Assembly (NCBI GenBank): GCA_905178155.1
Contig: CAJINV010000006.1
Location: 3,408,437 to 3,472,436 of the forward strand
Direction of reading: 5' to 3'
From: Amoebophrya sp. A120
Lineage: Eukaryota; Protista; Dinoflagellata
DNA: 64,000 nucleotides
The notes beneath the pieces are model-generated. The model had not been told where the DNA came from, ran no database searches, and worked only from the letters and a program-made list of their open reading frames with translations. Position numbers and translations under genes: made by a program. Each line of letters opens with the position of its first letter. Positions within the stretch are counted from its first letter, which is position 1. Shown piece by piece: positions 1-64,000 of this stretch.

Positions 1-3000
1 CTCTTTGCTGCTCATGCAATACAGATTTTTTTAGAGTCCGAAATCAGCATGACAAGTTGAATTCTTCCAGACCCAGACATTTTTACAGTTGATACGTCGC
101 GATGCTCCGGGAGTTCAACAGCCCCAAATTCGCCCACACGATTGCGTACGCATTGCAAAAGTATCGTACTAGTTCTAGTAGTGATTGCATAACAAATTTG
201 CTTAGCATTTTTACGAACAAAACTTGTAATGCTGTTTTACCTTAGGAACGAGATTTGTCATGCATAACAGCAATTACAACTACGAGTGCGATACTTTTGC
301 AATGCATATCACCCTGCTCCAAACCGTGACACCAACTTTGAACCTCGCCCCGATGTTCTGCATCTTGTTTCTCGGTGCCAGGATGCGGGCCTTGCAAATG
401 GACCCCATTGACGGGCACGTGCAAAACTGGTATCGACTGCAAATATGTCTGGGTCTGGAACAAGGATGCAACTTGTGATGCGCATTTTGGATTAGACAAA
501 AATAATCAGTCATGCAGGGACAGCAAAAGTAGCTTACAACTCATCATCAAACTCTGGAATTTCTCATGCGATCTAGGCACTGGGAAACCTCAATCACCAA
601 ACCTGTGATGCTATTGCTGGCATGCCAGAGCTTCTGGGTCATGCAAAATCAGTATGACAAAGTCCGCAGTCATCCAGACTCAGACATATTTGCAATGCAG
701 AACTGGGCGAAGGTCGCGATGATCTTGACCACAACCGGTATGGAAGTGCAAATACGTCTGGGTCTGGAAACTTGTCATGATGAATTGGCGAGACTGAAAT
801 ACATTCCAATGCAGCCAAGCATGAGAAGTTTGCAGAGCCCGTCCTCTTGCGCAGTCCGCATGAGAAACAGGGCTTTTGTATTACAAAAAGGGGGACTCTC
901 TTGCTAGTCATGCAATACAGGTTTTACAGGAGTGTAGGACTAGCATTACAAGTTCCATATTTCCGGACCCAGAGATTTGCAATCCATAACCGGTATGGAA
1001 GTGCAGATTCTGGCGATGTTCGTCTGCGGCCTGTGTCTGAACGGCGAGGTGAGGGCGGGGAACTGTGAAGGGGATGTGTATCCTCAGCAAAAACGTCCCC
1101 AGCACAAAGTTGTAATGCAAATGCGCAATGACAGGAACATTTGTAATGCGCATCTCCACGAGACGACGAGGCATTTTTCATCGTGATTTGACAATTTTGT
1201 AATGCTGTAAACAGAATGAGAAATTGGCTTTCTCGTGCGGCTTGCTTAGCTTTCTCGTGCGGCTTGCCTTGCTAAGCACCACTACACTACAGACGGAAAC
1301 TTATCATGCACAACTCCCAAAGCTTGGCGGTTTGTGTTGCAGATTTACCAACTTGGCTATGGGTTGGGGTCGTTTTTGCTCCGGATAATGTGAGGTTTAA
1401 AGTCAGCAACCCCTGGGTCATGGTGGTGATGCAGGTAATGGTGATGTTGTCACGAATTCATCATGGTTTTTTGTCATGCGTGAAACTGCATGAGAAGGAC
1501 TTTCTGTCATGCATAAAACCACTTTACAAATATTTGTTCATTCTGCCATTCACAACATATTCAGATCATCCGTTGGTCCACGATCGTCTGCATCTATACC
1601 GGCGCATTGATGGTTTTAGTTTCCGTCTGCGTGCTCGAGCACCCGAAAGACCCGGCAAAGACGCCGCCAGTCAGCTCGGCAATGAAGTGTGTGATGATCT
1701 TGACGGTACTGTACCTCATTGTCTACTTCGGCCTGTTCCTGATGACCTCGCTCCGCACCTGCTTGGGCAGTCAGTTTGGTTCGTCCGTCCTCCGTGCGTT
1801 CGACACGGCTCGCGGCACGGTATTCTTCGCGCCGATGCTGTATCCTGCGTAAAAACGTTCCCACCCCAGAGTTGTCATGCAGAATTACAATCACTGAAAA
1901 ACTTGTAATGCGCATTTCCATGAGAGGCATTTTCAATCGTGTTATGCAATTTGTGATGCTGTCAAGAGAATACCAGGATGGATTTGTGATGCGGTTGTCC
2001 TTGCTAACCCGCACTACAGTACAGAGAAAAACTTGTCATGCGTGACTTCCAAAACTTCTGGATCTGTGTTGCAGAGTCCCCAACTTGACTCTGGGGTGGG
2101 GACGTTTTTACACAGGATATGCTCTCCGTCCTCTTCCTCGGGTGCCGACTCCGGGCGTTGCAGCTGACGAAGACCATGGGGTCGCCGCAGGGATATGCCC
2201 AGGACTGGATGTTTCTGGCCACCTGGGCCATCATGGGGCAAGTGCTACTCTGCTTCTTCCTGGGTCTCTTATGCATTGCAAAAGCATCGTACTCGTATAA
2301 AAATAAATGCATTACAAATTTCCTCAGCATGAGAAAGAAAATTTGTAAATGTAATGCGGATTTACCTTACGAAGAAGATTTGTCATGCATATTTGCAATT
2401 ACTACGAGTGCGATACTTTTGCAGTGCATATCGCTTCGCGCCGGGCGATTCCTCCGACCTGAAGCCGGACGAGGACGGCAACCTGCATATCACAGGAAAA
2501 AGGGTTAGCGTTAACGGAACTTGTTCCGATGAGAATTTGTGATGCAGTAATGCATCACAAAACGTCGTGTCCAAATTTGTCATGCATAGCATGCATGCTC
2601 GGCAAAATTTGTCATGCGCGACTGCAAACCGTGAAGAACCATCAAAACCGTTGATGTTATACCTTTTTTGTTTGATACTCCAGCTTCCGGAGTCTGCGGA
2701 CGGCGGGAAACCGGGCATCGCACGGTACTTAATGGAAGGCTTCCGCTACTTGTGCATGTTCAGTACGTACGGCGCGGCCATCGGAATTTGCTACGCGATC
2801 TATACTATCAAATGTAAAAATGTCTGGGTCTGGAAACTTGTGATGCTGTGTGGCGTATCATGAGGAGGCCACAATTGCTGGCTCAGCATGACAAGGTTCT
2901 GAGCTTCTAGGTGTTGCCTATTCATTCTGCATGACAAACTACGTCTGCTCTGCATGACAGAAAAGTGGGGCTCTTTGGTAATGTGCATGACAGATTTAAG

Positions 3001-5928
3001 AGTCATGCCAGACAAGCATGACAAACTTGCATTCTTCCAGAGGACCCAGACACTTTTACACTTGATCTACACCATGACCCCGACCAACGCAAACGGGTCC
3101 GGCTCGCTGTTCCCCTGGGGCCCGATATGACAGTGCACAACTCCCCCTCGTTCTCATTTCTCATGCAAAATCCCAAATCCAGTTGCTTCCTTGTATCACT
3201 ATTATGCATGACAAATTCCGCAAGTGGCCCAAACAGTACCACAGTGCGGGGCACACAAATTTGTCATGCATAGGCTCTACGTGTGCTGGTGTTTGTACTA
3301 TTGCTGTTCATGCTACACAAGTGAGGGGGAGAGGGGGGTGTGCACTCTCATACCCGATCCCCCAGCCCTTCGACCCGGCGGAAGCACTGCAGAACGCCGG
3401 AAAATATGCATTGCAAAAGTACCGTACTCGTATAAATGCATTACAAACAAGGTCCGAGCACGGGGACAGAGTCCCCGTGCGGCGACCTTCCGGCATTTGC
3501 CTGCCTGCGCGGTGGCACTGGGCAGGCAGGTCGCCTGCAGCTAGGTATCTCGGTGCGCCTTGCATTCACTGACCCGCGACGGGCCTGCGGACGCGGCACC
3601 CTTGCTTGCGCGCACTAGGTCCGTTCACCTGCCGCGCGCAAAGATAATATAAAAGAAAAGAAGAAACAAACTGGCGCCGGGTGCGGATCTGGAGCGAGCC
3701 GGCCCGCAAGTCATGACGCGGCGACAGAATCCCCACACTTCTGCCCTAGGGATTTTCTTCGCCCCGTGCTTTCTTGGCCGCGGGGCGTGGTGTCCGGAGA
3801 GTGTTCGTAGCTAGCCCCTAGGCCATGACGCGGGGACCGAGTCCCCGCGCTTGCCTAGGGCTTTCGCCCCGTGGCCGCACGGTGCCCGGGAAGCACTTGC
3901 AGCTGACCCCTAGGCCATGACGCGGGGACCGAGTCCCCGCGCTGGCCTAGGAAGGGCCTTCGCCCCGTGGCCGCGCGGTGTCCGGGAGACAGTTGCAGCT
4001 GGCCCCTAGGCCATGACGCGGGGACCGAGTCCCCGCGCTGGCCTAGGGCTTTCGCCTCGTGGCCACACGTTGTCCGGGAAGCGCTTGCAGCTGACCCCTA
4101 GGCCATGACGCGGGGACCGAGTCCCCGCGCTGGCCTAGGGCTTTCGCCCCGTGGCCACACGGTGTCCGGGAAGCACTTGCAGCTGACCCCTAGGCCAGGA
4201 CGTGGGGACCGAGCCCCCGCGCTGGCCTAGGGCTTTCGCCCCGTGGCCGCACGGTGTCCGGGAAGCAATTGCTGCTGGCCCCTAGGCCATGACGCGGGGA
4301 CCGAGTCCCCGCGCTGGCCTAGGGCTTTCGCCCCGTGGCCGCCCGCACGTTGTCCGGGAAGCACTTGCAGCTGACCCCTAGGCCATGACGCGGGGGCCGA
4401 GTCCCCGCGCTGGCCTAGGGCTTTCGCCCCTTGGCCGCACGGTGTCCGGGAACGAAGCGCTTGCTGCTGACCCCTAGGCCATGGCGCGGGGACCGAGTCC
4501 CCGCGCTGGCCTAGGGCTTTCGCCCCGTGGCCTCACGGTGTCCGGGAAGCACTTGCAGCTGGCCCCTAGGCCATGACGCGGGGACCGAGTCCCCGCGCTG
4601 GCCTAGGGCTTTCGCCCCGTGGCCGCACGGTGTCCGGGAAGCACTTGCAGCTGGCCCCTAGGCCATGACGCGGGGACCGAGTCCCCGCGCTGGCCTAGGG
4701 CTTTCGCCCCGTGGCCGCACGGTGTCCGGGAAGCACTTGCTGCTGGCCCCTAAGCCATGACGCGGGGACCGAGTCCCCGCGCTGGCCTAGGGCTTTCGCC
4801 CCGTGGCCGCACGGTGTCCGGGAAGGAAGCACTTGCAGCTGTCCCCTAGGCCATGACGCGGGGACCGAGTCCCCGCGCTGGCCTAGGGTTTTCGCCCCGT
4901 GGCCGCACGGTGTCCGGGAGCGCTTGCTGCTCGTTGGCCCCTAGGCCATGGCGCGGGGACCGAGTCCCCGCGCTGGCCTAGGGCATTCGCCCCGTGGCCG
5001 CCCGCACGGTGTCCGGGAAGCACTCGCAGCTGGCCCCTAGGCCATGACGCGGGGAAAGGGCCCCCGCGCTGGCCTAGGGCTTTCGCCCCGTGGCTGGCCG
5101 CACGGTGTCCGGGAAGCACTTGGTTGCAGCTGGCCCCTAGGCCATGACGCTCGCGGGGACCGAGTCCCCGCGCTGGCCTAGGACTTTCGCCCCGTGGCCG
5201 CACGGTGTCCGGGAAGCGCTTGCAGCTGACCCCTAGGCCATGACGCGGGGACCGAGTCCCCGCGCTGGCCTAGGGCTTTCGCCCCGTGGCCGCACGGTGT
5301 CCGGGAAGCACTTGCAGCTGACCCCTAGGCCATGACGCGGGGACCGAGTCCCCGCGCTGGCCTAGGGCTTTCGCCCCGTGGCCGCACGGTCCGTCTCGCG
5401 ACGCGTGACAGACTGGACCTCGGGGCCAAACCTCGCGTGACAAAGTCCGAAAGTTTGGCCGGGGTGTGTCCGAAAGTCTGTCTGGGGTGTGTCCGAAAGT
5501 CTGCCCGGGGTGTGTCCGGGGTGTGTCTGGGGTATGTTCGGACTTTTTGCCTGGGGTGTGTTCGGGGGTATGTCTGGGGTGTGTCTGGGGTGTGTCTGGG
5601 GTATGTTTATACCCCACCTTCTGCTTTTTCGCCAAAAATTTGTATTCAGGTCGTGACTGACTGCCATTTGCATACCCCTGACACACCCCCGAACATACCC
5701 CCGAGCATACCCCTCGCATGCATTTTTGACCAGCTGCTGCAGTTTAGATAGTAATTTCCCCAGCATGAGAAATGAAATTTGTAATGTGGATTTACCTTAA
5801 GAACAAGACTTGTAATGCAAGTCTTGCACTTATACGAATACGATACTTTTGCACAGGATAGAAAACAGCTCACCGTGCCGCCCCCGGCCGCTGCGTCGGG
5901 AAGTGCGGCTGCGGCGGGGTTTTTCTGA
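1..5928 (+). CDS. Multi-pass membrane protein of unknown function, 5' end outside window; split by 11 TAT..ATA elements and one GT-AG intron (1435-1564)
   Basis: Joined exons read ...TLLQTVTPTLNLAPMFCILFLGARMRALQMDPIDGHVQNWAKVAMILTTTGMEVQILA...GTVFFAPMLSVLFLGCRLRALQLTKTMGSPQGYAQDWMFL...AGKQLTVPPPAAASGSAAAAGFF, TGA at 5926-5928. The APM..LFLG.R.RALQ motif is internally duplicated. Frame is kept at each junction when the element plus 5 bp is removed. Confidence 0.85.
1435..1564 (+). other. Canonical GT-AG intron
   Basis: CAG|GTAATG...TTCAG|ATC joins VVMQ to IIRWS in frame. Confidence 0.8.
3126..3352. mobile_element. Introner family E (TATGACAGTGCACAACTCCCCCTC, about 220 bp); 4 copies
   Basis: DR CCCGA. 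Others: 10042-10264, 32357-32573, 45073-45338. Confidence 0.9.
3700..5390. repeat. GC-rich tandem repeat, 92-bp unit, about 18 copies
   Basis: GGCCTAGGGCTTTCGCCCCGTGGCCGCACGGTGTCCGGGAAGCACTTGCAGCTGACCCCTAGGCCATGACGCGGGGACCGAGTCCCCGCGCT recurs, e.g. starting at 4132 and 4224. Confidence 0.95.
5460..5715. repeat. GGGGTGTGTC-type short repeats followed by an inverted set
   Basis: GGGGTGTGTC/GGGGTATGT units at 5461-5607; ACACACCCC/ACATACCCC units at 5671-5713. Confidence 0.8.
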
Positions 5929-6437
5929 AGAACAAAGTGCTGAAGTTGCGACTTTGCTTCGTCCCAGCTGGTATTCATCGTTGTAGCGAGTAACAAAAGA
6001 AAACGCAACATGAGCGCAACTCTCTAGGCTGCAAAAGCAATTGCTATTGCATTTGCTCGCACGGTGCTTTCCTCAAATAGTAAAATGGTTGCCCTTATAA
6101 GAAAGTAGCCTCAACATTTACGATTTTTTCCTTGTCTAGATGGGACGGACTGTGCCAGTGGCGGAAAGAGTTTCCACATGGACGAAAGCGCACGGCAAAC
6201 TTATCTTTTCCAATAACTTTTTGTCACCATCGGTGATACTTAAAAACTGGTACTATATGGCTTCTGACGGGATTCGTCGAAGTGACAAAAAAAACAATTT
6301 TTTTCCCCAGCAGCTCATGGTCATGAGCAGGCTCGAAAGATGAACCATAGCAAGAATATGAATAAGCAAAGCAGGTCTACAACTGCACGACCCCACTCGC
6401 AAGATTTGGGGCGAACAGAAGTGCCTGCAAGAACCTC

Positions 6438-6925
6438 TTACGCAGAATTCTTGTTGAGTCTCTCTCGGTACAACTCCGCTACTGGGAGCAGCAATGACTT
6501 CTTTTGTTCCTCTTGGGCGGAGGCGTGGTGGCTTTTTACCTCCGCCGGGGTTAGTTGACGATCAGTATCCAAGAAAAAAACACCATCACAATCACATGTA
6601 GGAGGTTTTGCATCAGAAATTTCTCTCGCATGCCAAATATTTCACTCGCACACCCTAAACCCTAAACACAAAGGGAAATCGCCAATAACTCTTGACTGTG
6701 ATGCATTTTTGCGCATGACAAAAATTTTTGTATTGCAAAAATGTGCAATTAGTGATTGTGATGGTGTTTTTTTCTTGAATAATCAGGAGATGAAAACTCT
6801 AGCCGCCGGCAGTGAAGATCGAAGTAGATCATGATCCACCGCGTGACCAGGTCATATGATGGCTCACAGGAGAAGATCACAAGCAGACGCCCGAAATTGA
6901 TGGAAATGAAAAACCAGGCACCCAT
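6438..6925 (-). CDS. Possible small protein split by the element at 6566-6781
   Basis: Removing 6566-6781 plus one ATCAG copy gives MGAWFFISINFGRLL...LEFSSPD-RQLTPAEVKSHHASAQEEQKKSLLLPVAELYRERLNKNSA-stop. No homology recognised. Confidence 0.3.
6566..6781. mobile_element. Singleton TAT..ATA element (other singletons: 19550-19763, 28496-28629)
   Basis: 30-bp TIR TATCCAAGAAAAAAACACCATCACAATCAC, DR ATCAG, internal TGTGATGC and GCATGACA. Confidence 0.88.
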
Positions 6926-7082
6926 CGTCGTCGTCGCGATCTCTTCAGAAGTTGTTGTACTTCTTAGTACTACATCGAAACTAAGTCTAAGCACAAACAT
7001 GAATGACAACTACAATACCCGGCTTTGATATGATCGCTGATTTCGTTTTTTTTGCAACTTCTACTTGTTGACACGACACATC

Positions 7083-10000
7083 ATGGCAACTGCGAGGACT
7101 ACAAGAACCTCGCAGAAAATTATGTCGTTCTTTAGTCAAGGTCAACGCGCTCGAAGCTTCTGTCTGCTTTTCGTCCTGCTGCAAGCGTGGTGGTGGTGGT
7201 TCCTCCTGCTTCCTTCAGTCCGCGCTGATGTGGAGGCTGTAGGAGCAACTGCTTCCAGCAGTTCAAGTTCTGTGGGACGAGGCACTGCTGTTGCGAATGA
7301 AGATGATGGTCCTGCATCCGCTGCTGCTTCTGGACCACCTGGCGTCGATGTTGAAACAAAGAGCGCTACAAGGAGGAGCGACGTCGATGATATCAAATCC
7401 AAACCGGAAGCACAAGCACAAACTGCAGACGTCGCAGGTGCCACCGAAAACCAAGACGACAACGACGACCTGGAAGGCCCTCTGCCCGACCGGCCGGAGC
7501 CCTGGAACGACCGGGAAACTTGGTACCAAAACGAAGATAAGCTCGATCTAGAAGAGGAACAGCAGGCGTTTAACGAGGACAACGCGATAAACGATATTGT
7601 GGACGACGAGGACGACGTGAGTGCTGCCAACTTGGACCACGACCAGCAGCAGTCACGACAACCAGAACGGGCGACACAACATACTCCTGCGGGCAAGAAG
7701 ATAGAAGATGAAGGGCAGGAGGCGCAAAAACATCAAATAGACGGCCAGTCTTCCCTGTTAGAGGTGCAGGAAAAAATAAACAAGCAGCGCTTAAGCAGGG
7801 CAGGTGAAGCAGACAATAGCGAGGTGGGGGCGGGTGACGATGGTACTAGCAGTACGAGGAAAAATATGAAACCCCGTCCGAAAAAAGGCCACCTGGACAA
7901 GATCTTCAGTGACACGATTGACGAGATTTCTGAGCAACTGCCAAAAGACGAGTTTGAACTGGAGAAGCGAGAAAGCGCGCTCATGGATTATCAAATGCAA
8001 AAGTGTCTGGGTCTGGAAGATTGCGAGATTTGTCATGCTTGTGTGGCATGGCCAAAAAGTTTGTGATGCCTGTCCAAGAAGAGACCCTTTTGCCTGTCAT
8101 GCCAAAGCGCAGTTTGTCATGCGAAAAACGCAACACAGATATTTCTCATGCTTGGCTGTGCATTACAGAGCATCTACTATTCCCAACGCAGCATTACAAG
8201 TTTCCAGACCCAGACATATTTGCATTTGATATGGATCTGGTCAGCCTGAAATCCGATCTGGATCGCGACGTGGTGAAGAAAACCTCTATGCATTGCGAAA
8301 GTGTCGCACTCGTATAATGAATGCATTACAAATTTCTTCAGCATGAGAAATAAAATTTGTAATGTGGATTTACCTTATGAGCAAGATTTGTAATGCGTGT
8401 TTGCGATTTTTACTACGAGTGCGATGCTTTTGCATAGGATAACCTCGCTCGTCGAGCAAGACGCACAAAACCTCGACAACGACCTGCATAATCTGAAGGA
8501 AAAACAGGAAAAGGAACTGGTTTTGTCGCTACTCTATCCTGTGAAAAATGAGTATCGTGCGCCTACTAATCGCAATCTTGAATGACAGAAACAGATCTAG
8601 ACCCTTACCTCAATCAACAAAAGCATGACAAATTCCCGTTCTGTTTTTGAAAAAGTTGGCTGTCATGCAATTTGTACCACACGCGATGCTTTTGCATTGC
8701 ATAAACCCCACGGTGGAATGGACAGCGGACCGGTGGGTCGCAACAGCGGAAGTGGGACGGGTGAAACAGGCAGTGCTGGCGGTGGAACAGGCAGTGGCAG
8801 TGGCAGTGGATCAGCCTATCCCGTGCAAAAGTATCGCACTCGTACTAGTTGCTTTTTTGCATGACGTATCTTCTTCCTTAGGCTTAGCTAAACCCAATAA
8901 TTCAGCTCTAAATATTTCATTTATCACGCTGTCTGTGCAAATAATTTCTGTATGCAACTACTACCGTACCACCGCGATACAATACTTTTGCAATGCATAC
9001 AGGCAGTGGATCAACATTTGTGCAGCTAACAAAGGAAGACATCGAGAACTGGAGGCACCGGTATGGGCACTTCGTGTACCGCACCCTTTCCGCTGCCGAT
9101 CAAGCCAACGCACCGCAGAACGACTTGGAGCAGCGTGTCTTTCGTCTCTGCGAGCACATGGAGATTCGACCGCAGGAGTTTGATAAGCAGAAAACAGCCA
9201 ACTTCTACGCAAAAACGGTAGCGCCAGCTGGGAGTGGGAGACAGAACCAGCAGAAATCATCGTCCTACATTCAAGAAAAAGAAAAAGCCGGGCAAATGGG
9301 AGCGAACGCCTTCGGCGAGGATGAGGAGGAGAAAAAGCTGAATAGCTCTCCCCTTGTCGACATTTGGTGCAACTTCAAGGACGCTGAGTTGTTGGACGCG
9401 GATCGGTATCCTGTGCAAAAGTATTGTACTCGTAGTAATTGCTGTCATGCATTACAAATTTTTTTTTCTCATGCTGAGGAAAAATGCACTTTTAGGAGTA
9501 CGAGGATACTTTTGCAATGCATAATCGGGCTGCTGATCCCGAAGCAAGGCGACCGGAAATTGTCCCCATTCCCGCCGTATCAACTGCAAATATCGCTGGA
9601 TGTCTGGAAAAGTGTAAACTTGTCATGGAGGTTTTCCATGACCCATGAGGTCTGGAATGCGGGGCCTAGCATGACAGACTCTGTGAGGTCTTTGCCATGC
9701 CTATCCTGCATGAGAAACTCCCTCCCAACTCGGTCGACAGTGGACAGCTTTTGGCATTCATGCAACACAGATTTTTGCGTGATTCGGATTTAGCATGGCA
9801 AGTTGGCACTCTTCCAGACCTCCCAAACATATTTGCAACGTATACGCCGCGAGCCTGGACGGAACGCGTCTGCTGCATCCCCAGGACGCACTGAAAGACG
9901 TGAAAGAGCTCCGGTGGGACGGGAAGAAGCGCCTGTACACCATGGTTTCCAAACACGGGAAGCCAATCGCGAAGTTTGAGAAGGTGCACATCCCCTACGG

Positions 10001-13000
10001 TCTGTGGAAGATGGATTTTTCGCAACTCGCGCCCATAGACCTACGACAGTGCACAACTCCCCCTCCCCCTCATTTGTCATGCAAAATACCGAATCCACAT
10101 CTTGCCTTTAAGCACTCGGCGCTTCACAAGTTTTGGACGCCCAAACAGGACTACATTCCATGTGCGGATTTGTCATGCAAAAGCAACATTTACATTTGTG
10201 GCATTGCTTCTGTTACTGCTCATGCTATACAAATGAGGGGGAGGGGGCGTTGTGCACTCTCATAAGACCAGATCAGTAACTACATCGAGAACCGCGGCTA
10301 CGATCTGCGGATGCTCATGCCCGCCGTGTATGAAAAAACGGGACGCACGGACAGCACGGTGTACCAGTACATGGTGACAGAAGCACGAGAGGCCGAAGAC
10401 GACATGAATAATCCTTACCCAAACATGGTAACTGCGCTAGCCAAACTGCAAAAAGAGTGCGAGTACGTCCTCATCCGACCTATCGAATGCAAAAATATAG
10501 CGCTGTACTAGTATGAATTGCATCACAAATTAGCTCAGCATTACAAATGAAACTTGCAATGCTGTTTTACCCTATAGGAAAGAGATTTGTCACGCATAAC
10601 AGCAATTACTACGAGTGCGATACTTTTGCAGTTCATACGCCCTATGCAACAGCAACACGCGGACCTCGAAACCGCATCCGAGGAAGAAGAAAAAAGCGTA
10701 CCTATCTACGCCGGTATATCCTATGTAAAAACGTACCCACCCCAGAGTTGTCATGCAGATTTGCCATGACAGGAACATTTGTGATGCGCAACCCCATAAC
10801 AGGCATTTTCAATCGTGTTTGGGAACTTGTAATGCTGTAAACAGGATCAGAAGGTCGATGTGTGATGCGGCTTTCCTTGCTAACTTGCACTACCTTACGG
10901 ACTGAAACTTGTCATGCGTGACTCCTAAAACTCCTAGGTTTGTGTTGCAAAATCCCCATCCTGACTCTGGTGTGGGTACATTTTTACTCAGGATACGGTA
11001 GTACCAGCGGCCCTCCCGCAAGTGGAAGTAGTCGCGCTGTCGGGAATGCGGCCCTGGACGCTGCGTTCAGCCAGGACGTGGCTTACTGTCTCCAGATATC
11101 GATTGCAAATATCCCTGAATGTCTGGAAGGATGCGAACTTGTAGAAATGCGTGTTCCGAATCAACATGCGACTGTCGCGCAGGACCTGCAAAAGTTGCCC
11201 AGTTCTGGTCATGATGAGAAGCCATTTTTCATTGCAGAATAATACACATCGCCTAGTGCAAGTAGGGGCTGCAGAACCTGTGAAGATCATGCTAGGCCCT
11301 GCATATTCCAGACTTGGCAGAGCTAGAGCTTGGAACAACTGCATGACAATAAATCGCGGAACCTTGTTCCAGACCCAGACACTTTTGCAGTTGATACCAG
11401 AGCGAATTATTTCGGAAGCGGACCAGAATTTTAAACTTCTCCCAGAACAAGCGCGCCGGGGTGGTGTTAGCAGACGTGTCAGTGGATGACATCGGGGCGG
11501 ACGCTGGGGAGGGAAAGACATTTAAATTTGATCCAAAACTTCCGATGGCATTTGTGTTGGCGTATGCATTGCAAAAGTCTCGTACTAGTATTACTCGCAT
11601 GACAAATTCATATCAAAAAGAGAACTGAAATTTGTAATGCGGATTGAGATAAGAAACCAGATTTGTCATGCATAACTGCGATTCCTACGAGTACGATACT
11701 TTTGCACAGGATATGGCGCCGCTACGAGCGATTCCGGACGGGTACGAGCCAACCTGGGTCAGTCGAGACTATCAAAAGTAAAAATGTCTGGGTCTGGAAG
11801 TAGAGCACAACTTTGTCATGCACATTTTCCATGATCCATGATATCTGTGATGTATGCCATAGCATCACAGACTTTTTGAGCGCTTACCTATGCGCATCCA
11901 GCACAACAAATGCCCTCTCCGCGTAGCCAAATTTGAGTCCTCTTGCTGGTCATGCAATACAGGTTTTCTGAGCATCCAACACATATATCGCAAAGTCATG
12001 CTTGCTGGTCATGCAATACAGGTGGACTGTACAGGCGCGACACATATATCGCAAAGTACAAGGAGGAAGAACGCGCAGCAGTCGTGAAGCAAATGAAACC
12101 GCTGCTGCAAGAACTAGAAGCGACAGCGAAGCGCGCCGACCTCCGAATTTTCGGCGGCGATATGAATGCCGAATTCTACGAGGGCGCCGACGGCGAATTT
12201 CTATTCGCTCGGGAGAAAGTAGCGCCAGTCATCTACGAGGAAGTTTTAGCGCCCCTCGCTCGCCTAATGTCCCTCTATACCAAGTACCGCTGCCCGGCAG
12301 GCCCGACCTGCTTTCGGACCACACCCAGACGGATTGACTTCGCTCTAGTAGGCGCCGAAGACGCAAACTCGCTCAAGGTGAGGCAGAAGCGGGCTAAGGT
12401 GCCGGCCAATTGGCAGTATGAGTTCGGCAAGAAGCAAACGCGCTGCCAGTGGCTGAAGGACGACGAGACCCCAGATGAAGCCGAGGCGGACCATCTAGCA
12501 CTCCATACAGTAATCCGGTGGAGGCCGACGAAGGACGAAACGGGGCAGGGAACAACCGGGGCAGATCGAAACAACATTGGAACAGCAGGCAAAAAGCCGA
12601 CAGCGTTTAACGCAACATACGCTGATAAAAAACCGGGCGGACCCGCGGCCACGGGCAGAGTCAAGGTCCTGAAGAGCAAGGCGGAATTCGAGAAGTGCGC
12701 CCCCTTCCCCGGCGCCATATCCTGGCCTAGGGGGGCAGCGAAGAAAGAACAACTGGCGCCGGTCCTCGAAGCCGCAGAAATGCCAAGCGCGTGCGAAGTA
12801 GGTCTCGACGGCATACAGAACTGGATCAGGGATCTTCTGAAAACGGAGTGCCCGCTGAAGGCAAAGAATTTAATGACCCAGCAGATGGAAGCATTCTACG
12901 GCCGGAAGGGGGGAAGGAAGGCGCACCAGAAAAAGACGCAGCAAAGCAATGAACCTGAGCAGACGGGCCCTGCCAGCACGACTGAAACAGCTGACGAGAA

Positions 13001-16000
13001 GGACACGCGCATGAAGAAGGAGAAGGCGCGTGAGCTACTAGAAAAATGGCAAGCAACCTACCCGAAACTTGAAGAAGACGACACCGAGGACAGCATCTAC
13101 AAGAAAGCAAGAAGGGTCAGGAAGCTAGTAACGGGGCAAGCGCGTGGCGAACTTGCAGGCGAGCTCAGCAAGATCAACATAGGCACGAAAGAGCAGCCGG
13201 ACTGGGTAGAAGGGACGGAGAAAGTGACAGAGGAGGTCGCTTTCTATCACCTACTCAAAAACGAACTGACTCGGGCTGCCGAAGGCCTCGGGCACACGTT
13301 CAACAAAGTCGAGTTCAACAAAGCTTTCCAGCAATTAACGGACGCGTCGGAACACGTCCCGGAGATCGTCACTACTGGGCCACAGTTACGTAAAACCCTG
13401 GGTAGAATGAATGGCGAAGCCGCCGGCGCCGACGGAATGCGCGTCGAGGGGCTGAAATCCCTCACCGACAGCCAACTGCAGGAAGTTGCTGCAGGAGTGA
13501 CTGACTTCTTGCGGAAAGTCGGCAAGGCGATTAACTCCCCCGGCAACATGAGCCAGCTCATCCCGCACGCGCTTACAGTGCTGCAGGTCGAGATCCTGAC
13601 GAAAGCGTCGGGGCCGATTACGGAGGTCAGCAAATTCCGCGCCGTTATTAAGAACACCCCAGTAATGAAACTCCTAGTAAGCCACCTAACTTACATTGCG
13701 ACGCGAGTGGCCGACATCAATGACGTTTTCACCCGGTGCGGCGCAGCTGGGAAGCCGGCAGCCTCCTGCACGCTCCAGCTGCTAGAAGTGCTAGAGAGTT
13801 GCCACGGGGCCGAACTGAGCGACGGCTACGACGGCAAAGACGAGACAAGCAAGAACGACGGCGATCAAGGAGCAAAAGCAGTAGCAACCGAGCCACCGAC
13901 CGCGAACGGGAACACGGGAGGAGAACAGACCACGGAGGAGAGCCAAAAAGAAGGAGCGACGGCAGGCAAGAGTAGTAGCAACCTATCCACAGAAGCAGCA
14001 GAGGCAGCAGTTGAAGTAATCGACTGGATCAAGCTCTTAATGGGCCTCGACGCTAGTAATTTTTACAACTGCCTGACGTTGCCGACAGCCGTGCGGTGTA
14101 TGAGACGCGCTCGCTTGCACCCGACGTTTATCAAGTTGATCATGCTCACTACGTGGTCGAAGAAGATCTTCCTGAGGAACGGGAACCACTACGGCGAGGT
14201 CAAAGCACATCGCGACCTCATCCAAGGCTCCGTAGAGTGCATGCTAATAGGAACAATCGTCTACATGGCCGGGGTGCAGAAGGTGGCCGAATTCTTCGAA
14301 GAGTGCTACGACGAAACAGGTCGAATAGTAGCAGGCAAAATCGACGGCGCGACCCACAAACTGCGAAGGAGTATCAGGGAGCTCTACAAAGGCGACAACG
14401 ACATCGACACGTCCTTCCCAGATTACAGCACGAGCGAAATTGACGAGCTTTGGTTCGATGCGGGATCGCTAGGCGGATCGACAACAGGATACCGGCGGAC
14501 ACAGACCTGGAACAAATATCGGAAGGTGTACGTGCAGACACATCAATCCGGAAAGCTCCAGAGCCCGGAAGAGCCAGCGCGGCAGAAAACTTCCTCAGCG
14601 CTTCAATTTGTCGATGATGGGACCCTTTGTCTCAGGTACAAACCTGCAGACCACGCACTAGCGTTGCGACTACTGAGTGCTGTGAAAACGGTCTACGAAG
14701 ACATCTACCGAAGTGAAGGTCAGTATCTTGCGCCGTTAAAGTGCGAATACGTTTTTTCCGGAACAGCAGAACAGTCGGAGCAGGTCCGTGAGGTTTTCTC
14801 CCCATTCGGGATCGAGTTCAACGAGAAGAAAGCTGCGAAGATCTTGGGAGTGACAATCAGCCTGAGTAGTATCGACGAGCAGCGCGCGGCACTTAGGACG
14901 CAAGTCAGAAGAGCGATCGGGACGGCACAACACCACACGGAACAGCTGATGGTCGCGCAGCCCCGGATGGACGGCAAGGAACTTCGAACAGCAGTGCAGG
15001 TCTTCTTCCTCTCCCCGCTGCTTTACCGATTGCCGGCTATGCATTTGATCTTCAAGCCAGAGGACTGGACAGAGCTACTGACAGACATTTCGTTCGGCGC
15101 AGCCAGGTCGCTGGGCTTTAGCTGGGAGGCCATAGCAAAACTAGCGGAGAAGGCAAAGACCGGAGGTGGCGAGTTCTACCGTATCATCTTCAGCGAAAAC
15201 GTTCTGGCTTTGGTCGACCCGTATCTGCTAGGCATCAAGATTCTACGGTCAGCGGCGCAGGCTGGGTACTTGACAGATCCCGACAGATTGATCAAGTGGG
15301 CGACCTTTCCGATTTCTCTTCACGGAGCAACGAGCACAGGTCTGACAGAATCAGACGCGGCTGACATCGACGACAAGAACCAGGCCGATGTCGCGTTGTT
15401 GGACGCAGCGGCAGCAGGCGCGTCAACGAGGTTGCCACCAGCAAGTGATCTACGGTGCACGGGGTTCGTCCCGGATCGTTCCGGGCTCAGTGAGGAACCC
15501 TCACAGAGAACCGCCCACCGCCGCCGCTTCTTTAAAATCGAAGCCAATAATGCCGGTGATGGAATCGCATGCAGTGAGACGGACATCCTCGGGACAGTAG
15601 TAAGGCCGAGCGTTTTGCAGGTGAAGACAGTGCGAACACACCTGAGGACCGAAACCGGCAGGAAGGAACAGCGGGCAGCAGCATACATCAACAACGCCTT
15701 GTATGCGATGCCATTGCTGATCCAGGAACAACAGTCGGATGGAGGAGAAAGCTTCGTAATTTCGCTAGAAAACTACCAGACACTTCACGACGGAACAAAA
15801 GGACCGATCCGGAAAGGCCAAGGGATCGCTTTGGACCTGGTAGAAGCAATCGAGGGACTACAACTTCTAGGCCATCGGGTCCTGCGAAAAAACAGCCAGA
15901 ACCGGACGGAGCTAAACGCGGCGCAAGGCGTGCATGAGATCCCCCTCAGGTTCGTCAACATCTCCGGACATGACAAAAACATGGACTGGCCGATCTATGA

Positions 16001-19000
16001 GTTCGGTGAGGAACTATTTGCGTTCGGACCGGTTTCGACCTGGCAACGGATGAGCAAAAAGGAGCGCGGCGCTTTCCTTGCCCAGGCCCTAGGAGTAGAA
16101 ACAGACGAGGAGGCGGCAGAGCGGGCACGAAAAGAACGAGAAGCCGAGAGAACACAACCCCAGCCCAAGGCGCCACAGGGGGCGAGTCAGAGTAGCGGGA
16201 CTGCCGGAAAAAAGTCGACTAGCGGCGCAGGACCAAAGAAAAAACAGGCAAAAGCGAAAGCCCCGGGGCCTGCACCACCACAGCCGGTAGGAGAAAAAAC
16301 ACCGCCACCAAAACGCAGGAGGGTTTCAGAGCAGTCGGACGACGACGCAGGCGAAAAGAGAAAGCCCAACAGAAAAGCACCACCAGCGCCGGCAGCCGCG
16401 GCAGAAGAGCAACCAACAGCAAAGGCCCCGACACAGAAAAAGACAAAGGGCGCGGCTGGGCCGAAACCGAAGCCACCAGTAGCCACGGCAGCAGGAAAAG
16501 CCCCAGCAAAAGCTCCGGAACAGAAAAAGGCGAAGGGGGCTGCCGGACCGAAGCCGAAGGCAACGGAAGCCAAACCGCCGCAACCCAAGGCGGGCGGAAA
16601 GAAGAGATCTGCAGAGGAGGCGGAGGCGCTCCCGGGTGTGGCAAGCAAAAAACAGAAGCAAACCAGCAAAAAACAGGAGGAAGCCAACCCAGCGAGAAAA
16701 AAGCCACCACCTAAACAGAACGAGGCGCCGCGACAGGCCGCTAATTCCGCAGCGGAAAACACCGCAGAAGCGGCGCCACCGAAGAGCGAGCAAGCCGAGA
16801 CACGGAAGACCCACGGAACAGAGCAACTGGCTACGCAGGGAGATCGGGAGGACGCGAAACCTGCAAACGGGCTCGGCGGGAGGGCCGAAGCAGAAAAGCA
16901 GGAAACAGCGGCAACAGAGAAAAGCAAGGCACAACCGGCGAGGCCGGGTGCCATGTTTACGTCGACGAGCCAGTTCTCGATGGTCGGTGACCTGTTCCGC
17001 GAACTGGAACGCAGCCGGAACAACAGCAACCAGCCAGCCTCTCACTCCTCCTCAGCCTCTTCCTCCTCGTCCGCAAATACGAAAGCCAAGTAAAAAAAAG
17101 AAGAAAAGAAGAACCCCACTCGTCGAACCCCGACGGATACCCCCTCAAGCCCATCCCTCCCCGCATAGTAGTACCCCTTACCTACATGAAGAGCGAGGGA
17201 CCTCGTAGCACCAGGCGGAATGGAAAATAGTAGCTACCCCCAGATGATAGCAAAGTAGCGAACGACGACCCGGAGTGCGCAGAATCGGTTGTAGACATGG
17301 CGGCAAATCGACCGACGAAAAAGAGCGCGCGAGATAACCACACTGAAACCAAGCAGACACCTGACTGACGTTTTGTACATATAGAGCTGCACAAAGATGA
17401 AAAAAAGAGAAAAAGGAAAAAAGCGCAAGCCGTCCGGCGGGGCGGCCGCTCCTATCCATCACACATCGGAGCACTCGATGTTCCTGCTCGGTCCCGGCGA
17501 CGACGAGGGGTAGCGAGAGCCACAGCACGGAGCGACACAGAGGAAAAGAGAGTAATCCAAAAACGCATGGCCTCACGTACGTACACTTCTGCACTTTTGT
17601 CTTTGCTCCCCGAAAGGGGGTTTCCTGTGGGGGGGGGGTGCGGGAAGTCTAAAAGCAAATGGAACGAAAGCCGCCTGCAAGCGAAGCGATCAAAAACCAC
17701 GGCAGAAGCGATGTCATGCGGGTGATGTGGTTCAGGGGCGATTGCGATCCCCCATTAGGCATGGCGATAGCAAGGGCGTTGCACGACGCGAAGATCTGTC
17801 ATGCAGTTTGAACGTGCCAGAACCAAGCCCCACAGTCAAGACGACAACAGCGGCAAAGTGATCAGCCTTCGGGCGTGCGCGATGCTCGTTCCATCTACTT
17901 TTTCGACGATTCACTTCCTTCACCAGGGCCTTGCTCAACCCTGGACCAGAACGAGTAGGACCAAGGACCCAAGAGGTAGGCACTGTAGCGGAAAGTTGGA
18001 GCAAAAAAAATTTTTTTTGAAAAAGGACCCAATAGGAGCCGACCTGCGTGGATGGTTATAAAACAGGTAGCCTGACCCCAAATGGCAATGATCATTGGGA
18101 GCAGCAGAGCGCAGCAGGACCCCGGGACTGCAACAGCTCACCCCTGTTTTAACTTAGAATCACGCAGTGCTCCGAGTATGCCACTACCTCGACCCCTCAA
18201 GAAAAGAAGTAGCCCCCCCAACTACAACACCGCCGTCCGCGATCAGGATACGACTTGTACTAACCAACATTGTACCAACCGAGATCCCGCGGGGCGCAGG
18301 GTCTGGGCGGCTCGAAGCAGAACGCGCAGCACAAGCGGGAGACAACACATCCAAAGGTGGGGATGGTCTCAGGTCGTTCAGGTCCGCCAAGGGTTGCGAC
18401 GCGCTATCAGGGTTTCGCCAACTCCGCGGGGGCGTTGCGGGTAACTCCCTAAAACACCAAAACCGGCAGAAATTAGGGCCGGCAGTCCGGGTAATTGCTC
18501 ACCAGTCGTTTTGTATGACGAACCAAGAGGTGCAACGCGAACAGATAGGCATGAATTTAGCATCTCCGGCTGGTAGAGCAATCGGCTACCGAGGTACGTC
18601 AGGGGGCGTAGCTACATCAATCAATCCAAATGTAGCATCACAAGTTTGGCTCTTCCAGGCCCAGACACTTTTGCATTTGATAGAGACGCGCCAAGCACGA
18701 AACTGTACCCCAGCGACATTGGCAGCGAGAAACGGGAGCGAATCGACGAGGACGCTCACCGATTGAAAACCATCTTCGCGCTATGGAAGTGTCAGGATCG
18801 AAATCATCAGAGTTGAAATAATTTGTGACGCATAAAACGATTAACCCGTTGGCGCCTTGTTTTCAAGTGGCGCATGATGACAAATTTGGGTAGAACTGAA
18901 ATCCAGTTTGTGATGCTGTTTCGGTAAGGAAGACGCCTGCTGTATTTGTCATGCTACTTTAGCAGCTCAATTTCTACCCCTCGACAGGCTTGCAATCTGC

Positions 19001-21183
19001 ATCTTCCCTTACGTCCTCTGCATCAATAGAGGCAATTTCTTCGTTGCATTTTATGCATCACAAAGAACTATTTCAACTTTGACGATTTCAATTCTGACGC
19101 TTCCATACGCGCTTCGCCCGACCACGAGCCTCGTCGAGGAAACCAAGAGAGCGTGGGACGAGAGTAATGGCGAAGGGAGTGCTATCGCAAAAAAAAACTG
19201 TTTCACTGTGAACTTGTGATGCATAGAATGGAACACAGAACTATTTGGCTTGCCACACCTGCAAGACATTGGATTTTTTAGCGTGTTTTCCCTTGGGAAG
19301 CGCACATGGCAAACTTTCTGTGTCATGTGTAGCAAACTGGTGATGCGGATCTTGCAAAACCATCACAGTGAAACAGTTTTTTCATGGGATAAGTGCGACC
19401 GGGGGCCTGAAACATAAGGTCACGTCCTTTAACAAGGAACTGCACGGGGCCGTTGAGGACAAACAGGTAGCACAGCACGGGACCTTTTCAAGCGATTACT
19501 ACACGCCGGAGGTGGACAGGTTAAGCCATCCTGGTGCTGCGACGCTGCATATCATACAAAAAAAGTTCGTCGCGATCACTCATGCGCATTTTTGCAATAC
19601 AGAACCTTCTGTCATGCTTAAAAATGCACCACAGCCAACCCTCGTAGGGGATTGCCCTAGAGTTTCTCCAATACAAGGAATAAGTAGCTGCGATGCTAAA
19701 AAAATTTGTAATGCAAAACCTGCACAGTAGTCGGTGAATTTGACAAAATTTGTTCTGTCCATACCGCAATCCTGTGTGTTACTATTCGACGCAGACCTAG
19801 ACTATCAAAATGAAAAATCTTAGCCCCTCCCCATATCAAAACGGATACTTGTGATGCTGATTTGTAGTCACAAATCAGCTTTGTCGTGCACATAAGGTAA
19901 TGGGAGCCATTTGACGCATTCCAGACCAAGTCTCTCATGCGCTTTCGAGTACTGCAAACCTGTTGGCCATGCGCAATTGCTAGCCTTCTGCATAGTACCC
20001 AAACAGGCCTAGAAAATGCCGCCAAGCACTTTCTGCAAGACAACTCTGATTCGTGTACGCAAGTCTAGCATCAGGAACTGCGTTTCGATATGGGGAGGGA
20101 TGATTTTTCCTTACGATATAGACCGCCTCTTCCCCCGCTGCGACATGTACCACCTGCGTGACCAAATGCTTATCAAGTGCCAATATGTCTGGGTCTGGAA
20201 GATTGCGAGACTTGTCATGCAGATTTTCCATGACCCATAAGGTCTGGAATGCGAGACCCAGCATGACAGATTCTTTGCGGTCTCTATCATGCCTCTCCTG
20301 CATGAGAAACTTCCTGTCAATTTGGTCAAAAGTGGACAGCTTTTGCCATGCGTGCAACACACATTTTTGCACGATCCAGAATTTGCATGACAAGTTGCAG
20401 TGTTCGTCCAGACCCAGACATATTTGCATTTGATAATGCTGCGCCGCCTGCAAAACCCGTTCAGCAGCGCCAGCAGCATATCCACAGTAAATTTCCCGTA
20501 CACGTACAAATACAGTCACTGCATCACAAAACTTGCCTTCAATCCTAGTCTAGCATGACAAGTTGGGCACTGCAAGTTAGCGAAATTTGTCATGCATTTT
20601 GTACATCATGTACAGGAAATTTACATTGCATACAGCAGTGCAGCTTCAGCCGCCTCGACAGCAGCAGCAGCAGCCGCCGCAAGTGCTGCTTCTTCAGCAA
20701 CAGAACTTGTCGATAAAAAAACGGCAAAATCCCGTGAGGAAGACAACCACGAGGACGATCACACTGCGAGAGCCACCCGCGCGTCTCCTACTGCCAATCA
20801 AGAAAAGAAGCCAAATGAACTAGCGCCAAACGAGGGAGTAGACCACGCCAGCAGCGCACTTCAGGAGAAGGAAAAAGTCCGAATCAACGACATTCATTGG
20901 GTATGCACTGCAAAAGTACTATCGTACTCGTACTAGTTGCAGACATGCATGACAAACACAAATCGCCTTCCTTAGCTAAAACAGCATTACAAATTTTATC
21001 TGTCATGCTCAGGAAATTTGTAATGCAATTTATACTAGTACGATGGGATGCTTTTGCACTTCATATTGGGTGGGGTTTCGCTTTCACCGGTGGTCCAGAT
21101 CGATTGGGCTTGGCAATTACGAATCTGAAAAAATAGAAGTAGATTTGGGTCTCATGGAACAAACCTGTCATGCAAATTTGTGA
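7083..21183 (+). CDS. Large protein of unknown function with N-terminal hydrophobic (signal/anchor) segment and acidic low-complexity region; split by 19 TAT..ATA elements
   Basis: Continuous frame across all 19 junctions, e.g. ALMD|LVSLK, PIPA|ASLDG, and WVSRD|APSTK across the 6.9-kb element 11770-18682. The last exon ends TGA at 21181-21183; the exact 3' end is less certain. Confidence 0.8.
7989..8231. mobile_element. Introner/MITE family A (TIR about TATCAAATGCAAAAGTGTCTGGGTCTGGAA, 240-300 bp); representative of 20 copies
   Basis: DR TGGAT. Other copies: 1-94 (partial), 431-701, 739-988, 2806-3067, 9578-9844, 11097-11396, 11770-18682, 20171-20435, 23601-23852, 24542-24783, 26665-26916, 28210-28462, 36590-36850, 39487-39747, 48571-50184, 53676-53917, 58573-58824, 60565-60816, 61759-62020. 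Confidence 0.93.
10717..10995. mobile_element. Introner family C (TATCCTGNGTAAAAACGTCCCCACCCCAGAG, about 280 bp); 8 copies
   Basis: DR CGGTA. Others: 1079-1387, 1841-2119, 26981-27268, 31994-32273, 51714-52219, 56301-56558, 63553-63898. Confidence 0.9.
11943..17093 (+). CDS. LINE ORF2-like protein: C-terminal part of APE endonuclease, reverse transcriptase, K/P/A-rich tail
   Basis: APE motifs GGDMNA, TCF..RRIDF, ADH. RT motifs AAGADG, FRAV, LDASNFYNCL, IQGS, QFVDD, KCE, KILGV. The 1716-aa frame is uninterrupted and contains no TAT..ATA elements. Confidence 0.88.
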   Translation: MLVMQYRFSEHPTHISQSHACWSCNTGGLYRRDTYIAKYKEEERAAVVKQMKPLLQELEATAKRADLRIFGGDMNAEFYEGADGEFLFAREKVAPVIYEEVLAPLARLMSLYTKYRCPAGPTCFRTTPRRIDFALVGAEDANSLKVRQKRAKVPANWQYEFGKKQTRCQWLKDDETPDEAEADHLALHTVIRWRPTKDETGQGTTGADRNNIGTAGKKPTAFNATYADKKPGGPAATGRVKVLKSKAEFEKCAPFPGAISWPRGAAKKEQLAPVLEAAEMPSACEVGLDGIQNWIRDLLKTECPLKAKNLMTQQMEAFYGRKGGRKAHQKKTQQSNEPEQTGPASTTETADEKDTRMKKEKARELLEKWQATYPKLEEDDTEDSIYKKARRVRKLVTGQARGELAGELSKINIGTKEQPDWVEGTEKVTEEVAFYHLLKNELTRAAEGLGHTFNKVEFNKAFQQLTDASEHVPEIVTTGPQLRKTLGRMNGEAAGADGMRVEGLKSLTDSQLQEVAAGVTDFLRKVGKAINSPGNMSQLIPHALTVLQVEILTKASGPITEVSKFRAVIKNTPVMKLLVSHLTYIATRVADINDVFTRCGAAGKPAASCTLQLLEVLESCHGAELSDGYDGKDETSKNDGDQGAKAVATEPPTANGNTGGEQTTEESQKEGATAGKSSSNLSTEAAEAAVEVIDWIKLLMGLDASNFYNCLTLPTAVRCMRRARLHPTFIKLIMLTTWSKKIFLRNGNHYGEVKAHRDLIQGSVECMLIGTIVYMAGVQKVAEFFEECYDETGRIVAGKIDGATHKLRRSIRELYKGDNDIDTSFPDYSTSEIDELWFDAGSLGGSTTGYRRTQTWNKYRKVYVQTHQSGKLQSPEEPARQKTSSALQFVDDGTLCLRYKPADHALALRLLSAVKTVYEDIYRSEGQYLAPLKCEYVFSGTAEQSEQVREVFSPFGIEFNEKKAAKILGVTISLSSIDEQRAALRTQVRRAIGTAQHHTEQLMVAQPRMDGKELRTAVQVFFLSPLLYRLPAMHLIFKPEDWTELLTDISFGAARSLGFSWEAIAKLAEKAKTGGGEFYRIIFSENVLALVDPYLLGIKILRSAAQAGYLTDPDRLIKWATFPISLHGATSTGLTESDAADIDDKNQADVALLDAAAAGASTRLPPASDLRCTGFVPDRSGLSEEPSQRTAHRRRFFKIEANNAGDGIACSETDILGTVVRPSVLQVKTVRTHLRTETGRKEQRAAAYINNALYAMPLLIQEQQSDGGESFVISLENYQTLHDGTKGPIRKGQGIALDLVEAIEGLQLLGHRVLRKNSQNRTELNAAQGVHEIPLRFVNISGHDKNMDWPIYEFGEELFAFGPVSTWQRMSKKERGAFLAQALGVETDEEAAERARKEREAERTQPQPKAPQGASQSSGTAGKKSTSGAGPKKKQAKAKAPGPAPPQPVGEKTPPPKRRRVSEQSDDDAGEKRKPNRKAPPAPAAAAEEQPTAKAPTQKKTKGAAGPKPKPPVATAAGKAPAKAPEQKKAKGAAGPKPKATEAKPPQPKAGGKKRSAEEAEALPGVASKKQKQTSKKQEEANPARKKPPPKQNEAPRQAANSAAENTAEAAPPKSEQAETRKTHGTEQLATQGDREDAKPANGLGGRAEAEKQETAATEKSKAQPARPGAMFTSTSQFSMVGDLFRELERSRNNSNQPASHSSSASSSSSANTKAK
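11980..18623 (+). mobile_element. 5'-truncated non-LTR retrotransposon nested in a family-A element
   Basis: ATCCAA is duplicated at 11974-11979 and 18624-18629. The host element resumes exactly after it (compare the intact copy near 36791-36850). Short ATCA-type tail; about 1.5-kb 3' UTR. Confidence 0.9.
19183..19391. mobile_element. Introner family G (TATCGCAAGAAAAAACTGTTTCACTGTGA, about 210 bp); 3 copies
   Basis: DR AGTGC. Others: 40900-41108, 51431-51657. Confidence 0.9.
20479..20632. mobile_element. Introner family J (TATCCACAGTAAATTTCCCGTACACG, 150-185 bp); 4 copies
   Basis: DR CAGCA. Others: 27961-28144, 29660-29830, 52336-52486. Confidence 0.88.
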
Positions 21184-23280
21184 ATGATGACCTGCCAGCT
21201 CACCGTGCAGAGGACCAACACATGCCAACTCTTCGAAGAAAGAGCTCGACGAGTGGTTATCATGCATACTTACAATATTTTTTGTCCGGTGGTGTGTGCG
21301 CACCACATGCAGCAGGAACGAAAATTGAGTGGCGTTCTAGGCAAGCTAATGCTAGAGCTAGTTGCACGAAAAATATATACAGGATCCTTCCAAATCAAAT
21401 GCAAGAGACCCAAATCGATCTTTACATTCGATGGCAAGAAAACGATTAAAACCACGGGTATCAACATACCCAATTAAGGAAGGGTGGAGGAAATCACGAC
21501 AGGAGATGGTCCCAGGTGGTCGTAAAAATCGCTACGCTTCTCGCCGAAGGATGAGCTCTTGACTCGATCCAGGGCCACCACGGGCCAAAGGCTCTGATGA
21601 TAGATAAAATTTGCGATGACAACAAACCACATGTGCGAAGATGAGTTGCAATTCTACATTACAATTCACTTTTTCCACGCCAACAGATGAAAATCATTTT
21701 CATCCCAGCCACTCTATGGCTATGGGCTCTAAGAAATCCACTCTCACTTCCAGTTTTCGACAATATTCGAGAGCCTATACACGAATCCAATCTGGTGCAC
21801 AACTACAAACAAGAAAATCACATAATTAATTGCTTCTTCGACTCACCACGATATCATCGATAGAGAAGATTCTGATTCATTTGATTGGGAAACATGAACT
21901 TGAGCACTTCTTTCTTGCGCCACACATTTCTCCTCATCATCCATCCAAAATCATCCATCTAAGTCTATTTCTCTATCCAAATCAATGGAGGTCATATTTT
22001 CTCTTTTGTTTTGATCTGGATCCAAATCCAATGAATCTCTTCCGAAAATGTCATGTTTTCTCTTCTGGGATAAAAATATTTAAAATCTCATCATAGTTCA
22101 TGGTTAGAATGACATTCATTCACATGGAATTTCGAAAATTAGAAATAACCGAAATTGATCTCGAAAAATAAAAATTTGGAAGATATCTTGAAATTTAAAA
22201 GATAAAATTCAATAATTTCGAAATGTAAAGAGAAATTCAGGGGAGATCTAAAGAGAAAAATCAATGGCATTTCTTCAATGAGACCAAAAACACACACATC
22301 ATAACATTCATTCTACACAGATCGAGATTAGATTCATTCATATTTTTTTTTTTTTCGATTCATTATGAAAATTAGGAATTTGATATATTGTGATCCGATC
22401 ATCCCAATCATTACAAACTATAACCAGAAACAGAAACCCAAACATGAAACCCAGATGAACATGAATACATCGACAAAATTTTTTCAAAAAAAATTTCGGA
22501 ATTCAAAATATATAATATAAATATTCAGGAATTCCAAGGCATATCCCACCTATGATCCTGTCCCTGTGATATAAATCGACATCAATTTTCCAGGAATTGA
22601 GACAAAAATGAATCAATAGAAGAGATTCTTTCTTTCTTTCAAAAATGAAAGAAATCCGAACATTGAAAGAAAGAAACAAAGAAAGAGATTCAGAATCAGA
22701 AGAAAATCAAAGAATATGATGATGAGATGATCCAAAACCAATTCAAGATCATAAGGCATTGATATCAAAAAAAGAAAACGAGAATCTATCATCCTTCCAG
22801 AATATCGATCGATGGTGTCACAGGATGATTTCAATGACGATGATTTGGATGTAGGAAGCTCAATCGAGATCAGAAATTGTAATTGAATGTGAACATCAGA
22901 AACAATAAGATAGAGTAGAAAATGGCCAGACAAAGAGCTGGTGCTGAAATCAAGAAGGATAAGATTTGTTTTTTTTTTTTTCAGAATTATCCGGCTGGCA
23001 AAGAAATTTTTGGTTTAGATTGACACAGATCGAGACTTTCAATTAGGAACAGGACAGGTTTATATTTGGATTGTTGAAGGGAAAGATAGTTTGTTTATTT
23101 TCTGTAGGACAAGACATTTGTTTATCTTTATTTTCAGTTTCATTTTTCAGAAATAGATGTTTATGAAGTTTTTCAAATTTCTACACCAATAGGTTATAGA
23201 TATCGAGGACAGGACAAGAGAGATCTTCATGAAGGATTTCTTCAGGGCCTTGAACATTTGACGCCATGCCCAGGCACGAC

Positions 23281-23323
<43 letters not shown>

Positions 23324-23325
23324 GA
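23281..23325. repeat. (GAAA)n microsatellite
   Basis: Imperfect GAAA run in AT-rich intergenic DNA. Confidence 0.85.
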
Positions 23326-23541
23326 AGCTCAATTTTCTTGTGTTGATAAATATTTGATTTTGGAAAATCGATATCATGAGGAGTGGAACAACATCGAAGT
23401 GCTTATGATCCAGCGTGTATTCTTATGATTCTCTTTCAGACCAGCCGTTTTCTCATCGTTTGTTTGAGAATATGAGGTCTTTTTGTTCATTTTTGTATTT
23501 TCCAGCCAGTTATGGTTCAGTATTGTGTTTTCTTCTCCTTT

Positions 23542-25343
23542 TCACGCATCAAGTGGCACGATGTGGCATCCAAGCAACCCAGTTCCACTCCAGGAACGTG
23601 TATGCATTGCAAATATGTCTGGGTCTGGAAGATTCTTACATTTGTCATGCATGTCTGACATGACTCGAGCATCTGTGATGCATGGGCACGAAGTGGCTCT
23701 CCTATCTGTCATGTAAAAACGTTGTTTTTCATGCGGAATACGCAACACATAGCAGCTCAAAAATTTTTCATGCTTGGCTGCGTATTGCAATCCGGCTATC
23801 ATCCACTTTTAGCATTACAAGTTTCCAGACCCAGACATTTTTGCATTTGATAACGCGGAATCAACTCCAATTCTCTTTCCTCTCTCCCGCTGAGAGCATT
23901 AGTTGTCTGCACGGTTGCAAGCACTGGTTGCTGTAGTTCTTGTGCCGTTGTGTTTGTGTTCGTGGTCGCCGCAGCAGCGTCCAGCATCGGTGCTGCGATG
24001 AGATGTTGATTAGCACTTGTCGGATTACTGCTTAGTGCGCCATTATTTCTCGTCCCTAGTAGGAGTTGTGGCCCATTGGTCATCAGATTCAAGCTGGCCA
24101 GCTCATTACCACCCGACGAAGCATCTGCCTCTTTCCGCTCCATGATATCCCGTTCGACCAACAACACCACGGCCTGTCCGGCGACCACCTGCGTTTTGAT
24201 TTCCCGGAAGCAGTCGGCGACCGTCAGCGTTTTCGGCTGGCCGAGCGTAACAGTTCCGAACCGTTTCACTAAGTCACCAGGGAGAACGCCCGCTTCTTCC
24301 GCCGGGGACCCGGGGAAAACCTTGTCAATCACCGCGAAGGGCGGGCCGCTGCGAAGTTTCAGTTTGTTTGAACTTCCGGCAACATTATTATTGCTGGACA
24401 AGCCCGACGCAAAAGAGGTAGAGTTTGCTATCGGCACCGAAACACGGGAGAGCGCGTGCAGGGACTGCAACGACTGGTCGATTTTCCGCATCACAGCCTT
24501 GTGGTCGTTCTGGTAGCACGCGATTTTGTTCCGCGCGTCTCTATCAACTGCAAATAGGTCTGGGTCTGGAACAAGACTGCCAGGTTTGTAATGCATGTTC
24601 TGCATAACCGACAAAGCCGGTACTACCTGGCCTAGCATCACAGATTTTTAGAGGGCTTTGCCTTTGCGATGCCTATGTATTCCGCATGAGAAATGCATGG
24701 TCATGCAATACAGATTTTTTTAGAACCCAAAGACAACATCACAAGTTGAATCCTTCCCGGACCAGACATATTTGCAATTCATAGTCTCTAACTTGATACA
24801 GGTCAATATCCGCGCGTGGGAACCCCTCCGCGTCGAGTAAATTTCCGGTCAACCCCGGCATATTCGGGGCGGTGAGAAACTCGGTCAATATCTCGATATT
24901 CCGTTCGAGTTTATCTGTATCCTGTGCAAAAGCATCGTACTCGTAGTAATTGCGATTATGCATTACAAATCTTCATCCCAAGGTAAAACAGGATTACAAA
25001 TTCCATTTGTCATGCTGAGGTAATTTGTAATGCAAGTAGAAGTACTACTAGTCCGTTGCTTTTGCAATTTATAATCTTTCTGGGCGATCAAATCTTGCAA
25101 CACCTTCCGCATCACTTGCTCACCGAGAGCGGTTCCTGTTCCTGGATTCGTAGTTCCTGCATTATTCTTTTGCTGCGGCTTGGCGGCGGTGTCGGCCGGT
25201 GCTTTGGTAGTTTCTTGAGAGGTGGTTGTAGTTGAAGCCGTGTTGTCCACCTCGCCGGGGTTTTCTGCAATTGAAGCTGCGAAGGAAGCCGGAGGGGCCA
25301 TGGAGGACGGAGCGTCGACTGGGGGTCGACGAAGGTTCAACAT
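23542..25343 (-). CDS. PSMD9: 26S proteasome assembly chaperone p27/Nas2 (Nas2_N plus PDZ); 3 elements (23601-23852, 24542-24783, 24918-25073)
   Basis: GLTGNLLDAEGFPRADIDLYQVR|DARNKIACYQNDHK, PFAVIDKVFPGSPAEEAGV, and C-terminal LIPR|SWSGTGLLGCHIVPL are typical of Nas2/PSMD9. Confidence 0.92.
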
Positions 25344-26412
25344 TGTACTCTACTTCGAGCTCCTTGCACTTGCAGTAGCAGTTGAGAAAGAAGCACTAGG
25401 GCACAATTCGAATAAACAATGAATCCACCAGGGGGATGGATCGACAGTGTCAGCTACGCTACAGAATTCCAATTCTCAATCGCATTTTATCGAAGGACTA
25501 AAAGGGAAAACATAAACATGGGGGAAAAAAATGAAATGAACATACTAAAGTCGGAGTCGCTGTGATCATGAGAACGAGGAGCAGATGAAGATGTGTGACA
25601 GGTACAACAACGTGGAATGAAGATCAGTTTCAAACTAAGACCACACATCCTCCTCTCAAAGACAAACAGGGTAATTGAGTTTGTTGTTGTTCTCAAGATC
25701 TTCAAATTCAGTAGTCATTTTGGTCGTCCTCGTCATCCAATAATTGTTGAAAACACATGTGTCCTCATGGGGTCCTGTATTGCGATGAGAAACTGCTCCC
25801 AAATGTGTTTTTTGTACAGCAGAAGTGGGTCAAATCGGACGGGAGATTTGTCCAAGCATACACGATGAATATCATTTGGCTCCTTGTTTGTTTCTCTTGT
25901 TTTCCACATTATTTTTTGAAATTCACATTTCTCTACTATCAATCTTGAGACGTCCTCGGGCACCATCAATTCGTGCGCTAGTATCTTTTGTTCTAGAAGA
26001 AGTTGGTAATATATGATAATTGCGACTTTTTTGTCGGTCATCGGCGCGGGGGCGGGACTACAAGTATTTTCTGTCAGACAGAATGACCGCTTCGTTCATA
26101 TCGGACTGCTGTTCTACGTATTGCTTGAGGCTTGCAGTTTCGACTAGTAGATTAAGTCAGAATACACTTGAGATGTCGGGTCTTTTGCTACAGGGAACGA
26201 GTTTTGAGTTTTCTTTGCTTTCACTACATCTTGATAAAAGTAGTCCTAAGTGTCTGTGTCTATAGTGTACCTACGAGTAGTAAAAAAAGTCGGCGTGGTT
26301 CAGACTTTTTTTTTGTTTGGTGTTCTACTTCAGTAACGAGCGTTGGTTAGGAATCACCAAGAAATTAAAGACCCATCTCCATCTCCATCACCACCTTTCC
26401 TCTTCAAAAAAT

Positions 26413-29400
26413 CTAAATCCGATCCGCGATGCTGCTCCGCGTGCAGCCGCAGCAGTTGGGGTGGTGCTTACCGTCAAACGCGACGCTATCCACTGCAAAA
26501 GTATGTTATTGCATTTATGCATTACAAATCTCTTTCTCAAGGTGAATCAGCATTACAAATCAAATTTGTAGTGCTGGGCTAATTTGTAATGCAGTTTATA
26601 CTAGTACGATGCTTTTGCAGTTCATACACGTTCTCCTTTGATGACTGTTTCGGGCAGTACAACCTATCAAATGTAAAAGTGTCTGGGTCTGGAAACTTGT
26701 GATGCTGGGTAGCGTTTCATGATGAGCCCACAAATGCTACCTCAGCATGACAAGTTTCTGAGTTTCTAGGTGTTGCCCATGCTGCATGACAAACTGCGTT
26801 TCTGCATCGCAGAAAAGTGGAGCTCTTGGGTAACGTGCATGACAGATTTAAGAGTCATGCCAGACAAGCATGACAAACATGCATTCTTCCAGACCCAGAC
26901 ATTTTTGCATTTGATACAACCTCCTGCAGCCCAACAAACAGCACCAGTACTCGTAGCACCCGTAAAACAGTCCCCGGGTGTATCCTGCGTAAAAACGTCC
27001 CCAGCCGCCCAGAGCTGTCATGCAGATTTGCAATCACAGGAACATTTGTCATGCACAGGCCCGTGAGAGGCATTTCCCGGTCGTGTGTTTTGAAATTTGT
27101 AATGCTGTAAACGGGATGAAGCTATGGGTTTGTGATGGGCCTGTCCTTGCTCAACTACCCTACAATACAGAGGGAAACTTGTCATGCGCGACTCCCGAAA
27201 CTTCTGCATCTGTCTTGCAGATTTACCAACTTGTTGACTATGGGGTGGGGACGTTTTTGCTTAGAATAGGGTTGGGCCGGTCAGCTTGTAGGTTTGGTTG
27301 TACTCCAGGTGCAGGGAGTGGATGTTGCGGGTCCGATCCGCGATACCCAGCCGGTCCCAGTAGTCACAGTAGTCGTCCCAGCACATCCAGAAAGAGCCAT
27401 CATCCTTCGCCACATGGATCTTCGCCTTGACCTGTATTGTGATTTCCACATCGACATCCACGCATCACAAACGCTGACTTGCTTGCAGCTCGTGCATGAC
27501 AAGCTTTTTCGAGTTTCTGTGCGACTGGGATATGTAAAACATGATTATCATTATGCACGTTCTGCATGACAGACAAAGCCGACCTGCTAAGTATAGTACC
27601 GCTGGAAACTCTTCCCATTTCGCCGAGTTGTCGCCCCAGTCACCTTTCCACTCACCCCCGCCCCACGGATTCCGGATTCGCACGAGCCTATCCTTAGAAA
27701 AAAGGGCTACAGTAGGTACACGTTTGTTGGAACTTCAGCAACACAAACTTGCTCGGCATGGCAGAGTAGAAAACTTGCAATGTTGCAAAGATTACAAGCG
27801 AATAAAACACATATGAAACGAGGCATCTACTAAGCATGTCCCGCATGACAGGACTTGTCTGCCTTGCTGGTCCTGCAACACTATGTGTAACTGTGACACT
27901 TTTTGCTGGGGGTAGAGCTTCAAATGACACGGGCCCGTCCTGGAGGATTCCTTGAATTCTTATCCACAGCAAATAATTTGCCGGACACGTTGTACAAATG
28001 CAGTTTCTGCATGACAAAACTTTTCTGTAATCCATCCTGTTCAGCACGACAAGTCGATGAATTCTCAACAAAGGTTGATGCCCAATTGCAATTTGTGATG
28101 CATTTTGTACGTCGTGCACGGGGACGAAAAATTTGTATTGCATAGCTCTTGCGCGTCGAGGATGGAGTACGCGTGCCCGGAAACTAATCCGTCCATCCGC
28201 TGCGCGCCATATGGATTGCAAAAGTGTCTGGGTCTGGAAGAATGCAAGTTTGTCATGCTTGTCTGGCATGACTCATAAATCTGTGATGCAGGAGCAGGAA
28301 AAGGACCTCTTGTCTGTCATGCAGAAACGCAGTTTGCCATGCGGAAAACGAAACACAAGAGCAGCTCAAAAATTTGTCATGCTTGGCTGCGTATTGGAGT
28401 GCGCCCACCAGTCACACTTTAGCATTACAAGTTTCCAGACCCAGACATTTTTGCATTTGATACGCCAGAGGCACAGAGCACCGACCCCCGCCGATTATGC
28501 AAGGCAAAAGAAACGATTGCGATGTGAAACATGCATCACAAAACTATTTCTCACGACGAAAAGTAGGATAAGGAAAAACAAAGAGGATCTGTCATGCAAA
28601 TCCTTGCATTGTCACTTTTGCCGAGGATAGCGGTTGTAGCGAAACAAAGTGTCCCACATCTCGTCCACCGAAAGCGTTTCGTCCGTGCCCTGCAGGGACC
28701 CGTTGCGCTTGTCCCTGAAAGAACAACAAGTTGTGTTGCAGAGCTACGACGAGGAAGTGGTTTTGACATGCACATCAACCATGATCAGCATCAGCATTTT
28801 CATGAAAAGCGAACGTTTACGTTGATGCTGTTCCTGCTCGTACGTAAGTACTATGTTGGAGTTGGTTTTCGATTATTTATACCTGGCCACCGGTCGCAGG
28901 CAGTGTCGGCACACTGGGTGCTTCGACGGATCTTCTTGATTCACGAAGTTTGGTATGGAGGCGTGACAAAGTTATCAACATCACCCACAGTTGTAGTTGT
29001 CGTGTCTCGGGACCACAAACGGAGCACAATCAAAAACGTCGCACCGTATGTGCTGGACCTTCACTGCCACTGCGCCGGGCTATCTATCTAGCGCGTCATG
29101 TGAAGCTGGTAGGGGCGCGCGTGTAAATACTATATCTCTTCAACGGGCGGCGGGGACGCGGCGCGGGGGCGAAGCGGCAGACTGCAGCGTAGCAAGGTCT
29201 TGCATTCTCGTAAGCGCGCCTGCGACGCATCAAATAGGCAGTTGCGCGGGCAGTTGCAAGGAAGGGCTGGGAGGGTTAGGCGCCATTCCGAATCGCGGGG
29301 ACTTCTCAGGAAGTGCATGTTTAGCCCGACCACGTGCAAGCGAACCAATACCAATGGTGCCCAGTGCTAGGACATAGTGGAAGAGGAGCTACGACTGCAA

Positions 29401-32400
29401 ATTCTTCATATGCAAGCTGCAGCTTGCTACTTTTCTGCAAGAATCGAAGTCGAATCTGAGTGAGCAGCTACGGAGGGAGACAGCTAGAACCGTGCGCGGT
29501 GAGGATTCTTGCAACAGCTGCACTTTCGTACCCCACCTCTTCCACCTGGTGCCGCCCGACTTCTCCTTGGAATACCACCGGCAGTGGTCCCCCGTCATCG
29601 CCCGCAGTGCCCAAATCGTGCTTCCCCCCTCCAGGTTCTGGTAGGATCCGCACAGTTTCTATCCAAAACAAATTTATTGCCGTCCACGATGTACAAATGC
29701 AGTTCCTCCATAACAATAGTTGTGCTGCAACCCTATTCAGCATGACAACTTGCATGCTTTGCCTGCTCGAGGAGATTAGATTTGTGATGCATTTCGTACA
29801 CTGTGCACGGGAATGAATTTATAGTGCATAGTTTTGCAAACGCCTTCTCCAGCAGCAGCACCCACAATTCCTCCCCGTATGCATTGCAAACATATGCATA
29901 TCGCACTAGTAGTAGGAGTCGCATTACAAATTTTCGCAGTATGACAAATAGAATTCGAATTTGTTGTAATGCTGATTTCGGCTTAGTAAGCACATTTGTC
30001 ATGCGGTAGTACCACGAGTGCGATACTCGTCTCTCAGTGGATACTCCGTTCGGCTGCGCAAATTTCGGCTTCGCCACCCCAGTATGCAGCGCAAAAGTAT
30101 CGCACTCGTATAAATTGCATTACAAATTTCCTCAGCATGAGAAATAAAATTTGTTATGCGGATTTACCTTAAGAGAAAGATTTGTAATGCATGGCTGAAT
30201 ACGAGTACGATACTACTTTTGCACAGGATACCCAGATCGCTCCCACGCGTCCCGATCGCACGGAATGTAGTCGTCGATGGTAAACACGCGCCATTTAATC
30301 CTCTAGAAAAGTTGTATCATCATCATGTAGTGGACACCCTCTCCCAGCGCCACAGGTCAAGGATCCCCTCCCCGGGGGGTGGGCGAGGAAGCGCTTTCGG
30401 CAACCTCATCATACAAAAGCCGAGCGCTACCACGGCAAGTCGCCCCAAGAAAAGTGCCAACCAGTCGGGAGCTACCCACCACACCTGATCAGTACAGCCC
30501 GGCCAGCTAGCCGAGCGCGACAGCCCAACATACAGAACGATCCAGGACCCGACCCATTTTACGCCATACGTTTTTGTTCTCACGGAAGAGACGACGCACC
30601 CCTTTGGGTTAAGGGGCGAGACTCTCCCCTAAGCCGCAGCCCCGCCCAGACTGGGGAGGCTGGACCGTTTGTGCCTTACCTGCGGCACGGGCGAACAGAG
30701 CAAGTGCACGGACCACAGTTGTCAAACCATAGACCAGTAGTAAGTGCGTAGTAAGTGCGTAGTAAGTGCGATATTGCATGACAAACCCATTTTCTATACG
30801 GTAATTTAGAATGAGAGATTCCATTTGTAGTCATGCTGAGAAATAAATTTGTAATGCGATAACTCCTACCACAGTACGATACTTTTCTATCTTGCGCCAT
30901 ACACTGCCCGCGACAGCCATCCGCGGTTCCGTCGAACAGTTGGATTTTGTACTTATTATGCATTGCAAAAGCATCGCACTCGTACTAATTGCATTTATGC
31001 ATTACAAATTTCTGTCTCAAGTTAAATCCGCATTGCAAATTTTGTTTCTCATGCTGAGGAAATTTGTCATGCGATTCATACTATAGTACGATAGTTTTGC
31101 AGTGCATAATTACCCCGCGGGTCCAACTCTTTGGTCAGAAACAAATTGTCAATGGCCCCGGGGCGCTCCGCCATGCAGGCCATCGCGGCCATCAGCCAGC
31201 AGTCGCCGATCTGGCCTTGCAGAATGTCCGTGGCGGAGATGCCGTCTTGGTACAGTTGCATGTTCGAGTCCGTGAGTTTCCCCTGGATCAGCGATTGGTA
31301 GAGCCGCTTGGTCATCGACGGTCGTTTCGGTTTCTCTGACTTGCCACCACCGCCAGCGACTTTGGATTTCTGTGGAAAATTTTGTTTTAAGTGGTTCTAT
31401 GCATGACAAACCAATGTGACTTGTCACTCCTGCATGACAAAAGCTCGCTCTGCATGACAAATTCTTCTATACCCCAAACTCCCCCGCTCGGAGCCACACC
31501 ACCTTCTCGTGTATCGTCGCCGCCTGGCCCAGTGTGTCAGGTGCAAAAGTAACGTACACTATGCTATGCAGCAATTGCAATATTGCATGACAGATCTATC
31601 TGTGTACGCTAATCAGCATAACAAAGTCCTCCATTTCTTATGCCAAGAAAACTTGTAGTAATGCAATTTCTACTATAGGTACGATAGAAGTTTTACGATG
31701 GATACTGTGCAGCACTGTCGCCTCCCACATTCCCAAGCGAACTCGGACAGGGCGGAAATTTATGGTCGACGTAACTCCAGGCACAGCAGGTCCAGATGAT
31801 CCCGAAGCAGCGGCAGGTCCAATCGCAGGCATGGCAGCAGAAGCAGCAGAACCGGTGGAAGGAACGCTTCAAGTGGATCCCGAGGCAACTGCAGCAGTAG
31901 ATCCGGATAGCGTGGTAGCACAGCACGATGGGGGAGAAAATGATGTTGTACAAACAGCACGCGTTGCCCTCCCGCGCGTCAAAGCAGCAGCAGTATTCTG
32001 AGCAAAAACGTTCCCATCCCAGAGTTGTCATGCAAAAACGCATGCTCAAAATGCTTCTCATGCGGATCCCCATGACAGGCATTTTCTCGTCGTGTTTTCG
32101 AATTGTAATGCCCCGATCAGCATGGTGGGTGCGATTTGTGATGCGTCTGAACGAGGTAAACAGGATGACAGTACGAGGTCGAACTTGTCATGCGCAACAC
32201 CCTAGGTGTGTAGATTTGTCTAGCAGATTTCCCATCTTGAATATGGGGGGGGGGGACGTTTTTACTCAGGATAAGCAGCAGTACTTCCGTACCGGGGTGG
32301 GTTCTTTCGTTTTCGGGTCGATGCCCATCTTCTCGACGTAGTCGAAACAGGTTTCCTATGACAGTGCACAACTCCCCCTCCCCGTCATTTGTATTGGATG

Positions 32401-32676
32401 AACGGCAATTACAAGCATCAGCAAGAATGCCGGTTTTGCATGATAAAGTTGCACTGCAGCGTAGTGCAATTGGGGATGCCAGAACTTGTCATGCAGACAG
32501 TGCCAAGAGGCAAAGGGTAGATTGGGTATTTTGCATGACAAATGCGGGGGAGGGAGCATTGTGCACTGTCATATTTCCCCCCGTGCATACCCCTCCTGGT
32601 AATCAAACTGCCCGCGCTCCTTTTCCGGGTTAGTGGACAGCCCGAGCTGCCGGGCCACCTCGCCCGGGGCGGCCAT
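26413..32676 (-). CDS. Calpain-family cysteine protease (CysPc) with Cys-rich N- and C-terminal segments; 15 elements plus several GT-AG introns
   Basis: YVDHKFPP, VWLRAGE, QGQIGDCWLMAA (Cys), TIDDYIP, ELWVLLLEKAFAKLCGSY..LEGG, GHAYS (His), IRNPWG (Asn), DDGSFWM. Exon structure at 28691-29530 not fully resolved. Confidence 0.92.
27432..27599 (-). other. Canonical GT-AG intron in calpain
   Basis: GCG|GTACTA...ATACAG|GTC joins EEFPA to VKAKIH. Confidence 0.78.
30083..30230. mobile_element. Introner/MITE family B (TIR about TATGCATTGCAAAAGTATCGTACTCGTA, about 150 bp); representative of 20 copies
   Basis: DR CCCAG. Others: 147-308, 2270-2430, 3405-5860, 8287-8441, 8535-8703, 8817-8999, 9407-9523, 10481-10637, 11563-11713, 20902-21065, 24918-25073, 26487-26626, 29878-30043, 30297-30901, 30957-31108, 31535-31704, 34846-35857, 51183-51330, 52933-53281. 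Confidence 0.93.
30316..30736 (-). mobile_element. Short non-LTR retroelement 3' fragment with (ATG)n tail, nested in a family-B element
   Basis: About 75 bp nearly identical to 51924-52000. GTAGTAAGTGC is triplicated at the other junction. Confidence 0.7.
31370..31472 (-). other. Canonical GT-AG intron in calpain
   Basis: GGG|GTATAG...CCACAG|AAA joins AGEFG to KSKV. Confidence 0.78.
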
Positions 32677-34088
32677 TTTGCGGTTTGTTGTAAGGGCTGC
32701 GCTAGTACCTACTATAACGGTACTTGTTCGGGTCCTGTCTGGCGGTTGTACCGATTACGTTTTTTTGTCGTCCTCCGACGACGCAAATCATACCAGGAAT
32801 CAATAGAACGACCGACCGACCGACGACGACGGGTCCAAGTTTGGACATGAAAGATGCACGATGGTTTCTTAATACGCTGACCTCCCAATATTTACACGGA
32901 TCGATCCTGCTGAAGGTCCGGTCGCTCTACTCTCATATCACTCCATCAATGTGGTTTTTGACACTGACGCACTCACATTACACACCTGAAAGCGCTGTCG
33001 TCGAGTGCTGGTGATCTCGTCTCCTCCGCTACTTCTTGTAGTACCAGGCCTCATGATGAAATTTCTCCAAGAGATGCTCAATTCTCTGATGACTTGGAGA
33101 CGATGACTTTTTCAATTTCGCCCAACGAATAAAGGAATCCACGACTACGAAGATTATTTAAGGCAAGAATCTTCAAACATGTGGAGTAACAAGAAGAGCT
33201 CCATCATGCGCCGTGATCGACTTCGACACAAGCACAACTTCATGTCATCTTTTTTTAGAAGCAAAACTGCTTCAGCGCCGATACTTTCTGCCAGGTCCTG
33301 TCAGCTGGAAGAAGCAGAGAGAAATGGTATGGGTAAAAGCCGCGCATTGATATTTCGTCCTGGTCCTCCTGGAGGGTATTTTCTCTTTCTATGAGTGCAT
33401 TCAAAAATAACGTCACAAGACGTTGATCCGCAAGTGGGGGTTGCATCTGTATCATACTTCGCAGCTATTCCTATTGTGCGTGCTACTGCTGTATTCTCGA
33501 GCGTCAGATTCTGAAACGGTTCTTCGCGTTGTATCATGATCATTTCAGATAAACAAGAATTTCAGGTGCTGGAAGCAGTTGGTAAAAAATACGGGCAGAA
33601 GAAGTAGAAGTCGTGATGTCATCGGTCGTGCAGTAAAACTTAAGGCAGAAATAGGTACAGTTGGCGCAGTTCGGCAAACAGAAGCATGAGAAATTTGTTT
33701 AAAACTCAAATCTACATCGTATGTGACTGGAAATAAAAAGCATTATGGATGAGTTCTTCTCCGCGTTGTTGTGGGTTTCTCTCTCTACCTAACAAGTTCA
33801 ACTGGTCGTGAATTCTGCACTAAAACTACTACCTTGACTGCACATGAGTGTTGAAACTACTGCAACCACTGTTCGGCGGTCGTGAAACCGTACGGAATAA
33901 GCTTAAACTTTCACCAGTTTTTATTGTGTTTTTTGCGATGATGTTCTTGACAGCAGGAAAATCATAACAAGAAAGTACATTATCATAAGTTGGACCGCAA
34001 GAAAGAGCCCGATCGCCACCTAGCAGGTACGAGGTACTACCGGAGGTATTCAGGAAGTTGCTGCCTCCGCGAGGAGACTACATGTAGC

Positions 34089-37000
34089 TTAATACTCTGC
34101 TCCTGCAGATGCCGGCCCAAGAACCTCGGCGTTCTCGTCAACTTCCATGTTGGGAATAGAAGAGCTACCATCCTGCTCTCCCGCTCCGCAATTCCTTCGA
34201 TTTATTTTCGCTCCCTCCAAGCACGCATTTTGTGCCACACTGTACTTCACCACCAGATTGGCCACCGCCTCGTAGAAAAGTTCAGCCGCATGCTCGAACG
34301 TTAGCATCGGGAAGATTGATTGCGCGTTCTGTCCAGGAAGATTTTTGTAGCCGTTATGATCCTTGTCATCTTGCAGGAGCGAAGATTCCTCAAGTAGGAA
34401 TTGGTTCACTAATTTTCGGGTCATGGAGCCCACGTGCACTTCTTCCGTGGTCCTCTCCGCGATCGATGTACTCGCGCCATCCTGATCCGCATCCTGTTGT
34501 GAAGATGCTTGATCAAGTTGTTCCTGCTCCGCTTTTTTAGTTTTACGACCCCCCTTCGCATCTTCCCGCATGAACTTGAGAAAGCTCACCCTTTTATCAA
34601 ACAAAAAAGTGTTAAGGTTAACGTTAACGGTAGCAGTCATGCATTACAAATTTTGCCTCCCATGCATGCTACGCAATACAAATTTGGGCACCTTTTCTGA
34701 TGCGTTACCGCATCACGCATTCCGTTAAGGTTAACACTTTTTCGTGTGATATCTTTTCGCCAGCAAATTCGCCTTCATCACGTTGTAGGTTGTATAGAAG
34801 CTCGAATTGTCAAGAATTTCGTCCTTTTCCCTGATTTCCCCTATCTATGCATTGCAAAAGTAGCGTACTAGTATAAACCAGCCATGCTCCGGCTGCCGCC
34901 GGAGCGCAGGGCTGTTGGGCCGGGGCAAGACTGTTTGCCGATCGGACCACATTTCTTTGGTCTAATATGCACAACGAAACATACTGGAGTCCCGCTCTTT
35001 CCGCCTGTTTGCGCCGCGCCAACCCGCAGGACCACTTGCGCGCTTCCCGCGCCTGTGGGCGCTCTGCGCAGGGAGCAGCTGCAAAGAACACCGGGGGCGA
35101 ACAGAAGCCGCCAGGCGCGAGAGGGTAGCGCGAGAGGGTGGCGCGGGAGGGTGGTGCGGGAGGGTGGCGCGAGAGGGTTGCGCGAGAGGGTGCGCGAGAG
35201 GGTGGCGCGAGAGGGTGGCGCGGAAAGGCGCCGAACAAAACAAGTCCACGACTGGCCTGCAGTGCCAAATATGGGGACTTCCATGCGGATTCGCGCCCGC
35301 CACTTTGCGTTTTTACCCTCTCGCAGACCTCTCGCAGACCCTCTTTTTGACCTCTTTTGGGGGTCCCCGCTAATAATCCGGCTATACTCGCGGGTAGAGG
35401 TCGACAGAGGTGGCCGAGAGGTGGCCAAGAGGGTCCGCGAGAGGTCGCCCCTTATTCGCGCCACCTCTCTCCACCTCTGTCGACCTCTCGCGCCCCCTCT
35501 TTTTGACCTCTCTGCACCCTCTGAGGCACTTAGGCGCCGCCTTAAGGTGGGGCCTTCGGCGGGCTATACTCGCGCACCCTCTCGCCGACCCTCTCGAAAG
35601 GGGGTCCCGCGCCACCTCTCCACCTCTGTCGACCTCTTTTTTACCTCTTTTGACCTCTTTTTGACCTCTCGGCCACCTCTCGTTTACCCTCTGTCTACCT
35701 CTTTTTTCGCATGAATATAATATATAGTAATTGCATTACAGGAAATTTCGGCAAGAAGATGAAAAGTGGGATTTGTAATGCTGTTTTACCTTAGGAGGAA
35801 GATTTGTCATGCATATTTGCAATTAGTACAACGAGTACGATACTTTTGCACAGCATACGGTCTTGACAAAACTGATTAAAGTTTCCAAATACTTCTTCTT
35901 CACTTTCTCCAGAAAGTACAGCTCAATTTCCGTCGACTTCAGCAACTGCTTCGTGTAATAGAGTTCAGGCTGGTGGGTAGGAGGCGTACCAGGAGGGGTG
36001 GAGCTGTTCGATGTGTAGTAGTTTTCTGGTGGACCTCCAAGAACAGTAGAGCTGGTTCTACTAGTACTCTCGAGCGCTGTACTAGTGCTGCTTTCGCTCG
36101 TTCTTGCGCCGGAGGTCGTTGCGTCACGGCTGCCACCGGTTGTTGGACTATGTTGATCAGCTGCAGCTAGCGCCAAGCCACTCAGTTGTGATATCAAAAT
36201 GAAAAATCCCCCGTCCCCATATTGAAACGGAAATTTCTGTTGCTGGATTTGTGTACACAAATCAGCTCTGTCTTGCAATGAGGCACTGCAGGCAAAGCCT
36301 CAGCCTGCGCAGGGGTGTTTTTGTGTAGCTGCTTAGCATAGCAGAGGCCTTCGATGTAGGCGTAACAGCATGACAAATCTCCGGTATGATTATGAAGCGG
36401 CGGACTCTTTGGATTTGCCTCCTCGCAAGAGAGGCAGGATTTGTGGTCACAAATCAGCATCACAAATTTTTAGCAGCATGCCTTTTCAGTATGGGGAGGG
36501 GGGATTTTTCCTCTCAATATGTGAAGCGAAAAACTCAGTTTGTAAGTTCGTGTCGTACTCTTCCAGCGGTTTTGTGATTTCGGTTTGGATATCAACCGTA
36601 AAAGTGTCGGGTCTGGAAGATTGTGACACTTGTCATGCACGTTTTGCATGAGCCATGATGTCTGTGATGCATACCCTAGCAATGCAGATTTTTTGATGGC
36701 TTCTTGATGCCTATCCCGCATGACAAACGCCTTCTCAGCGTAGCAGAAATTGCATTCCCTTTGGTACTCATGCAATACAGATTTTTGTGGCATCCAAATG
36801 CAGCATCACAAGTTGCATTCTTCCAGACCCAGACATTTTTGCATTTGGTATTGGAATTTTTGTTGCAGCCACTCTTCGTCGAAGAAGCTGTCAATGGTCG
36901 AAAATTTATGGTTTCTTGACGACGTAGTAGTTTGTGTTGCACTCCTAGCAGGAACTAGAGGATTTATTTTCGTCTCTACTACTGCCCCCAGCTGTGTCTG

Positions 37001-40000
37001 TTCTTCCGGACGAGGACTTCTCAAAGTGCTCGAAGAGGAGGCTCTACTGCTGCTGTCCGGCGCCGTCCTCGCAGTCAGGGCTGCCAAAGCTAAATCAATC
37101 TCTTCTTCAAAGCTTTTCCAGATTTCCTTTGCGTTGTTTCGCTTGTCGTAGTTGTCCTGCGTACGCCCCCCGAACACCGCTGGAGCCACGCCCTGTAGCA
37201 TGTTCTTGGGATCACCGATGCTGAAGAACGCTTTCACAAAAGATTCGGCTTTCTGGACTAGCTTGGCTCGGTGGAGCTCCGCTTCTTCTTCGTCGAGATC
37301 TTGGCGGATGAGTTTTGGTATGCGGTGGAAAAATTCAAAGAAAAAAAATCGAATGTGAAGGTCGTGGACTGCAGATTTTTTATCGCATGTATCTACTTTT
37401 GAGTAGGCGTGCGCCTGCGGGCCTAAATTCCGGTGGGTTGGTCGGTTGGTTGGTTGGTTTTGGACAGACGACATTTGACCGAATTTACAAAAGTATGGGG
37501 ACACGCCTTCCGGGTAGGTGCGCAGGACGTGTTGCAGCTGCAGGCAGTTGTCCTTCTACAGTCTGTCTAAAGTTTGTCTAAAGTTGCAACATAGGCAAAT
37601 TCGCACACGATTTTGCAAATTTGCAACTTTAGACTTCATTTTAGAAGAAGTGTCTAAGCCGAAAATTACCATGTCGACGTCAGTTGCGGCAGCTGCGAGG
37701 AGCAACTGACGATCAGGTAGAGAGCCAAGAACATGTTCATGATCAGGCTCATGAACATGTTCTTCCCTGGACCAAGCACATTCATCTTCATCATCATACA
37801 TCCATGATGAAGGTGTCGGCTTATTACACGTTCGTTCCCGACGAACAAAATCTATCGCGGCTTGCATCATGGGCAGGCATGGCCGTGCTTGGCGCCGATC
37901 AAGAAAAAAAGCACACAACGTGAACAGGAAAAATCTTGCGCCAAAGGACGGAAGATTTTTGCCTGTGCAGAACTCCCTGCCCCATTGCTCGCAGAATACG
38001 ACCAGCAAGAACAACTGCAACCCTAGAGATTGAGACCAAGATCCCCGACACCAAAACCCAAACGAAAAGTGTCTCGACCAATGTAAACACCCGGAGGTCG
38101 TCAAAGGTTTGCGGACTGGACAGCGCCCAACACAATGGCGACAACCCAGATGGCCCCACGGACCAGAACCACCCCAATCCGGCCACGCGATCCCCGAGGG
38201 CCACCAAGAATACGAAGCGAGGAAAATTGAAAAGGCCTCCACTTTAAGCCGTTAGATAGAACAAAAGACCGCCCCCGGGTCTCCCGCTTGACCCCCCCCC
38301 CCAATTGGCAGGTGGGTGGGTAGGTCGGTAGGCGTAGCCAATAGGCAAGACACGCTCGCCCCGCCCCCCCCCCCATCAGGCAGGGGGGGGTAGGTCGGTA
38401 GGCGTGGCCAATAGGCAGCGCGCGCTCCCTCGCCCCACCCACCCACCAGGCTGGTGGGTGGGTAGGTCGGTAGGCGTGGCCAAGGGGCAGCGCACGCTCG
38501 CCCCACCCACTCACCGGCAAGGTGGGTGGGTGGGTCGGTAGGTGTGGCCAATAGGCAGCGCACGCTCGCCCCACCCACCCACCAGGCTGGTGGGTGGGTA
38601 GGTCGGTAGGCGTGGCCAATAGGCAGCGCGCGCTTCCTCGCCCCACCCACCCACCAGGCTGGTGGGTGGGTAGGTCGGTAGGCGTGACCAGTAGGCAGCT
38701 GTCTCTGGATGGAAGCAAAGGGATAGGTAGGTAGGTAGGTCGGTGCAATCGCGGTACTACAATGAAAATGAATCGAAAAGACGCCAGGTAGGCGGGTAGG
38801 TAGGCAGCTTCAACAGTAATAGTAGACGAATCTCAGAAAAACGCAAAACACAACGCAGCGGGTTCGGTCAAATGTCGTCTGTCCAAAACCAACCAACCAA
38901 CCGACCAACCCACCGGAATTTAGGCCCGCAGGCCCACGCCTATTGCTACTTTTGTATTCTCCAAAGTACAACGCTCGTCCTGAATCATCATGCAGACTGT
39001 AGTCCTATTGTGTGCCAATGTCAGCAAATAGGAGTTTGCAATGTAAAGCTGCTCACGGTTCGATTTTACTCCTGATTCCTCCTTCCATACCGATAGCTGC
39101 TGCCTGTAAGGCCACTATTTCTCTCTTCGCTGCAGCTTTACTCAGTTGTGCCACCGTTTTTCTTTCCTTTCCGCAAAAACACTCGTATTCGATTTCGTCT
39201 TGAAAAATCTGCAACAGTTCTTGTTTCTGGTGTTCATCCGTACTTTCATCCGACGAAATTCCTTCCAGCACTTCCTTCTCAAAAAACCAGTCCACACTCT
39301 TCGCGTAGTCCAGAGCGGTTTCTTATCCAGGAAAAAACTACAACCATCCCCATCCATTTCATGCATGACAAACACAGAAATTTATACATGTTTTGCATGA
39401 CAAATTGGATGGGGATGGTTCGTTTTTTTGTGGATACCTCTTTGTCGTCGTAGAACTGTTCCAACAAGATTTTCTTCGCGGTGTTTTATCAACTGCAAAT
39501 ATGTCTGGGTCTGGAAGAGTGTAAAATTGTCATGCAGGTTTTCCATGACCACTGAGGTCTGGCATGCGGGACCTAGCACGACAGAGTCTGTGAGGTCTCT
39601 GTCATGCCTATCCTGCGTGAGAAACTCCCTCCCAACTTGGTCGAAAGTGGACAGCTTTTGGCAATCATGCAACACAGATTTTTGCATGATTCGGCTTTAG
39701 CATGACAAGTTGCAATTTTCCAGACCCAGACATTTTTGCAATCCATATGTTCAAATCTTTCTCAATTCTTTTCAATTTCAGCTTCTTCAACGGAAGTTTA
39801 TGCGCCAGAAACCGCGCGTTGAAGACAAAATTTTTCCCCGTGCCCTGGCAATCGATAAAAATAAACAACGCTTTCTGGTGCAGAGATTTGAGCTGGTTTT
39901 CCACTTTGATCAAGTCGCGTTCGATCCAGGAGATTAGATAATCGGAAAAACTGCTGGCGTTTTGTTTCCCGTTGATGAGGCGTTTTCGGTTTTGGAAAAT

Positions 40001-43000
40001 AAATGCAGAGTCGTAGTAGAGAAATTCTGATGTAGTTGGGGCGGCGTGGTCCTCTTCCGATCTTGTTGTGAAGATGCGCCCCCGCTCATTTTCACTGTCA
40101 CTCAATAACATCTTCTGAAACGCCAACGCCCGCTGGACTAGCAAATCCGCGATTTGCATCTCCACGTTGAACTGATCCCCATCTTCATCCGACGCGAGCA
40201 GACTCGGCTATGGGGCTCGCAACTGTTACACTCTCAGCTGGAGCTGTTACATGATTTGTGATGCAAAATTACCACCAGAGTCGACACGATCAAGCTACTT
40301 CGCATGACCAATTCTCAAGGGGCCAAACAGGCTGACAATCTGCGCCAAATCTCAATCTGTCATGCAAGACGCGCTGCAAGTTCCCCTTTCACTTTTGCCA
40401 TTCTTGCATCACAAACTCATGTAGCATTTGAGAGTGTAACAGTTGCGAAGGCCATATCGGCACGCGGTTTTTTTTGTAGGTGAAAAGCAGCCGACGCGAA
40501 ATCTGCAGGGCTGTTTGGAGTTTTTGCAGGCCTTGAGAGAGGACCGCGCGGGAGGGAAAAGTAGCCGTGGTGGTTGCGCGGGCGGCTGGAGTTTCGTTTT
40601 TGTGGTCCTCGGTCGTTGTACGTGTGGTCGGCGCACAGGAACTTCTTAGCGCTTGCACATCAGCCAGTTGCAGATCCATCTCTACTTCCTGTCCCTGCGC
40701 TTCTGATAAAGCCTGTGCGTAGTGCTGAGAAGAGTGTTGGCTGGGCTCCGTCGCGGGGTCACGAGGAAAATGAGCGGGCTGGTGCGGTTGCTGTTTTCGT
40801 TCCTCTTGCATCTGCTCGTCTTTCCCTGGTAGGTCTGTGTCGGTCCGCCCACCACGCAAAAAAACTTCACCGGTCGTGGCATGAAAAATGTCCCGCAGCT
40901 ATCCCACGAAAAACCTGTTTCACTGTGATGGTTTTGCAATATCTGCATCACAAGTTTGCTACACATGACGCGGAAAACTTGCCATGCGCGCTTCCCAAGG
41001 GAAAACACGCTTCAAAATCCAATGTCTTGCAGGTGTAGCAAGACAAACACTTTGGTGCTTCGTTTTCTGCATCACAAGTTCACAGTGAAACAGTTTTTTC
41101 TTGCGATAACAGCCCTTCTTTGGTCAATCGCTCCACTTTGTCAAACCAGCTCATCGTCGCGCCCGACGGTGCAGATGGACGCACTTGCTCTGTTGGAGGT
41201 GGCACCAGCTCCATAGAATCGAAATCCACCCGATCCTGGATGTTGAGCTGCTTTTTCACAACCAGTGCAGCTACTTGTCGTGCGCTACTAGATGCAGGAG
41301 AGGTGATGGTGGGCGACAAGGAGGTGGAGCAGCAAGGCTCTGCTGTAGTGCCGTCTGCTCGACGTCCGACGCAGTTTCCCGCGGAACGATTTGTGCTGTC
41401 GCTCAAGACGAGCATCCTGGAGGGAGATGAACCTGAAGTGGCTCCGTCAGTCGAGCACATACTGTTCCCCGAGACGCTGCGTCGAAAAGACCCCTGCACG
41501 TCCACGTCCTGTTCTAAAATCAGCGTTTCTTCTACGTCTTTCTGGAAATCGTAATTCAAGGGCGGGAGGTATCACAGGGAAAAGTGTTCATGTTAACGGA
41601 ATCTGTGATGCAGTAGTGCATCACAAAACGTGCCCAAATTTGTCATGCATGGCATGCATATTAAGCAACATTTGTCATGCATGTTTGCAATCTATGAAAA
41701 CCGTTAACGTAGGTAACACTTTTTTGTTTGATAGAAGGGTCCGCTGACTCTTACCCGTAATCGGGTTGTAGAAGTAGCGAAATGGCTTTTTTTATCGCAA
41801 GAAAAAAGTGTTACAGTTACACATTGTGTTGCAAGACCGGCAACACAGACAACCTGTCTCATGCAGGAAATGCTTGGGACGAGCCTCGTTTCCTTTCTGT
41901 TTTCCCTTGTGATCTTCGCATTACAAGTTTTCTCTGCCACGCAGAGAAAATTTGTGATGCAGAAACTCCAACAAATGTGTAACTGTAACACTTTTCTCTC
42001 ATGATATCTTTTGGCCAAGATGTTGAACGCTGCCTACCTTTTCACCTACTTGTTCATTCGGTTCTTCTATCACAACTTCCCACGGCACCGGCAAATCCGC
42101 CGTTGTGGCGGTCGCCGAGAGGTAGAGGAGGGGAGAAACGAATTTTATTTCCCCTGCACTACCTTCTGGAACGAGACGTGCGTTTTGGTCCATCGGGACG
42201 ACCGCACCTGGCGCACCACCTCCGATACTAAAGACAGATTGCAGCAATGCCCGTCCGCTGTTGCTCGTGCTTGTAGGAGGTGATATGGACGAGTTCTTGG
42301 AGCGCGGTGTTCCTTGGTGGTGTGCCACGACCTGTCCGCCTCTACTACTTGCCCTGGTACCTCCGACAGCTACGGAACTCGTTGTTCTCATCAGTTCTTC
42401 CACGAGCGGCTTCAGGACTTTTGCGAAGTGATCACGTTGCTTATTTTGCTCCTGCGCAGTTCGATGACCACTGCTACCTCGTGAACCATCGGCGCTGCGC
42501 TGTTCCTGTTTCTGGACAAACAAATCCTGTTGCAACATTTTTACAGCACTGGAACCGAGAAAAATTCTAGGACAAGGTTCTCCTTCTAGAGCAGCGAAGC
42601 GGCCTCGTGGAGGATTTCCAATTCCACCTGCGGCTTCTCTGATTGTACCATTTATTTCCGGCTGCAATTGTTGTTGTTCGCCTAGTGCAGGAGCTTCATC
42701 TTCATGGCAAGATGTTGAAAAGAACTGGTTTATCGCCGCGGCAGAGAGCGGAAAGACGGTACGTATTTTCATCGTGTTTTTCTGCTCTTTTATCGTGGTC
42801 CCATTCGGAGTTGCGGGGAAAAATGTAGATTCGGACTCCCGCAGCCAAAAGATTTGCTCGATCGGTGGGTGGGTTGCCTTTTCCTTTCGTAGTCCACACT
42901 GTTGGCGTTGCCCTTGCGATGTTGAAGCCGTTTTGGTAGTTCTTAGTACGTCTTCGTTGTAAAGGAAGAGCTTCGTATTGGTCCAATGCTCCGCCTCGAG

Positions 43001-46000
43001 TTTGTCAGCAAATGCGGCTGCACGACTAACACTTGACTCCTTCTCATCGCTCCCTTGCCATGCGACCAACAGCACCGGGGGCGCGGAGAAGGCGATACAA
43101 GAGACCTCCTTGTCTGCGAACAGCGTGTTCATAAGATGGTTCGTCCCACTACCGCTCGAGGTTGCCAGCAACCTCTTCACCACCAACGCAACTGCTCCGC
43201 CGGTTCCATACCCCGTGAGGAGCAATTTATCGAATCTTGCACGGAACAGCTTTCCACCCAGAAGTTCTAAAGAAAGTTGCTGGATCGCGCGCTGCGCTTG
43301 GGCGTAAAATTCTGGCTTGAAGCGAGTTATAGCCTTCAAGCCGTTTCGCATTTCTGCTTCGGCACCTCCTCCGAGGACCGGGCCTTCTTGCAGCTCTTCA
43401 CCCTTTGACGGTGTTTTATCAGACCCGAAGACAAAATACGCCGTTCTGGTTTGTTCGTGGATGTGAAAGAACCAGGAAGTTTTACTGTGGGGAGCAGAAA
43501 AATTATCCTGACAAGAACGCATCGTCGGTGGTTCAACATCTTCAGCTGACTTTGCTGTCTCGTCGCGGCCGAGCTGCAACTGCTGCATCTTCGCGGAAAG
43601 AGAATTGTGGCCCTCGTCGCGGTCCTCCTGCAAAGATCTTAACTCCTCTTCCACTTTCGCAGTGCGACTTTGGATTCCGGGCAGCTTTCGGCAGAATGTT
43701 TTTGCGTTGATTGTTCTTGTCGAATGAAGTGGAGTGCCGGTCGTGTGTTTGCCATCCGGCAGGGTAGGCTGCTGCTCTTGTTGTGCGACCTGCTGCATCT
43801 TCTTCTGCAACACTTGTTGTATTCCTGGCACGACAGGAGTTGGAGTTGCATTTGCTTCCGGGACGGGGGAATTGTCCCCCATCCCCATGACCACTGGAGG
43901 TCCATTGTAACAAGCAGATGTCTTCTTCAAAATCGAGCGGGGCTGCAATTTAGGCAGGTCTTCAGCACTAGAGGAAGACTCAGACGCACCACCGAGTTCT
44001 TGGCTGATCTTTACGGTTGGATTGCTGCAGGAATTATGGACTTGTTCTGTATGCGAGATAGCGACAGCCTGTTCGACGTCATAATCCATTCCATCATCCC
44101 TATCTTCTTCGTCGTCCACCGAATGCGCGGTATTGACACTTCCTCGCAGGGAAGATTTAGATTCATTCTCGCCTGCATCTTCTTCCTCCCCCTCCTCCTC
44201 AACACTCGACTCCGAGCTAGGAGAAGTTCTTGGCAAGCCTCCCCTAAGATGTTGTCCAGCGGTCGTGCCAAAACGTCGACCTCGGTGCAGATACCGCATT
44301 TTCGGGTTGCAGCTCTGGAGGTCGTGGATCCCGCTGCTGTACTGCTCGCCAGTTGTGCTGTAGTTGCACACTTGGAAGGGTAGAACGTGGGCTCCTGTAG
44401 TTCGGAGTGGTTCCTGTGCGGCCTGTTGCCCAACTTGTGCTGAACCCCGCGCGTCAAAGGTGTGTTTGTCCTCCCGACGACAACTCGCTGCGGGCCTGCA
44501 CGTCGACAAAGCTTCTGACACGCGAGTTCCCGCTTCGCTTATTTCGCTAGTACTACGACTCGTGTGGTCATTGTGTCCAAACAGCAAAACCTGTTTTTGT
44601 TTCCAAATGGCAAACCCGGCTAAAGCTTCGGCATCCGGACTTTTGGAAAACAACGCGGTCTCGATTTTTTCATCAGACGTTTTTGAGTCGTTGTCCTCGT
44701 TGTGGCTCAAGAACAGGGAGGTGTACTCAACCGCTTTCAAATATGGAGTTCTCGAATGTTACACTCTCAATTGGCACATGAGTTTGTAATGCAAGACTGG
44801 CAAAAGTGAGAGGAGGAAGATTGCGGCTTTTGCATTACAAGTCTGGCGCAGATTTAGGCGCGGCTTAGCTCTTCGCAAATTTGTCATGCGGAGCAGCTTG
44901 ATCGTGAGGATGATCATGATGATGGTGCTTTTGCATGACAAATCCGTGTAAAAGTTGAGAATGTAACAGTTGAGAATGCCATATCAGAACCTCCTGCTTG
45001 CTCTTCTCATCCATGTTCAAAATTTCTTCCACTGACGAGTTTTCGGCGAAGGGAGTGAAAAAAACGGTGTCGTATGAGAGTGCACAACTCTCCTTCACTC
45101 ACATTTGTCATGCAAATCTGCAATCCCAGCCATTGCCGTGTCGTCGTCGTGGGCTTACCTTCTTGCATAACATGCTCCTACAAGAACACTCCAAACTGCA
45201 CTACATTGTTCCATGTATCAAGTAGATCTTGTCATGCAGAAATTACGTTCCTGCTGCTGTTTCTGTTGCTGCTCATGCCCTCATACCAATGGGGGCATAA
45301 ATAAGCGGGAGTTGCTGTGCAGCACTCACACTCTCATATGTCGGGCGTCGTGTCCATTTCCGTCGTCATCTGCTCAAAAACCGCGAAATCTGCGTCGTGT
45401 AGAATTTCTTCTTGTTTCCGCTGAATAACGGATATTTCGCGACTCCTGGTCATAGAGTCGTCGTGTGTGGTGCTTGTAATTATATCGAGTTGTGCTCCTG
45501 CACCTCGTCCGGCAACGTGGTCCGCGATTTTTTCCGCCGCTTTCGTAAGACCCATCTGGAGGTGCGACGTCGAACATGATGCTGAACAATCTTTAATATT
45601 ATCCGGACTCGCACTGCTCCCGAGCTTGGGGCTGTTCTTCGCGCTGCTCGTACTAGGATCTTCATCTCCACCCGCGGGCGCCAATACCGCAGCTGTTGCG
45701 CCGTTCTTCGAGCCCTTTCGACTCGTTCCAGCCTCCCGGCTGTAAGAACGGTCAACGAAGAGGGACTTTTCAAATTCGGTTTCGAAGGGACAAGATTTCG
45801 AAGTTTTATTTTCATCTTCTTCGTCGCTCTTGTAATTCCGCTTCGCAATATCCCTTGGCGTCGGAGAATCCGGGAGACACACGCCGGGGGAATCGGGGAA
45901 AAGGCGAATCGGTAGGGGCGATTGGATTTGGTGCGGCAAAGTTGTAAAAGGCTCGTTAAAAATATTAAAACTAGCGGCCGCACGTTCTTGAGATGATTGC

Positions 46001-46179
46001 TCCACAGCTTGCGAAGCAGCTTTCTCAAGCTTTATCCTCACGGCCGCGCAAGTGGAAATTGTGGCCGTGTGGAGCAAGATTAGCGAGGACACCAGCACCA
46101 CCAGGGCGGGCCCCGACAAAAGAGTGCTGTTCCCCCAGATCATACCGCCGAGAGAAGAAGTAGATCGTAACACGGGCAT
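34089..46179 (-). CDS. Very large protein with N-terminal hydrophobic segment, degenerate class-3 lipase-like motif and WW-like domain; 12 elements
   Basis: LLLTGYGTGGAVALVV...CIAFSAPPV lies in the 42007-44741 exon. LPVPWEVV...KPFRYFYNPITGKSQRTLP forms only after removal of element 41793-42006. The junction across about 37320-39057 is uncertain, so this could be two genes. Confidence 0.65.
34878..35728. mobile_element. 851-bp minisatellite-bearing insertion nested in a family-B element
   Basis: Splits host TATAAA^TTGCAT with an AA duplication and ends ATAGT. Contains GAGAGGGTGGCGC repeats and inverted CCACCTCTC repeats. Confidence 0.8.
36192..36519. mobile_element. Introner family I (TATCAAAATGAAAAATCCCC..CCCCATAT, about 320 bp); 3 copies
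   Basis: DR TGTGA. Others: 19803-20118, 57238-57558. Confidence 0.88.
37401..38945. mobile_element. Non-autonomous DNA transposon with 83-bp TIRs and 8(-9)-bp target duplication
   Basis: TIRs 37401-37483 and 38863-38945 are nearly perfect. CTACTTTT(G) flanks both ends. Internal G-rich tandem repeats at 38305-38700. Confidence 0.9.
39324..39436. mobile_element. Introner family N (TATC....AAAAAA..ACCATCCCC, 113-128 bp); 2 copies
   Basis: Nearly whole-length hairpin. The other copy is 47989-48116. Confidence 0.8.
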
Positions 46180-46985
46180 AGTTCTTGTGTCCAAGGTTAA
46201 GATATCATGTGCATATGGACCACAAGCTCCACAAAACTGAAAGCAAAACAAAACAAAACCTCTATTAACGGCGATGCAGTTCTTACTTCAAGTCCAACTA
46301 AGTACTTGAGATCATATTCGACAACAACAACTACCTAGGTAATCGAGGGGCTGTAAAAATGATCGGTATATGCAAAATCAAAAAAACTTTTTGTCAGCAC
46401 ATCATGCAGCTTGAAGTTAACGAGAGAAGCCTGCTTCGCTTTCGTGGTCACAGATCAGATTCACAAAATGAGCGAGACAGTGAAAATATGAAAATAGTAG
46501 GCTCAAATTCGTAGTACTTACACATACCAACTACCCGGAAATCTGGTCTGGTAAATCGCAATCCATGAAAATAATCAGCAATGCTTGCATGCAAGCAAAA
46601 CAACAAGTCACACAGTTATTTAGGGATCCTCAAATCTGATGTGACGCACGCTGCTGCAACGGAAATTTCAACTTGAACAAAATAGCCTTCACATTGTACG
46701 AAACGTACTGTCGGAGGTGAGCGATAATCTTTGACACCGAAGCTAGTAGTACTTGCACTTGCTGACGTGATCACTTCAAAAGTTCAAGTGCTGCGGTTAG
46801 TGGAGCCGATGGAAATAAGCAATCAGCTTCCAGTCAGATTGTGAATGCGATTTCTGTTTCGTTTTTCGTGCCTATTCCTAGGTATAAAAATTTCGTAGGC
46901 GTTCTTTTAAAAAGCCTCCAAATTATAGGCACCTTAGAATAAACGTCGAGAAAACGCACGGACACGATCTGAGCAGCATCCTATT

Positions 46986-49900
46986 TCATTCATTATCCCC
47001 CAGCATTCCTTTACAGTTACTGGCTAAAAATTTGGTTACTTTCTTCACCAAGGCTATCACCATTTTGTTCTTCAGAAACCCTTCCTGCAAAACGTGCGCG
47101 GAGACCGTGACCAGGAGCAAGTAGAACAGGAAAAACCGTTTCGGCGTGTTCTTGATGTATTTCAATCGAAACTCTTCCGAGAACAATTTCGTCACGATGG
47201 CCTTCTTGTAAAACAGCTGCCCGATGGGTCCGTGGCACATAAACATCGGAAACGCCAGAGACCCGACGTGTTTCATTTTGCTGGTTGATAGAAACTTGGT
47301 GAAGAGAAAAAGTTCATCGGTTTTTTCTGCTTGTTCGGAATAGTTGTTTTCGGTTGATGTCGCGCCACAACTTCTCTTGCTGTTTTTCACCATCTGTAGT
47401 TGCTGTATTTGCGCAGGCGTCGTCCCTGGAGTGGTCGGTGTAGTCTTCAGCACGGCCGCACTGTGCAGCCTCGCGTGATCCTTGTGCAGCTGCTGCAAAA
47501 ACTTTGCGTAAAGCGGCAGGAAGAAAACGGATCTTACCAGCGTTCCGTTTAGCGCGAGCTTGTCTGTCAGGCGGAGCAGTAACGCGGCGTGCGCCGCGAA
47601 GTAGTAGAAAAGCGGGTTCTTTTTGCTGCATTCCTTCTTGAGCAGATGTTTGATTTTTCGGAGAAGTTGTTGCAACATGCTGTTTGTTGATGATTTTTCT
47701 TTCATCTCTATCCCACGAAAAAAGTGTTTAGTTACAGTTACACATTTGTTGGAGTATCTGCATCACAAAGTTGCGCGATATGGTAAAGAAAACCTGTGAC
47801 GCGCAGACTATTGTAAGGGAAAACACGAATGAAAGGAGGCTGGCAAGCATTTCCTGCATGACAAAGGTTGCCTGTCTAGCTTGTTTCGCAATACAATGTG
47901 CAGCTGTAACACTTTTTTCTTCGCATAATCTCCTCCGCCTCAATTACCTTCCTTCGCTCGATCGCATCGATGAAGTCCTCGTCGGCTCTATCGAAAGAAA
48001 AAAAACCCATCCGCAACATCCATTCTTCTGATGACAAACACTGGACTTGATGCATGTTCTTTTGTACTAAACTATGACAGATTGAATGTTGGGGATGGCT
48101 TTTTTTTTCGGGGATAAGCTTGACTCGCGCTACTGTTCGGCGGGGAATGGCCAACGTCTTGCTTGCTCGACGGGGGTGCAACTGCATTGTTAGACGGCTG
48201 CAGCAAACTGCTATTTGAACCAGCACTACTATTATTATCACCGTCCTGGTCCTTTTCGACGTCATCGAGCATCACCTCCCGAGCTGCGACAACCCCGAGA
48301 CAGATTTCCAACAAGGCCCAAATCGGTATCAGATGGAAAACTGTTGACGTGAACGGAATGTGTGATGCAGTGATGCATCAGAAAAGGTGCGGCGTGAATT
48401 TGTATTGCATAGCATGCATGAAGGCAAAATTTGTAATGCATAACTGCCATCTGTGAAAGAAAACCGTTAATGTTAAACACTTTTTTGTTTGATAATCGGG
48501 TGAAATCGGGTAACGTTCCACAGCATCGGGTTCTGTTCGCGAAGCTGATCCACAGCGGCAGTTTTCTTGCTATGCACTGCAAATGCGTCTGGGTCAGGAG
48601 AATTGCCAGGTTTGTCGTGCATTTTTTGCAGGACCACGACCAACGAGGCCTGCAATGCATGACCGAGCATCGCAAAATTTTCGAGGCCGGCATGATGCCT
48701 ATTCCGCATGAGAAACGCCTTCTCCGCGGAGCACAAACCGGGCTCCTCTTGTTGTGGCATGCAACACAAACTTTTTCGGAATGCACAGACAGCATTACAA
48801 GTGAAAACTTCTTCAGATTTTGTGATAACAAAAACGACTTCTACAAAGGAGTGAAGCAAGTCGCAAAAATCTTCTCCGAGAAAAAACTCCGGCGGGACCA
48901 GTGGACGAGAATTGCGAAGAGGTTCGCGGAGAAGCATCACAGATTCCGAAAATATCGCCTGTTCCGCTACAAGTTCGAGAAAGGAATTCGCGACGCTTGG
49001 GAGTAGTTGAGAAGGAAAGGCCAATGAGGTTCGCGAAGGAAAGTAGAAAGCTTTCGAAGGCACTGAAGTAGGGTAGTATATTTTTAGGACGTGACTAGTT
49101 GATTAGATTTATAGCTAGAAGTAGACTAGAAGTAGCTCTGTATTTTATTCATATTTAGTTTACCGGCGTCTATACCCGGAGAGGAGCATGGTTACGCCCA
49201 GCTCCGCTATAGACATGTCAAGGCATCTTGATTCGGAAATTGAAAAGTGACACGTTGTCGCTTTTCAAAGGAACTCAAAATGCTGTCAGCCGGCTAGTAT
49301 AGGTAGTTTTAGTTCTGTGTTGTAGGATGTACTGAGAGGAAATAGGATTACGTGTATGATTTAGCGGGCTCTGGATGGTAATTTTAACTACAAATGCAAA
49401 CCTCAACCACGTCCATCCACCCCGATCAAAAATGAAACATTTTCTCGCGCGAAAAGATATAAAGCTGTATGCCATGCATCTTAGTCTTACATGAGCTAGT
49501 TTTTGGTTACAGCTTGCTCTCTTTTTCCTGCATTACAAATTTCGCATGACAGATCTTTTACCAGTTTGTAAGCCAGCAGACAACTTTTGCACAGAAGTTG
49601 CACAAAAACGAGCATACCCTCGGAGGAGTTTATATTTACGCACGATAGAAAATGTTATCCAACTTTCATAGAATGGTTACAAAGCGGATCGTAAAAAAGA
49701 GCAGTCGGTACAAAATTTGTGATACGAAATAAAATGATCTTCATAGAAAATGCATACTTGTTCCGAACTGCATGACAATTCCGTGTTTCTCAAAATGGAA
49801 TCTGTAATGCGTAACGGCACATGTGGTCGGTTTTACTTGCCAAAAATAAAAAAGATCATTTTAAAGCTTCGCGATGTATGACGAAAGGAAAAAAAACGAA

Positions 49901-52900
49901 CTGAGTGACATCACAAATTTCAACCGGAGACTCTTTTATTGCTGTGGAACTTTTCTGGACGCTGACAGGCAATCGGGTCGCATATCGATAGGCTGGGACT
50001 TCGGTTCCGGTTTAGGCTAGCGCTCAAGGCCCGTAGCGATAATTATTGCGTGCGAATTGGAAGGAAAAAAGGAAACAAAGAAAAAAGGAAGAAAGGAGAT
50101 TTATTTTGGGATTGAAGTGTGTTCTATTTTGTGTAATTACAAGTAGTTGATACCTTCTAGACCCAGACATATTTGCATTTGATACTTCCCCGAAGACAAC
50201 AATACCCGACCGGTGCTGTAGGCGTAGGCAAATTTCTGTAGGATGTTCACAGAAGTCAGAAACTGCCGCAGTTTCGTATAGAAGCCTGTTCATGTGTTAC
50301 AATCTCAAGCGTTAGCACAGGGTATGGAAATCGGAGTTGCCGCAGCTACACGATCTAGCCTACTCCTAGCACACCATTGCGCATGACAAGTTTCGGAGTC
50401 GTCCGAAAGAAACCGCACTAGAATCATCTGGCGAAATTTGTATTGCAGAAAGTGGAACGCTGTGTGGGTCTGTCATGCTCATCATGCAAGAGAAAATCCA
50501 GTTTCTATTGTAACGCTTGAGATTGTAACGTTTGAGCAGGTCATATTTCGCCAACCCGGATTTTTTCGACAAACTCGCAATCTGAGGGATCACGATATGG
50601 CGTTCTCAACTGTTACGTTCTCAGCTGTTACATGATTTGTAATGCAAAACGAGCATCAACATTCACAAGGTGAAGCTACTTCGCATGAAAAATTTTGGAA
50701 AGGCTAAACAGCGCCTAAATCTGTGCGGAATTTGTAGTGCTACAGGTGCAACCTCCCTGCTTTGACTTTTGCAGTTCTTGCATCACAAATCCATGTGACA
50801 GTTGAGAATGTAACAGTTGAGAACGCCATACACGAAGCCGGGTAGGGTCAGGTTCGAGAATGTCCAGGCGGACAGAAACCATATGGGAATCTCAAATGTT
50901 ACATCCTCAACTGTTACATGGATTTGTCATGCAAAACTACCAAAAGCTGCCAGATGATCAAGCTACTTCGCATGACAAATCTACGGAGGGCCAAACAGCA
51001 TCTAAATCCGTGCCAAATCTGTGATGCGAAAGCAGCAAGCTTGCCACCTTGACTCATTCCGTTCTTGCATTACCAATTCACGTAACACTTGACAATGTAA
51101 CGTTTGAGAACGCCATAAACCAGGTCGGGGGGTTATAAATCTCCGCCGCGGAGGGGAACCAGGCCTGCAGGAGGGCAAAGTTTATGCAATGCAAAAGTAT
51201 CGCAATCGTGTAAATGCATCACAAATTTCCTCAGCATGAGAAATGAAATTTGTAATGCTGATTTACCGCAAGAAAAAAATTTGTGATGCATGATTGCAAT
51301 TATACGAGTGCCATAGTTTTGCAATGCATAAAGTTGAGGAACATTTGAAACAGCGTTTTCCTCCAGCTAATGTTGTACACGTACCGATCCAGGTACAGAA
51401 ACATCGGACTAAACATCGTGGTGAGCAGCATATCCCACGAAAAAACTGTTCTTTCACTGTGATGATTTTGCAAGTTGTTTCGCATTACAAGTTTGCTCTA
51501 CACCTCCACAGAGGAAGTTTGTTATGCGAGCTTCCTATGGGAATAAAGTTTGCCTACAAATGCCTTATCTTGCATGTGTAGCAACAGCAAGACAAACACA
51601 AATGCGATGCATTTTCTGCATCACAAGTTCACGGTGAAGCAGTTTTTTGTTGCGATACAGCAAATGCAGCGGGTAATAGGTCATGACCCGCTGGAAGAAG
51701 TAGGACTCGCGGTTATTCTGAGTAAAAACATCCCCACAACAGAGTCAAGATGCGAAATCTGCTATACAAATCCGCCAGCTTTGTTTGTTTCCCATGACAA
51801 GTTTGTTTTCATAGTGTAATCCTGTTTAGATACTTCAGAAGCATTACAGATCCAGCATATCATGCAGATTCTACCATCACAAGTTCCCAAATACGAATAG
51901 AAAACGCTTCTCACGGGGCTCCGCATCATCATCATCATCATGTAGTGGACACCCGCACCCAGCGCCACAGGTCAAGGATCCCCTCCCCGGGGGGTGGGCG
52001 TTTTTGGCGCGCAAATTTGCATGACAGCTCTGGGGTGTTTATGTGCTGGAAAGACCAAATTAAAGCACAGAGAAACTTCAAATTTTCAGATGAAAAAGAG
52101 GGGAGAACGAACTACGACGAGAAGAGAAGCATAATCTATGTGGCCACTGTGTATGTGAGGTATCTATTGCGATGCGCGTGCTGGCATGGGCTGGGGTGGG
52201 GACGTTTTTACGCAGAATAGCGGTTCTTCAGTTTTTCCACTTCGTGCACGCGCTCGCCCAACTTGCTTCCCGTGTAGCCGCTGACGTAGCCCGACAAGAG
52301 GAAAAAACCGCCGACGATGACATTTTCGTGTGTCATATGCAATACAAATTTCCCGCCCATGTACAAAATGCATCACAAATTTCACCAATTTGGAGCGTAA
52401 AACTTGTCATGCTAAACTAGGATCGAAGCCAAGTTTTGTCATGCGGAGACCGCATTTGTACGTGTACGGGAAATTTGCTGTGGATATGTCAGAAACTTCA
52501 GGAGCGGCAGCGAGATCTGGTTCTGCTTCTCGTGTCGTGCCGTCGCAAGTGCCGCCGGTATAAAGTGGCCGATGATGATGGGTAGAACTAGCAAAAACCT
52601 ACACCCATCCAAGGAATCCAAATGCGGTTTGCTTCCCGGCAAAGGCGCGCCCCCCGGCCCCGTGGTGAGTTGGCGACTCGCAGCTCTAGTGCCAGCAGCA
52701 ACGGGGGTGAGGGACCGAGGAACAGCAGGAAGATTTTCTGGTTGCTGTTTCCCGGACAGAAAAGTCGTTTCGAACTGCGACTGTTCCGCAGAGGACGGAG
52801 CCTCGACGACGGTGGGGGCGTTTCCGCCGTATATCCCCTTCGACTGGAGAAATTGGATTTTGCTCTGGCGCACCGTGTCCGACCCAATCCCCACGTTGAT

Positions 52901-54411
52901 CGCAGATTCCAAACTCGCAATCGTGCTGTTCGAATGCATTGCAAAAGTATGATGTAGTAATTGCATCTATCGTTCGTTCGTTGTGGATCGGCTCTGCCGA
53001 CCGGGTAACCCATCGCCTCGCATACAAATGACCGACATAGGCGAACCCCGTTGCGGGACATACAAATTGGCCGTGCGGAAGGGCCCTAAGCGCTACATAC
53101 ATAGTTCACCCTAAGCGCCTACCACTTCGGTCGGGACTGAGTCTACCTGGTCCTGGGCATCTATGCATTACAAATTTTGCTTTTATGGTAAATCCGCATT
53201 AGCATTACAAATTTTCTTTGTCATGCTGAGCTAATTTGTAATGCAATTTTTACAAGTAGTACGATACTTTTGCAATTCATAGTTCGAATCTGACCGTCGG
53301 AGGGTGGACGACCCCGGCGCGGGATATGACACCCTCAGAATGGAAATCCTCAAAGTGGAAATAATTTGTGATGCATGTAATGCGACACCAAAAAGTCTGT
53401 ATTGCAGAGAACGAAATGGAGGCCGACTACTGTGCTTCTACGGGTTCAGAATTGGGATGCTGATTAGCATGACAGAAGGGCACCCCTTTGCCTACCTAGC
53501 ATGACAGACACGTTTTGAGTGCCCGGGAAATTTGTCATGCGCCGACTAGAAATGGTGCTCCAACTGGAGTCGTTTTTTTGCATTACAAATTTTTTTCACT
53601 TTGAGGATTTCCAACCTGAGGCTTTCATACGGGAAGCCCCAGAGGACCGGTTTGGAGTTGTTGGCCTCCATTATGTATCAAAAGTAAAAGGGTCTGGGTC
53701 TGGAAACTTGTGATGCTGCGTGGCGTCTCATGATGAGGCTACAGATGCTGGCTCAGCATGACAAGTTTCCGAGCTCCTAGGTGTTGCCTATTCTGCATGA
53801 CAAACTGCGCTTCAAAAACGGAGCTCTTGGGTAACGTGCATGACAGATTTAAGAGTCATGCCAGACAAGCATGACAAACATGAATTCTGCCAGACCCAGA
53901 CATTTTCACAGTTGATATTACCACTGTTTGTTCCTAGTTGTTCCCTGCTAATTTGATTAACCTCTCCGCCGGTTGAAGATGCATTCGAGGGGTCGTTGGA
54001 GGTGCCGCTCCCCCGCGCTGGTGTATGGAAGCGTCAGGATTGAAATCGTCAAAGTTGGAGTAATTTGCAATGCATAAAACGGATACCAGTTGGTACCTAG
54101 TTTTCAAGTGGCGCATGACAAATTTGGGTAGAACTACCGGGATCCAGTTTGTAATGCTGTTTGGGTAAGGAAGCCGCCTTCTATCATGCTACTTTAGCAC
54201 CTCTATTTCTACCCCTCAACAGGCTTACCATCTGTCTCCCTTGCCTACTCTGCAAGACCGGCTCTTTGTGGGTTGCATTTTATGCATCACAAACTATCTC
54301 ATTCTCAACTTTGTCGATTTCAAACCTGACGCTTCCATATGGTGCCGTTCCATCGTACGCGCTATGGTATTCGCGAGAGCGACGCCGCAGATTCTTGTGG
54401 GTGAGCATCAT
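46986..54411 (-). CDS. Acyltransferase family 3 (OafA-like) multi-pass membrane protein; 15 elements
   Basis: HLDSLDGCRFLLVLPIIIGHF, VGGFFLLSGYV, FFQRV..YYPLH, LLQAWFP....NPPTWFLSA, RFHPIWALLEI, GSLAFPMFMCHGP. Confidence 0.85.
47709..47927. mobile_element. Introner family K (TATC/G....GAAAAAAGTGTTACAG, about 220 bp); 3-4 copies
   Basis: DR ATCTC. Others: 27689-27914, 41793-42006, possibly 58247-58505 (DR AAAGA). Confidence 0.82.
48327..48494. mobile_element. Introner family D (TATCACAGGAAAAAGTGTT / TATCAAACAAAAAAGTGTT, 155-190 bp); 4 copies
   Basis: DR ATCGG. Others: 2488-2677, 34595-34751, 41570-41733. Confidence 0.88.
48803..50135 (+). mobile_element. 1.3-kb 5'-truncated retroelement fragment, possibly Penelope-like, nested in a family-A element
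   Basis: 9-bp duplication ATTACAAGT (48794-48802, 50136-50144). Starts mid-ORF: FFRFCDNKNDFYKGVKQVAKIFSEKKL..IAKRFAEKH..stop at 49006. Confidence 0.6.
50596..50830. mobile_element. Introner family M (TATGGCGTTCTCAACTGTTACA, about 240 bp); 5 copies
   Basis: DR CACGA. Others: 40209-40456, 44742-44983, 50277-50545, 50882-51117. Confidence 0.9.
51924..52000 (-). mobile_element. Shorter copy of the (ATG)n-tailed retro fragment, nested in a family-C element
   Basis: (CAT)n-GTAGTGGACACCC..CCCAGCGCCACAGGTCAAGGATCCCCTCCCCGGGGGGTGGGCG is shared with 30316-30386. Confidence 0.7.
52971..53156 (-). mobile_element. 186-bp retro-like insertion with (AACG)3 tail, nested in a family-B element
   Basis: 8-bp duplication GCATCTAT at 52963-52970 and 53157-53164. 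Confidence 0.7.
54024..54339. mobile_element. Introner family F (TATGGAAGCGTCAGGATTGAAATCGTCAAAGTTG, 305-350 bp); 6 copies
   Basis: DR TGGTG. Others: 18782-19107, 53325-53629, 56701-57050 (degenerate), 57611-57917, 61056-61365. Confidence 0.9.
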
Positions 54412-56141
54412 TTTGGATATTACTGCACTGTAAATTTTTCAAAGACATAAATACCACGTTGCCCCCCTTACGCCGAATGTCTTCTCCTGGGCGCCGGGAA
54501 GAATAAACTAATAATGCTACGAAAATAACTAGAACTACATCATGATCATTTGCCAAAGGACTTGGACTTGTTGCGGCGAGATACAAAAAACACAGCGAGA
54601 GCATGATGAAAAACGAATTTATCGCCCGCCCGGAAGAGACGTGGTTGGACGATGAAGCGAAAACATTTATCAGGTGGTATTTTCTTTTTTCAACGTGAAG
54701 ATTATATACGAGCCCGACTTCTGACGAGTAAGTACCTCTTCCCTTGAACGATGAAACACACAATAAACACTGTATTGTCATCACCGAAGAAGTAGTTGTT
54801 TCGGAAAGGTAAAAGAACTTGTTCGCTTCAATAAATTCACAACCGAGTATTTGCATCAAGTCGACCATCAGCTACCCACCCCAATTTTTCAGAACCTCTT
54901 TGCGCAAGTCCTCAAAGAGTCGCGGAATACGAAGAAGCGAGAAGCGTACGAATCAAAAATAGCAGCACTTTATAACTTTTTCGCCCCAGAGCGACGGAGG
55001 TGGCAGCTTGGTACCACCAGCAGCCCCAGGCACCAGCGAAAGAACATCATCGACGCAGGAACTCTACTTGTACATCTTCCACCTCTTTCCCTTTCGCTTG
55101 TTCTGTAGTTTTCATCCTCCTAAGTAAACGCAGCCACCCCTGCAGGCCGCGAGCCTCATTTTCTTGGAAGTTCTTGTTGTTGCCATCGATTCATCTTGCA
55201 TGCCGTGCCACGACAAGTATGCTGCATGTAGATGTTGTACAAGTGGTGCCAAAGCATAATTCCTGTACTCAAGTGCCACAGCATAGATACGTAGTCGTGT
55301 AAAGCTGCTGCTCATCTTCGTGGGAAATAGATCACACGTGGGCAGCAAGGTGGTCGTTGTATAGATGAACCTACGTGGAAGTTGTACAGGAACTTGTTCG
55401 GTTTTTAATATGGCCTCGACGTAGTTTTTCAAGAACATGAATTTGAATTTCAATCATTGTACACGACGGACTTGTCTATATCGTAATCATACATGGGAGA
55501 AGTGAAGTGAAGTCTAATCTTCTCATCATACAGATACAACCAACATGGGATAAAATTAAATAAAACTAAAACTTCTCCTACAAGCACAGTGCATGATCCT
55601 CTCCTACAGGCAGGAGATGATCCACTGATTCCTCCTGCAGGCTGCAATGATTACGAAAAAAGAGCACTATGAACTACACCGCGAGAAGCGCTGCCGTTCT
55701 TTCGGGTGGCACTGTACCTGAAGTGGGTAAGTCGTACCACTTCAGGACGACGCCCTTTGGAGGCCTCGCACTTCTGGCGGGACATAATTACTTAGTACCT
55801 ACAAAGCAACTTTTTTAGGCGAAGATGACGCGAAAGACAAAGAAGATGAAATCTCCGGCAACTAACTTTGATCGAGACGGGAAGGAGTCGGATAATTTGG
55901 CACTACTTACCACCCCCACCGGCGGTAGTACATTTTTAGTATTCTTAACCTTATACTATACCAATATACGACTCTATAAGACTCCCATCTACAACTTTGT
56001 CCGAGTGGTCATCTATTGGAAGATCTCCAAGATAAAAATTTGCCTGGTGAGCAGCCGGGTCATCTTCCCCGAATTAAAACTATTTATTCTTAATCGGTTT
56101 GAGATCTCGTCCGCAACATGGCGTAGCTCGGAGTTGTTCTC

Positions 56142-59100
56142 TCAGCTGTCTTTTTGTTTGTTTCTCCGTTTTGTTCCACAACATCGGGCAAAGCGCCGAC
56201 GTAGCCTTTCACCCAAGCCACGGTCCGCCTGGCGCGCGCGCGTTACCTTTTCCCACCCTTCAAAAGACCAGACTTCGTTTCCGCGTTCTACTGGCGCAAT
56301 TATCCTAGGGAAAATACTTAAACGGGGCCCACGCTGTCCCACAGTCAAGATGTTAATTTTGCATACACAAATCCAGAAGCTTCGGGAGTGGTCACGCATG
56401 ACAAGTCTCTAGCGCAACTAGCTGTCGTGGGGTGCAAATTAGCAAGGACAGCATCATGCGCATTACAAATCTTGCTGTAGATGCGAATCCACACGAAAAG
56501 TCTGAAGTGTACTACTTGTTAGAAGTGGGTGTGAGCCTCGTTTTATTTACTCAGGATACCAGAGCGTGTCTCTTCTTCATCTGCTACCCCTCCAAATTCC
56601 TCGTAGGAGCAATCGTACACGTCATAGTTCTTAACCTCCGAGGTAGGTCTAGTACTAGTACTTGGGGTGTGGATATTCAGCTCCGCAATAGGTGTAAGAA
56701 AATGGATGTGTCAGGATCGAAATCGTCAAAGCGGAAAAAATAGTTTGTCATCATAAGACCGAAGATACCAGTGGGAAAGAACCCACTTATGCTTATCAAG
56801 CAGCGCATGACAAATTTTCCGAGCACCGGAATCCAATTTGTAATGCTTTTTAGGCGCAGAGGACTGCTTTTCTTGTAATGCTACTTTAGCAGCTCTATTT
56901 CAATAAACCCCAAACAGCTCACAATTATCGGCCTCACCTGCCATCCCGGCAAGACAGGCACTTCAGCATCAACTTCATGCCTTGCATTTTAGTTTTATGA
57001 ACGGCAACTCATTATTCAACCCCTTCGATTTCAAGCCTGACGCTTCCATAAGGTTGAAGCGAAGAAGATAGCCGCTGCGCCGTTGCGTAGCGCAAATAGC
57101 TCACCCCACAAATTTCATTTACCCCGTCTCTTCCTCCAAGTTGGTGCGCTTTTCGGACAATTTCGGGAGATACGATTACCATTCGGGAAGCCCATGACTG
57201 GGTCTGATACCAAGGCCAGCGGTTCACGGGCTCTAACTATCACAAGGAAAAATCCCCCCTCCCCATATCGAAACGAAGTTTCTGATGCTGGATTTGCGTA
57301 CACAAATCAGGCCTGTCTTGCTGGAGAGGACTGCAGGCATATGCCAAGCCTGGGTCGAGAGGTTTTGACGTAGGGGACTAGCGTGACAGACGTCGGCGCT
57401 GTAAGCCCAGCAGCATCACAAACCGCCGGCATAATGCGGCGGATTCTCTGGCTTTGCCTTCTTGCAAGACAGACAGGATTTGTGACCTCAAATCTGCATC
57501 ACAAATTTTCAGACGCATGCGTTTTCGATATGGGGAGAGGGGATTTTTCCTCTCAATACTAACGGCGTGTGGCGAAGCGTGACGGCGACCTTGCGCAGCT
57601 CTGCATAATTTATGGGAGCGTCAGGTTTGAAATCGTCAAAGTTGAAATAATTTGCAATGCATAAAATGCATGACCCGAGGCACGTGTGTTGCAGAGAAGG
57701 CAAGTGAGGCCGATTGTAAGCCTGTTTGGGGTTACAGCTCGAGCTGCTAAAGTAGCATGAGAAAATCGCTCTTCTTTACCTAAACAGCATGACAAACTGG
57801 ATTTAGGGAGAGCCGAAATTTGTCATGCGCCACTTGGACACTGGGTTCCAACTGGCATCCATTTTATGCATGGCAAATTATTTCAACTTTGTCGATTTCA
57901 ACTCTGACACATCCATATAATTGCGCCCGTGGTTAATATCCGTGTTGAGGGCAAATTCGAATACAGCGGTGAGCTTCGGGCGGCGGCGGCGTTCCACCAC
58001 GCAGTGAGGATCTGGTGGAGCGTCCTCGTGTTCACTGTGCTCTCGGAGCTGGAGCTCGGTGGGTAAGTTCCTGCGCCAGTCAAAGGAATTCTCGATGCGG
58101 TAGTAGATGGCTTCCTGACGGCTCTCTAGACGAAGCCTCATGTGTCGGACAGGTGACGCTTCGTCCGGAGAGTCGTCAGAAACTACAGGAAGCCAGCTCC
58201 AGCCCACAGCGGGCTTCTTCAACTCTCCCAGTGCTAGCAACAAAGATATCCAAGAAAAAAACTTGTCCCTTAGTGTAGGTCTAGGTGTGCTGCTGGTGGT
58301 GTCTTTGATTTTTAGCTGCATGACAAAATTCTTCTGCATCACAGAGAAGTCCTTGTGTCATGCAGCACAGCTAGTACGTCAAAACACGTACGGAAGCAGA
58401 GCATTGATATGGCTGGTACGCGTGACAAGTGTGCCTGCGTTGCATGCTTTCCCTATTTATAGCACAGACAATACTTACACTGCTGCGCTGTTTTTTTCTT
58501 GCATAAAAGACATCGTGCGTTCGACGTCGGCGATCGGCGGAAAACCTTGGCGAGTTGTCTCCGCTGCGTCAGTATCAAATGTAAAAATGTCTGGGTCTGG
58601 AAGAATGCATGTTTGTCATGCTTGTCTGGCATGACTCTTAAATCTGTCATGCGCATTGCCCAAGAGACGTTTTTTTCTGTCATGCGGAGACGCAGTTTGT
58701 CATGCAGAATAGGCAACACCTACAAGCTCAGAAATTTGTCATGCTGAGCCAGCACTTGTGGCCTCCGTATGCTACGCCACTCAGCATCACAAGTTTCCAG
58801 ACCCAGACATTTTTCCATTTGATAGTCAGACTCGCGGCGCCCGCCGATCGGCGGAACCGTCAGCAGCGCCTCTCTCGGCGCCATCAAGTGGGACGGCGCT
58901 TGACCACCACGGCGAAGCCCACTGCTGGCGCTACCGCCCTCCTCCCTCCGTACTTCATGTCGAGGCTGGTACGCAAGCAGGCTGCGTAGAAAGTTACGCG
59001 CAAAGACGGTAACCACGCGCGACCGCTGCAGCTGGGCCACCTGGTTTGGGCCCTCAATGCTGGCCCCCAATGCGGTCCGACCCCAACCGCGACCGGCAGT

Positions 59101-59673
59101 GGCTAGGCTTGTCTTTTCTTCCTTGGTTAACAGAGAGCGAGGCTCTCCGTCTAGGGACCCTCCACCTAGGTGCTCGGCAGCGAAAGGTTGCTGGACCGCA
59201 TTCATAGCTGATGAAGATCTTGCATCAACCGCCCCAGCGACCGGCTCTACTTCTCTGCCGCGGGAGAGAACAGTGCTAACAAGCGGGCGCTGGGCAAGGA
59301 GGTTCGCAAAATCTGCGGAATACGCGTGGTTCTTTTCTGTACGTCCTTCTTCGGGAGCAACAGCACCCCCGTCGATCCGGATGGGAGCGAAGTAGTCTTC
59401 CAAGTTGGCAACTGGAAGTACAGCCTCGTCTTTGCTGGTTGTACCACGAGTAGGCGACCGTCCGGCGCCACGACTCCGTCCCGACGAGGAAGGGCTTCTA
59501 CTTGGCCGCCCTCGGCCAGCACCAGAAGAGGACGACACCTGAAGTTCCAGGGCTTGGCACGTATCAACGACACTGCTCGACGTCATACTTTCCGATAAAA
59601 GAAGCAAGGCCGCCGCGGTGCTGCCGGCCAACTTCCACGACACAGACGAGGTTTTGGTAGTTTCCTTCATCAT
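56142..59673 (-). CDS. Putative secreted protein of unknown function, tandem paralog 1; 6 elements
   Basis: Signal-like VSWKLAGSTAAALLLLS..CQALE. Last exon PVERGNEVWSFEGWEKVTR..DS-stop. Homologous to 60521-62268 and 63451-64000. Confidence 0.7.
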
Positions 59674-60327
59674 TATTGTGCAACTTCTACTACTTATTTG
59701 CTAGAAGTGCTGTTTTACTTACAAATGGAAAGGAAATGTCTCCTCCTTTCTTGTCACGAATTTGCAGGTGAAGACAATGGCTTGAAAAACTTCGATATTA
59801 CGGGTGGAAAAATAGTGGGTGTCAAACGTTATAGAGCGATCTATAATCGCTATGGTCAGAGTAACAATTTTTTGTAAAGAATAACAATTCGTCTAACTAG
59901 GATCTTCTGCACAGAGGTTTTTTCGTAACTCAAAGTTGTACTAGGTGAAAGTACGTAGAATTACAAGCTGTTGAACTGTGGGGAAGACCAACATGATTTG
60001 GCAAGTGCATGTTGTCTGTCACAACAGAATATTAGAACGATCTCGGAGGCCAGGCGGGTGCGAGTACGACATACGCCGCGCCTGCGAAATTTTTCATCAA
60101 GTCAGCATCCTGAATTTTATCCACCGAATGTAGGTCTTGTACCGACCCCACCTTCGAGGGGGACTGCTTAGAATTGCGAGTTTTTCGTGACCAGCAGCGA
60201 GAGAGCACAAAAACAAGAAACGACCGCGGATTTTGTCATTTTGATCTTATTGGATGATCCTGTCTATAATTTTGGTCGTGATGTGGATCTGCCGACGCTT
60301 GGCACACGAATCCAAAGAACCGATATG

Positions 60328-60520
60328 NNNNNNNNNNNNNNNNNNNNNNNNNNNNNNNNNNNNNNNNNNNNNNNNNNNNNNNNNNNNNNNNNNNNNNNNN
60401 NNNNNNNNNNNNNNNNNNNNNNNNNNNNNNNNNNNNNNNNNNNNNNNNNNNNNNNNNNNNNNNNNNNNNNNNNNNNNNNNNNNNNNNNNNNNNNNNNNNN
60501 NNNNNNNNNNNNNNNNNNNN
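60328..60520. other. Assembly gap (N run)
   Basis: 193 N characters. Confidence 1.
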
Positions 60521-62268
60521 GGCGATCGGCGGAAAACCTTGGCGAGTTGTCTCCGCTGCGTCAGTATCAAATGTAAAAATGTCTGGGTCTGGAAGAATGC
60601 ATGTTTGTCATGCTTGTCTGGCATGACTCTTAAATCTGTCATGCGCATTGCCCAAGAGACGTTTTTTTCTGTCATGCGGAGACGCAGTTTGTCATGCAGA
60701 ATAGGCAACACCTACAAGCTCAGAAATTGGTCATGCTGAGCCAGCACTTGTGGCCTCCGTATGCTACGCCACTCAGCATCACAAGTTTCCAGACCCAGAC
60801 ATTTTTCCATTTGATAGTCAGACTCGCGGCGCCCGCCGATCGGCGGAACCGTCAGCAGCGCCTCTCTCGGCGACAACAAGTGGGGCGGCGCTTGACTGCT
60901 GGCGCTGCCGGTTACCTCCCTCCGTGCTTCATGTCGAGGTTGGTACGCCAGCAGGCTGCGCAGAAAGTTGCGCGCAAAGACGGTAATCACGCGCGACCGC
61001 TGCAACTGCGCGACCTGGTCATCTGCCCCGTCCTGAATACTAGCGGGCCCCCATGTATGGATCTGTCAGGATTGAAATCGACAAAGTTGAAATCATTTGT
61101 CATGCATAAAATGGATGCCAGTTGGAACCCAGTTTCTAACAAGTGGCGCATGACAAATTTTGGCGGTGCCTCAATCCAGTTTGTAATGCTGTTTGGGTAA
61201 GGAAGACGCCTTTTGTCATGCTACTTTAGCAGCTTTATTTCGACCCCTTAACAGGCTTACAATCTGCCTCCCTTGCCTAATCTGCAAGACAGGCACTTTG
61301 TGGGTTGCATTTTATGCATCACAAATTGTTTCAACTTTGACGATTTCAGTCCTGACGCTTCCATACCATGCGGTCCGGTCCCAACCGCGACCGGCATTGG
61401 CTAGACTTACCTTTTCTTCCCCGGTCAACAGAGAAGCCAAAGGTTCTCGTCCTCCGCCAAGTCGCTCGGCAACGAAAGGCTGTTGGAGCACATTCGTAGC
61501 AGGTGATCTTGCGACAGCATCCACGTCCGGCTCTCTGCCGCGGGACGAGAGAACAGTGCTAACAAGCGGGCGCTGGGAAAGGAGATTCTTAAAATCTTCG
61601 GAATACAACGACATGGGAGTGGTCTTTTGTTCCATACGTTCGTCAACATGTTCTTGCCGGAGTAGATCATCATCTCCAGCAGTACTACCACCCGGGACGT
61701 CGTCGAGCAGGATGGGGGCGAAGTAGTCTTCCAGTTTGGCAACGCGTTGTAGTTCCGCTATGGATTGCAAAAGTGTCTGGGCCTGGAAGATTCTGAGACT
61801 TGTCGCGCATGTTTTGCATGACCCAGGATTTCTGTAATGCACGACCTAGGATCGCAGATTTTTAGAGGGCTTCCTGATGCCTACTCCGCATGACAAACGC
61901 CCTCCCCGTGTAGCACAAACTAGACTTCTCTTGCTGGTCATGCAATACAGATTTTTTTAGAGTCCAAATTTAGCATCACAAGTTCGAACATTCGAGACCC
62001 AGACACTTTTGCAATTCATATCCGCTCCGCTGGTACGACCGCCCGACGCCCTCCGCTGAGCAGACCCGGGCCCTCGACGCCCACCACAACAACGCGACCG
62101 CCCTCGGCTATCAGAAGAGGACGACGCCTGAACTTCCAAGGCTTGGCACGTATGGACAACACTGGTCAACACAATATTGCCCGATAAAAGAAGCAAGGCC
62201 GCCGCGGTGCTGCCGGCCAACTTCCACGACACAGGAAAGTAGAACAAGGCTTTCTTCATCCCCATCAT
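60521..62268 (-). CDS. Tandem paralog 2, 3' part lost in the assembly gap; 3 elements
   Basis: Shares VSWKLAGSTAAALLLLS, LEDYFAPI, QRPLVSTVLS and AGRGW with paralog 1. Confidence 0.65.
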
Positions 62269-63450
62269 GATTTTGCAGCTTCTACTAGCAAGAGCGATCT
62301 ACTTCAGACACTGGCGATAGACAATGATGACGTATAGAACAAGTCGTGTAGTTCTTGTGTTTTATTACCAAAAGAAAACAACAATTAATATGCTGAGCGA
62401 TATCTTGTATAGGTGAAGAAAATTGTGGCGTGGAAAAGAATCTCGACAAATAAAATTTTCAAAACAATAGAAGATGCTATTTTTTTAGAGTGCACTATCC
62501 AAAAATTTGAGTTACTTGATGAAGAAGTTCGCCAGTTGTACTTATAATGACTATGACCTACACACTTTTTTCGACATAACTCGATCGGTACTAGATGTTA
62601 GATCACAAAAATCGAACTACAAGCTGTTCGACCGACTGTACTGGATGAAGGAGGATTTTTGCGAACAAAAATACTTATTTGCATGTTCTTGTCCGTCACG
62701 ACAGGAGGGTTATAGAATTAGAGCGCTCTACTTCATCTCGGACGACTACAACAGCCGGGCGCGACATACACCGCGCCTGTGAAATTTCTCATCATCAAGC
62801 CAAGTCAAGATCGTCTGAATTACCTACTGGTAGATCCAGAACTGAGTGGAATCGTAATCGGACCGTCGTGAAGATCTTCTCGATCATTTCTGTGTGTCCA
62901 ACGAACCGATCTGGATCTGAGTTCTTGTTGCCTGCGACTTCTGATCTGGTAGAGCTGCTGAGGTGGATCTGGGCCTTCACTGATTTCTCGGACCTGATGA
63001 AGACCTGAGGATGCACATTCGCGAAGATCGCTCGACCTTGAGCTACCAACCCCAAAAATGTTTCTTCAGAGCCTCTTAGTAAGTTGTTTAGTTTCATGAG
63101 CGCAATAGTAAGCCTCTTGGTAAGTTGTTTAGTTTCATTTCTTCCGAGCGCAATAGTAAGTTGTTTGGTTTCATGAATGATTTACCCACCAACTGTGTTG
63201 ACAGGATTATCTTTATTTTCATACCTCTCACAAAAGTGCGCGCTCAAACACCGAGCAGCGGCTTACATAGATAGATCAATAGATAACATCTGTGGTTCAT
63301 CTCGTTCGGAAATATAAAACGCATTACAGGTGGCTGATTCTTGCCGTTTGAGATCTCCACAACATGGTCTGGCACTGGCTCTGAGTTCTCTCCGCTGCCT
63401 TTTTGTTTGTTTCTCCGTTTTCCACAACATGGGACAAGACGCCGCAGAAT

Positions 63451-64000
63451 CTATGCCGATGGCCTTTCAACCAAGCCCGCCTGGCGCGAGCGCGTTACCT
63501 TTTCCCGCCCTTCTGGCGTCCAGACAGCGTTTCCGCTCTCTACTGGTGCAATTATCCAAGGGAAAATAAACGGGGCCCACGCCGCCCACGCAGCCCCACA
63601 GTTAAGATGGGAATTTTGCAATACAAATCCACACACGACAAGTCCTAGTACGCATGACAAGTCTCTAGTAGTGCTACCTGTCGCGTGGTGCAGGTTAGCA
63701 AGGACAGCCAGCACATCTTCAACAACAAGAGCCATCTGCATACGATCCTGTTTATTTATAGTATACAGCACCACACATGCCGCAACACGACTAGGAATGT
63801 CCCTCATGGGGATCATGCGCATTACAAATCTTGCTGTAGATGCGGATCTTCATAGCAACTCTGGGGTGTAGTAGCGCGCCTCGTTTTTCCTCAGGATACC
63901 AAAAATTGTCATCTCTTCATCCGCCACCCCTCCGTGTTCCTCGTAGGAGCAGTCGCGCACTTCATAGTTTTGGTTCTCCGAGGTAGTTCTAGTACTACTT
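63451..64000 (-). CDS. 3' end of tandem paralog 3 (5' part outside window)
   Basis: 63340-64000 aligns by eye to 56095-56660, including the family-C element at the same site. Its stop codon is earlier than in paralog 1. Confidence 0.6.

What the first reader, a model, noticed from the sequence alone, without database searches (positions are those of the whole stretch)
1..64000. Genes densely split by TAT..ATA hairpin elements with 5-bp direct repeats and no GT-AG: a non-canonical removal system
Seen: about 86 elements from at least 12 TIR families share one grammar (5-bp DR | TAT[C/G]...ATA | 5-bp DR). Deleting the element plus one DR restored the frame wherever I translated, rebuilding intact PSMD9, a full calpain Cys/His/Asn triad and acyltransferase-3 motifs. 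Established: Amoebophrya genomes are known to carry abundant non-canonical IR/DR introners whose excision mechanism is unresolved, so the class itself is not new. Inference: removal is precise and guided by structure or DR. It occurs either on RNA (non-spliceosomal or modified spliceosome) or on DNA, as for TA-bounded ciliate IESs.
Basis: partly seen in the sequence, partly recalled or inferred. Interest (0 to 1): 0.9.

Follow-up and report, generated by a model that had tools for sequence, protein, structure and literature searches.

The report
Ruler-cut hairpin introns in Amoebophrya
Genes of a marine parasitic dinoflagellate are split by dozens of hairpin-ended mobile introns of an already published kind, and their mismatched flanking repeats point to a likely fixed cutting rule (one base before TAT, four bases after ATA) that would narrow down how this still unexplained splicing works.

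Summary
Observation confirmed: 86 TIR elements (5-bp DR | TAT..ATA | DR) make up 31.5 kb of the window. Exons match annotated Amoebophrya sp. A120 proteins at 100%, so these are the published A120 introner elements (Farhat 2021). The class is already known.

In four annotated proteins, 53 of 53 element introns equal element + 5 nt, including 1.6- and 6.9-kb nested ones. Three contigs of a probable RNA run stop at element borders, while a DNA run keeps the elements.

New, not found in my searches: mismatched DRs allow only one register for all 53, N-TAT...ATA-NNNN. It follows transcription direction, works in both element orientations and does not need identical DRs. The +2 U is selectively protected (1 variant at the 5' end against 11 at the mirrored 3' position, n=373, p=0.006). 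There is no AG and no G preference at +1. All multi-copy families share an internal GCAT[GCT]ACA repeat. A candidate branch A at -7 failed replication.

Removal is on RNA (~0.93). A U1-less modified spliceosome using the stem as a ruler is likeliest (0.55); a Euglena-like non-spliceosomal route is the rival (0.33). DNA excision is unlikely. The scan noted similar introns earlier in other genomes.

The parts
93..5990 (+). Membrane-protein gene (partial, no annotated model fetched) with 10 elements: 147-308, 431-701, 739-988, 1079-1387, 1841-2119, 2270-2430, 2488-2677, 2806-3067, 3126-3352, 3405-5860; probably also one GT-AG intron near 1435-1564
   Evidence: the GT-AG intron is one of several frame-restoring options, not verified
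3405..5860 (+). Composite element (2456 nt, perfect DR) holding a GC-rich tandem array
6566..6781 (.). Isolated element between two genes, perfect DR
7083..21180 (+). Gene for P0014 (1066 aa), 19 element introns, all element+5
8535..8703 (+). Element with mismatched DR that requires k>=4 (k = upstream DR bases kept in the exon)
8817..8999 (+). Element with mismatched DR that requires k>=4
11770..18682 (+). 6913-nt composite element (perfect DR), removed as one intron in the P0014 model; holds a LINE-like ORF
11937..17090 (+). Nested 1718-aa ORF, endonuclease/reverse-transcriptase-like (lead only)
   Evidence: no Pfam or PDB hit; ESM feature hit 0.90 to RVT_1 / Exo_endo_phos clusters
23545..25343 (-). 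PSMD9/Nas2-like gene (P0007, 378 aa), 3 element introns
26416..32676 (-). Calpain gene (P0001, 593 aa): 16 element-type introns and 3 GT-AG introns
27961..28144 (-). Element with mismatched DR that requires k<=4 (Phe shared with the A25 orthologue)
28954..29530 (-). TAC..ATA core of a 582-nt intron with 0/5 DR identity; only k=4 fits. No family homology and no internal motif, so treated apart
30957..31108 (-). Element with two DR mismatches that requires 1<=k<=4 (Gly in both orthologues, Lys in P0003)
31535..31704 (-). Eroded family member ending ACA; requires k>=4
34092..37555 (-). 562-aa ORF restored across 4 elements (one is a 1012-nt composite, 34846-35857)
   Evidence: no annotated model fetched
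39056..46287 (-). 1825-aa ORF restored across 8 elements; probable-RNA contigs stop at the borders of elements 40209-40456 and 40900-41108
46989..54411 (-). Acyltransferase-3 gene (P0013, 745 aa), 15 element introns including the 1614-nt composite 48571-50184
   Evidence: RNA contig geometry at 47709-47927 and 47989-48116
57015..59700 (-). 509-aa ORF restored across 4 elements; paralogous copy at about 60239-62298

Best explanation
These elements are non-autonomous, MITE-like inserts with terminal inverted repeats and 5-bp direct repeats that sit in the DNA of Amoebophrya A120 genes and are missing from its transcript-based proteins, and they are likely cut out of the pre-mRNA by a modified, U1-less spliceosome at a fixed register: one base before TAT and four bases after ATA. 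Shown: element + 5 nt is removed; only the register N-TAT...ATA-NNNN fits all annotated junctions; both element orientations are removed; DR identity is not needed. Inferred: the DR is a target-site duplication left by a transposase, which may bind the shared internal GCAT[GCT]ACA repeats; the terminal stem brings the two ends together in place of U1 and U2AF; N-U-A-U acts as a donor with a free +1 and a required +2 U; the 3' site is measured from the stem or from a nearby branch rather than read as AG.
For: RNA level: X1 (flat depth of about 45) has contigs crossing exon-element borders with 0 differences. Three contigs of probable-RNA run X4 end at element borders, and the bin over element 47709-47927 holds only the depth of a 60-nt exon piece. 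53 of 53 annotated element introns = element + 5. Farhat 2021 report 66,565 RNA-seq-supported A120 introns and the same TAT + 7 nt + AAA repeat motif. Register: k=4 is compatible with 53 of 53, k=5 with 50, k=2 or 3 with 49, k=0 with 41. The chance under a uniformly variable k is 6e-4, or about 4e-3 without the doubtful 28954 intron (hand calculation). k>=4 is seen on both DNA strands and in both element orientations. All 9 commonest A120 non-canonical motifs in Table S4 have T at +2. +2 U: variants 1 at the 5' end against 11 at the mirrored 3' position in 373 elements, p=0.006; second assembly alone 1 against 8, p=0.039. All 3 GT-AG introns of the calpain gene also start GT-A-Y. A120 keeps 83 of 89 spliceosomal proteins and U2, U4, U5 and U6 but no detected U1. 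Precedent: Giardia 5' site VTATGTT with a fixed branch-to-3'-site distance. Stem: 68 of 76 elements fold with z < -2, and 71 of 76 have at least 8 end-to-end pairs.
Against: No AG (22 of 373 at k=4, about chance) and no preference for G at +1 (119 upstream against 120 downstream DR copies). No branch consensus was found: the invariant A at -7 seen in the window (0 of 83 variants) did not replicate (3 against 3 in 290). The stem would hide the donor bases that U6 must pair with (inference). The register rests on few informative junctions: 3 need k>=4, 2 need k<=4, plus 28954 and two RNA contig ends. It is read mostly through annotated proteins, not raw reads. X4 is only guessed to be RNA, its joints were not among the 15 of 50 shown, and X9 and X10 laid 0 reads. 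Table S4 placements may reflect aligner bias inside repeats. The p=0.006 is one of three positions tested (about 0.02 after correction). Strand calls in the second assembly come from codon usage, validated 58 of 58 on the window only. Euglena and diplonemids show stem-guided removal that is thought not to use the standard spliceosome.
Confidence: 0.55

Rival explanations
1. Same RNA-level, fixed-register removal, but by a dedicated non-spliceosomal stem-ruler system (endonuclease plus ligase, or a circle-forming pathway), as proposed for euglenid nonconventional introns.
For: Strong terminal stems; no AG, no +1 G and no branch motif; orientation independence; removal of 113-6913 nt elements alike. 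The Euglena code N3-CDG...CH'G-N5-6|R is a ruler from a stem, with circular products. U1 was not detected in A120.
Against: Protection of U at intron +2 specifically, at the transcript 5' end only, and the shared GT-A-Y / N-T-A-Y start with coexisting GT-AG introns fit spliceosomal donor chemistry. The outermost stem pair tolerates 3'-side changes (11 cases), so pairing there is not what is selected.
Confidence: 0.33
2. RNA-level removal with a flexible junction anywhere inside the DR, guided by the repeat itself.
For: 50 of 83 DRs are perfect. Farhat 2021 describe splice sites as variable relative to the hairpin.
Against: 20 of 53 annotated junctions have mismatched DRs, and one register fits all. 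Mismatches are spread over all five DR positions (35, 25, 25, 26, 25). A 0/5-identity case is removed at the same register, though it is not a proven family member.
Confidence: 0.07
3. Programmed DNA excision like ciliate IESs, giving element-free genes in the expressing stage.
For: Transposon anatomy (TIR, 5-bp DR, TA termini). Only one DNA run was laid, and 35 of its 50 joints were not shown.
Against: DNA contigs cross exon-element borders with 0 differences at exon depth. The retained DR bases follow transcription direction rather than DNA strand or element orientation. +2 U protection is polarised by transcription.
Confidence: 0.03
4. The junctions are reverse-transcriptase template-switch artefacts across hairpins, and the genes are pseudogenes or are read by ribosome hopping between repeated codons in the DR.
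For: Hairpin plus short direct repeat is the classic substrate for such artefacts (own knowledge), and any 5-nt repeat contains one full in-frame codon.
Against: The joined proteins are stop-free and collinear with A25 and a third species across the calpain junctions, with the catalytic motifs intact. The listed X4 exon contigs are the joined form. Mismatched DRs are joined at one register.
Confidence: 0.02

Closest known systems
Amoebophrya A120 introner elements (IEs) among non-canonical introns (Farhat et al. 2021, PMC7789003)
   Same: Same strain by 100% protein identity. TAT + 7 nt + AAA inverted repeat, 3-5 nt DR, about 240 nt mean length, many families, RNA-seq support.
   Different: The paper calls the splice position variable or unknown and sees no clear end signature. 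Here one register (-1/+4), +2 U protection, DR dispensability, orientation independence and a shared internal repeat are worked out. Its figures 3 and S19-S25 could not be seen and may show part of this.
Euglenid nonconventional introns (PMC12501133; review PMC11282704)
   Same: MITE-like origin, terminal stem, slidable DRs, cut sites at fixed spacers from the stem, coexistence with GT-AG introns.
   Different: Euglena spacers are 3 and 5-6 nt around CAG/CTG, with a purine starting the next exon and no donor base requirement. Here the spacers are 1 and 4 nt around TAT/ATA, there is no purine rule at the exon start, and +2 U is protected.
Giardia / Trichomonas spliceosomal introns (PMC6679479)
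   Same: 5' site with relaxed +1 (VTATGTT), fixed distance to the 3' site, base pairing inside long introns.
   Different: They keep AG and a strict fused branch sequence; neither is found here.
Fritillaria borealis non-canonical spliceosomal introns (PMC13326754)
   Same: Genome-wide transposon-derived non-GT/AG introns handled by an altered major spliceosome.
   Different: Fritillaria keeps U1 and uses duplicated U2AF. A120 has no detected U1, and the 3' dinucleotide is free.
Polarella / Symbiodinium introner-like elements (bioRxiv 10.1101/2020.10.14.339549)
   Same: Dinoflagellate TIR elements with TSDs, some classes spliced in both orientations.
   Different: Those recruit G[ACT]..AG sites from the TSD or element, which constrains the target. 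Here the DR composition is unconstrained.

Membership tests
Amoebophrya A120 introner elements | Occurs in Amoebophrya A120 genes | tested here: met
   three exons 100% identical to proteins named Amoebophrya sp. A120 by the source
Amoebophrya A120 introner elements | Terminal inverted repeat starting TAT, about 7 variable nt, then at least 3 A | tested here: met
   position tables; definition
Amoebophrya A120 introner elements | 3-5 nt direct repeat at the borders | tested here: met
   5-nt DR, 50 of 83 perfect
Amoebophrya A120 introner elements | Repeated in families | tested here: met
   11 multi-copy clusters among 77; 68 of 79 have a near full-length match in a second assembly
Amoebophrya A120 introner elements | Absent from transcripts, non-GT-AG | tested here: met
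   53 of 53 in annotated proteins; 3 probable-RNA contigs, indirect
U2-type spliceosomal intron | GT/GC 5' dinucleotide | tested here: not met
   +1 free (GT 118, AT 97, CT 83, TT 74, GC 1 of 373); only +2 U conserved
U2-type spliceosomal intron | AG 3' dinucleotide | tested here: not met
   22 of 373, about chance
U2-type spliceosomal intron | Branch-point adenosine consensus | tested here: inconclusive
   A at -7 invariant in the window but 3 exceptions in 290 of the second set
U2-type spliceosomal intron | Lariat product and snRNP dependence | not testable with these tools
   needs lariat sequencing or crosslinking
Euglenid-type nonconventional intron | N3-CDG...CH'G-N5-6|R code | tested here: not met
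   register is N1-TAT...ATA-N4 with no purine bias at the exon start (code)
Euglenid-type nonconventional intron | Terminal stem joining the intron ends | tested here: met
   predicted folds only
Euglenid-type nonconventional intron | Circular, non-lariat excision product | not testable with these tools
   no raw RNA reads laid
Ciliate-type IES (DNA elimination) | Element-free somatic DNA | tested here: inconclusive
   one DNA run keeps the elements at exon depth; 35 of 50 joints not shown; one sample only
Ciliate-type IES (DNA elimination) | Junction independent of transcription direction | tested here: not met
   register and +2 U protection follow transcription
MITE (non-autonomous TIR transposon) | TIR, TSD, short non-coding body, high copy number | tested here: met
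   no empty-site allele was seen, so TSD origin of the DR is inferred
MITE (non-autonomous TIR transposon) | Cognate autonomous transposase element | tested here: inconclusive
   none among the window ORFs scanned or as long TIR pairs in 434 kb of a second assembly; no whole genome held

The most novel reading that the evidence does not exclude
A120 runs a spliceosome that has given up U1, the +1 G and the 3' AG: it needs only a U at +2 and a transposon-supplied terminal stem, and it measures the 3' site 4 nt past the stem. Any TAT-ended transposon can then insert at any sequence, in either orientation, carry kilobases of nested DNA, and still be removed without a scar.
Probability: 0.45. Interest if true: 0.8.

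Novelty: already known. Interest (0 to 1): 0.5.

Why it matters
The elements and their RNA-level removal are published, but how they are spliced is an open question, and the published account leaves the borders undefined. A fixed -1/+4 register with a protected +2 U turns tens of thousands of ambiguous junctions into exact predictions. It says where a lariat or circle junction must fall, lets gene finders annotate this genome by rule, and separates a relaxed spliceosome from a Euglena-like system. If the spliceosome does it, this would show how far 3' site recognition can be handed over to RNA structure, and why a genome can tolerate a free-inserting transposon load in about half of its gene-region DNA.

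Tried and rejected
Branch adenosine at -7: suggested by the window (5' variants only at TIR position 3, 3' variants only at positions 1-2, Fisher p=0.008), but not replicated in 290 elements of a second assembly (3 against 3). Dropped.

Hidden GT/GC-AG by sliding inside the DR: 2 of 83 in the window, 20 of 373 overall. Drift toward G at +1 or AG at the 3' end among DR mismatches: none.

Internal motif as a strand-specific RNA signal: no orientation bias in transcript sense (100 against 111; 425 against 415).

Frame counting alone cannot tell k=2, 5 or 8 deletions apart, so annotated proteins were used instead.

No RNA holder on record was listed. Raw RNA runs X9 and X10 laid 0 reads, which is no test. 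No reads were laid on the acyltransferase gene's 5' two-thirds, the calpain, PSMD9 or P0014 genes.

Autonomous transposase: not found; TIR pattern absent from viral contigs. The nested 1718-aa ORF has no Pfam or PDB hit. No whole genome was held.

The 28954 intron was first taken as a family member; it has no homology and no motif, so results are given with and without it. The three GT-AG introns show only short motif-level similarity to elements, so their introner origin is unproven.

Literature searches for a stated A120 register, lariat or circle data found none.
Full report
Observation. A strict scan found 43 DR5-TAT..ATA-DR5 pairs with at least 13/20 end complementarity against 0 in each of 10 local shuffles; the bare DR grammar without the TIR is near chance (71 versus 52-64). 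Relaxed scans, self-BLAST and mapping of annotated proteins gave 86 top-level elements covering 31,527 of 64,000 bp, 113-6913 nt long. The first 77 form 11 multi-copy clusters and 7 singletons. 68 of 76 elements up to 360 nt fold with z < -2 (12 shuffles each), and 71 of 76 have at least 8 predicted end-to-end pairs. Exons between elements have a median of 88 nt in three genes.

Identity. Three exons used as queries are 100% identical to proteins that the source names Amoebophrya sp. A120: a calpain, a PSMD9/Nas2-like protein and an acyltransferase-3 protein. A fourth, unnamed protein (P0014) also maps exactly. Farhat et al. 2021 (PMC7789003; I read the abstract, passages, sections 10, 11, 12 and 16, and text parts of the supplement, but no figures) describe A120 introner elements whose inverted repeats start with TAT, have seven variable bases and then at least three A, with 3-5 nt direct repeats, in 29,850 copies. 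They report 66,565 RNA-seq-supported introns, 83 of 89 spliceosomal proteins and no detectable U1. The class is therefore already known. Gozashti et al. 2025 (PMC12130899; passages, and 2 of 118 matching rows of one supplementary table; two files not searched) list 58 A120 introner families.

RNA or DNA. On 40001-50050, run X1 has flat depth of about 45 on exons, and its eight longest contigs match with 0 differences, seven of them crossing exon-element borders. It may be the source of the assembly, and only 15 of its 50 joints were shown, none of them an element-free joint. Run X4, which the tool only guesses to be RNA, has three exon contigs that stop at element borders with unplaced letters beyond (40457, 41110, 47703). 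The bin over element 47709-47927 holds depth 0.93, which equals a 60-nt exon piece at that contig's depth of 5.22. This is indirect, because the X4 joints themselves were not displayed. X9 and X10 laid no reads, which is no test. In the four annotated proteins, all 53 element introns equal element + 5 nt, including composites of 506, 605, 1614 and 6913 nt. The calpain is collinear with its A25 orthologue and a third species across the junctions, and its Cys, His and Asn motifs are intact. The calpain gene also has three ordinary GT-AG introns.

The register. Let k be the number of upstream DR bases kept in the exon, read in transcript sense. Where the two DR copies differ (20 of 53), the protein limits k. 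Elements 8535, 8817 and 31535 need k>=4; 30957 and 27961 need k<=4; intron 28954 needs k=4 exactly. Only k=4 fits all 53 (k=5: 50; k=2 or 3: 49; k=1: 47; k=0: 41). If k varied uniformly, the chance is 6e-4. Intron 28954 has no family homology or internal motif; without it k=4 is still the only fit and the chance is about 4e-3, or about 0.02 after allowing for the choice among six registers (hand calculation). Two X4 contig ends also give k<=4 (41110; the 60-nt piece). The intron is therefore N-TAT...ATA-NNNN. The k>=4 cases lie on both DNA strands and in both element orientations, and families insert both ways (8/8 in one family; 36/18, 30/23, 15/18 and 3/2), so the register follows transcription. 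Table S4 of Farhat et al. lists nine commonest A120 non-canonical motifs, all with T at +2 and eight with A at -2, which is what k=4 gives if both strands are pooled; aligner bias inside repeats is possible. The paper's text calls the splice position variable or unknown.

Which bases matter. A degenerate TIR pattern brought 157 loci from one other assembly in the metagenome collection and none from viral contigs. I used 66 of them (59 merged stretches, 434,545 bp); the 86 short ones and 5 contained ones were left out. A finder symmetric for the two ends found 280-303 elements depending on thresholds, and 0 in shuffles of 25 stretches that held 138. Strand was called from exon codon usage (58 of 58 correct on the window, leaving one gene out; optimistic because neighbours are pooled), giving 290 elements. 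With the 83 window elements, variants of the first TIR base number 1 at the transcript 5' end (intron +2) against 11 at the mirrored 3' position (p=0.006, one of three positions tested; second set alone 1 against 8, p=0.039). The single 5' exception has conflicting local and neighbourhood strand scores. Positions 2 and 3 show no significant polarity (3 against 7; 8 against 3). The window's apparently invariant A at -7 did not replicate, so I make no branch-point claim. Intron +1 is free (GT 118, AT 97, CT 83, TT 74, GC 1), AG ends are at chance (22 of 373), and DR mismatches are spread over all five positions. The three GT-AG introns start GTAT, GTAT and GTAC, the same N-T-A-Y pattern.

Shared internal repeat. 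GCAT[GCT]ACA occurs 207 times in 75 simple window elements (72 carry it) against a mean of 4.8 and a maximum of 10 in 50 Markov simulations, across otherwise unrelated families. It has no orientation bias in transcript sense, and same-orientation neighbours peak at 31-33 bp (family copies are not independent, and the second-set finder required one copy). That fits a DNA-binding site such as a transposase subterminal repeat (inference). Two of the three GT-AG introns carry three copies each. I did not see this motif mentioned in the parts of the papers I read. No autonomous element was found.

Mechanism. Shown: presence in DNA, absence from annotated proteins, precise element + 5 removal, orientation independence, tolerance of DR mismatch and of kilobase nested inserts. 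Well supported but thin: the -1/+4 register and +2 U protection. Inferred: insertion by a TIR transposase that duplicates 5 bp, then removal from pre-mRNA by a spliceosome in which the terminal stem stands in for U1 and U2AF, the donor is N-U-A-U, and the 3' site is measured. That +2 U is the most fixed donor base is my own knowledge. Precedents: Giardia's VTATGTT donor with a fixed branch-to-3'-site distance (PMC6679479, passages) and Fritillaria's altered major spliceosome (PMC13326754, abstract and first part of the discussion). The main rival is a Euglena-like stem-ruler system (PMC12501133, passages and discussion; PMC12621601, passages; PMC11282704, passages), which fits the lack of AG, +1 G and branch motif. 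I put the spliceosome at 0.55, the Euglena-like route at 0.33, a flexible DR-guided junction at 0.07, DNA excision at 0.03, and artefact or bypass at 0.02.

Novelty. The elements are already known. Searches for a stated register, or for lariat or circle data in Amoebophrya, found nothing. The Polarella/Symbiodinium preprint does not mention Amoebophrya (passages), another Amoebophrya strain has canonical introns and U1 (PMC12005148, passages), and a review repeats the 2021 description (PMC11453091, passages). [quoted passage not shown] Earlier notes of this scan describe similar hairpin introns in other genomes, one with a position-set 3' site; none exists for this genome. I did not test them. 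Interest 0.5: a known class, with a new and directly testable rule for an open splicing question.

Noticed in passing
window 11937-17090 (+): Intact 1718-aa ORF nested inside an introner, likely a non-LTR retrotransposon (endonuclease/RT-like by ESM features at 0.90, a lead only; no Pfam or PDB hit). The host intron is still removed as one 6918-nt unit in the gene model.
   Followed up: partly
window 3405-5860: Element split by about 2.3 kb holding a GC-rich tandem array of roughly 80-bp units; perfect DR kept.
   Followed up: no
window 30297-30901 and 51714-52219: Two elements of different families share a nested insert with a short CAT-repeat end (97% over 70 nt); a 181-nt stretch matches an element interior in the second assembly at 97%. 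Probably a separate small mobile element that targets introners.
   Followed up: partly
window 55000-59700 versus 60521-64000, N gap 60328-60520: Tandem paralogous block: two related genes share an element at the same site (58573-58824 and 60565-60816, 93% over about 500 nt) but differ at other insertion sites; the gap may hide an assembly join.
   Followed up: partly
window 31370-31472 and 27433-27600 (-), about 1435-1564 (+): GT-AG introns that carry the introners' internal motif, all 8 copies in the same transcript-sense orientation; possibly old introners turned canonical.
   Followed up: partly
window 48803-50144: Insert nested in element 48571-50184, with a short open frame (66 aa, no Pfam hit) and AT-rich DNA; nature unknown.
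   Followed up: no
window 1-21180 (+) and 23545-62300 (-): Genes lie in two co-oriented blocks, as reported for Amoebophrya; the AT-rich region near 21500-23500 separates the convergent ends.
   Followed up: no
window 34846-35857 and 38104-38832: A 1012-nt composite element with GC-rich internal repeats, and a separate tandem repeat region between genes.
   Followed up: no
loci L001-L157: A second assembly in the metagenome collection carries the same element families (best identities 67-98%), so these introners occur in more than one assembly; no window exon appeared among the BLAST hits I saw.
   Followed up: partly

Follow-up and report, generated by a model that had tools for sequence, protein, structure and literature searches.

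Introners of Amoebophrya A120 are removed in both orientations with a cut register that follows transcription

Elements with terminal inverted repeats (TIRs) in Amoebophrya A120 are removed from transcripts in both orientations relative to their host genes, and the cut register and the conserved end bases follow the direction of transcription rather than the element or the plus strand. We analyzed a stretch of 64,000 nucleotides, hereafter the window. Read along the transcript, each intron comprises 1 base, the element, and 4 bases (k=1). We regard RNA splicing with an N-T-A donor and a fixed-distance acceptor, likely spliceosomal, as the probable explanation.

The window holds at least 81 TIR elements with TAT...ATA ends and 5-bp target duplications. 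From 73 detected candidates, 5 weak ones (22077, 22341, 29675, 49744, and 54668) were removed, and BLAST ends or RNA supplied 13 more. As a control for chance, 25 reversed loci yielded 0 detections, compared with 117 elements in the real loci. The elements are MITE-like introners: they are short, carry TIRs, have a target duplication of fixed length, occur in many copies, and lack coding capacity. Position counts give a TIR of TAT, 7 variable bases, and then an A run, as in A120 introners, which are also defined by a direct repeat of 3 to 5 nt at the exon-intron boundary (5 bp here) and by repeated families removed from RNA at noncanonical sites, both seen here. According to the consulted part of the 2021 description, such TAT...ATA elements are the introners of Amoebophrya (PMC7789003). 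Three protein matches identify the host as Amoebophrya A120, among them the annotated proteins P0001 and P0003, which match window exons at 99% and 100%. Rfam covariance models gave 0 matches in the window at the gathering score, whether to group I/II introns or other RNA, and a search with the TIR pattern returned 0 viral contigs.

Long open reading frames (ORFs) left after element excision place the host genes on the plus strand up to ~21.7 kb and on the minus strand from 23.4 kb. Removing an element plus 5 bases restores the frame. Minus strand exons match Nas2_N and Peptidase_C2 in Pfam, P0001 lies on the plus strand and P0002 and P0003 on the minus strand, and two GT-AG introns readable on the minus strand agree with minus strand hosts. 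All of these lines bear out the host strands given in the original prediction, and each of its 11 coordinates is where a TIR element flanked by a 5-bp duplication begins. P0002 stops short of element 39487, at 39801, and element 6566 may be intergenic. The features discussed are listed below, where a strand of "." means that none was assigned and the host strand is given separately.

1841..2119, strand., introner, family C; plus strand gene P0001; duplication TGCTG/TGCTC; junction peptide in P0001
2806..3067, strand., introner, family B; plus strand gene; altered 3' end (ATC); annotated-protein junction
3126..3352, strand., introner, family E; plus strand gene; same relative orientation as 32357; annotated-protein junction
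3405..5860, strand., introner, family D; 92-nt tandem repeat nested inside; an RNA contig joins across it
7989..8231, strand., introner, family B; plus strand gene, orientation opposite to 2806; removal by length arithmetic (770=770)
8817..8999, strand., D-like introner; reverse orientation in a plus strand gene; RNA piece starts at 9004, so k<=1
9578..9844, strand., introner, family A; plus strand gene; removal by length arithmetic (622=622)
11770..18682, strand., B-type introner; nested 6.6-kb insertion; removed whole; contig arithmetic ends at 19549
18782..19107, strand., introner, family F; plus strand gene; removal by exact length arithmetic
20902..21065, strand., introner, family D; reverse to 8287/10481/11563 within one plus strand transcript unit
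21118..21433, strand., element with ends TAC...ATG; duplication GCAAT/GCAAG; plus strand gene; 169+321=490, so k>=1
23601..23852, strand., introner, family B; minus strand gene, Nas2/PSMD9-like (Pfam); contiguous RNA pieces
24542..24783, strand., introner, family A; minus strand gene; relative orientation opposite to 9578; removed
26487..26626, strand., introner, family D; calpain-like minus strand gene; joint 26482/26628; k 1-4
26665..26916, strand., introner, family B; calpain-like minus strand gene; joint 26657/26915; canonical register possible (GT-AG)
26981..27268, strand., introner, family C; minus strand gene; joint 26975/27269; no canonical register
27432..27599, strand -, canonical GT-AG intron, donor GTAC; same transcript as the 26981 element
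27961..28144, strand., introner, family I; intron CT...AA; joint 27956/28146, whose two sides share no letters, fixes k=1
28210..28462, strand., introner, family B; opposite to 26665 in one transcript; removed
28715..28882, strand -, canonical GT-AG intron, donor GTAT; RNA joints
28954..29530, strand., decayed element; weak stem and no remaining duplication; joint 28949/29532
30083..30230, strand., introner, family D; opposite to 26487 and 30957 in one transcript; removed
32357..32573, strand., introner, family E; minus strand gene; written inverted to 3126; removal by arithmetic (507=507)
39487..39747, strand., introner, family A; minus strand region; removal suggested by ORF continuity
53325..53629, strand., introner, family F; opposite to 54024 in one acyltransferase gene
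53676..53917, strand., introner, family B; minus strand gene P0003 (Acyl_transf_3)
54024..54339, strand., introner, family F; minus strand gene P0003

The insertion nested in 11770..18682 carries a 1718-codon ORF that is reverse transcriptase/endonuclease-like. At 3405..5860, the loose end of the RNA contig at 5861 matches the exon preceding 3405. A single joint 31369/31705 was dropped from the set, as a 57-nt exon lies between these positions.

The original prediction held that near-identical copies, written the same way on the plus strand, lie in genes of opposite strands. Five of its six pairs do sit in opposite host orientation, with same-strand full-length identities of 0.88 (9578/39487), 0.87 (2806/26665), 0.82 (2806/53676 and 18782/54024), and 0.77 (1841/26981) versus 0.61 to 0.63 as reverse complements; at 0.77 to 0.88, these are family members rather than near-identical copies. 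The sixth pair, 3126/32357 of family E, aligns better inverted (0.72 versus 0.65; internal part, 0.69 versus 0.59), so both copies have the same orientation relative to their hosts, and its misreading stems from the palindromic ends. The core claim of removal in both orientations stands. In families A to D, copies of either orientation are absent from the spliced contigs, and both were removed within a single calpain transcript. Better pairs than those named sit together in one transcript: 26665 with 28210, and 26487/30957 with 30083. For the named copies, removal was read from direct RNA joints (26665 and 26981), exact length arithmetic (9578, 18782, and 32357), annotated-protein junctions only (1841, 2806, 3126, 53676, and 54024), or ORF continuity only (39487).

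Both orientations occurred in 9 of the 12 window families, one family's case resting on element 6566, and the majority orientation totaled 45 of 67 versus 44.3 +/- 2.4 expected at 50:50. The sense versus antisense tabulation proposed with the prediction was carried out on a second assembly, whose loci have nothing but repeats in common with the window. Its 131 loci (L001-L131) were reduced to 70 by leaving out 61 that were short or nested, and the 447 elements therein to 346 by leaving out 101 with weak or discordant strand calls. These calls came from a codon model that assigned 58 window elements correctly out of 64, a set that overlapped with its training data. The families split about evenly, and there was no orientation bias in the window families or the 346 second-assembly elements.

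We then turn to where the cuts fall. The register k=1 was the only one common to all 16 TIR joints (of 24 RNA joints, 15 were listed) and was unique at two unambiguous joints, 27961 and 28954, the latter giving an intron GT...AA, i.e., G+TAC...ATA+4. The ends of 27961..28144 had been set before the RNA reads were looked at; for 28954, 29878, 30297, 31535, and 21118, the RNA was already in view for part of the placement. The contigs accepted as RNA (X3-X6) come from one sample of one study. The same contigs lack two GT-AG introns as well as the TIR elements, which implies that they are spliced RNA. The raw RNA runs X9 and X10 gave 9 and 1 reads on the window, and the evidence therefore comes from contigs. 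In plus strand genes, where removal rests on the arithmetic of contig-piece lengths, 8817 sets k<=1 and 21118 sets k>=1. The limits allowed by annotated proteins are k<=2 (elements 147 and 2270) and k>=1 (element 40900). D-like elements limit k to <=1 in one orientation (8817 and 29878) and to >=1 in the other (26487 and 30957); the register therefore does not turn with the element. Read in the transcript direction, it is identical in plus and minus strand genes.

Each orientation could instead use its own cryptic GT/GC-AG sites drawn from the duplication and the TIR, as in Polarella and Aureococcus. Such a register was possible at 2 of the 16 joints (26665, GT-AG; 27689, GC-AG), and G is the commonest +1 base in the second assembly (G 105, A 89, C 87, T 65), where this position is nearly free. 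However, the other 14 joints offered none on either strand, and a canonical register was compatible with the product in only 10 of the 346 elements. Of these 346, 20 had AG as their 3' end, and neither G at +1 nor AG at the acceptor was enriched among the duplication bases of the window and the second assembly. The CT...AA and GT...AA introns, both with unambiguous joints, refute cryptic canonical sites as a general rule, and we consider this explanation extremely unlikely. Of the two outcomes named beforehand as contradicting the prediction, neither removal of one orientation only nor cryptic canonical sites in each orientation was seen.

A hairpin flanked by direct repeats is a known setting for reverse transcriptase template-switch artifacts. 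The elements provide this setting and the data are cDNA contigs, so template switching rather than splicing might have produced the joints. Yet two joints share no letters, elements with weak stems are also removed, conserved proteins need the removal, and element lengths fall in all three phases (121/110/115 in the second assembly; n=346). The ends are, moreover, under directional selection. We give this artifact practically no weight.

That selection is seen in the end bases, read along the transcript. The 5' TA was invariant in all 427 elements (81 in the window and 346 in the second assembly), and U at +2 with a purine at +3, the U2-type donor pattern, was present in 81/81 and 346/346. In the window (n=81), TA was changed in 0 elements at the 5' end versus 5 at the 3' end, and the third base in 5 versus 0. 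In the second assembly (n=346), the same counts were 0 versus 14 for TA and 9 versus 1 for the third base (Fisher, 8e-6; locus-level flip test, 23/24, P of 1.2e-4), on both host strands; this test was run after the window pattern had been seen. An A at -7 was found in 81/81 and 345/346 elements, and the mirror positions of the conserved bases drift. The three RNA-supported canonical donors were GTAC, GTAT, and GTAT; only one of these three introns has A at -7, which speaks against the splicing model given below.

The original prediction further proposed that the recognized signal is symmetric, namely, the TIR stem, or acts on double-stranded DNA. The signal does sit in a symmetric TIR, but the stem as such found no support. 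Most stems are strong (median, -26.5 kcal/mol), and introns as long as 2.5 and 6.9 kb whose ends pair are lost in one piece. However, we saw no selection on RNA pairing (G-U 265 versus A-C 283 mismatches), sense and antisense duplex energies were equal, and elements with only 6 to 9 of 20 end bases paired were removed nonetheless; removed elements with weak stems include 28954, 29878, 30297, and 31535. Changes breaking the third pair were tolerated on the 5' side only.

These data bear on a nonspliceosomal or otherwise separate RNA machine of the kind suggested for the nonconventional introns of euglenids. It would bind the base of the terminal hairpin, cut at -1 and +4, and ligate the exons, with U, A, and A as contacts. 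Such a machine would need no G and no AG, its protein reader could be directional too, and U1 was not found in A120. The strong stems of most copies and the long introns with paired ends suit it, and the consulted part of the Euglena work argues that TIRs are needed there (PMC12501133). The lack of pairing selection, the one-sided tolerance at the third pair, the removal of weak-stem elements, and the identity of the conserved +2/+3 bases with those of canonical donors speak against it. We judge it unlikely, although it is the alternative we take most seriously.

Excision from DNA before transcription, as for ciliate IESs, by an enzyme seeing the double-stranded TIR would suit the TA-type ends, the symmetric TIRs, and the lack of orientation bias. 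Among the matches listed, DNA contigs (X1) run from element into exon with no other letters at 19-25x; DNA joints were likewise judged among the matches listed, so rare element-free DNA is conceivable. The element is thus kept at its exon junctions in DNA, not absent from the transcribed copy as in an IES. Contigs free of elements are also free of GT-AG introns, and the register and end constraints follow transcription. We therefore hold DNA excision to be very improbable, and the proposed action on double-stranded DNA is unsupported.

Removal in both orientations is compatible with a directional reader. The original prediction had treated it as an argument against such a reader, spliceosomal signals being directional. 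This does not follow: because the two strands of a TIR carry identical end sequences, a directional machine treats both orientations equally. In our model of RNA splicing with an N-T-A donor and a fixed-distance acceptor, the minimal signal at each inverted end would be the same on both strands, and the probable enzyme, a U2-type spliceosome in modified form, would read it along the RNA without GT-AG. The donor would be N|N-U-A, with an unconstrained +1 but otherwise like the GUA of canonical donors. The branch adenosine may be the A at -7, setting the acceptor by distance and so dispensing with AG. The long stem might assist in drawing both ends close to each other without being the signal that is read. 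With the duplication split 1+4, an insertion would be silent whatever its target or orientation. The canonical second splicing step uses both the +1 G and the final AG, neither of which is kept here, a point against the model.

A120 has most spliceosomal proteins as well as U2, U4, U5, and U6, and the failure to find U1 counts against a spliceosomal reading. Short fixed branch-to-acceptor distances are known in Yarrowia and Trichomonas (PMC2483917). Table S4 of the 2021 study, in the part consulted, has T second in 18/18 predominant noncanonical patterns, without comment, and in strain A25 the repeats begin TTA and the noncanonical patterns all begin TT (PMC7789003), which would fit the same N-T-A donor. 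A spliceosome without U1, for which a donor N-U-A and an adenosine placed 7 bases ahead of the acceptor suffice and G and AG are dispensable, is a tentative reading to which we give slightly less than an even chance. If true, a TIR starting TAT (A120) or TTA (A25) would be a ready-made silent intron, and one rule would cover tens of thousands of "signature-less" introns. Around the A at -7, position -8 is G or C and -9 is T (164), G (121), or C (60); this is no U2-type consensus, which, with strong stems that leave a structural role possible, weighs against the mechanism.

The elements themselves are already known, as are two-orientation introners elsewhere with canonical-like sites. The comparisons that follow draw on the consulted parts of each source. 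Our elements share with the A120 introners of Farhat et al. 2021 (PMC7789003) the organism, the TAT+7+AAA start, short direct repeats, non-GT-AG ends, and similar length. That study describes splice sites that vary relative to the hairpin, with no clear signature, and uses "orientation" only of genes or read mapping, in contrast to the one register, directional constraints, and elements without orientation bias found here. The apparent diversity of splice sites likely reflects the ambiguity of the 5-bp repeat. Introners of Polarella glacialis and Aureococcus anophagefferens (bioRxiv 10.1101/2020.10.14.339549) are likewise transposon derived, with duplications and several two-way classes. They recruit GT/GC/GA and AG from the duplication or element, whereas here neither G nor AG is needed; their duplications are 3-8 nt, and classes 6, 8, and 10 are orientation biased, unlike ours.

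Euglenid nonconventional introns (PMC11282704 and PMC12501133) resemble ours in TIRs, duplication-like flanks, the lack of GT-AG, and a proposed MITE origin. They are reported to form circles without a lariat and to be stem dependent, with CAG/CTG motifs, whereas the introns here, known from contigs alone, show no pairing selection and have donor-like +2/+3 bases. Fritillaria borealis (bioRxiv 10.1101/2025.08.15.670264 and PMC13326754) also has non-GT/AG sites at the TIRs of nonautonomous DNA transposons, handled there by a U2-type spliceosome. Its introns mostly have AG-AN ends inside the TIR, with U1 conserved and U2AF duplicated; in A120, by contrast, the target duplication contains both cut sites, and no U1 was found. 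Our search of the literature, as far as the sources were consulted, did not find orientation independence or a fixed register stated for Amoebophrya.

More than 60% of Amoebophrya introns lack GT-AG, apparently in an organism without U1, and the 2021 study and the consulted parts of the 2024 reviews leave the mechanism open. A single register with three constrained bases makes the removal mechanism directly testable, and a fixed register would correct gene models. If removal is spliceosomal, these introns mark how little splice-site code the catalytic core needs.

The curated window set comprises 81 elements of 113 to 605 bases that start with TAT, end with ATA, and carry a 5-bp duplication at both flanks; four longer elements each contain nested insertions. 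The element ends fit the introner motif reported for A120 in the part of PMC7789003 consulted, so the elements themselves are already known. Excision of each element plus 5 bases gives a 975-codon frame on the + strand (14 elements, 7041-19727) and − strand frames of 380 codons (23545-25349), 1519 codons (39056-45098), and 435 codons (10 elements, 50369-54438). Single window exons gave matches of 99% and 100% to proteins labeled Amoebophrya sp. A120, and a third in part. Junction peptides occur in the annotated protein P0001 for 10 of 10 elements of the first gene and in the acyltransferase P0003 for 13 elements (47709-54339), although these are annotation rather than independent data. The annotated − strand protein P0002 shifts frame at 40053-40081 and stops at 39801, and element excision alone gives the single 1519-codon frame through 39056. 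This annotation may be wrong or may represent an isoform.

The original prediction held that the same element is tolerated in both orientations relative to its host. With the repeats trimmed, element interiors are clearly polar (identity to their own reverse complement, 0.51 to 0.70). Five of the named pairs (9578/39487, 2806/26665, 2806/53676, 1841/26981, and 18782/54024) have hosts on opposite strands and agree in the same writing, which bears out the claim, but at 0.77 to 0.88 identity they are not the near-identical copies described. The family E pair (3126/32357) is written inverted, so both copies have the same orientation to their hosts and provide no opposite-orientation example. Both orientations were found in 9 of 12 window families, and the split matched chance (45 versus 44.3 expected, counting the identical elements 58573 and 60565, which may be nonindependent). 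A second assembly, represented by 131 loci from a pattern scan, has only the repeats in common with the window. There, 70 of the 131 loci contained 447 elements, and a codon model firmly assigned a strand to 346 of them. The 263 elements assigned to the 12 window families occurred in both orientations in 10 families, with no significant bias (lowest p, 0.125).

Orientation counts by family in the second assembly (one orientation/the other)
Family A: 30/39
Family B: 17/24
Family C: 7/14
Family D: 22/25
Family E: 7/7

Three contig runs from one sample (X3 to X5), presumed to be RNA, each hold a single record of 2401 to 2422 bases for the calpain-like gene (25834-32737). Of its 24 joints, 15 are displayed: at 13, a TIR element and 5 further bases are skipped, and the other 2 are − strand GT-AG introns, whose absence shows the records to be spliced RNA. 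Three further TIR joints, in the Nas2-like gene, were deduced from contiguous pieces. Within the calpain-like transcript, opposite orientations are removed for family B (26665 and 28210) and family D (26487 and 30957 versus 30083). On the + side, record lengths match the expected sums (770 = 770, 622 = 622, and 490 = 169 + 321), and one record stops at 19549, the base preceding the next element, given removal of 11770 (6.9 kb), 18782, and 19183. Combining these sums with the − side joints, families A (9578, +; 24542, −) and C (10717, +; 26981 and 31994, −) are removed both ways. For family F, RNA evidence of removal covers 18782 only. Low-depth contigs retaining a border exist (30579-30923, depth 3 to 7). 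Contigs of the DNA run X1 continue across element-exon borders at a depth of 19 to 25x; we regard excision at the DNA level as very unlikely.

We defined k as the count of duplication bases that precede TAT within the intron, in the direction of the transcript. Only k = 1 is compatible with 16 of 16 joints, and template switching as their source is given an extremely low probability. This value is forced alone at 27961 (intron CT...AA, element ends set before the reads were seen) and at 28954 (intron GT...AA, ends placed from the joint). Cryptic canonical splice sites, the outcome that the original prediction set against itself, can be accommodated by a GT/GC-AG register at only 26665 and 27689 among the 16 joints and at none of the 16 on the other strand; we likewise consider them improbable in the extreme. 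The + genes mirror the − genes, with 8817 requiring k ≤ 1 and 21118 requiring k ≥ 1. D-like elements require k ≤ 1 in one orientation (8817 and 29878) and k ≥ 1 in the other (26487 and 30957). Therefore, the offset tracks transcription and not the element. As k = 1 predicts, the nine predominant patterns per strain in Table S4 of PMC7789003 have T second in 18 of 18 and assorted 3′ ends.

Since both repeats are equivalent at insertion, later changes reveal the required bases. Among the 81 window elements, the 5′ T and A are changed in none and their 3′ mirror positions in 5, while the third base has 5 changes at the 5′ end and none at the 3′ end, a pattern noticed post hoc. Among the 346 elements of the second assembly, the corresponding changes were 0 versus 14 and, for the third base, 9 versus 1 (Fisher, 8e-6). 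The predicted direction was found in 23 of 24 changes (locus-level flip test, p = 1.2e-4), alike in + and − hosts. In intron numbering the constrained positions are T+2, A+3, and A-7; +1 is almost free, and AG forms the last two bases in 20 of 346. Pairing showed no selection (G-U, 265; A-C, 283), with limited power at a median stem of −26.5 kcal/mol. Duplex energy is equal on both strands (−25.9), and elements with just 6 to 9 of 20 end bases paired are still removed. TIR position 4 is a C or G in nearly all cases; across all families the ends often differ at positions 4 to 8 (paired in 53 to 79% of 346) and are paired at positions 9 to 14 in 88 to 99%. The predicted location of the signal in the symmetric ends agrees with these constraints, which map to the repeat ends. 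Excluding a directional reader was wrong: the offset and constrained bases track transcription, and the TIR shows such a reader identical ends on both strands.

The elements are absent at the RNA level in both orientations, in a single register and under directional constraints. We favor the spliceosome as the probable agent: it would recognize an N-U-A donor, A-7 would serve as the branch point, and the acceptor would be found by counting from that A. Canonical donors in the window are GTAC, GTAT, and GTAT. In the part of PMC2483917 consulted, Yarrowia and Trichomonas have fixed branch-to-acceptor distances of similar size, but there the branch motif is strong and AG is present, and the window elements lack both. 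According to the portion of PMC7789003 covered, A120 retains most spliceosomal proteins and U2, U4, U5, and U6, and U1 was not found. An independent, euglenid-type hairpin-binding machine, which could be directional as well, is a possible but clearly less likely agent.

Introners of Polarella and Aureococcus likewise form introns in either orientation, per the excerpt of bioRxiv 10.1101/2020.10.14.339549 consulted, but use GT/GC/GA and AG sites, whereas A120 elements have no canonical site. In the sections consulted, PMC9860276 provides for insertions in the opposite orientation, PMC12130899 removes them by filtering, and the text of PMC7789003 and two reviews describe Amoebophrya sites as variable with no clear signature. 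The rule was not found stated in the literature searched; the Figure 3 logos and Figures S19 to S25 of PMC7789003 may show part of it. The elements and this kind of behavior are known, here in a variant without a canonical site that follows a simple, testable rule.

A B-type introner (11770-18682) is interrupted by a 6.6-kb insertion with a + strand ORF of 1718 codons (11937-17090). By contig-length arithmetic, all 6.9 kb is gone from the transcript. The ORF had no match in Pfam or PDB sequence searches; in the atlas it resembles RVT_1/endonuclease proteins (score, 0.95). A related end is present in locus L056 (90%). Other long elements with nested material are 3405-5860, 34846-35857, and 48571-50184. 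The first holds a 92-nt tandem repeat of ~17 copies, with related sequence in L050, and an RNA contig skips this element; the last is joined out in P0003.

Nearly every family carries the motif TTGT[ACG]ATGC on both strands, across the window and L001 to L074. In the window, 171 of 195 copies fall inside the short elements (18.5 kb in all), and canonical GT-AG introns (1471, 27462, 27494, and 31401-31452) hold several others; density in the loci is 8.4 per kb inside elements versus 0.5 outside. The motif could serve as a transposase site or mark introns regardless of orientation. The raw RNA run X9 contains a handful of reads with a family B repeat end (window 7989-8022) and other flanks, and otherwise lacks a match to the window. 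An intact element (6566-6781) sits in the interval separating the first two genes' RNA contigs (6445 and 6933); some copies may lie outside transcripts. The paralogous − strand genes at 57015-59700 and 60239-62298 share an identical element (58573 and 60565) and 300 identical bases adjoining an N gap (60328-60520), and are either a recent duplication or an assembly artifact. The + and − gene blocks converge at an AT-rich strand switch (21700-23400; GC, 0.31 at 22-23 kb).

What the first reader, a model, noticed from the sequence alone, without database searches (positions are those of the whole stretch)
7989..8441. One octamer, TGTVATGC / GCATBACA, is shared in multiple copies by all otherwise unrelated families
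Families with unrelated TIRs and interiors all carry several TGT(C/G/A)ATGC boxes in both orientations. The first is usually about 33-45 nt from each end (positions 43 and 34 in 7989-8231). The motif is scarce in exons and intergenic DNA. Inference: a single trans-acting factor (transposase DNA-binding domain, host chromatin protein, or splicing factor) services all families.
Basis: partly seen in the sequence, partly recalled or inferred. Interest (0 to 1): 0.8.

Follow-up and report, generated by a model that had tools for sequence, protein, structure and literature searches.

The report
Shared spaced box in jumping introns
Nearly all of the small mobile introns of the marine parasite Amoebophrya A120 examined here carry several copies of one conserved, regularly spaced eight-letter box, likely the DNA landing site of a single still-unidentified protein that would move them all, which gives a bait for finding that protein.

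Summary
The window is Amoebophrya sp. A120. The elements are its published TAT..ATA introners (5-bp target duplication); one probable RNA contig skips 11 of 11 exactly. TGTVATGC occurs 250 times against 8 by chance, in 71 of 72 elements and 16 of 16 families, and in 193 of 203 elements from a second assembly. The seven fixed bases are conserved over flanks in 11 of 11 families (0.91 vs 0.66), while V drifts but avoids T. New here: same-direction boxes sit 31-33 bp apart across mostly unrelated spacers, distances are phased near 10.4 bp, the first 32 bp are nearly box-free, and two families' TIR is itself a box variant. There is no strand bias to transcription and no compensatory pairing, so recognition is most likely on double-stranded DNA. 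Best reading: subterminal binding sites of one shared transposase. No such protein was found, and 'all' has an exception. I found no paper describing the box.

The parts
7989..8231 (.). Family F1 introner (243 bp), TIR TATCAAATGCAAA, TSD TGGAT at 7984-7988 and 8232-8236; exact boxes 8031+, 8062+ (31-bp pair), 8095+, 8115+, 8160-, 8191- (31-bp pair)
   Evidence: skipped as 248 nt (element + one TSD copy) in contig of run X3
8287..8441 (.). Family F2 introner (155 bp), TSD ACCTC; exact boxes 8323- and 8389+, one-mismatch boxes 8341- and 8358+; the left TIR (TATGCATTGCGAAA) is itself a box variant
   Evidence: skipped as 160 nt
8817..8999 (.). F2 introner with no exact box (only degenerate ones), still skipped exactly (188 nt)
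10717..10995 (.). F3 introner with all boxes in one direction (33, 64, 112, 145, 194 exact; 225 variant), skipped exactly (284 nt)
8535..11713 (.). Further skipped introners of the same gene: 8535-8703, 9407-9523, 9578-9844, 10042-10264, 10481-10637, 11097-11396, 11563-11713
   Evidence: each skip = element length + 5; no GT..AG at any of the six registers
7041..21183 (+). Host gene; 1080 codons open stop-to-stop after removing 19 elements plus one TSD each; function unknown (two of its ORF pieces gave no Pfam hit)
11770..18682 (.). F1 introner (TSD GAGAC, boxes at 45+, 93- and 41 from the right end) interrupted by a ~6.6-kb non-LTR retrotransposon; inferred to be spliced as one 6.9-kb intron
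   Evidence: the 317 unlaid bases of the X3 contig equal the next three predicted exons
11937..17093 (+). 1718-codon ORF, endonuclease plus reverse transcriptase (non-LTR retrotransposon), not a DNA transposase
   Evidence: no Pfam hit; atlas neighbours with RVT_1 and Exo_endo_phos, score 0.91-0.93
431..63898 (.). Span of the catalogue of 73 short TAT..ATA elements (113-506 bp, 16 families after merging) holding 205 of the 250 boxes

Best explanation
The box (extended consensus about RAYTTGTVATGCA) is a conserved, regularly spaced, strand-symmetric motif inside Amoebophrya A120 introners, and is likely the double-stranded-DNA binding site of one shared mobilising protein, most likely the DNA-binding domain of the transposase that would cut at the TAT..ATA ends and leave the 5-bp duplication. 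Shown: enrichment, conservation, 31-33-bp same-direction pairs, ~10.4-bp phasing, a nearly box-free first 32 bp, box-like TIRs in families F2 and F6, and both orientations relative to transcription. Inferred: several protomers bind sites on one face of the helix, and the catalytic core covers the first ~30 bp. This array would help bring together the two ends of a stiff 110-330-bp element. Copies that keep the boxes would be copied more often, so unrelated interiors converge on, or retain, one grammar. Splicing appears to depend on the ends rather than on the number or direction of boxes.
For: Leave-one-out identity within families: core seven bases 0.91, V 0.62, nearby flanks 0.66, core above flank in 11 of 11 families. 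Close pairs: core 24/1134 vs interior 272/3662 mismatches at 90-95% identity, same direction in all four identity bands. V is C/G/A, almost never T (5 vs 200; 8 vs 511). Same-direction 31-33 spacing in 10 of 16 window families (weight 10.1; best 3-nt window in 2000 nulls 5.6) and in 11 of 14 multi-member families overall; spacers are 0.33 identical between families vs 0.27 shuffled. Phasing of same-direction distances peaks at 10.4-10.6 bp; beyond 35 bp cos 0.24 vs null 0.01 +/- 0.09, p=0.005. The reverse box scores best at TIR position 4 of all offsets 3-59, and in F2/F6 the TIR is the second member of a 31-bp pair; TIR-derived subterminal repeats bound by transposase are documented for Lemi1/Emigrant and Sleeping Beauty (PMC1636448, passages). 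The arms of one element match each other no better than ends of other family members (0.68 vs 0.70; 0.88 vs 0.87). One clear non-TAT TIR element (L041:2011-2333) has no box, and the box-free TAT element L075 carries a different repeated motif four times. A120 has a TIR family with 5-bp TSD, TA/TA termini and integrase-like homology (fam38; PMC12130899 passages and supplementary file 8).
Against: No transposase was found: none in 17 window ORFs or the 75 longest locus ORFs given to Pfam, and no long TAT..ATA element with a transposase ORF among 16 candidates. Farhat et al. report no transposase in A120 and conclude against general transposase mobilisation (PMC7789003 section 16). Whether fam38 carries the box could not be seen. 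The test of decay after insertion was uninformative: core mismatch 3.3%, 4.3% and 3.7% for TSD 5/5, 4/5 and 3/5 or less, and TSD mismatch did not track interior divergence, so selection after insertion is not excluded. Boxes fill whole interiors, not only the subterminal zones. TIR positions 4-16 (0.81) are less conserved than the boxes, and families F4, F7 and F8 lack a box-like TIR. Three of 14 families lack the 31-33 pair. All data come from one species or near-species; no binding was tested.
Confidence: 0.55

Rival explanations
1. A host DNA-binding or architectural protein reads the box as an accessory for transposition or for chromatin placement, while a separate enzyme cuts at TAT.
For: The DNA-level evidence fits equally. 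One motif is shared across families whose TIR positions 4-16 differ. No transposase is reported for A120 or found here. Phased A/T-rich flanks could favour bending (consensus).
Against: The motif is nearly confined to one transposon system: 0 in 2,538 nt of RNA-defined exons and 0.4-0.5 per kb elsewhere. It is absent from another TIR element and from one TAT element with its own motif. The TIR itself is a box variant in F2/F6.
Confidence: 0.2
2. A DNA-bound factor on the boxes marks introners during transcription and recruits the machinery that removes them without GT-AG or U1, so the boxes are kept by the host after insertion.
For: Strand symmetry is no obstacle for a DNA mark. All 11 skipped introns keep at least one matrix-level box. 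Box protection does not weaken in copies with mismatched TSDs (ratio 0.21-0.29). U1 snRNA was not detected in A120 (PMC7789003 passage).
Against: Introns with 0, 1 or 6 exact boxes are skipped alike. Interrupted or truncated copies show extra mismatch of similar size in box cores (+2.1 points) and interiors (+1.6), as neutral decay would give (suggestive only). A TAT element without boxes exists, though its splicing is unknown.
Confidence: 0.1
3. The box acts in RNA, as a splicing-factor site or as paired stems of the intron hairpin.
For: All 11 skipped introns fold better than shuffles (z -2.1 to -8.7), TIR arms pair in 10 of 11, and 8 of 26 boxes pair with another box. In the window, elements with only same-direction exact boxes leaned to the sense strand (13 vs 3, my tally).
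Against: That lean did not repeat in the second assembly (16 vs 13; 216/187 boxes). F1 and F2 lie 7:6 and 5:5 to transcription. Outermost inverted boxes can pair at V in only 47 of 170 elements, below the 38% expected. 18 of 26 boxes do not pair with a box.
Confidence: 0.1
4. The boxes are functionless relics of a common ancestor or of shuffled modules.
For: Some families share 40-85-nt stretches and merge in the larger set; spacers are slightly more alike than shuffled (0.33 vs 0.27).
Against: Core bases are three to four times less variable than interiors at every divergence level, while V inside the same box is as variable as flanks; spacing is kept while spacer sequence is not.
Confidence: 0.05

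Closest known systems
Amoebophrya A120 introner elements (Farhat et al. 2021, PMC7789003)
   Same: Same organism and elements: IR starting TAT + 7 nt + AAA, short direct repeats, non-canonical junctions, many families.
   Different: In the passages, section 16 and supplement search I saw, the paper describes only terminal IRs and DRs, no shared internal motif, and argues against general transposase mobilisation.
Subterminal repeats of TIR transposons: Lemi1/Emigrant MITE and Sleeping Beauty (PMC1636448), Hermes hAT (PMC10368747)
   Same: Several short motifs inside the ends, in both orientations, in part derived from the TIR, whose arrangement matters for transposase binding.
   Different: There the transposase is known and binding is shown. 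Here one box is shared by at least 14 multi-member families with largely unrelated interiors, fills the whole element, shows 31-33-bp pairs and helical phasing, and no protein is known.
A120 family 38 (Gozashti et al. 2025, PMC12130899)
   Same: TIR element of the same genome with 5-bp TSD and TA/TA termini; integrase-like homology makes it the best lead to the enzyme.
IS3EU/GingerRoot DNA transposons (PMC10045372)
   Same: TA..TA termini; integrase-type DDE chemistry would suit fam38.
   Different: TSD usually 6 bp there, 5 bp here; no transposase to compare.

Membership tests
Amoebophrya A120 introner elements | Host genome is Amoebophrya sp. A120 | tested here: met
   exon 23859-24539(-) 100% identical to an A120 protein, 53% to an A25 protein
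Amoebophrya A120 introner elements | Inverted repeat starting TAT, seven variable bases, then AAA | tested here: met
   end profile; description; families F4, F7 and F8 deviate after TAT
Amoebophrya A120 introner elements | Short direct repeat at the exon-intron boundary | tested here: met
   5-bp TSD; no target preference in 375 sites
Amoebophrya A120 introner elements | Removed from transcripts at non-canonical junctions | tested here: met
   11 of 11 skipped in one contig of run X3, whose RNA status is the tool's guess; joined frame open; no GT..AG
MITE / non-autonomous TIR DNA transposon | TIR, constant TSD, no coding capacity, dispersed families | tested here: met
MITE / non-autonomous TIR DNA transposon | Autonomous partner encoding a transposase with matching ends | tested here: inconclusive
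   none in the window or about 640 kb of partly overlapping loci; whole genome not held
Transposase-bound subterminal repeats | Multiple copies inside both ends, both orientations, conserved over flanks | tested here: met
Transposase-bound subterminal repeats | Motif related to part of the TIR | tested here: inconclusive
   clear in F2 and F6, weak on average (13% of family-weighted ends pass), absent in F4, F7, F8
Transposase-bound subterminal repeats | Bound by the transposase and needed for transposition | not testable with these tools
   no protein identified
IS3EU/GingerRoot | TA..TA termini | tested here: met
IS3EU/GingerRoot | 6-bp TSD | tested here: not met
   5 bp; skips equal element + 5; 6 bp usual per PMC10045372
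Intronic splicing-factor site (RNA motif) | Bias to one strand of the transcript | tested here: not met
   64/56, 216/187
Intronic splicing-factor site (RNA motif) | Present on the sense strand of every spliced member | tested here: not met
   sense-only, antisense-only and zero-exact-box introns are all skipped

The most novel reading that the evidence does not exclude
One domesticated or host DNA-binding protein reads a helically phased box lattice on tens of thousands of introners and does two jobs: it assembles the complex that copies them, and it marks them on the DNA for U1-independent, GT-AG-free excision from the transcript. That would be a DNA-encoded intron definition coupling mobility to splicing.
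Probability: 0.1. Interest if true: 0.9.

Novelty: new variant of a known kind. Interest (0 to 1): 0.55.

Why it matters
A120 introners are about 30,000 copies and 17% of the assembly (PMC7789003), yet neither their mobilising enzyme nor their splicing route is known, and the describing paper argued against a general transposase. A shared, constrained, phased motif shows that the many families answer to one factor and supplies a defined bait (a 31-bp box pair) and a genome query (long TAT..ATA elements with boxes) to find it. It also shifts weight from the RNA-hairpin picture towards protein recognition of each end.

Tried and rejected
No whole genome is held and the loci's assembly is not searchable, so no genome-wide transposase search was possible. 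RNA-side support rests on one gene and one run; no second stretch was laid. No listed run is on record as an RNA holder; raw-read runs X9-X11 gave 2, 0 and 0 reads and are no test. The 1718-codon ORF inside the 6.9-kb element looked like an autonomous partner but is a non-LTR retrotransposon. Of 16 long TAT..ATA candidates, the five locus candidates read in full were nested insertions or, for L075, non-coding; most others are pairings of separate short elements. Pfam on 17 window ORFs gave one hit (Nas2/PDZ) and on the 75 longest of 128 listed locus ORFs four hits, none a transposase. Both patterns found 0 matches in viral contigs. Four metagenome loci from other samples (L032, L088, L118, L135) were dropped as probable chance matches before counting. 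Two protein searches meant to place the second assembly relative to A120 gave no Amoebophrya hit in the length ranges searched, so it counts as the same or a close species only by element identity (up to 97.6%), not as an independent lineage. TSD mismatch failed as an age marker. An apparent sense-strand bias in the window did not replicate. The within-family permutation swaps left and right ends, so only the absence of excess pairing is used. Earlier scan findings: none. A likeness to the ApiAP2 site TGCATGCA is recalled only, and fits just the V=C variant.

Full report
What the window is. An exon at 23859-24539 (-) is 100% identical to an Amoebophrya sp. A120 protein and 53% to an A25 protein. 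The window is full of 113-506-bp elements that begin TAT, end ATA and sit between 5-bp direct repeats. Their end profile matches the published A120 introner ends, TAT + 7 + AAA (PMC7789003, passages). One contig of run X3, which the tool only guesses to be RNA, skips 11 of 11 elements between 6933 and 11769, each by element length plus 5. The joined sequence reads open for 810 codons and no register gives GT..AG. The elements are therefore known; the question is the internal box.

Is the box real? Yes. There are 250 matches against 8.3 by chance. 205 lie in 16,935 nt of 73 elements, 23 in 1,859 nt of fragments and 22 in the other 45,206 nt. Two hundred permuted versions of the motif give a median of 1 and a maximum of 16 inside elements, against 231. 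The RNA-defined exons hold 0 in 2,538 nt. After dropping one probable assembly duplicate, 71 of 72 elements and 16 of 16 families have an exact box; the extended consensus is about RAYTTGTVATGCA. Eleven elements were added by hand near unassigned boxes, so I sought an outside test. A pattern scan returned 153 loci, 149 from one assembly (the scan stopped after 18 of 64 parts) with the same families, up to 97.6% identical. There, 330 elements were called from TIR and perfect TSD alone, with 0 false calls on reversed sequence. Leaving out the 127 that match the query pattern, 193 of 203 have an exact box; all 11 box-less elements in the pooled set have matrix-level variants. A scan free of the end profile found 16 more TAT elements, 15 with boxes, and one 873-bp element with none. 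This assembly is an independent sample of loci, not shown to be an independent lineage.

Is it under constraint? With box positions taken from one copy and identity measured between two others, the seven fixed bases are 0.91 identical, V 0.62, nearby flanks 0.66, TIR positions 4-16 0.81; core exceeds flank in 11 of 11 families. In disjoint close pairs, core versus interior mismatch is 0.9 vs 3.5%, 2.1 vs 7.4%, 4.7 vs 13.1% and 5.1 vs 18.4% in four identity bands of 6, 37, 76 and 117 pairs. V is as free as flanks, which controls for alignment anchoring, yet avoids T (5 vs 200; 8 vs 511).

No exact box starts within 32 nt of an end in the window (0 of 144 ends); 75 of 144 start at 33-45 (null 21.6); in the second assembly 5 and 198 of 406. 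Inward-pointing first boxes cluster at 33-36 and 43-45. Same-direction boxes are 31-33 bp apart in 10 of 16 window families, beyond any 3-nt window in 2000 nulls, and in 11 of 14 multi-member families overall. The spacers are nearly unrelated between families (0.33 vs 0.27 shuffled). The other three families use a 45-48-bp convergent pair or shorter inverted pairs. Family-weighted same-direction distances are phased best at 10.4-10.6 bp, also beyond 35 bp (p=0.005 against a null that keeps the 31-33 gaps); this period was suggested by the window, and families are few. Thirty-one to 32 bp is three turns of B-DNA (general knowledge). The reverse box scores highest at TIR position 4, and in F2 and F6 the TIR is the second member of a 31-bp pair.

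DNA or RNA? Families F1 and F2 lie 7:6 and 5:5 to transcription, and boxes are 64 sense to 56 antisense in 46 elements, 216 to 187 in 135 elements of the second assembly; gene strands outside the one RNA-supported gene come from ORFs restored in silico. A lean to the sense strand among one-direction elements in the window (13 vs 3) did not repeat (16 vs 13). Introns with only sense boxes (10717), only antisense exact boxes (11097, 10481) or none exact (8817) are all skipped exactly. The introns do fold (z -2.1 to -8.7) and 8 of 26 boxes pair with another box, but outermost inverted boxes can pair at V in only 47 of 170 elements, below the 38% expected, and the two arms of an element match no better than ends of different copies at TIR positions 4-16 (positions 17-30 give 0.75 vs 0.70). 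An F1 element at 11770-18682 carries a 6.6-kb non-LTR retrotransposon; removing it joins one 1080-codon frame, and the 317 unlaid bases of the X3 contig equal the next three predicted exons. This is inferred splicing, not a seen junction; it suggests that the ends, not the interior layout, define the intron.

Mechanism. Shown: a constrained, phased, strand-symmetric motif confined to one TIR system. Inferred: it is bound as double-stranded DNA by one protein shared by the families. I favour the transposase's DNA-binding domain (0.55) because the motif doubles as the TIR in two families, is missing from another TIR element and from a TAT element that has its own repeated motif, and matches the logic of subterminal repeats in Emigrant, Sleeping Beauty and Hermes (PMC1636448 passages; PMC10368747 abstract and outline). 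Against this, no transposase was found in the window or the loci, and Farhat et al. found none in A120 (section 16). Gozashti et al. list family 38 as a TIR element with 5-bp TSD, TA/TA termini and integrase-like homology (passages; supplementary file 8 rows 1-41 of 58 seen); its sequence was not visible. Whether selection acts at copying or after insertion is open: TSD mismatch did not track age, and interrupted copies show similar extra mismatch in cores and interiors. A host DNA-binding accessory (0.2), a DNA mark for splicing (0.1), an RNA role (0.1) and a relic (0.05) remain.

Novelty. The elements are members of a known class. The shared box and its grammar did not appear in what I read of PMC7789003 (passages, section 16, supplement search with 0 hits for the motif; figures such as S19 and S25 are not held and may show it), PMC12130899 or PMC9860276 (passages). 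A search for Amoebophrya with the motif gave 0 papers; four others listed none on it by title or abstract start. Roy et al. 2023 was seen only as a reference-list entry. Verdict: a new variant of a known kind, interest 0.55.

Noticed in passing
window 11770-18682: A non-LTR retrotransposon (~6.6 kb, endonuclease + reverse transcriptase ORF 11937-17093) nested in an F1 introner; a 22-nt stretch of the introner recurs just inside the insertion's 5' end. The whole appears to be spliced as one 6.9-kb intron.
   Followed up: partly
window 3405-5860: F2-ended element of 2456 bp with perfect TSD GAAAA, holding a GC-rich 92-bp tandem array (3809-5390, about 17 copies).
   Followed up: partly
window 34846-35857; L010:505-1608: A GC-rich ~0.8-kb insertion with 13-bp tandem repeats sits inside an F2 element here and inside an F4 element in L010; removing the window element restores a 562-codon frame.
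   Followed up: partly
L016:632-1465, L017:6314-6770, window 51714-52219: Introners enlarged by internal insertions; in L016 and L017 the insert ends in an (ATC)n/(GAT)n run that joins at a box, suggesting a retroelement tail that uses the box as a target.
   Followed up: no
L075:10885-11757: 873-bp TAT..ATA element with perfect 5-bp TSD and long TIR but no box; it has its own 12-nt motif four times and a long internal palindrome.
   Followed up: partly
L041:2011-2333: 323-bp element with a perfect 20-bp or longer TIR of another type and no box.
   Followed up: no
window 58529-58828 and 60521-60820: Exact 300-nt duplication next to the N gap (60328-60520), probably an assembly artefact.
   Followed up: partly
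window 23545-25349 (-): Proteasome chaperone Nas2/PSMD9-like gene with three introners; the restored frame (380 codons stop to stop) agrees with the 378-aa database protein.
   Followed up: yes
positions 17-32 of element ends, e.g. window 8005-8020: The family-specific stretch between TIR and first box is as conserved as or more conserved than TIR positions 4-16 (0.83 vs 0.81; 0.90 in F1), a possible second, family-specific contact.
   Followed up: partly
window 38292-38699: GC-rich tandem array of 68-72-nt units, unrelated to the introners.
   Followed up: no
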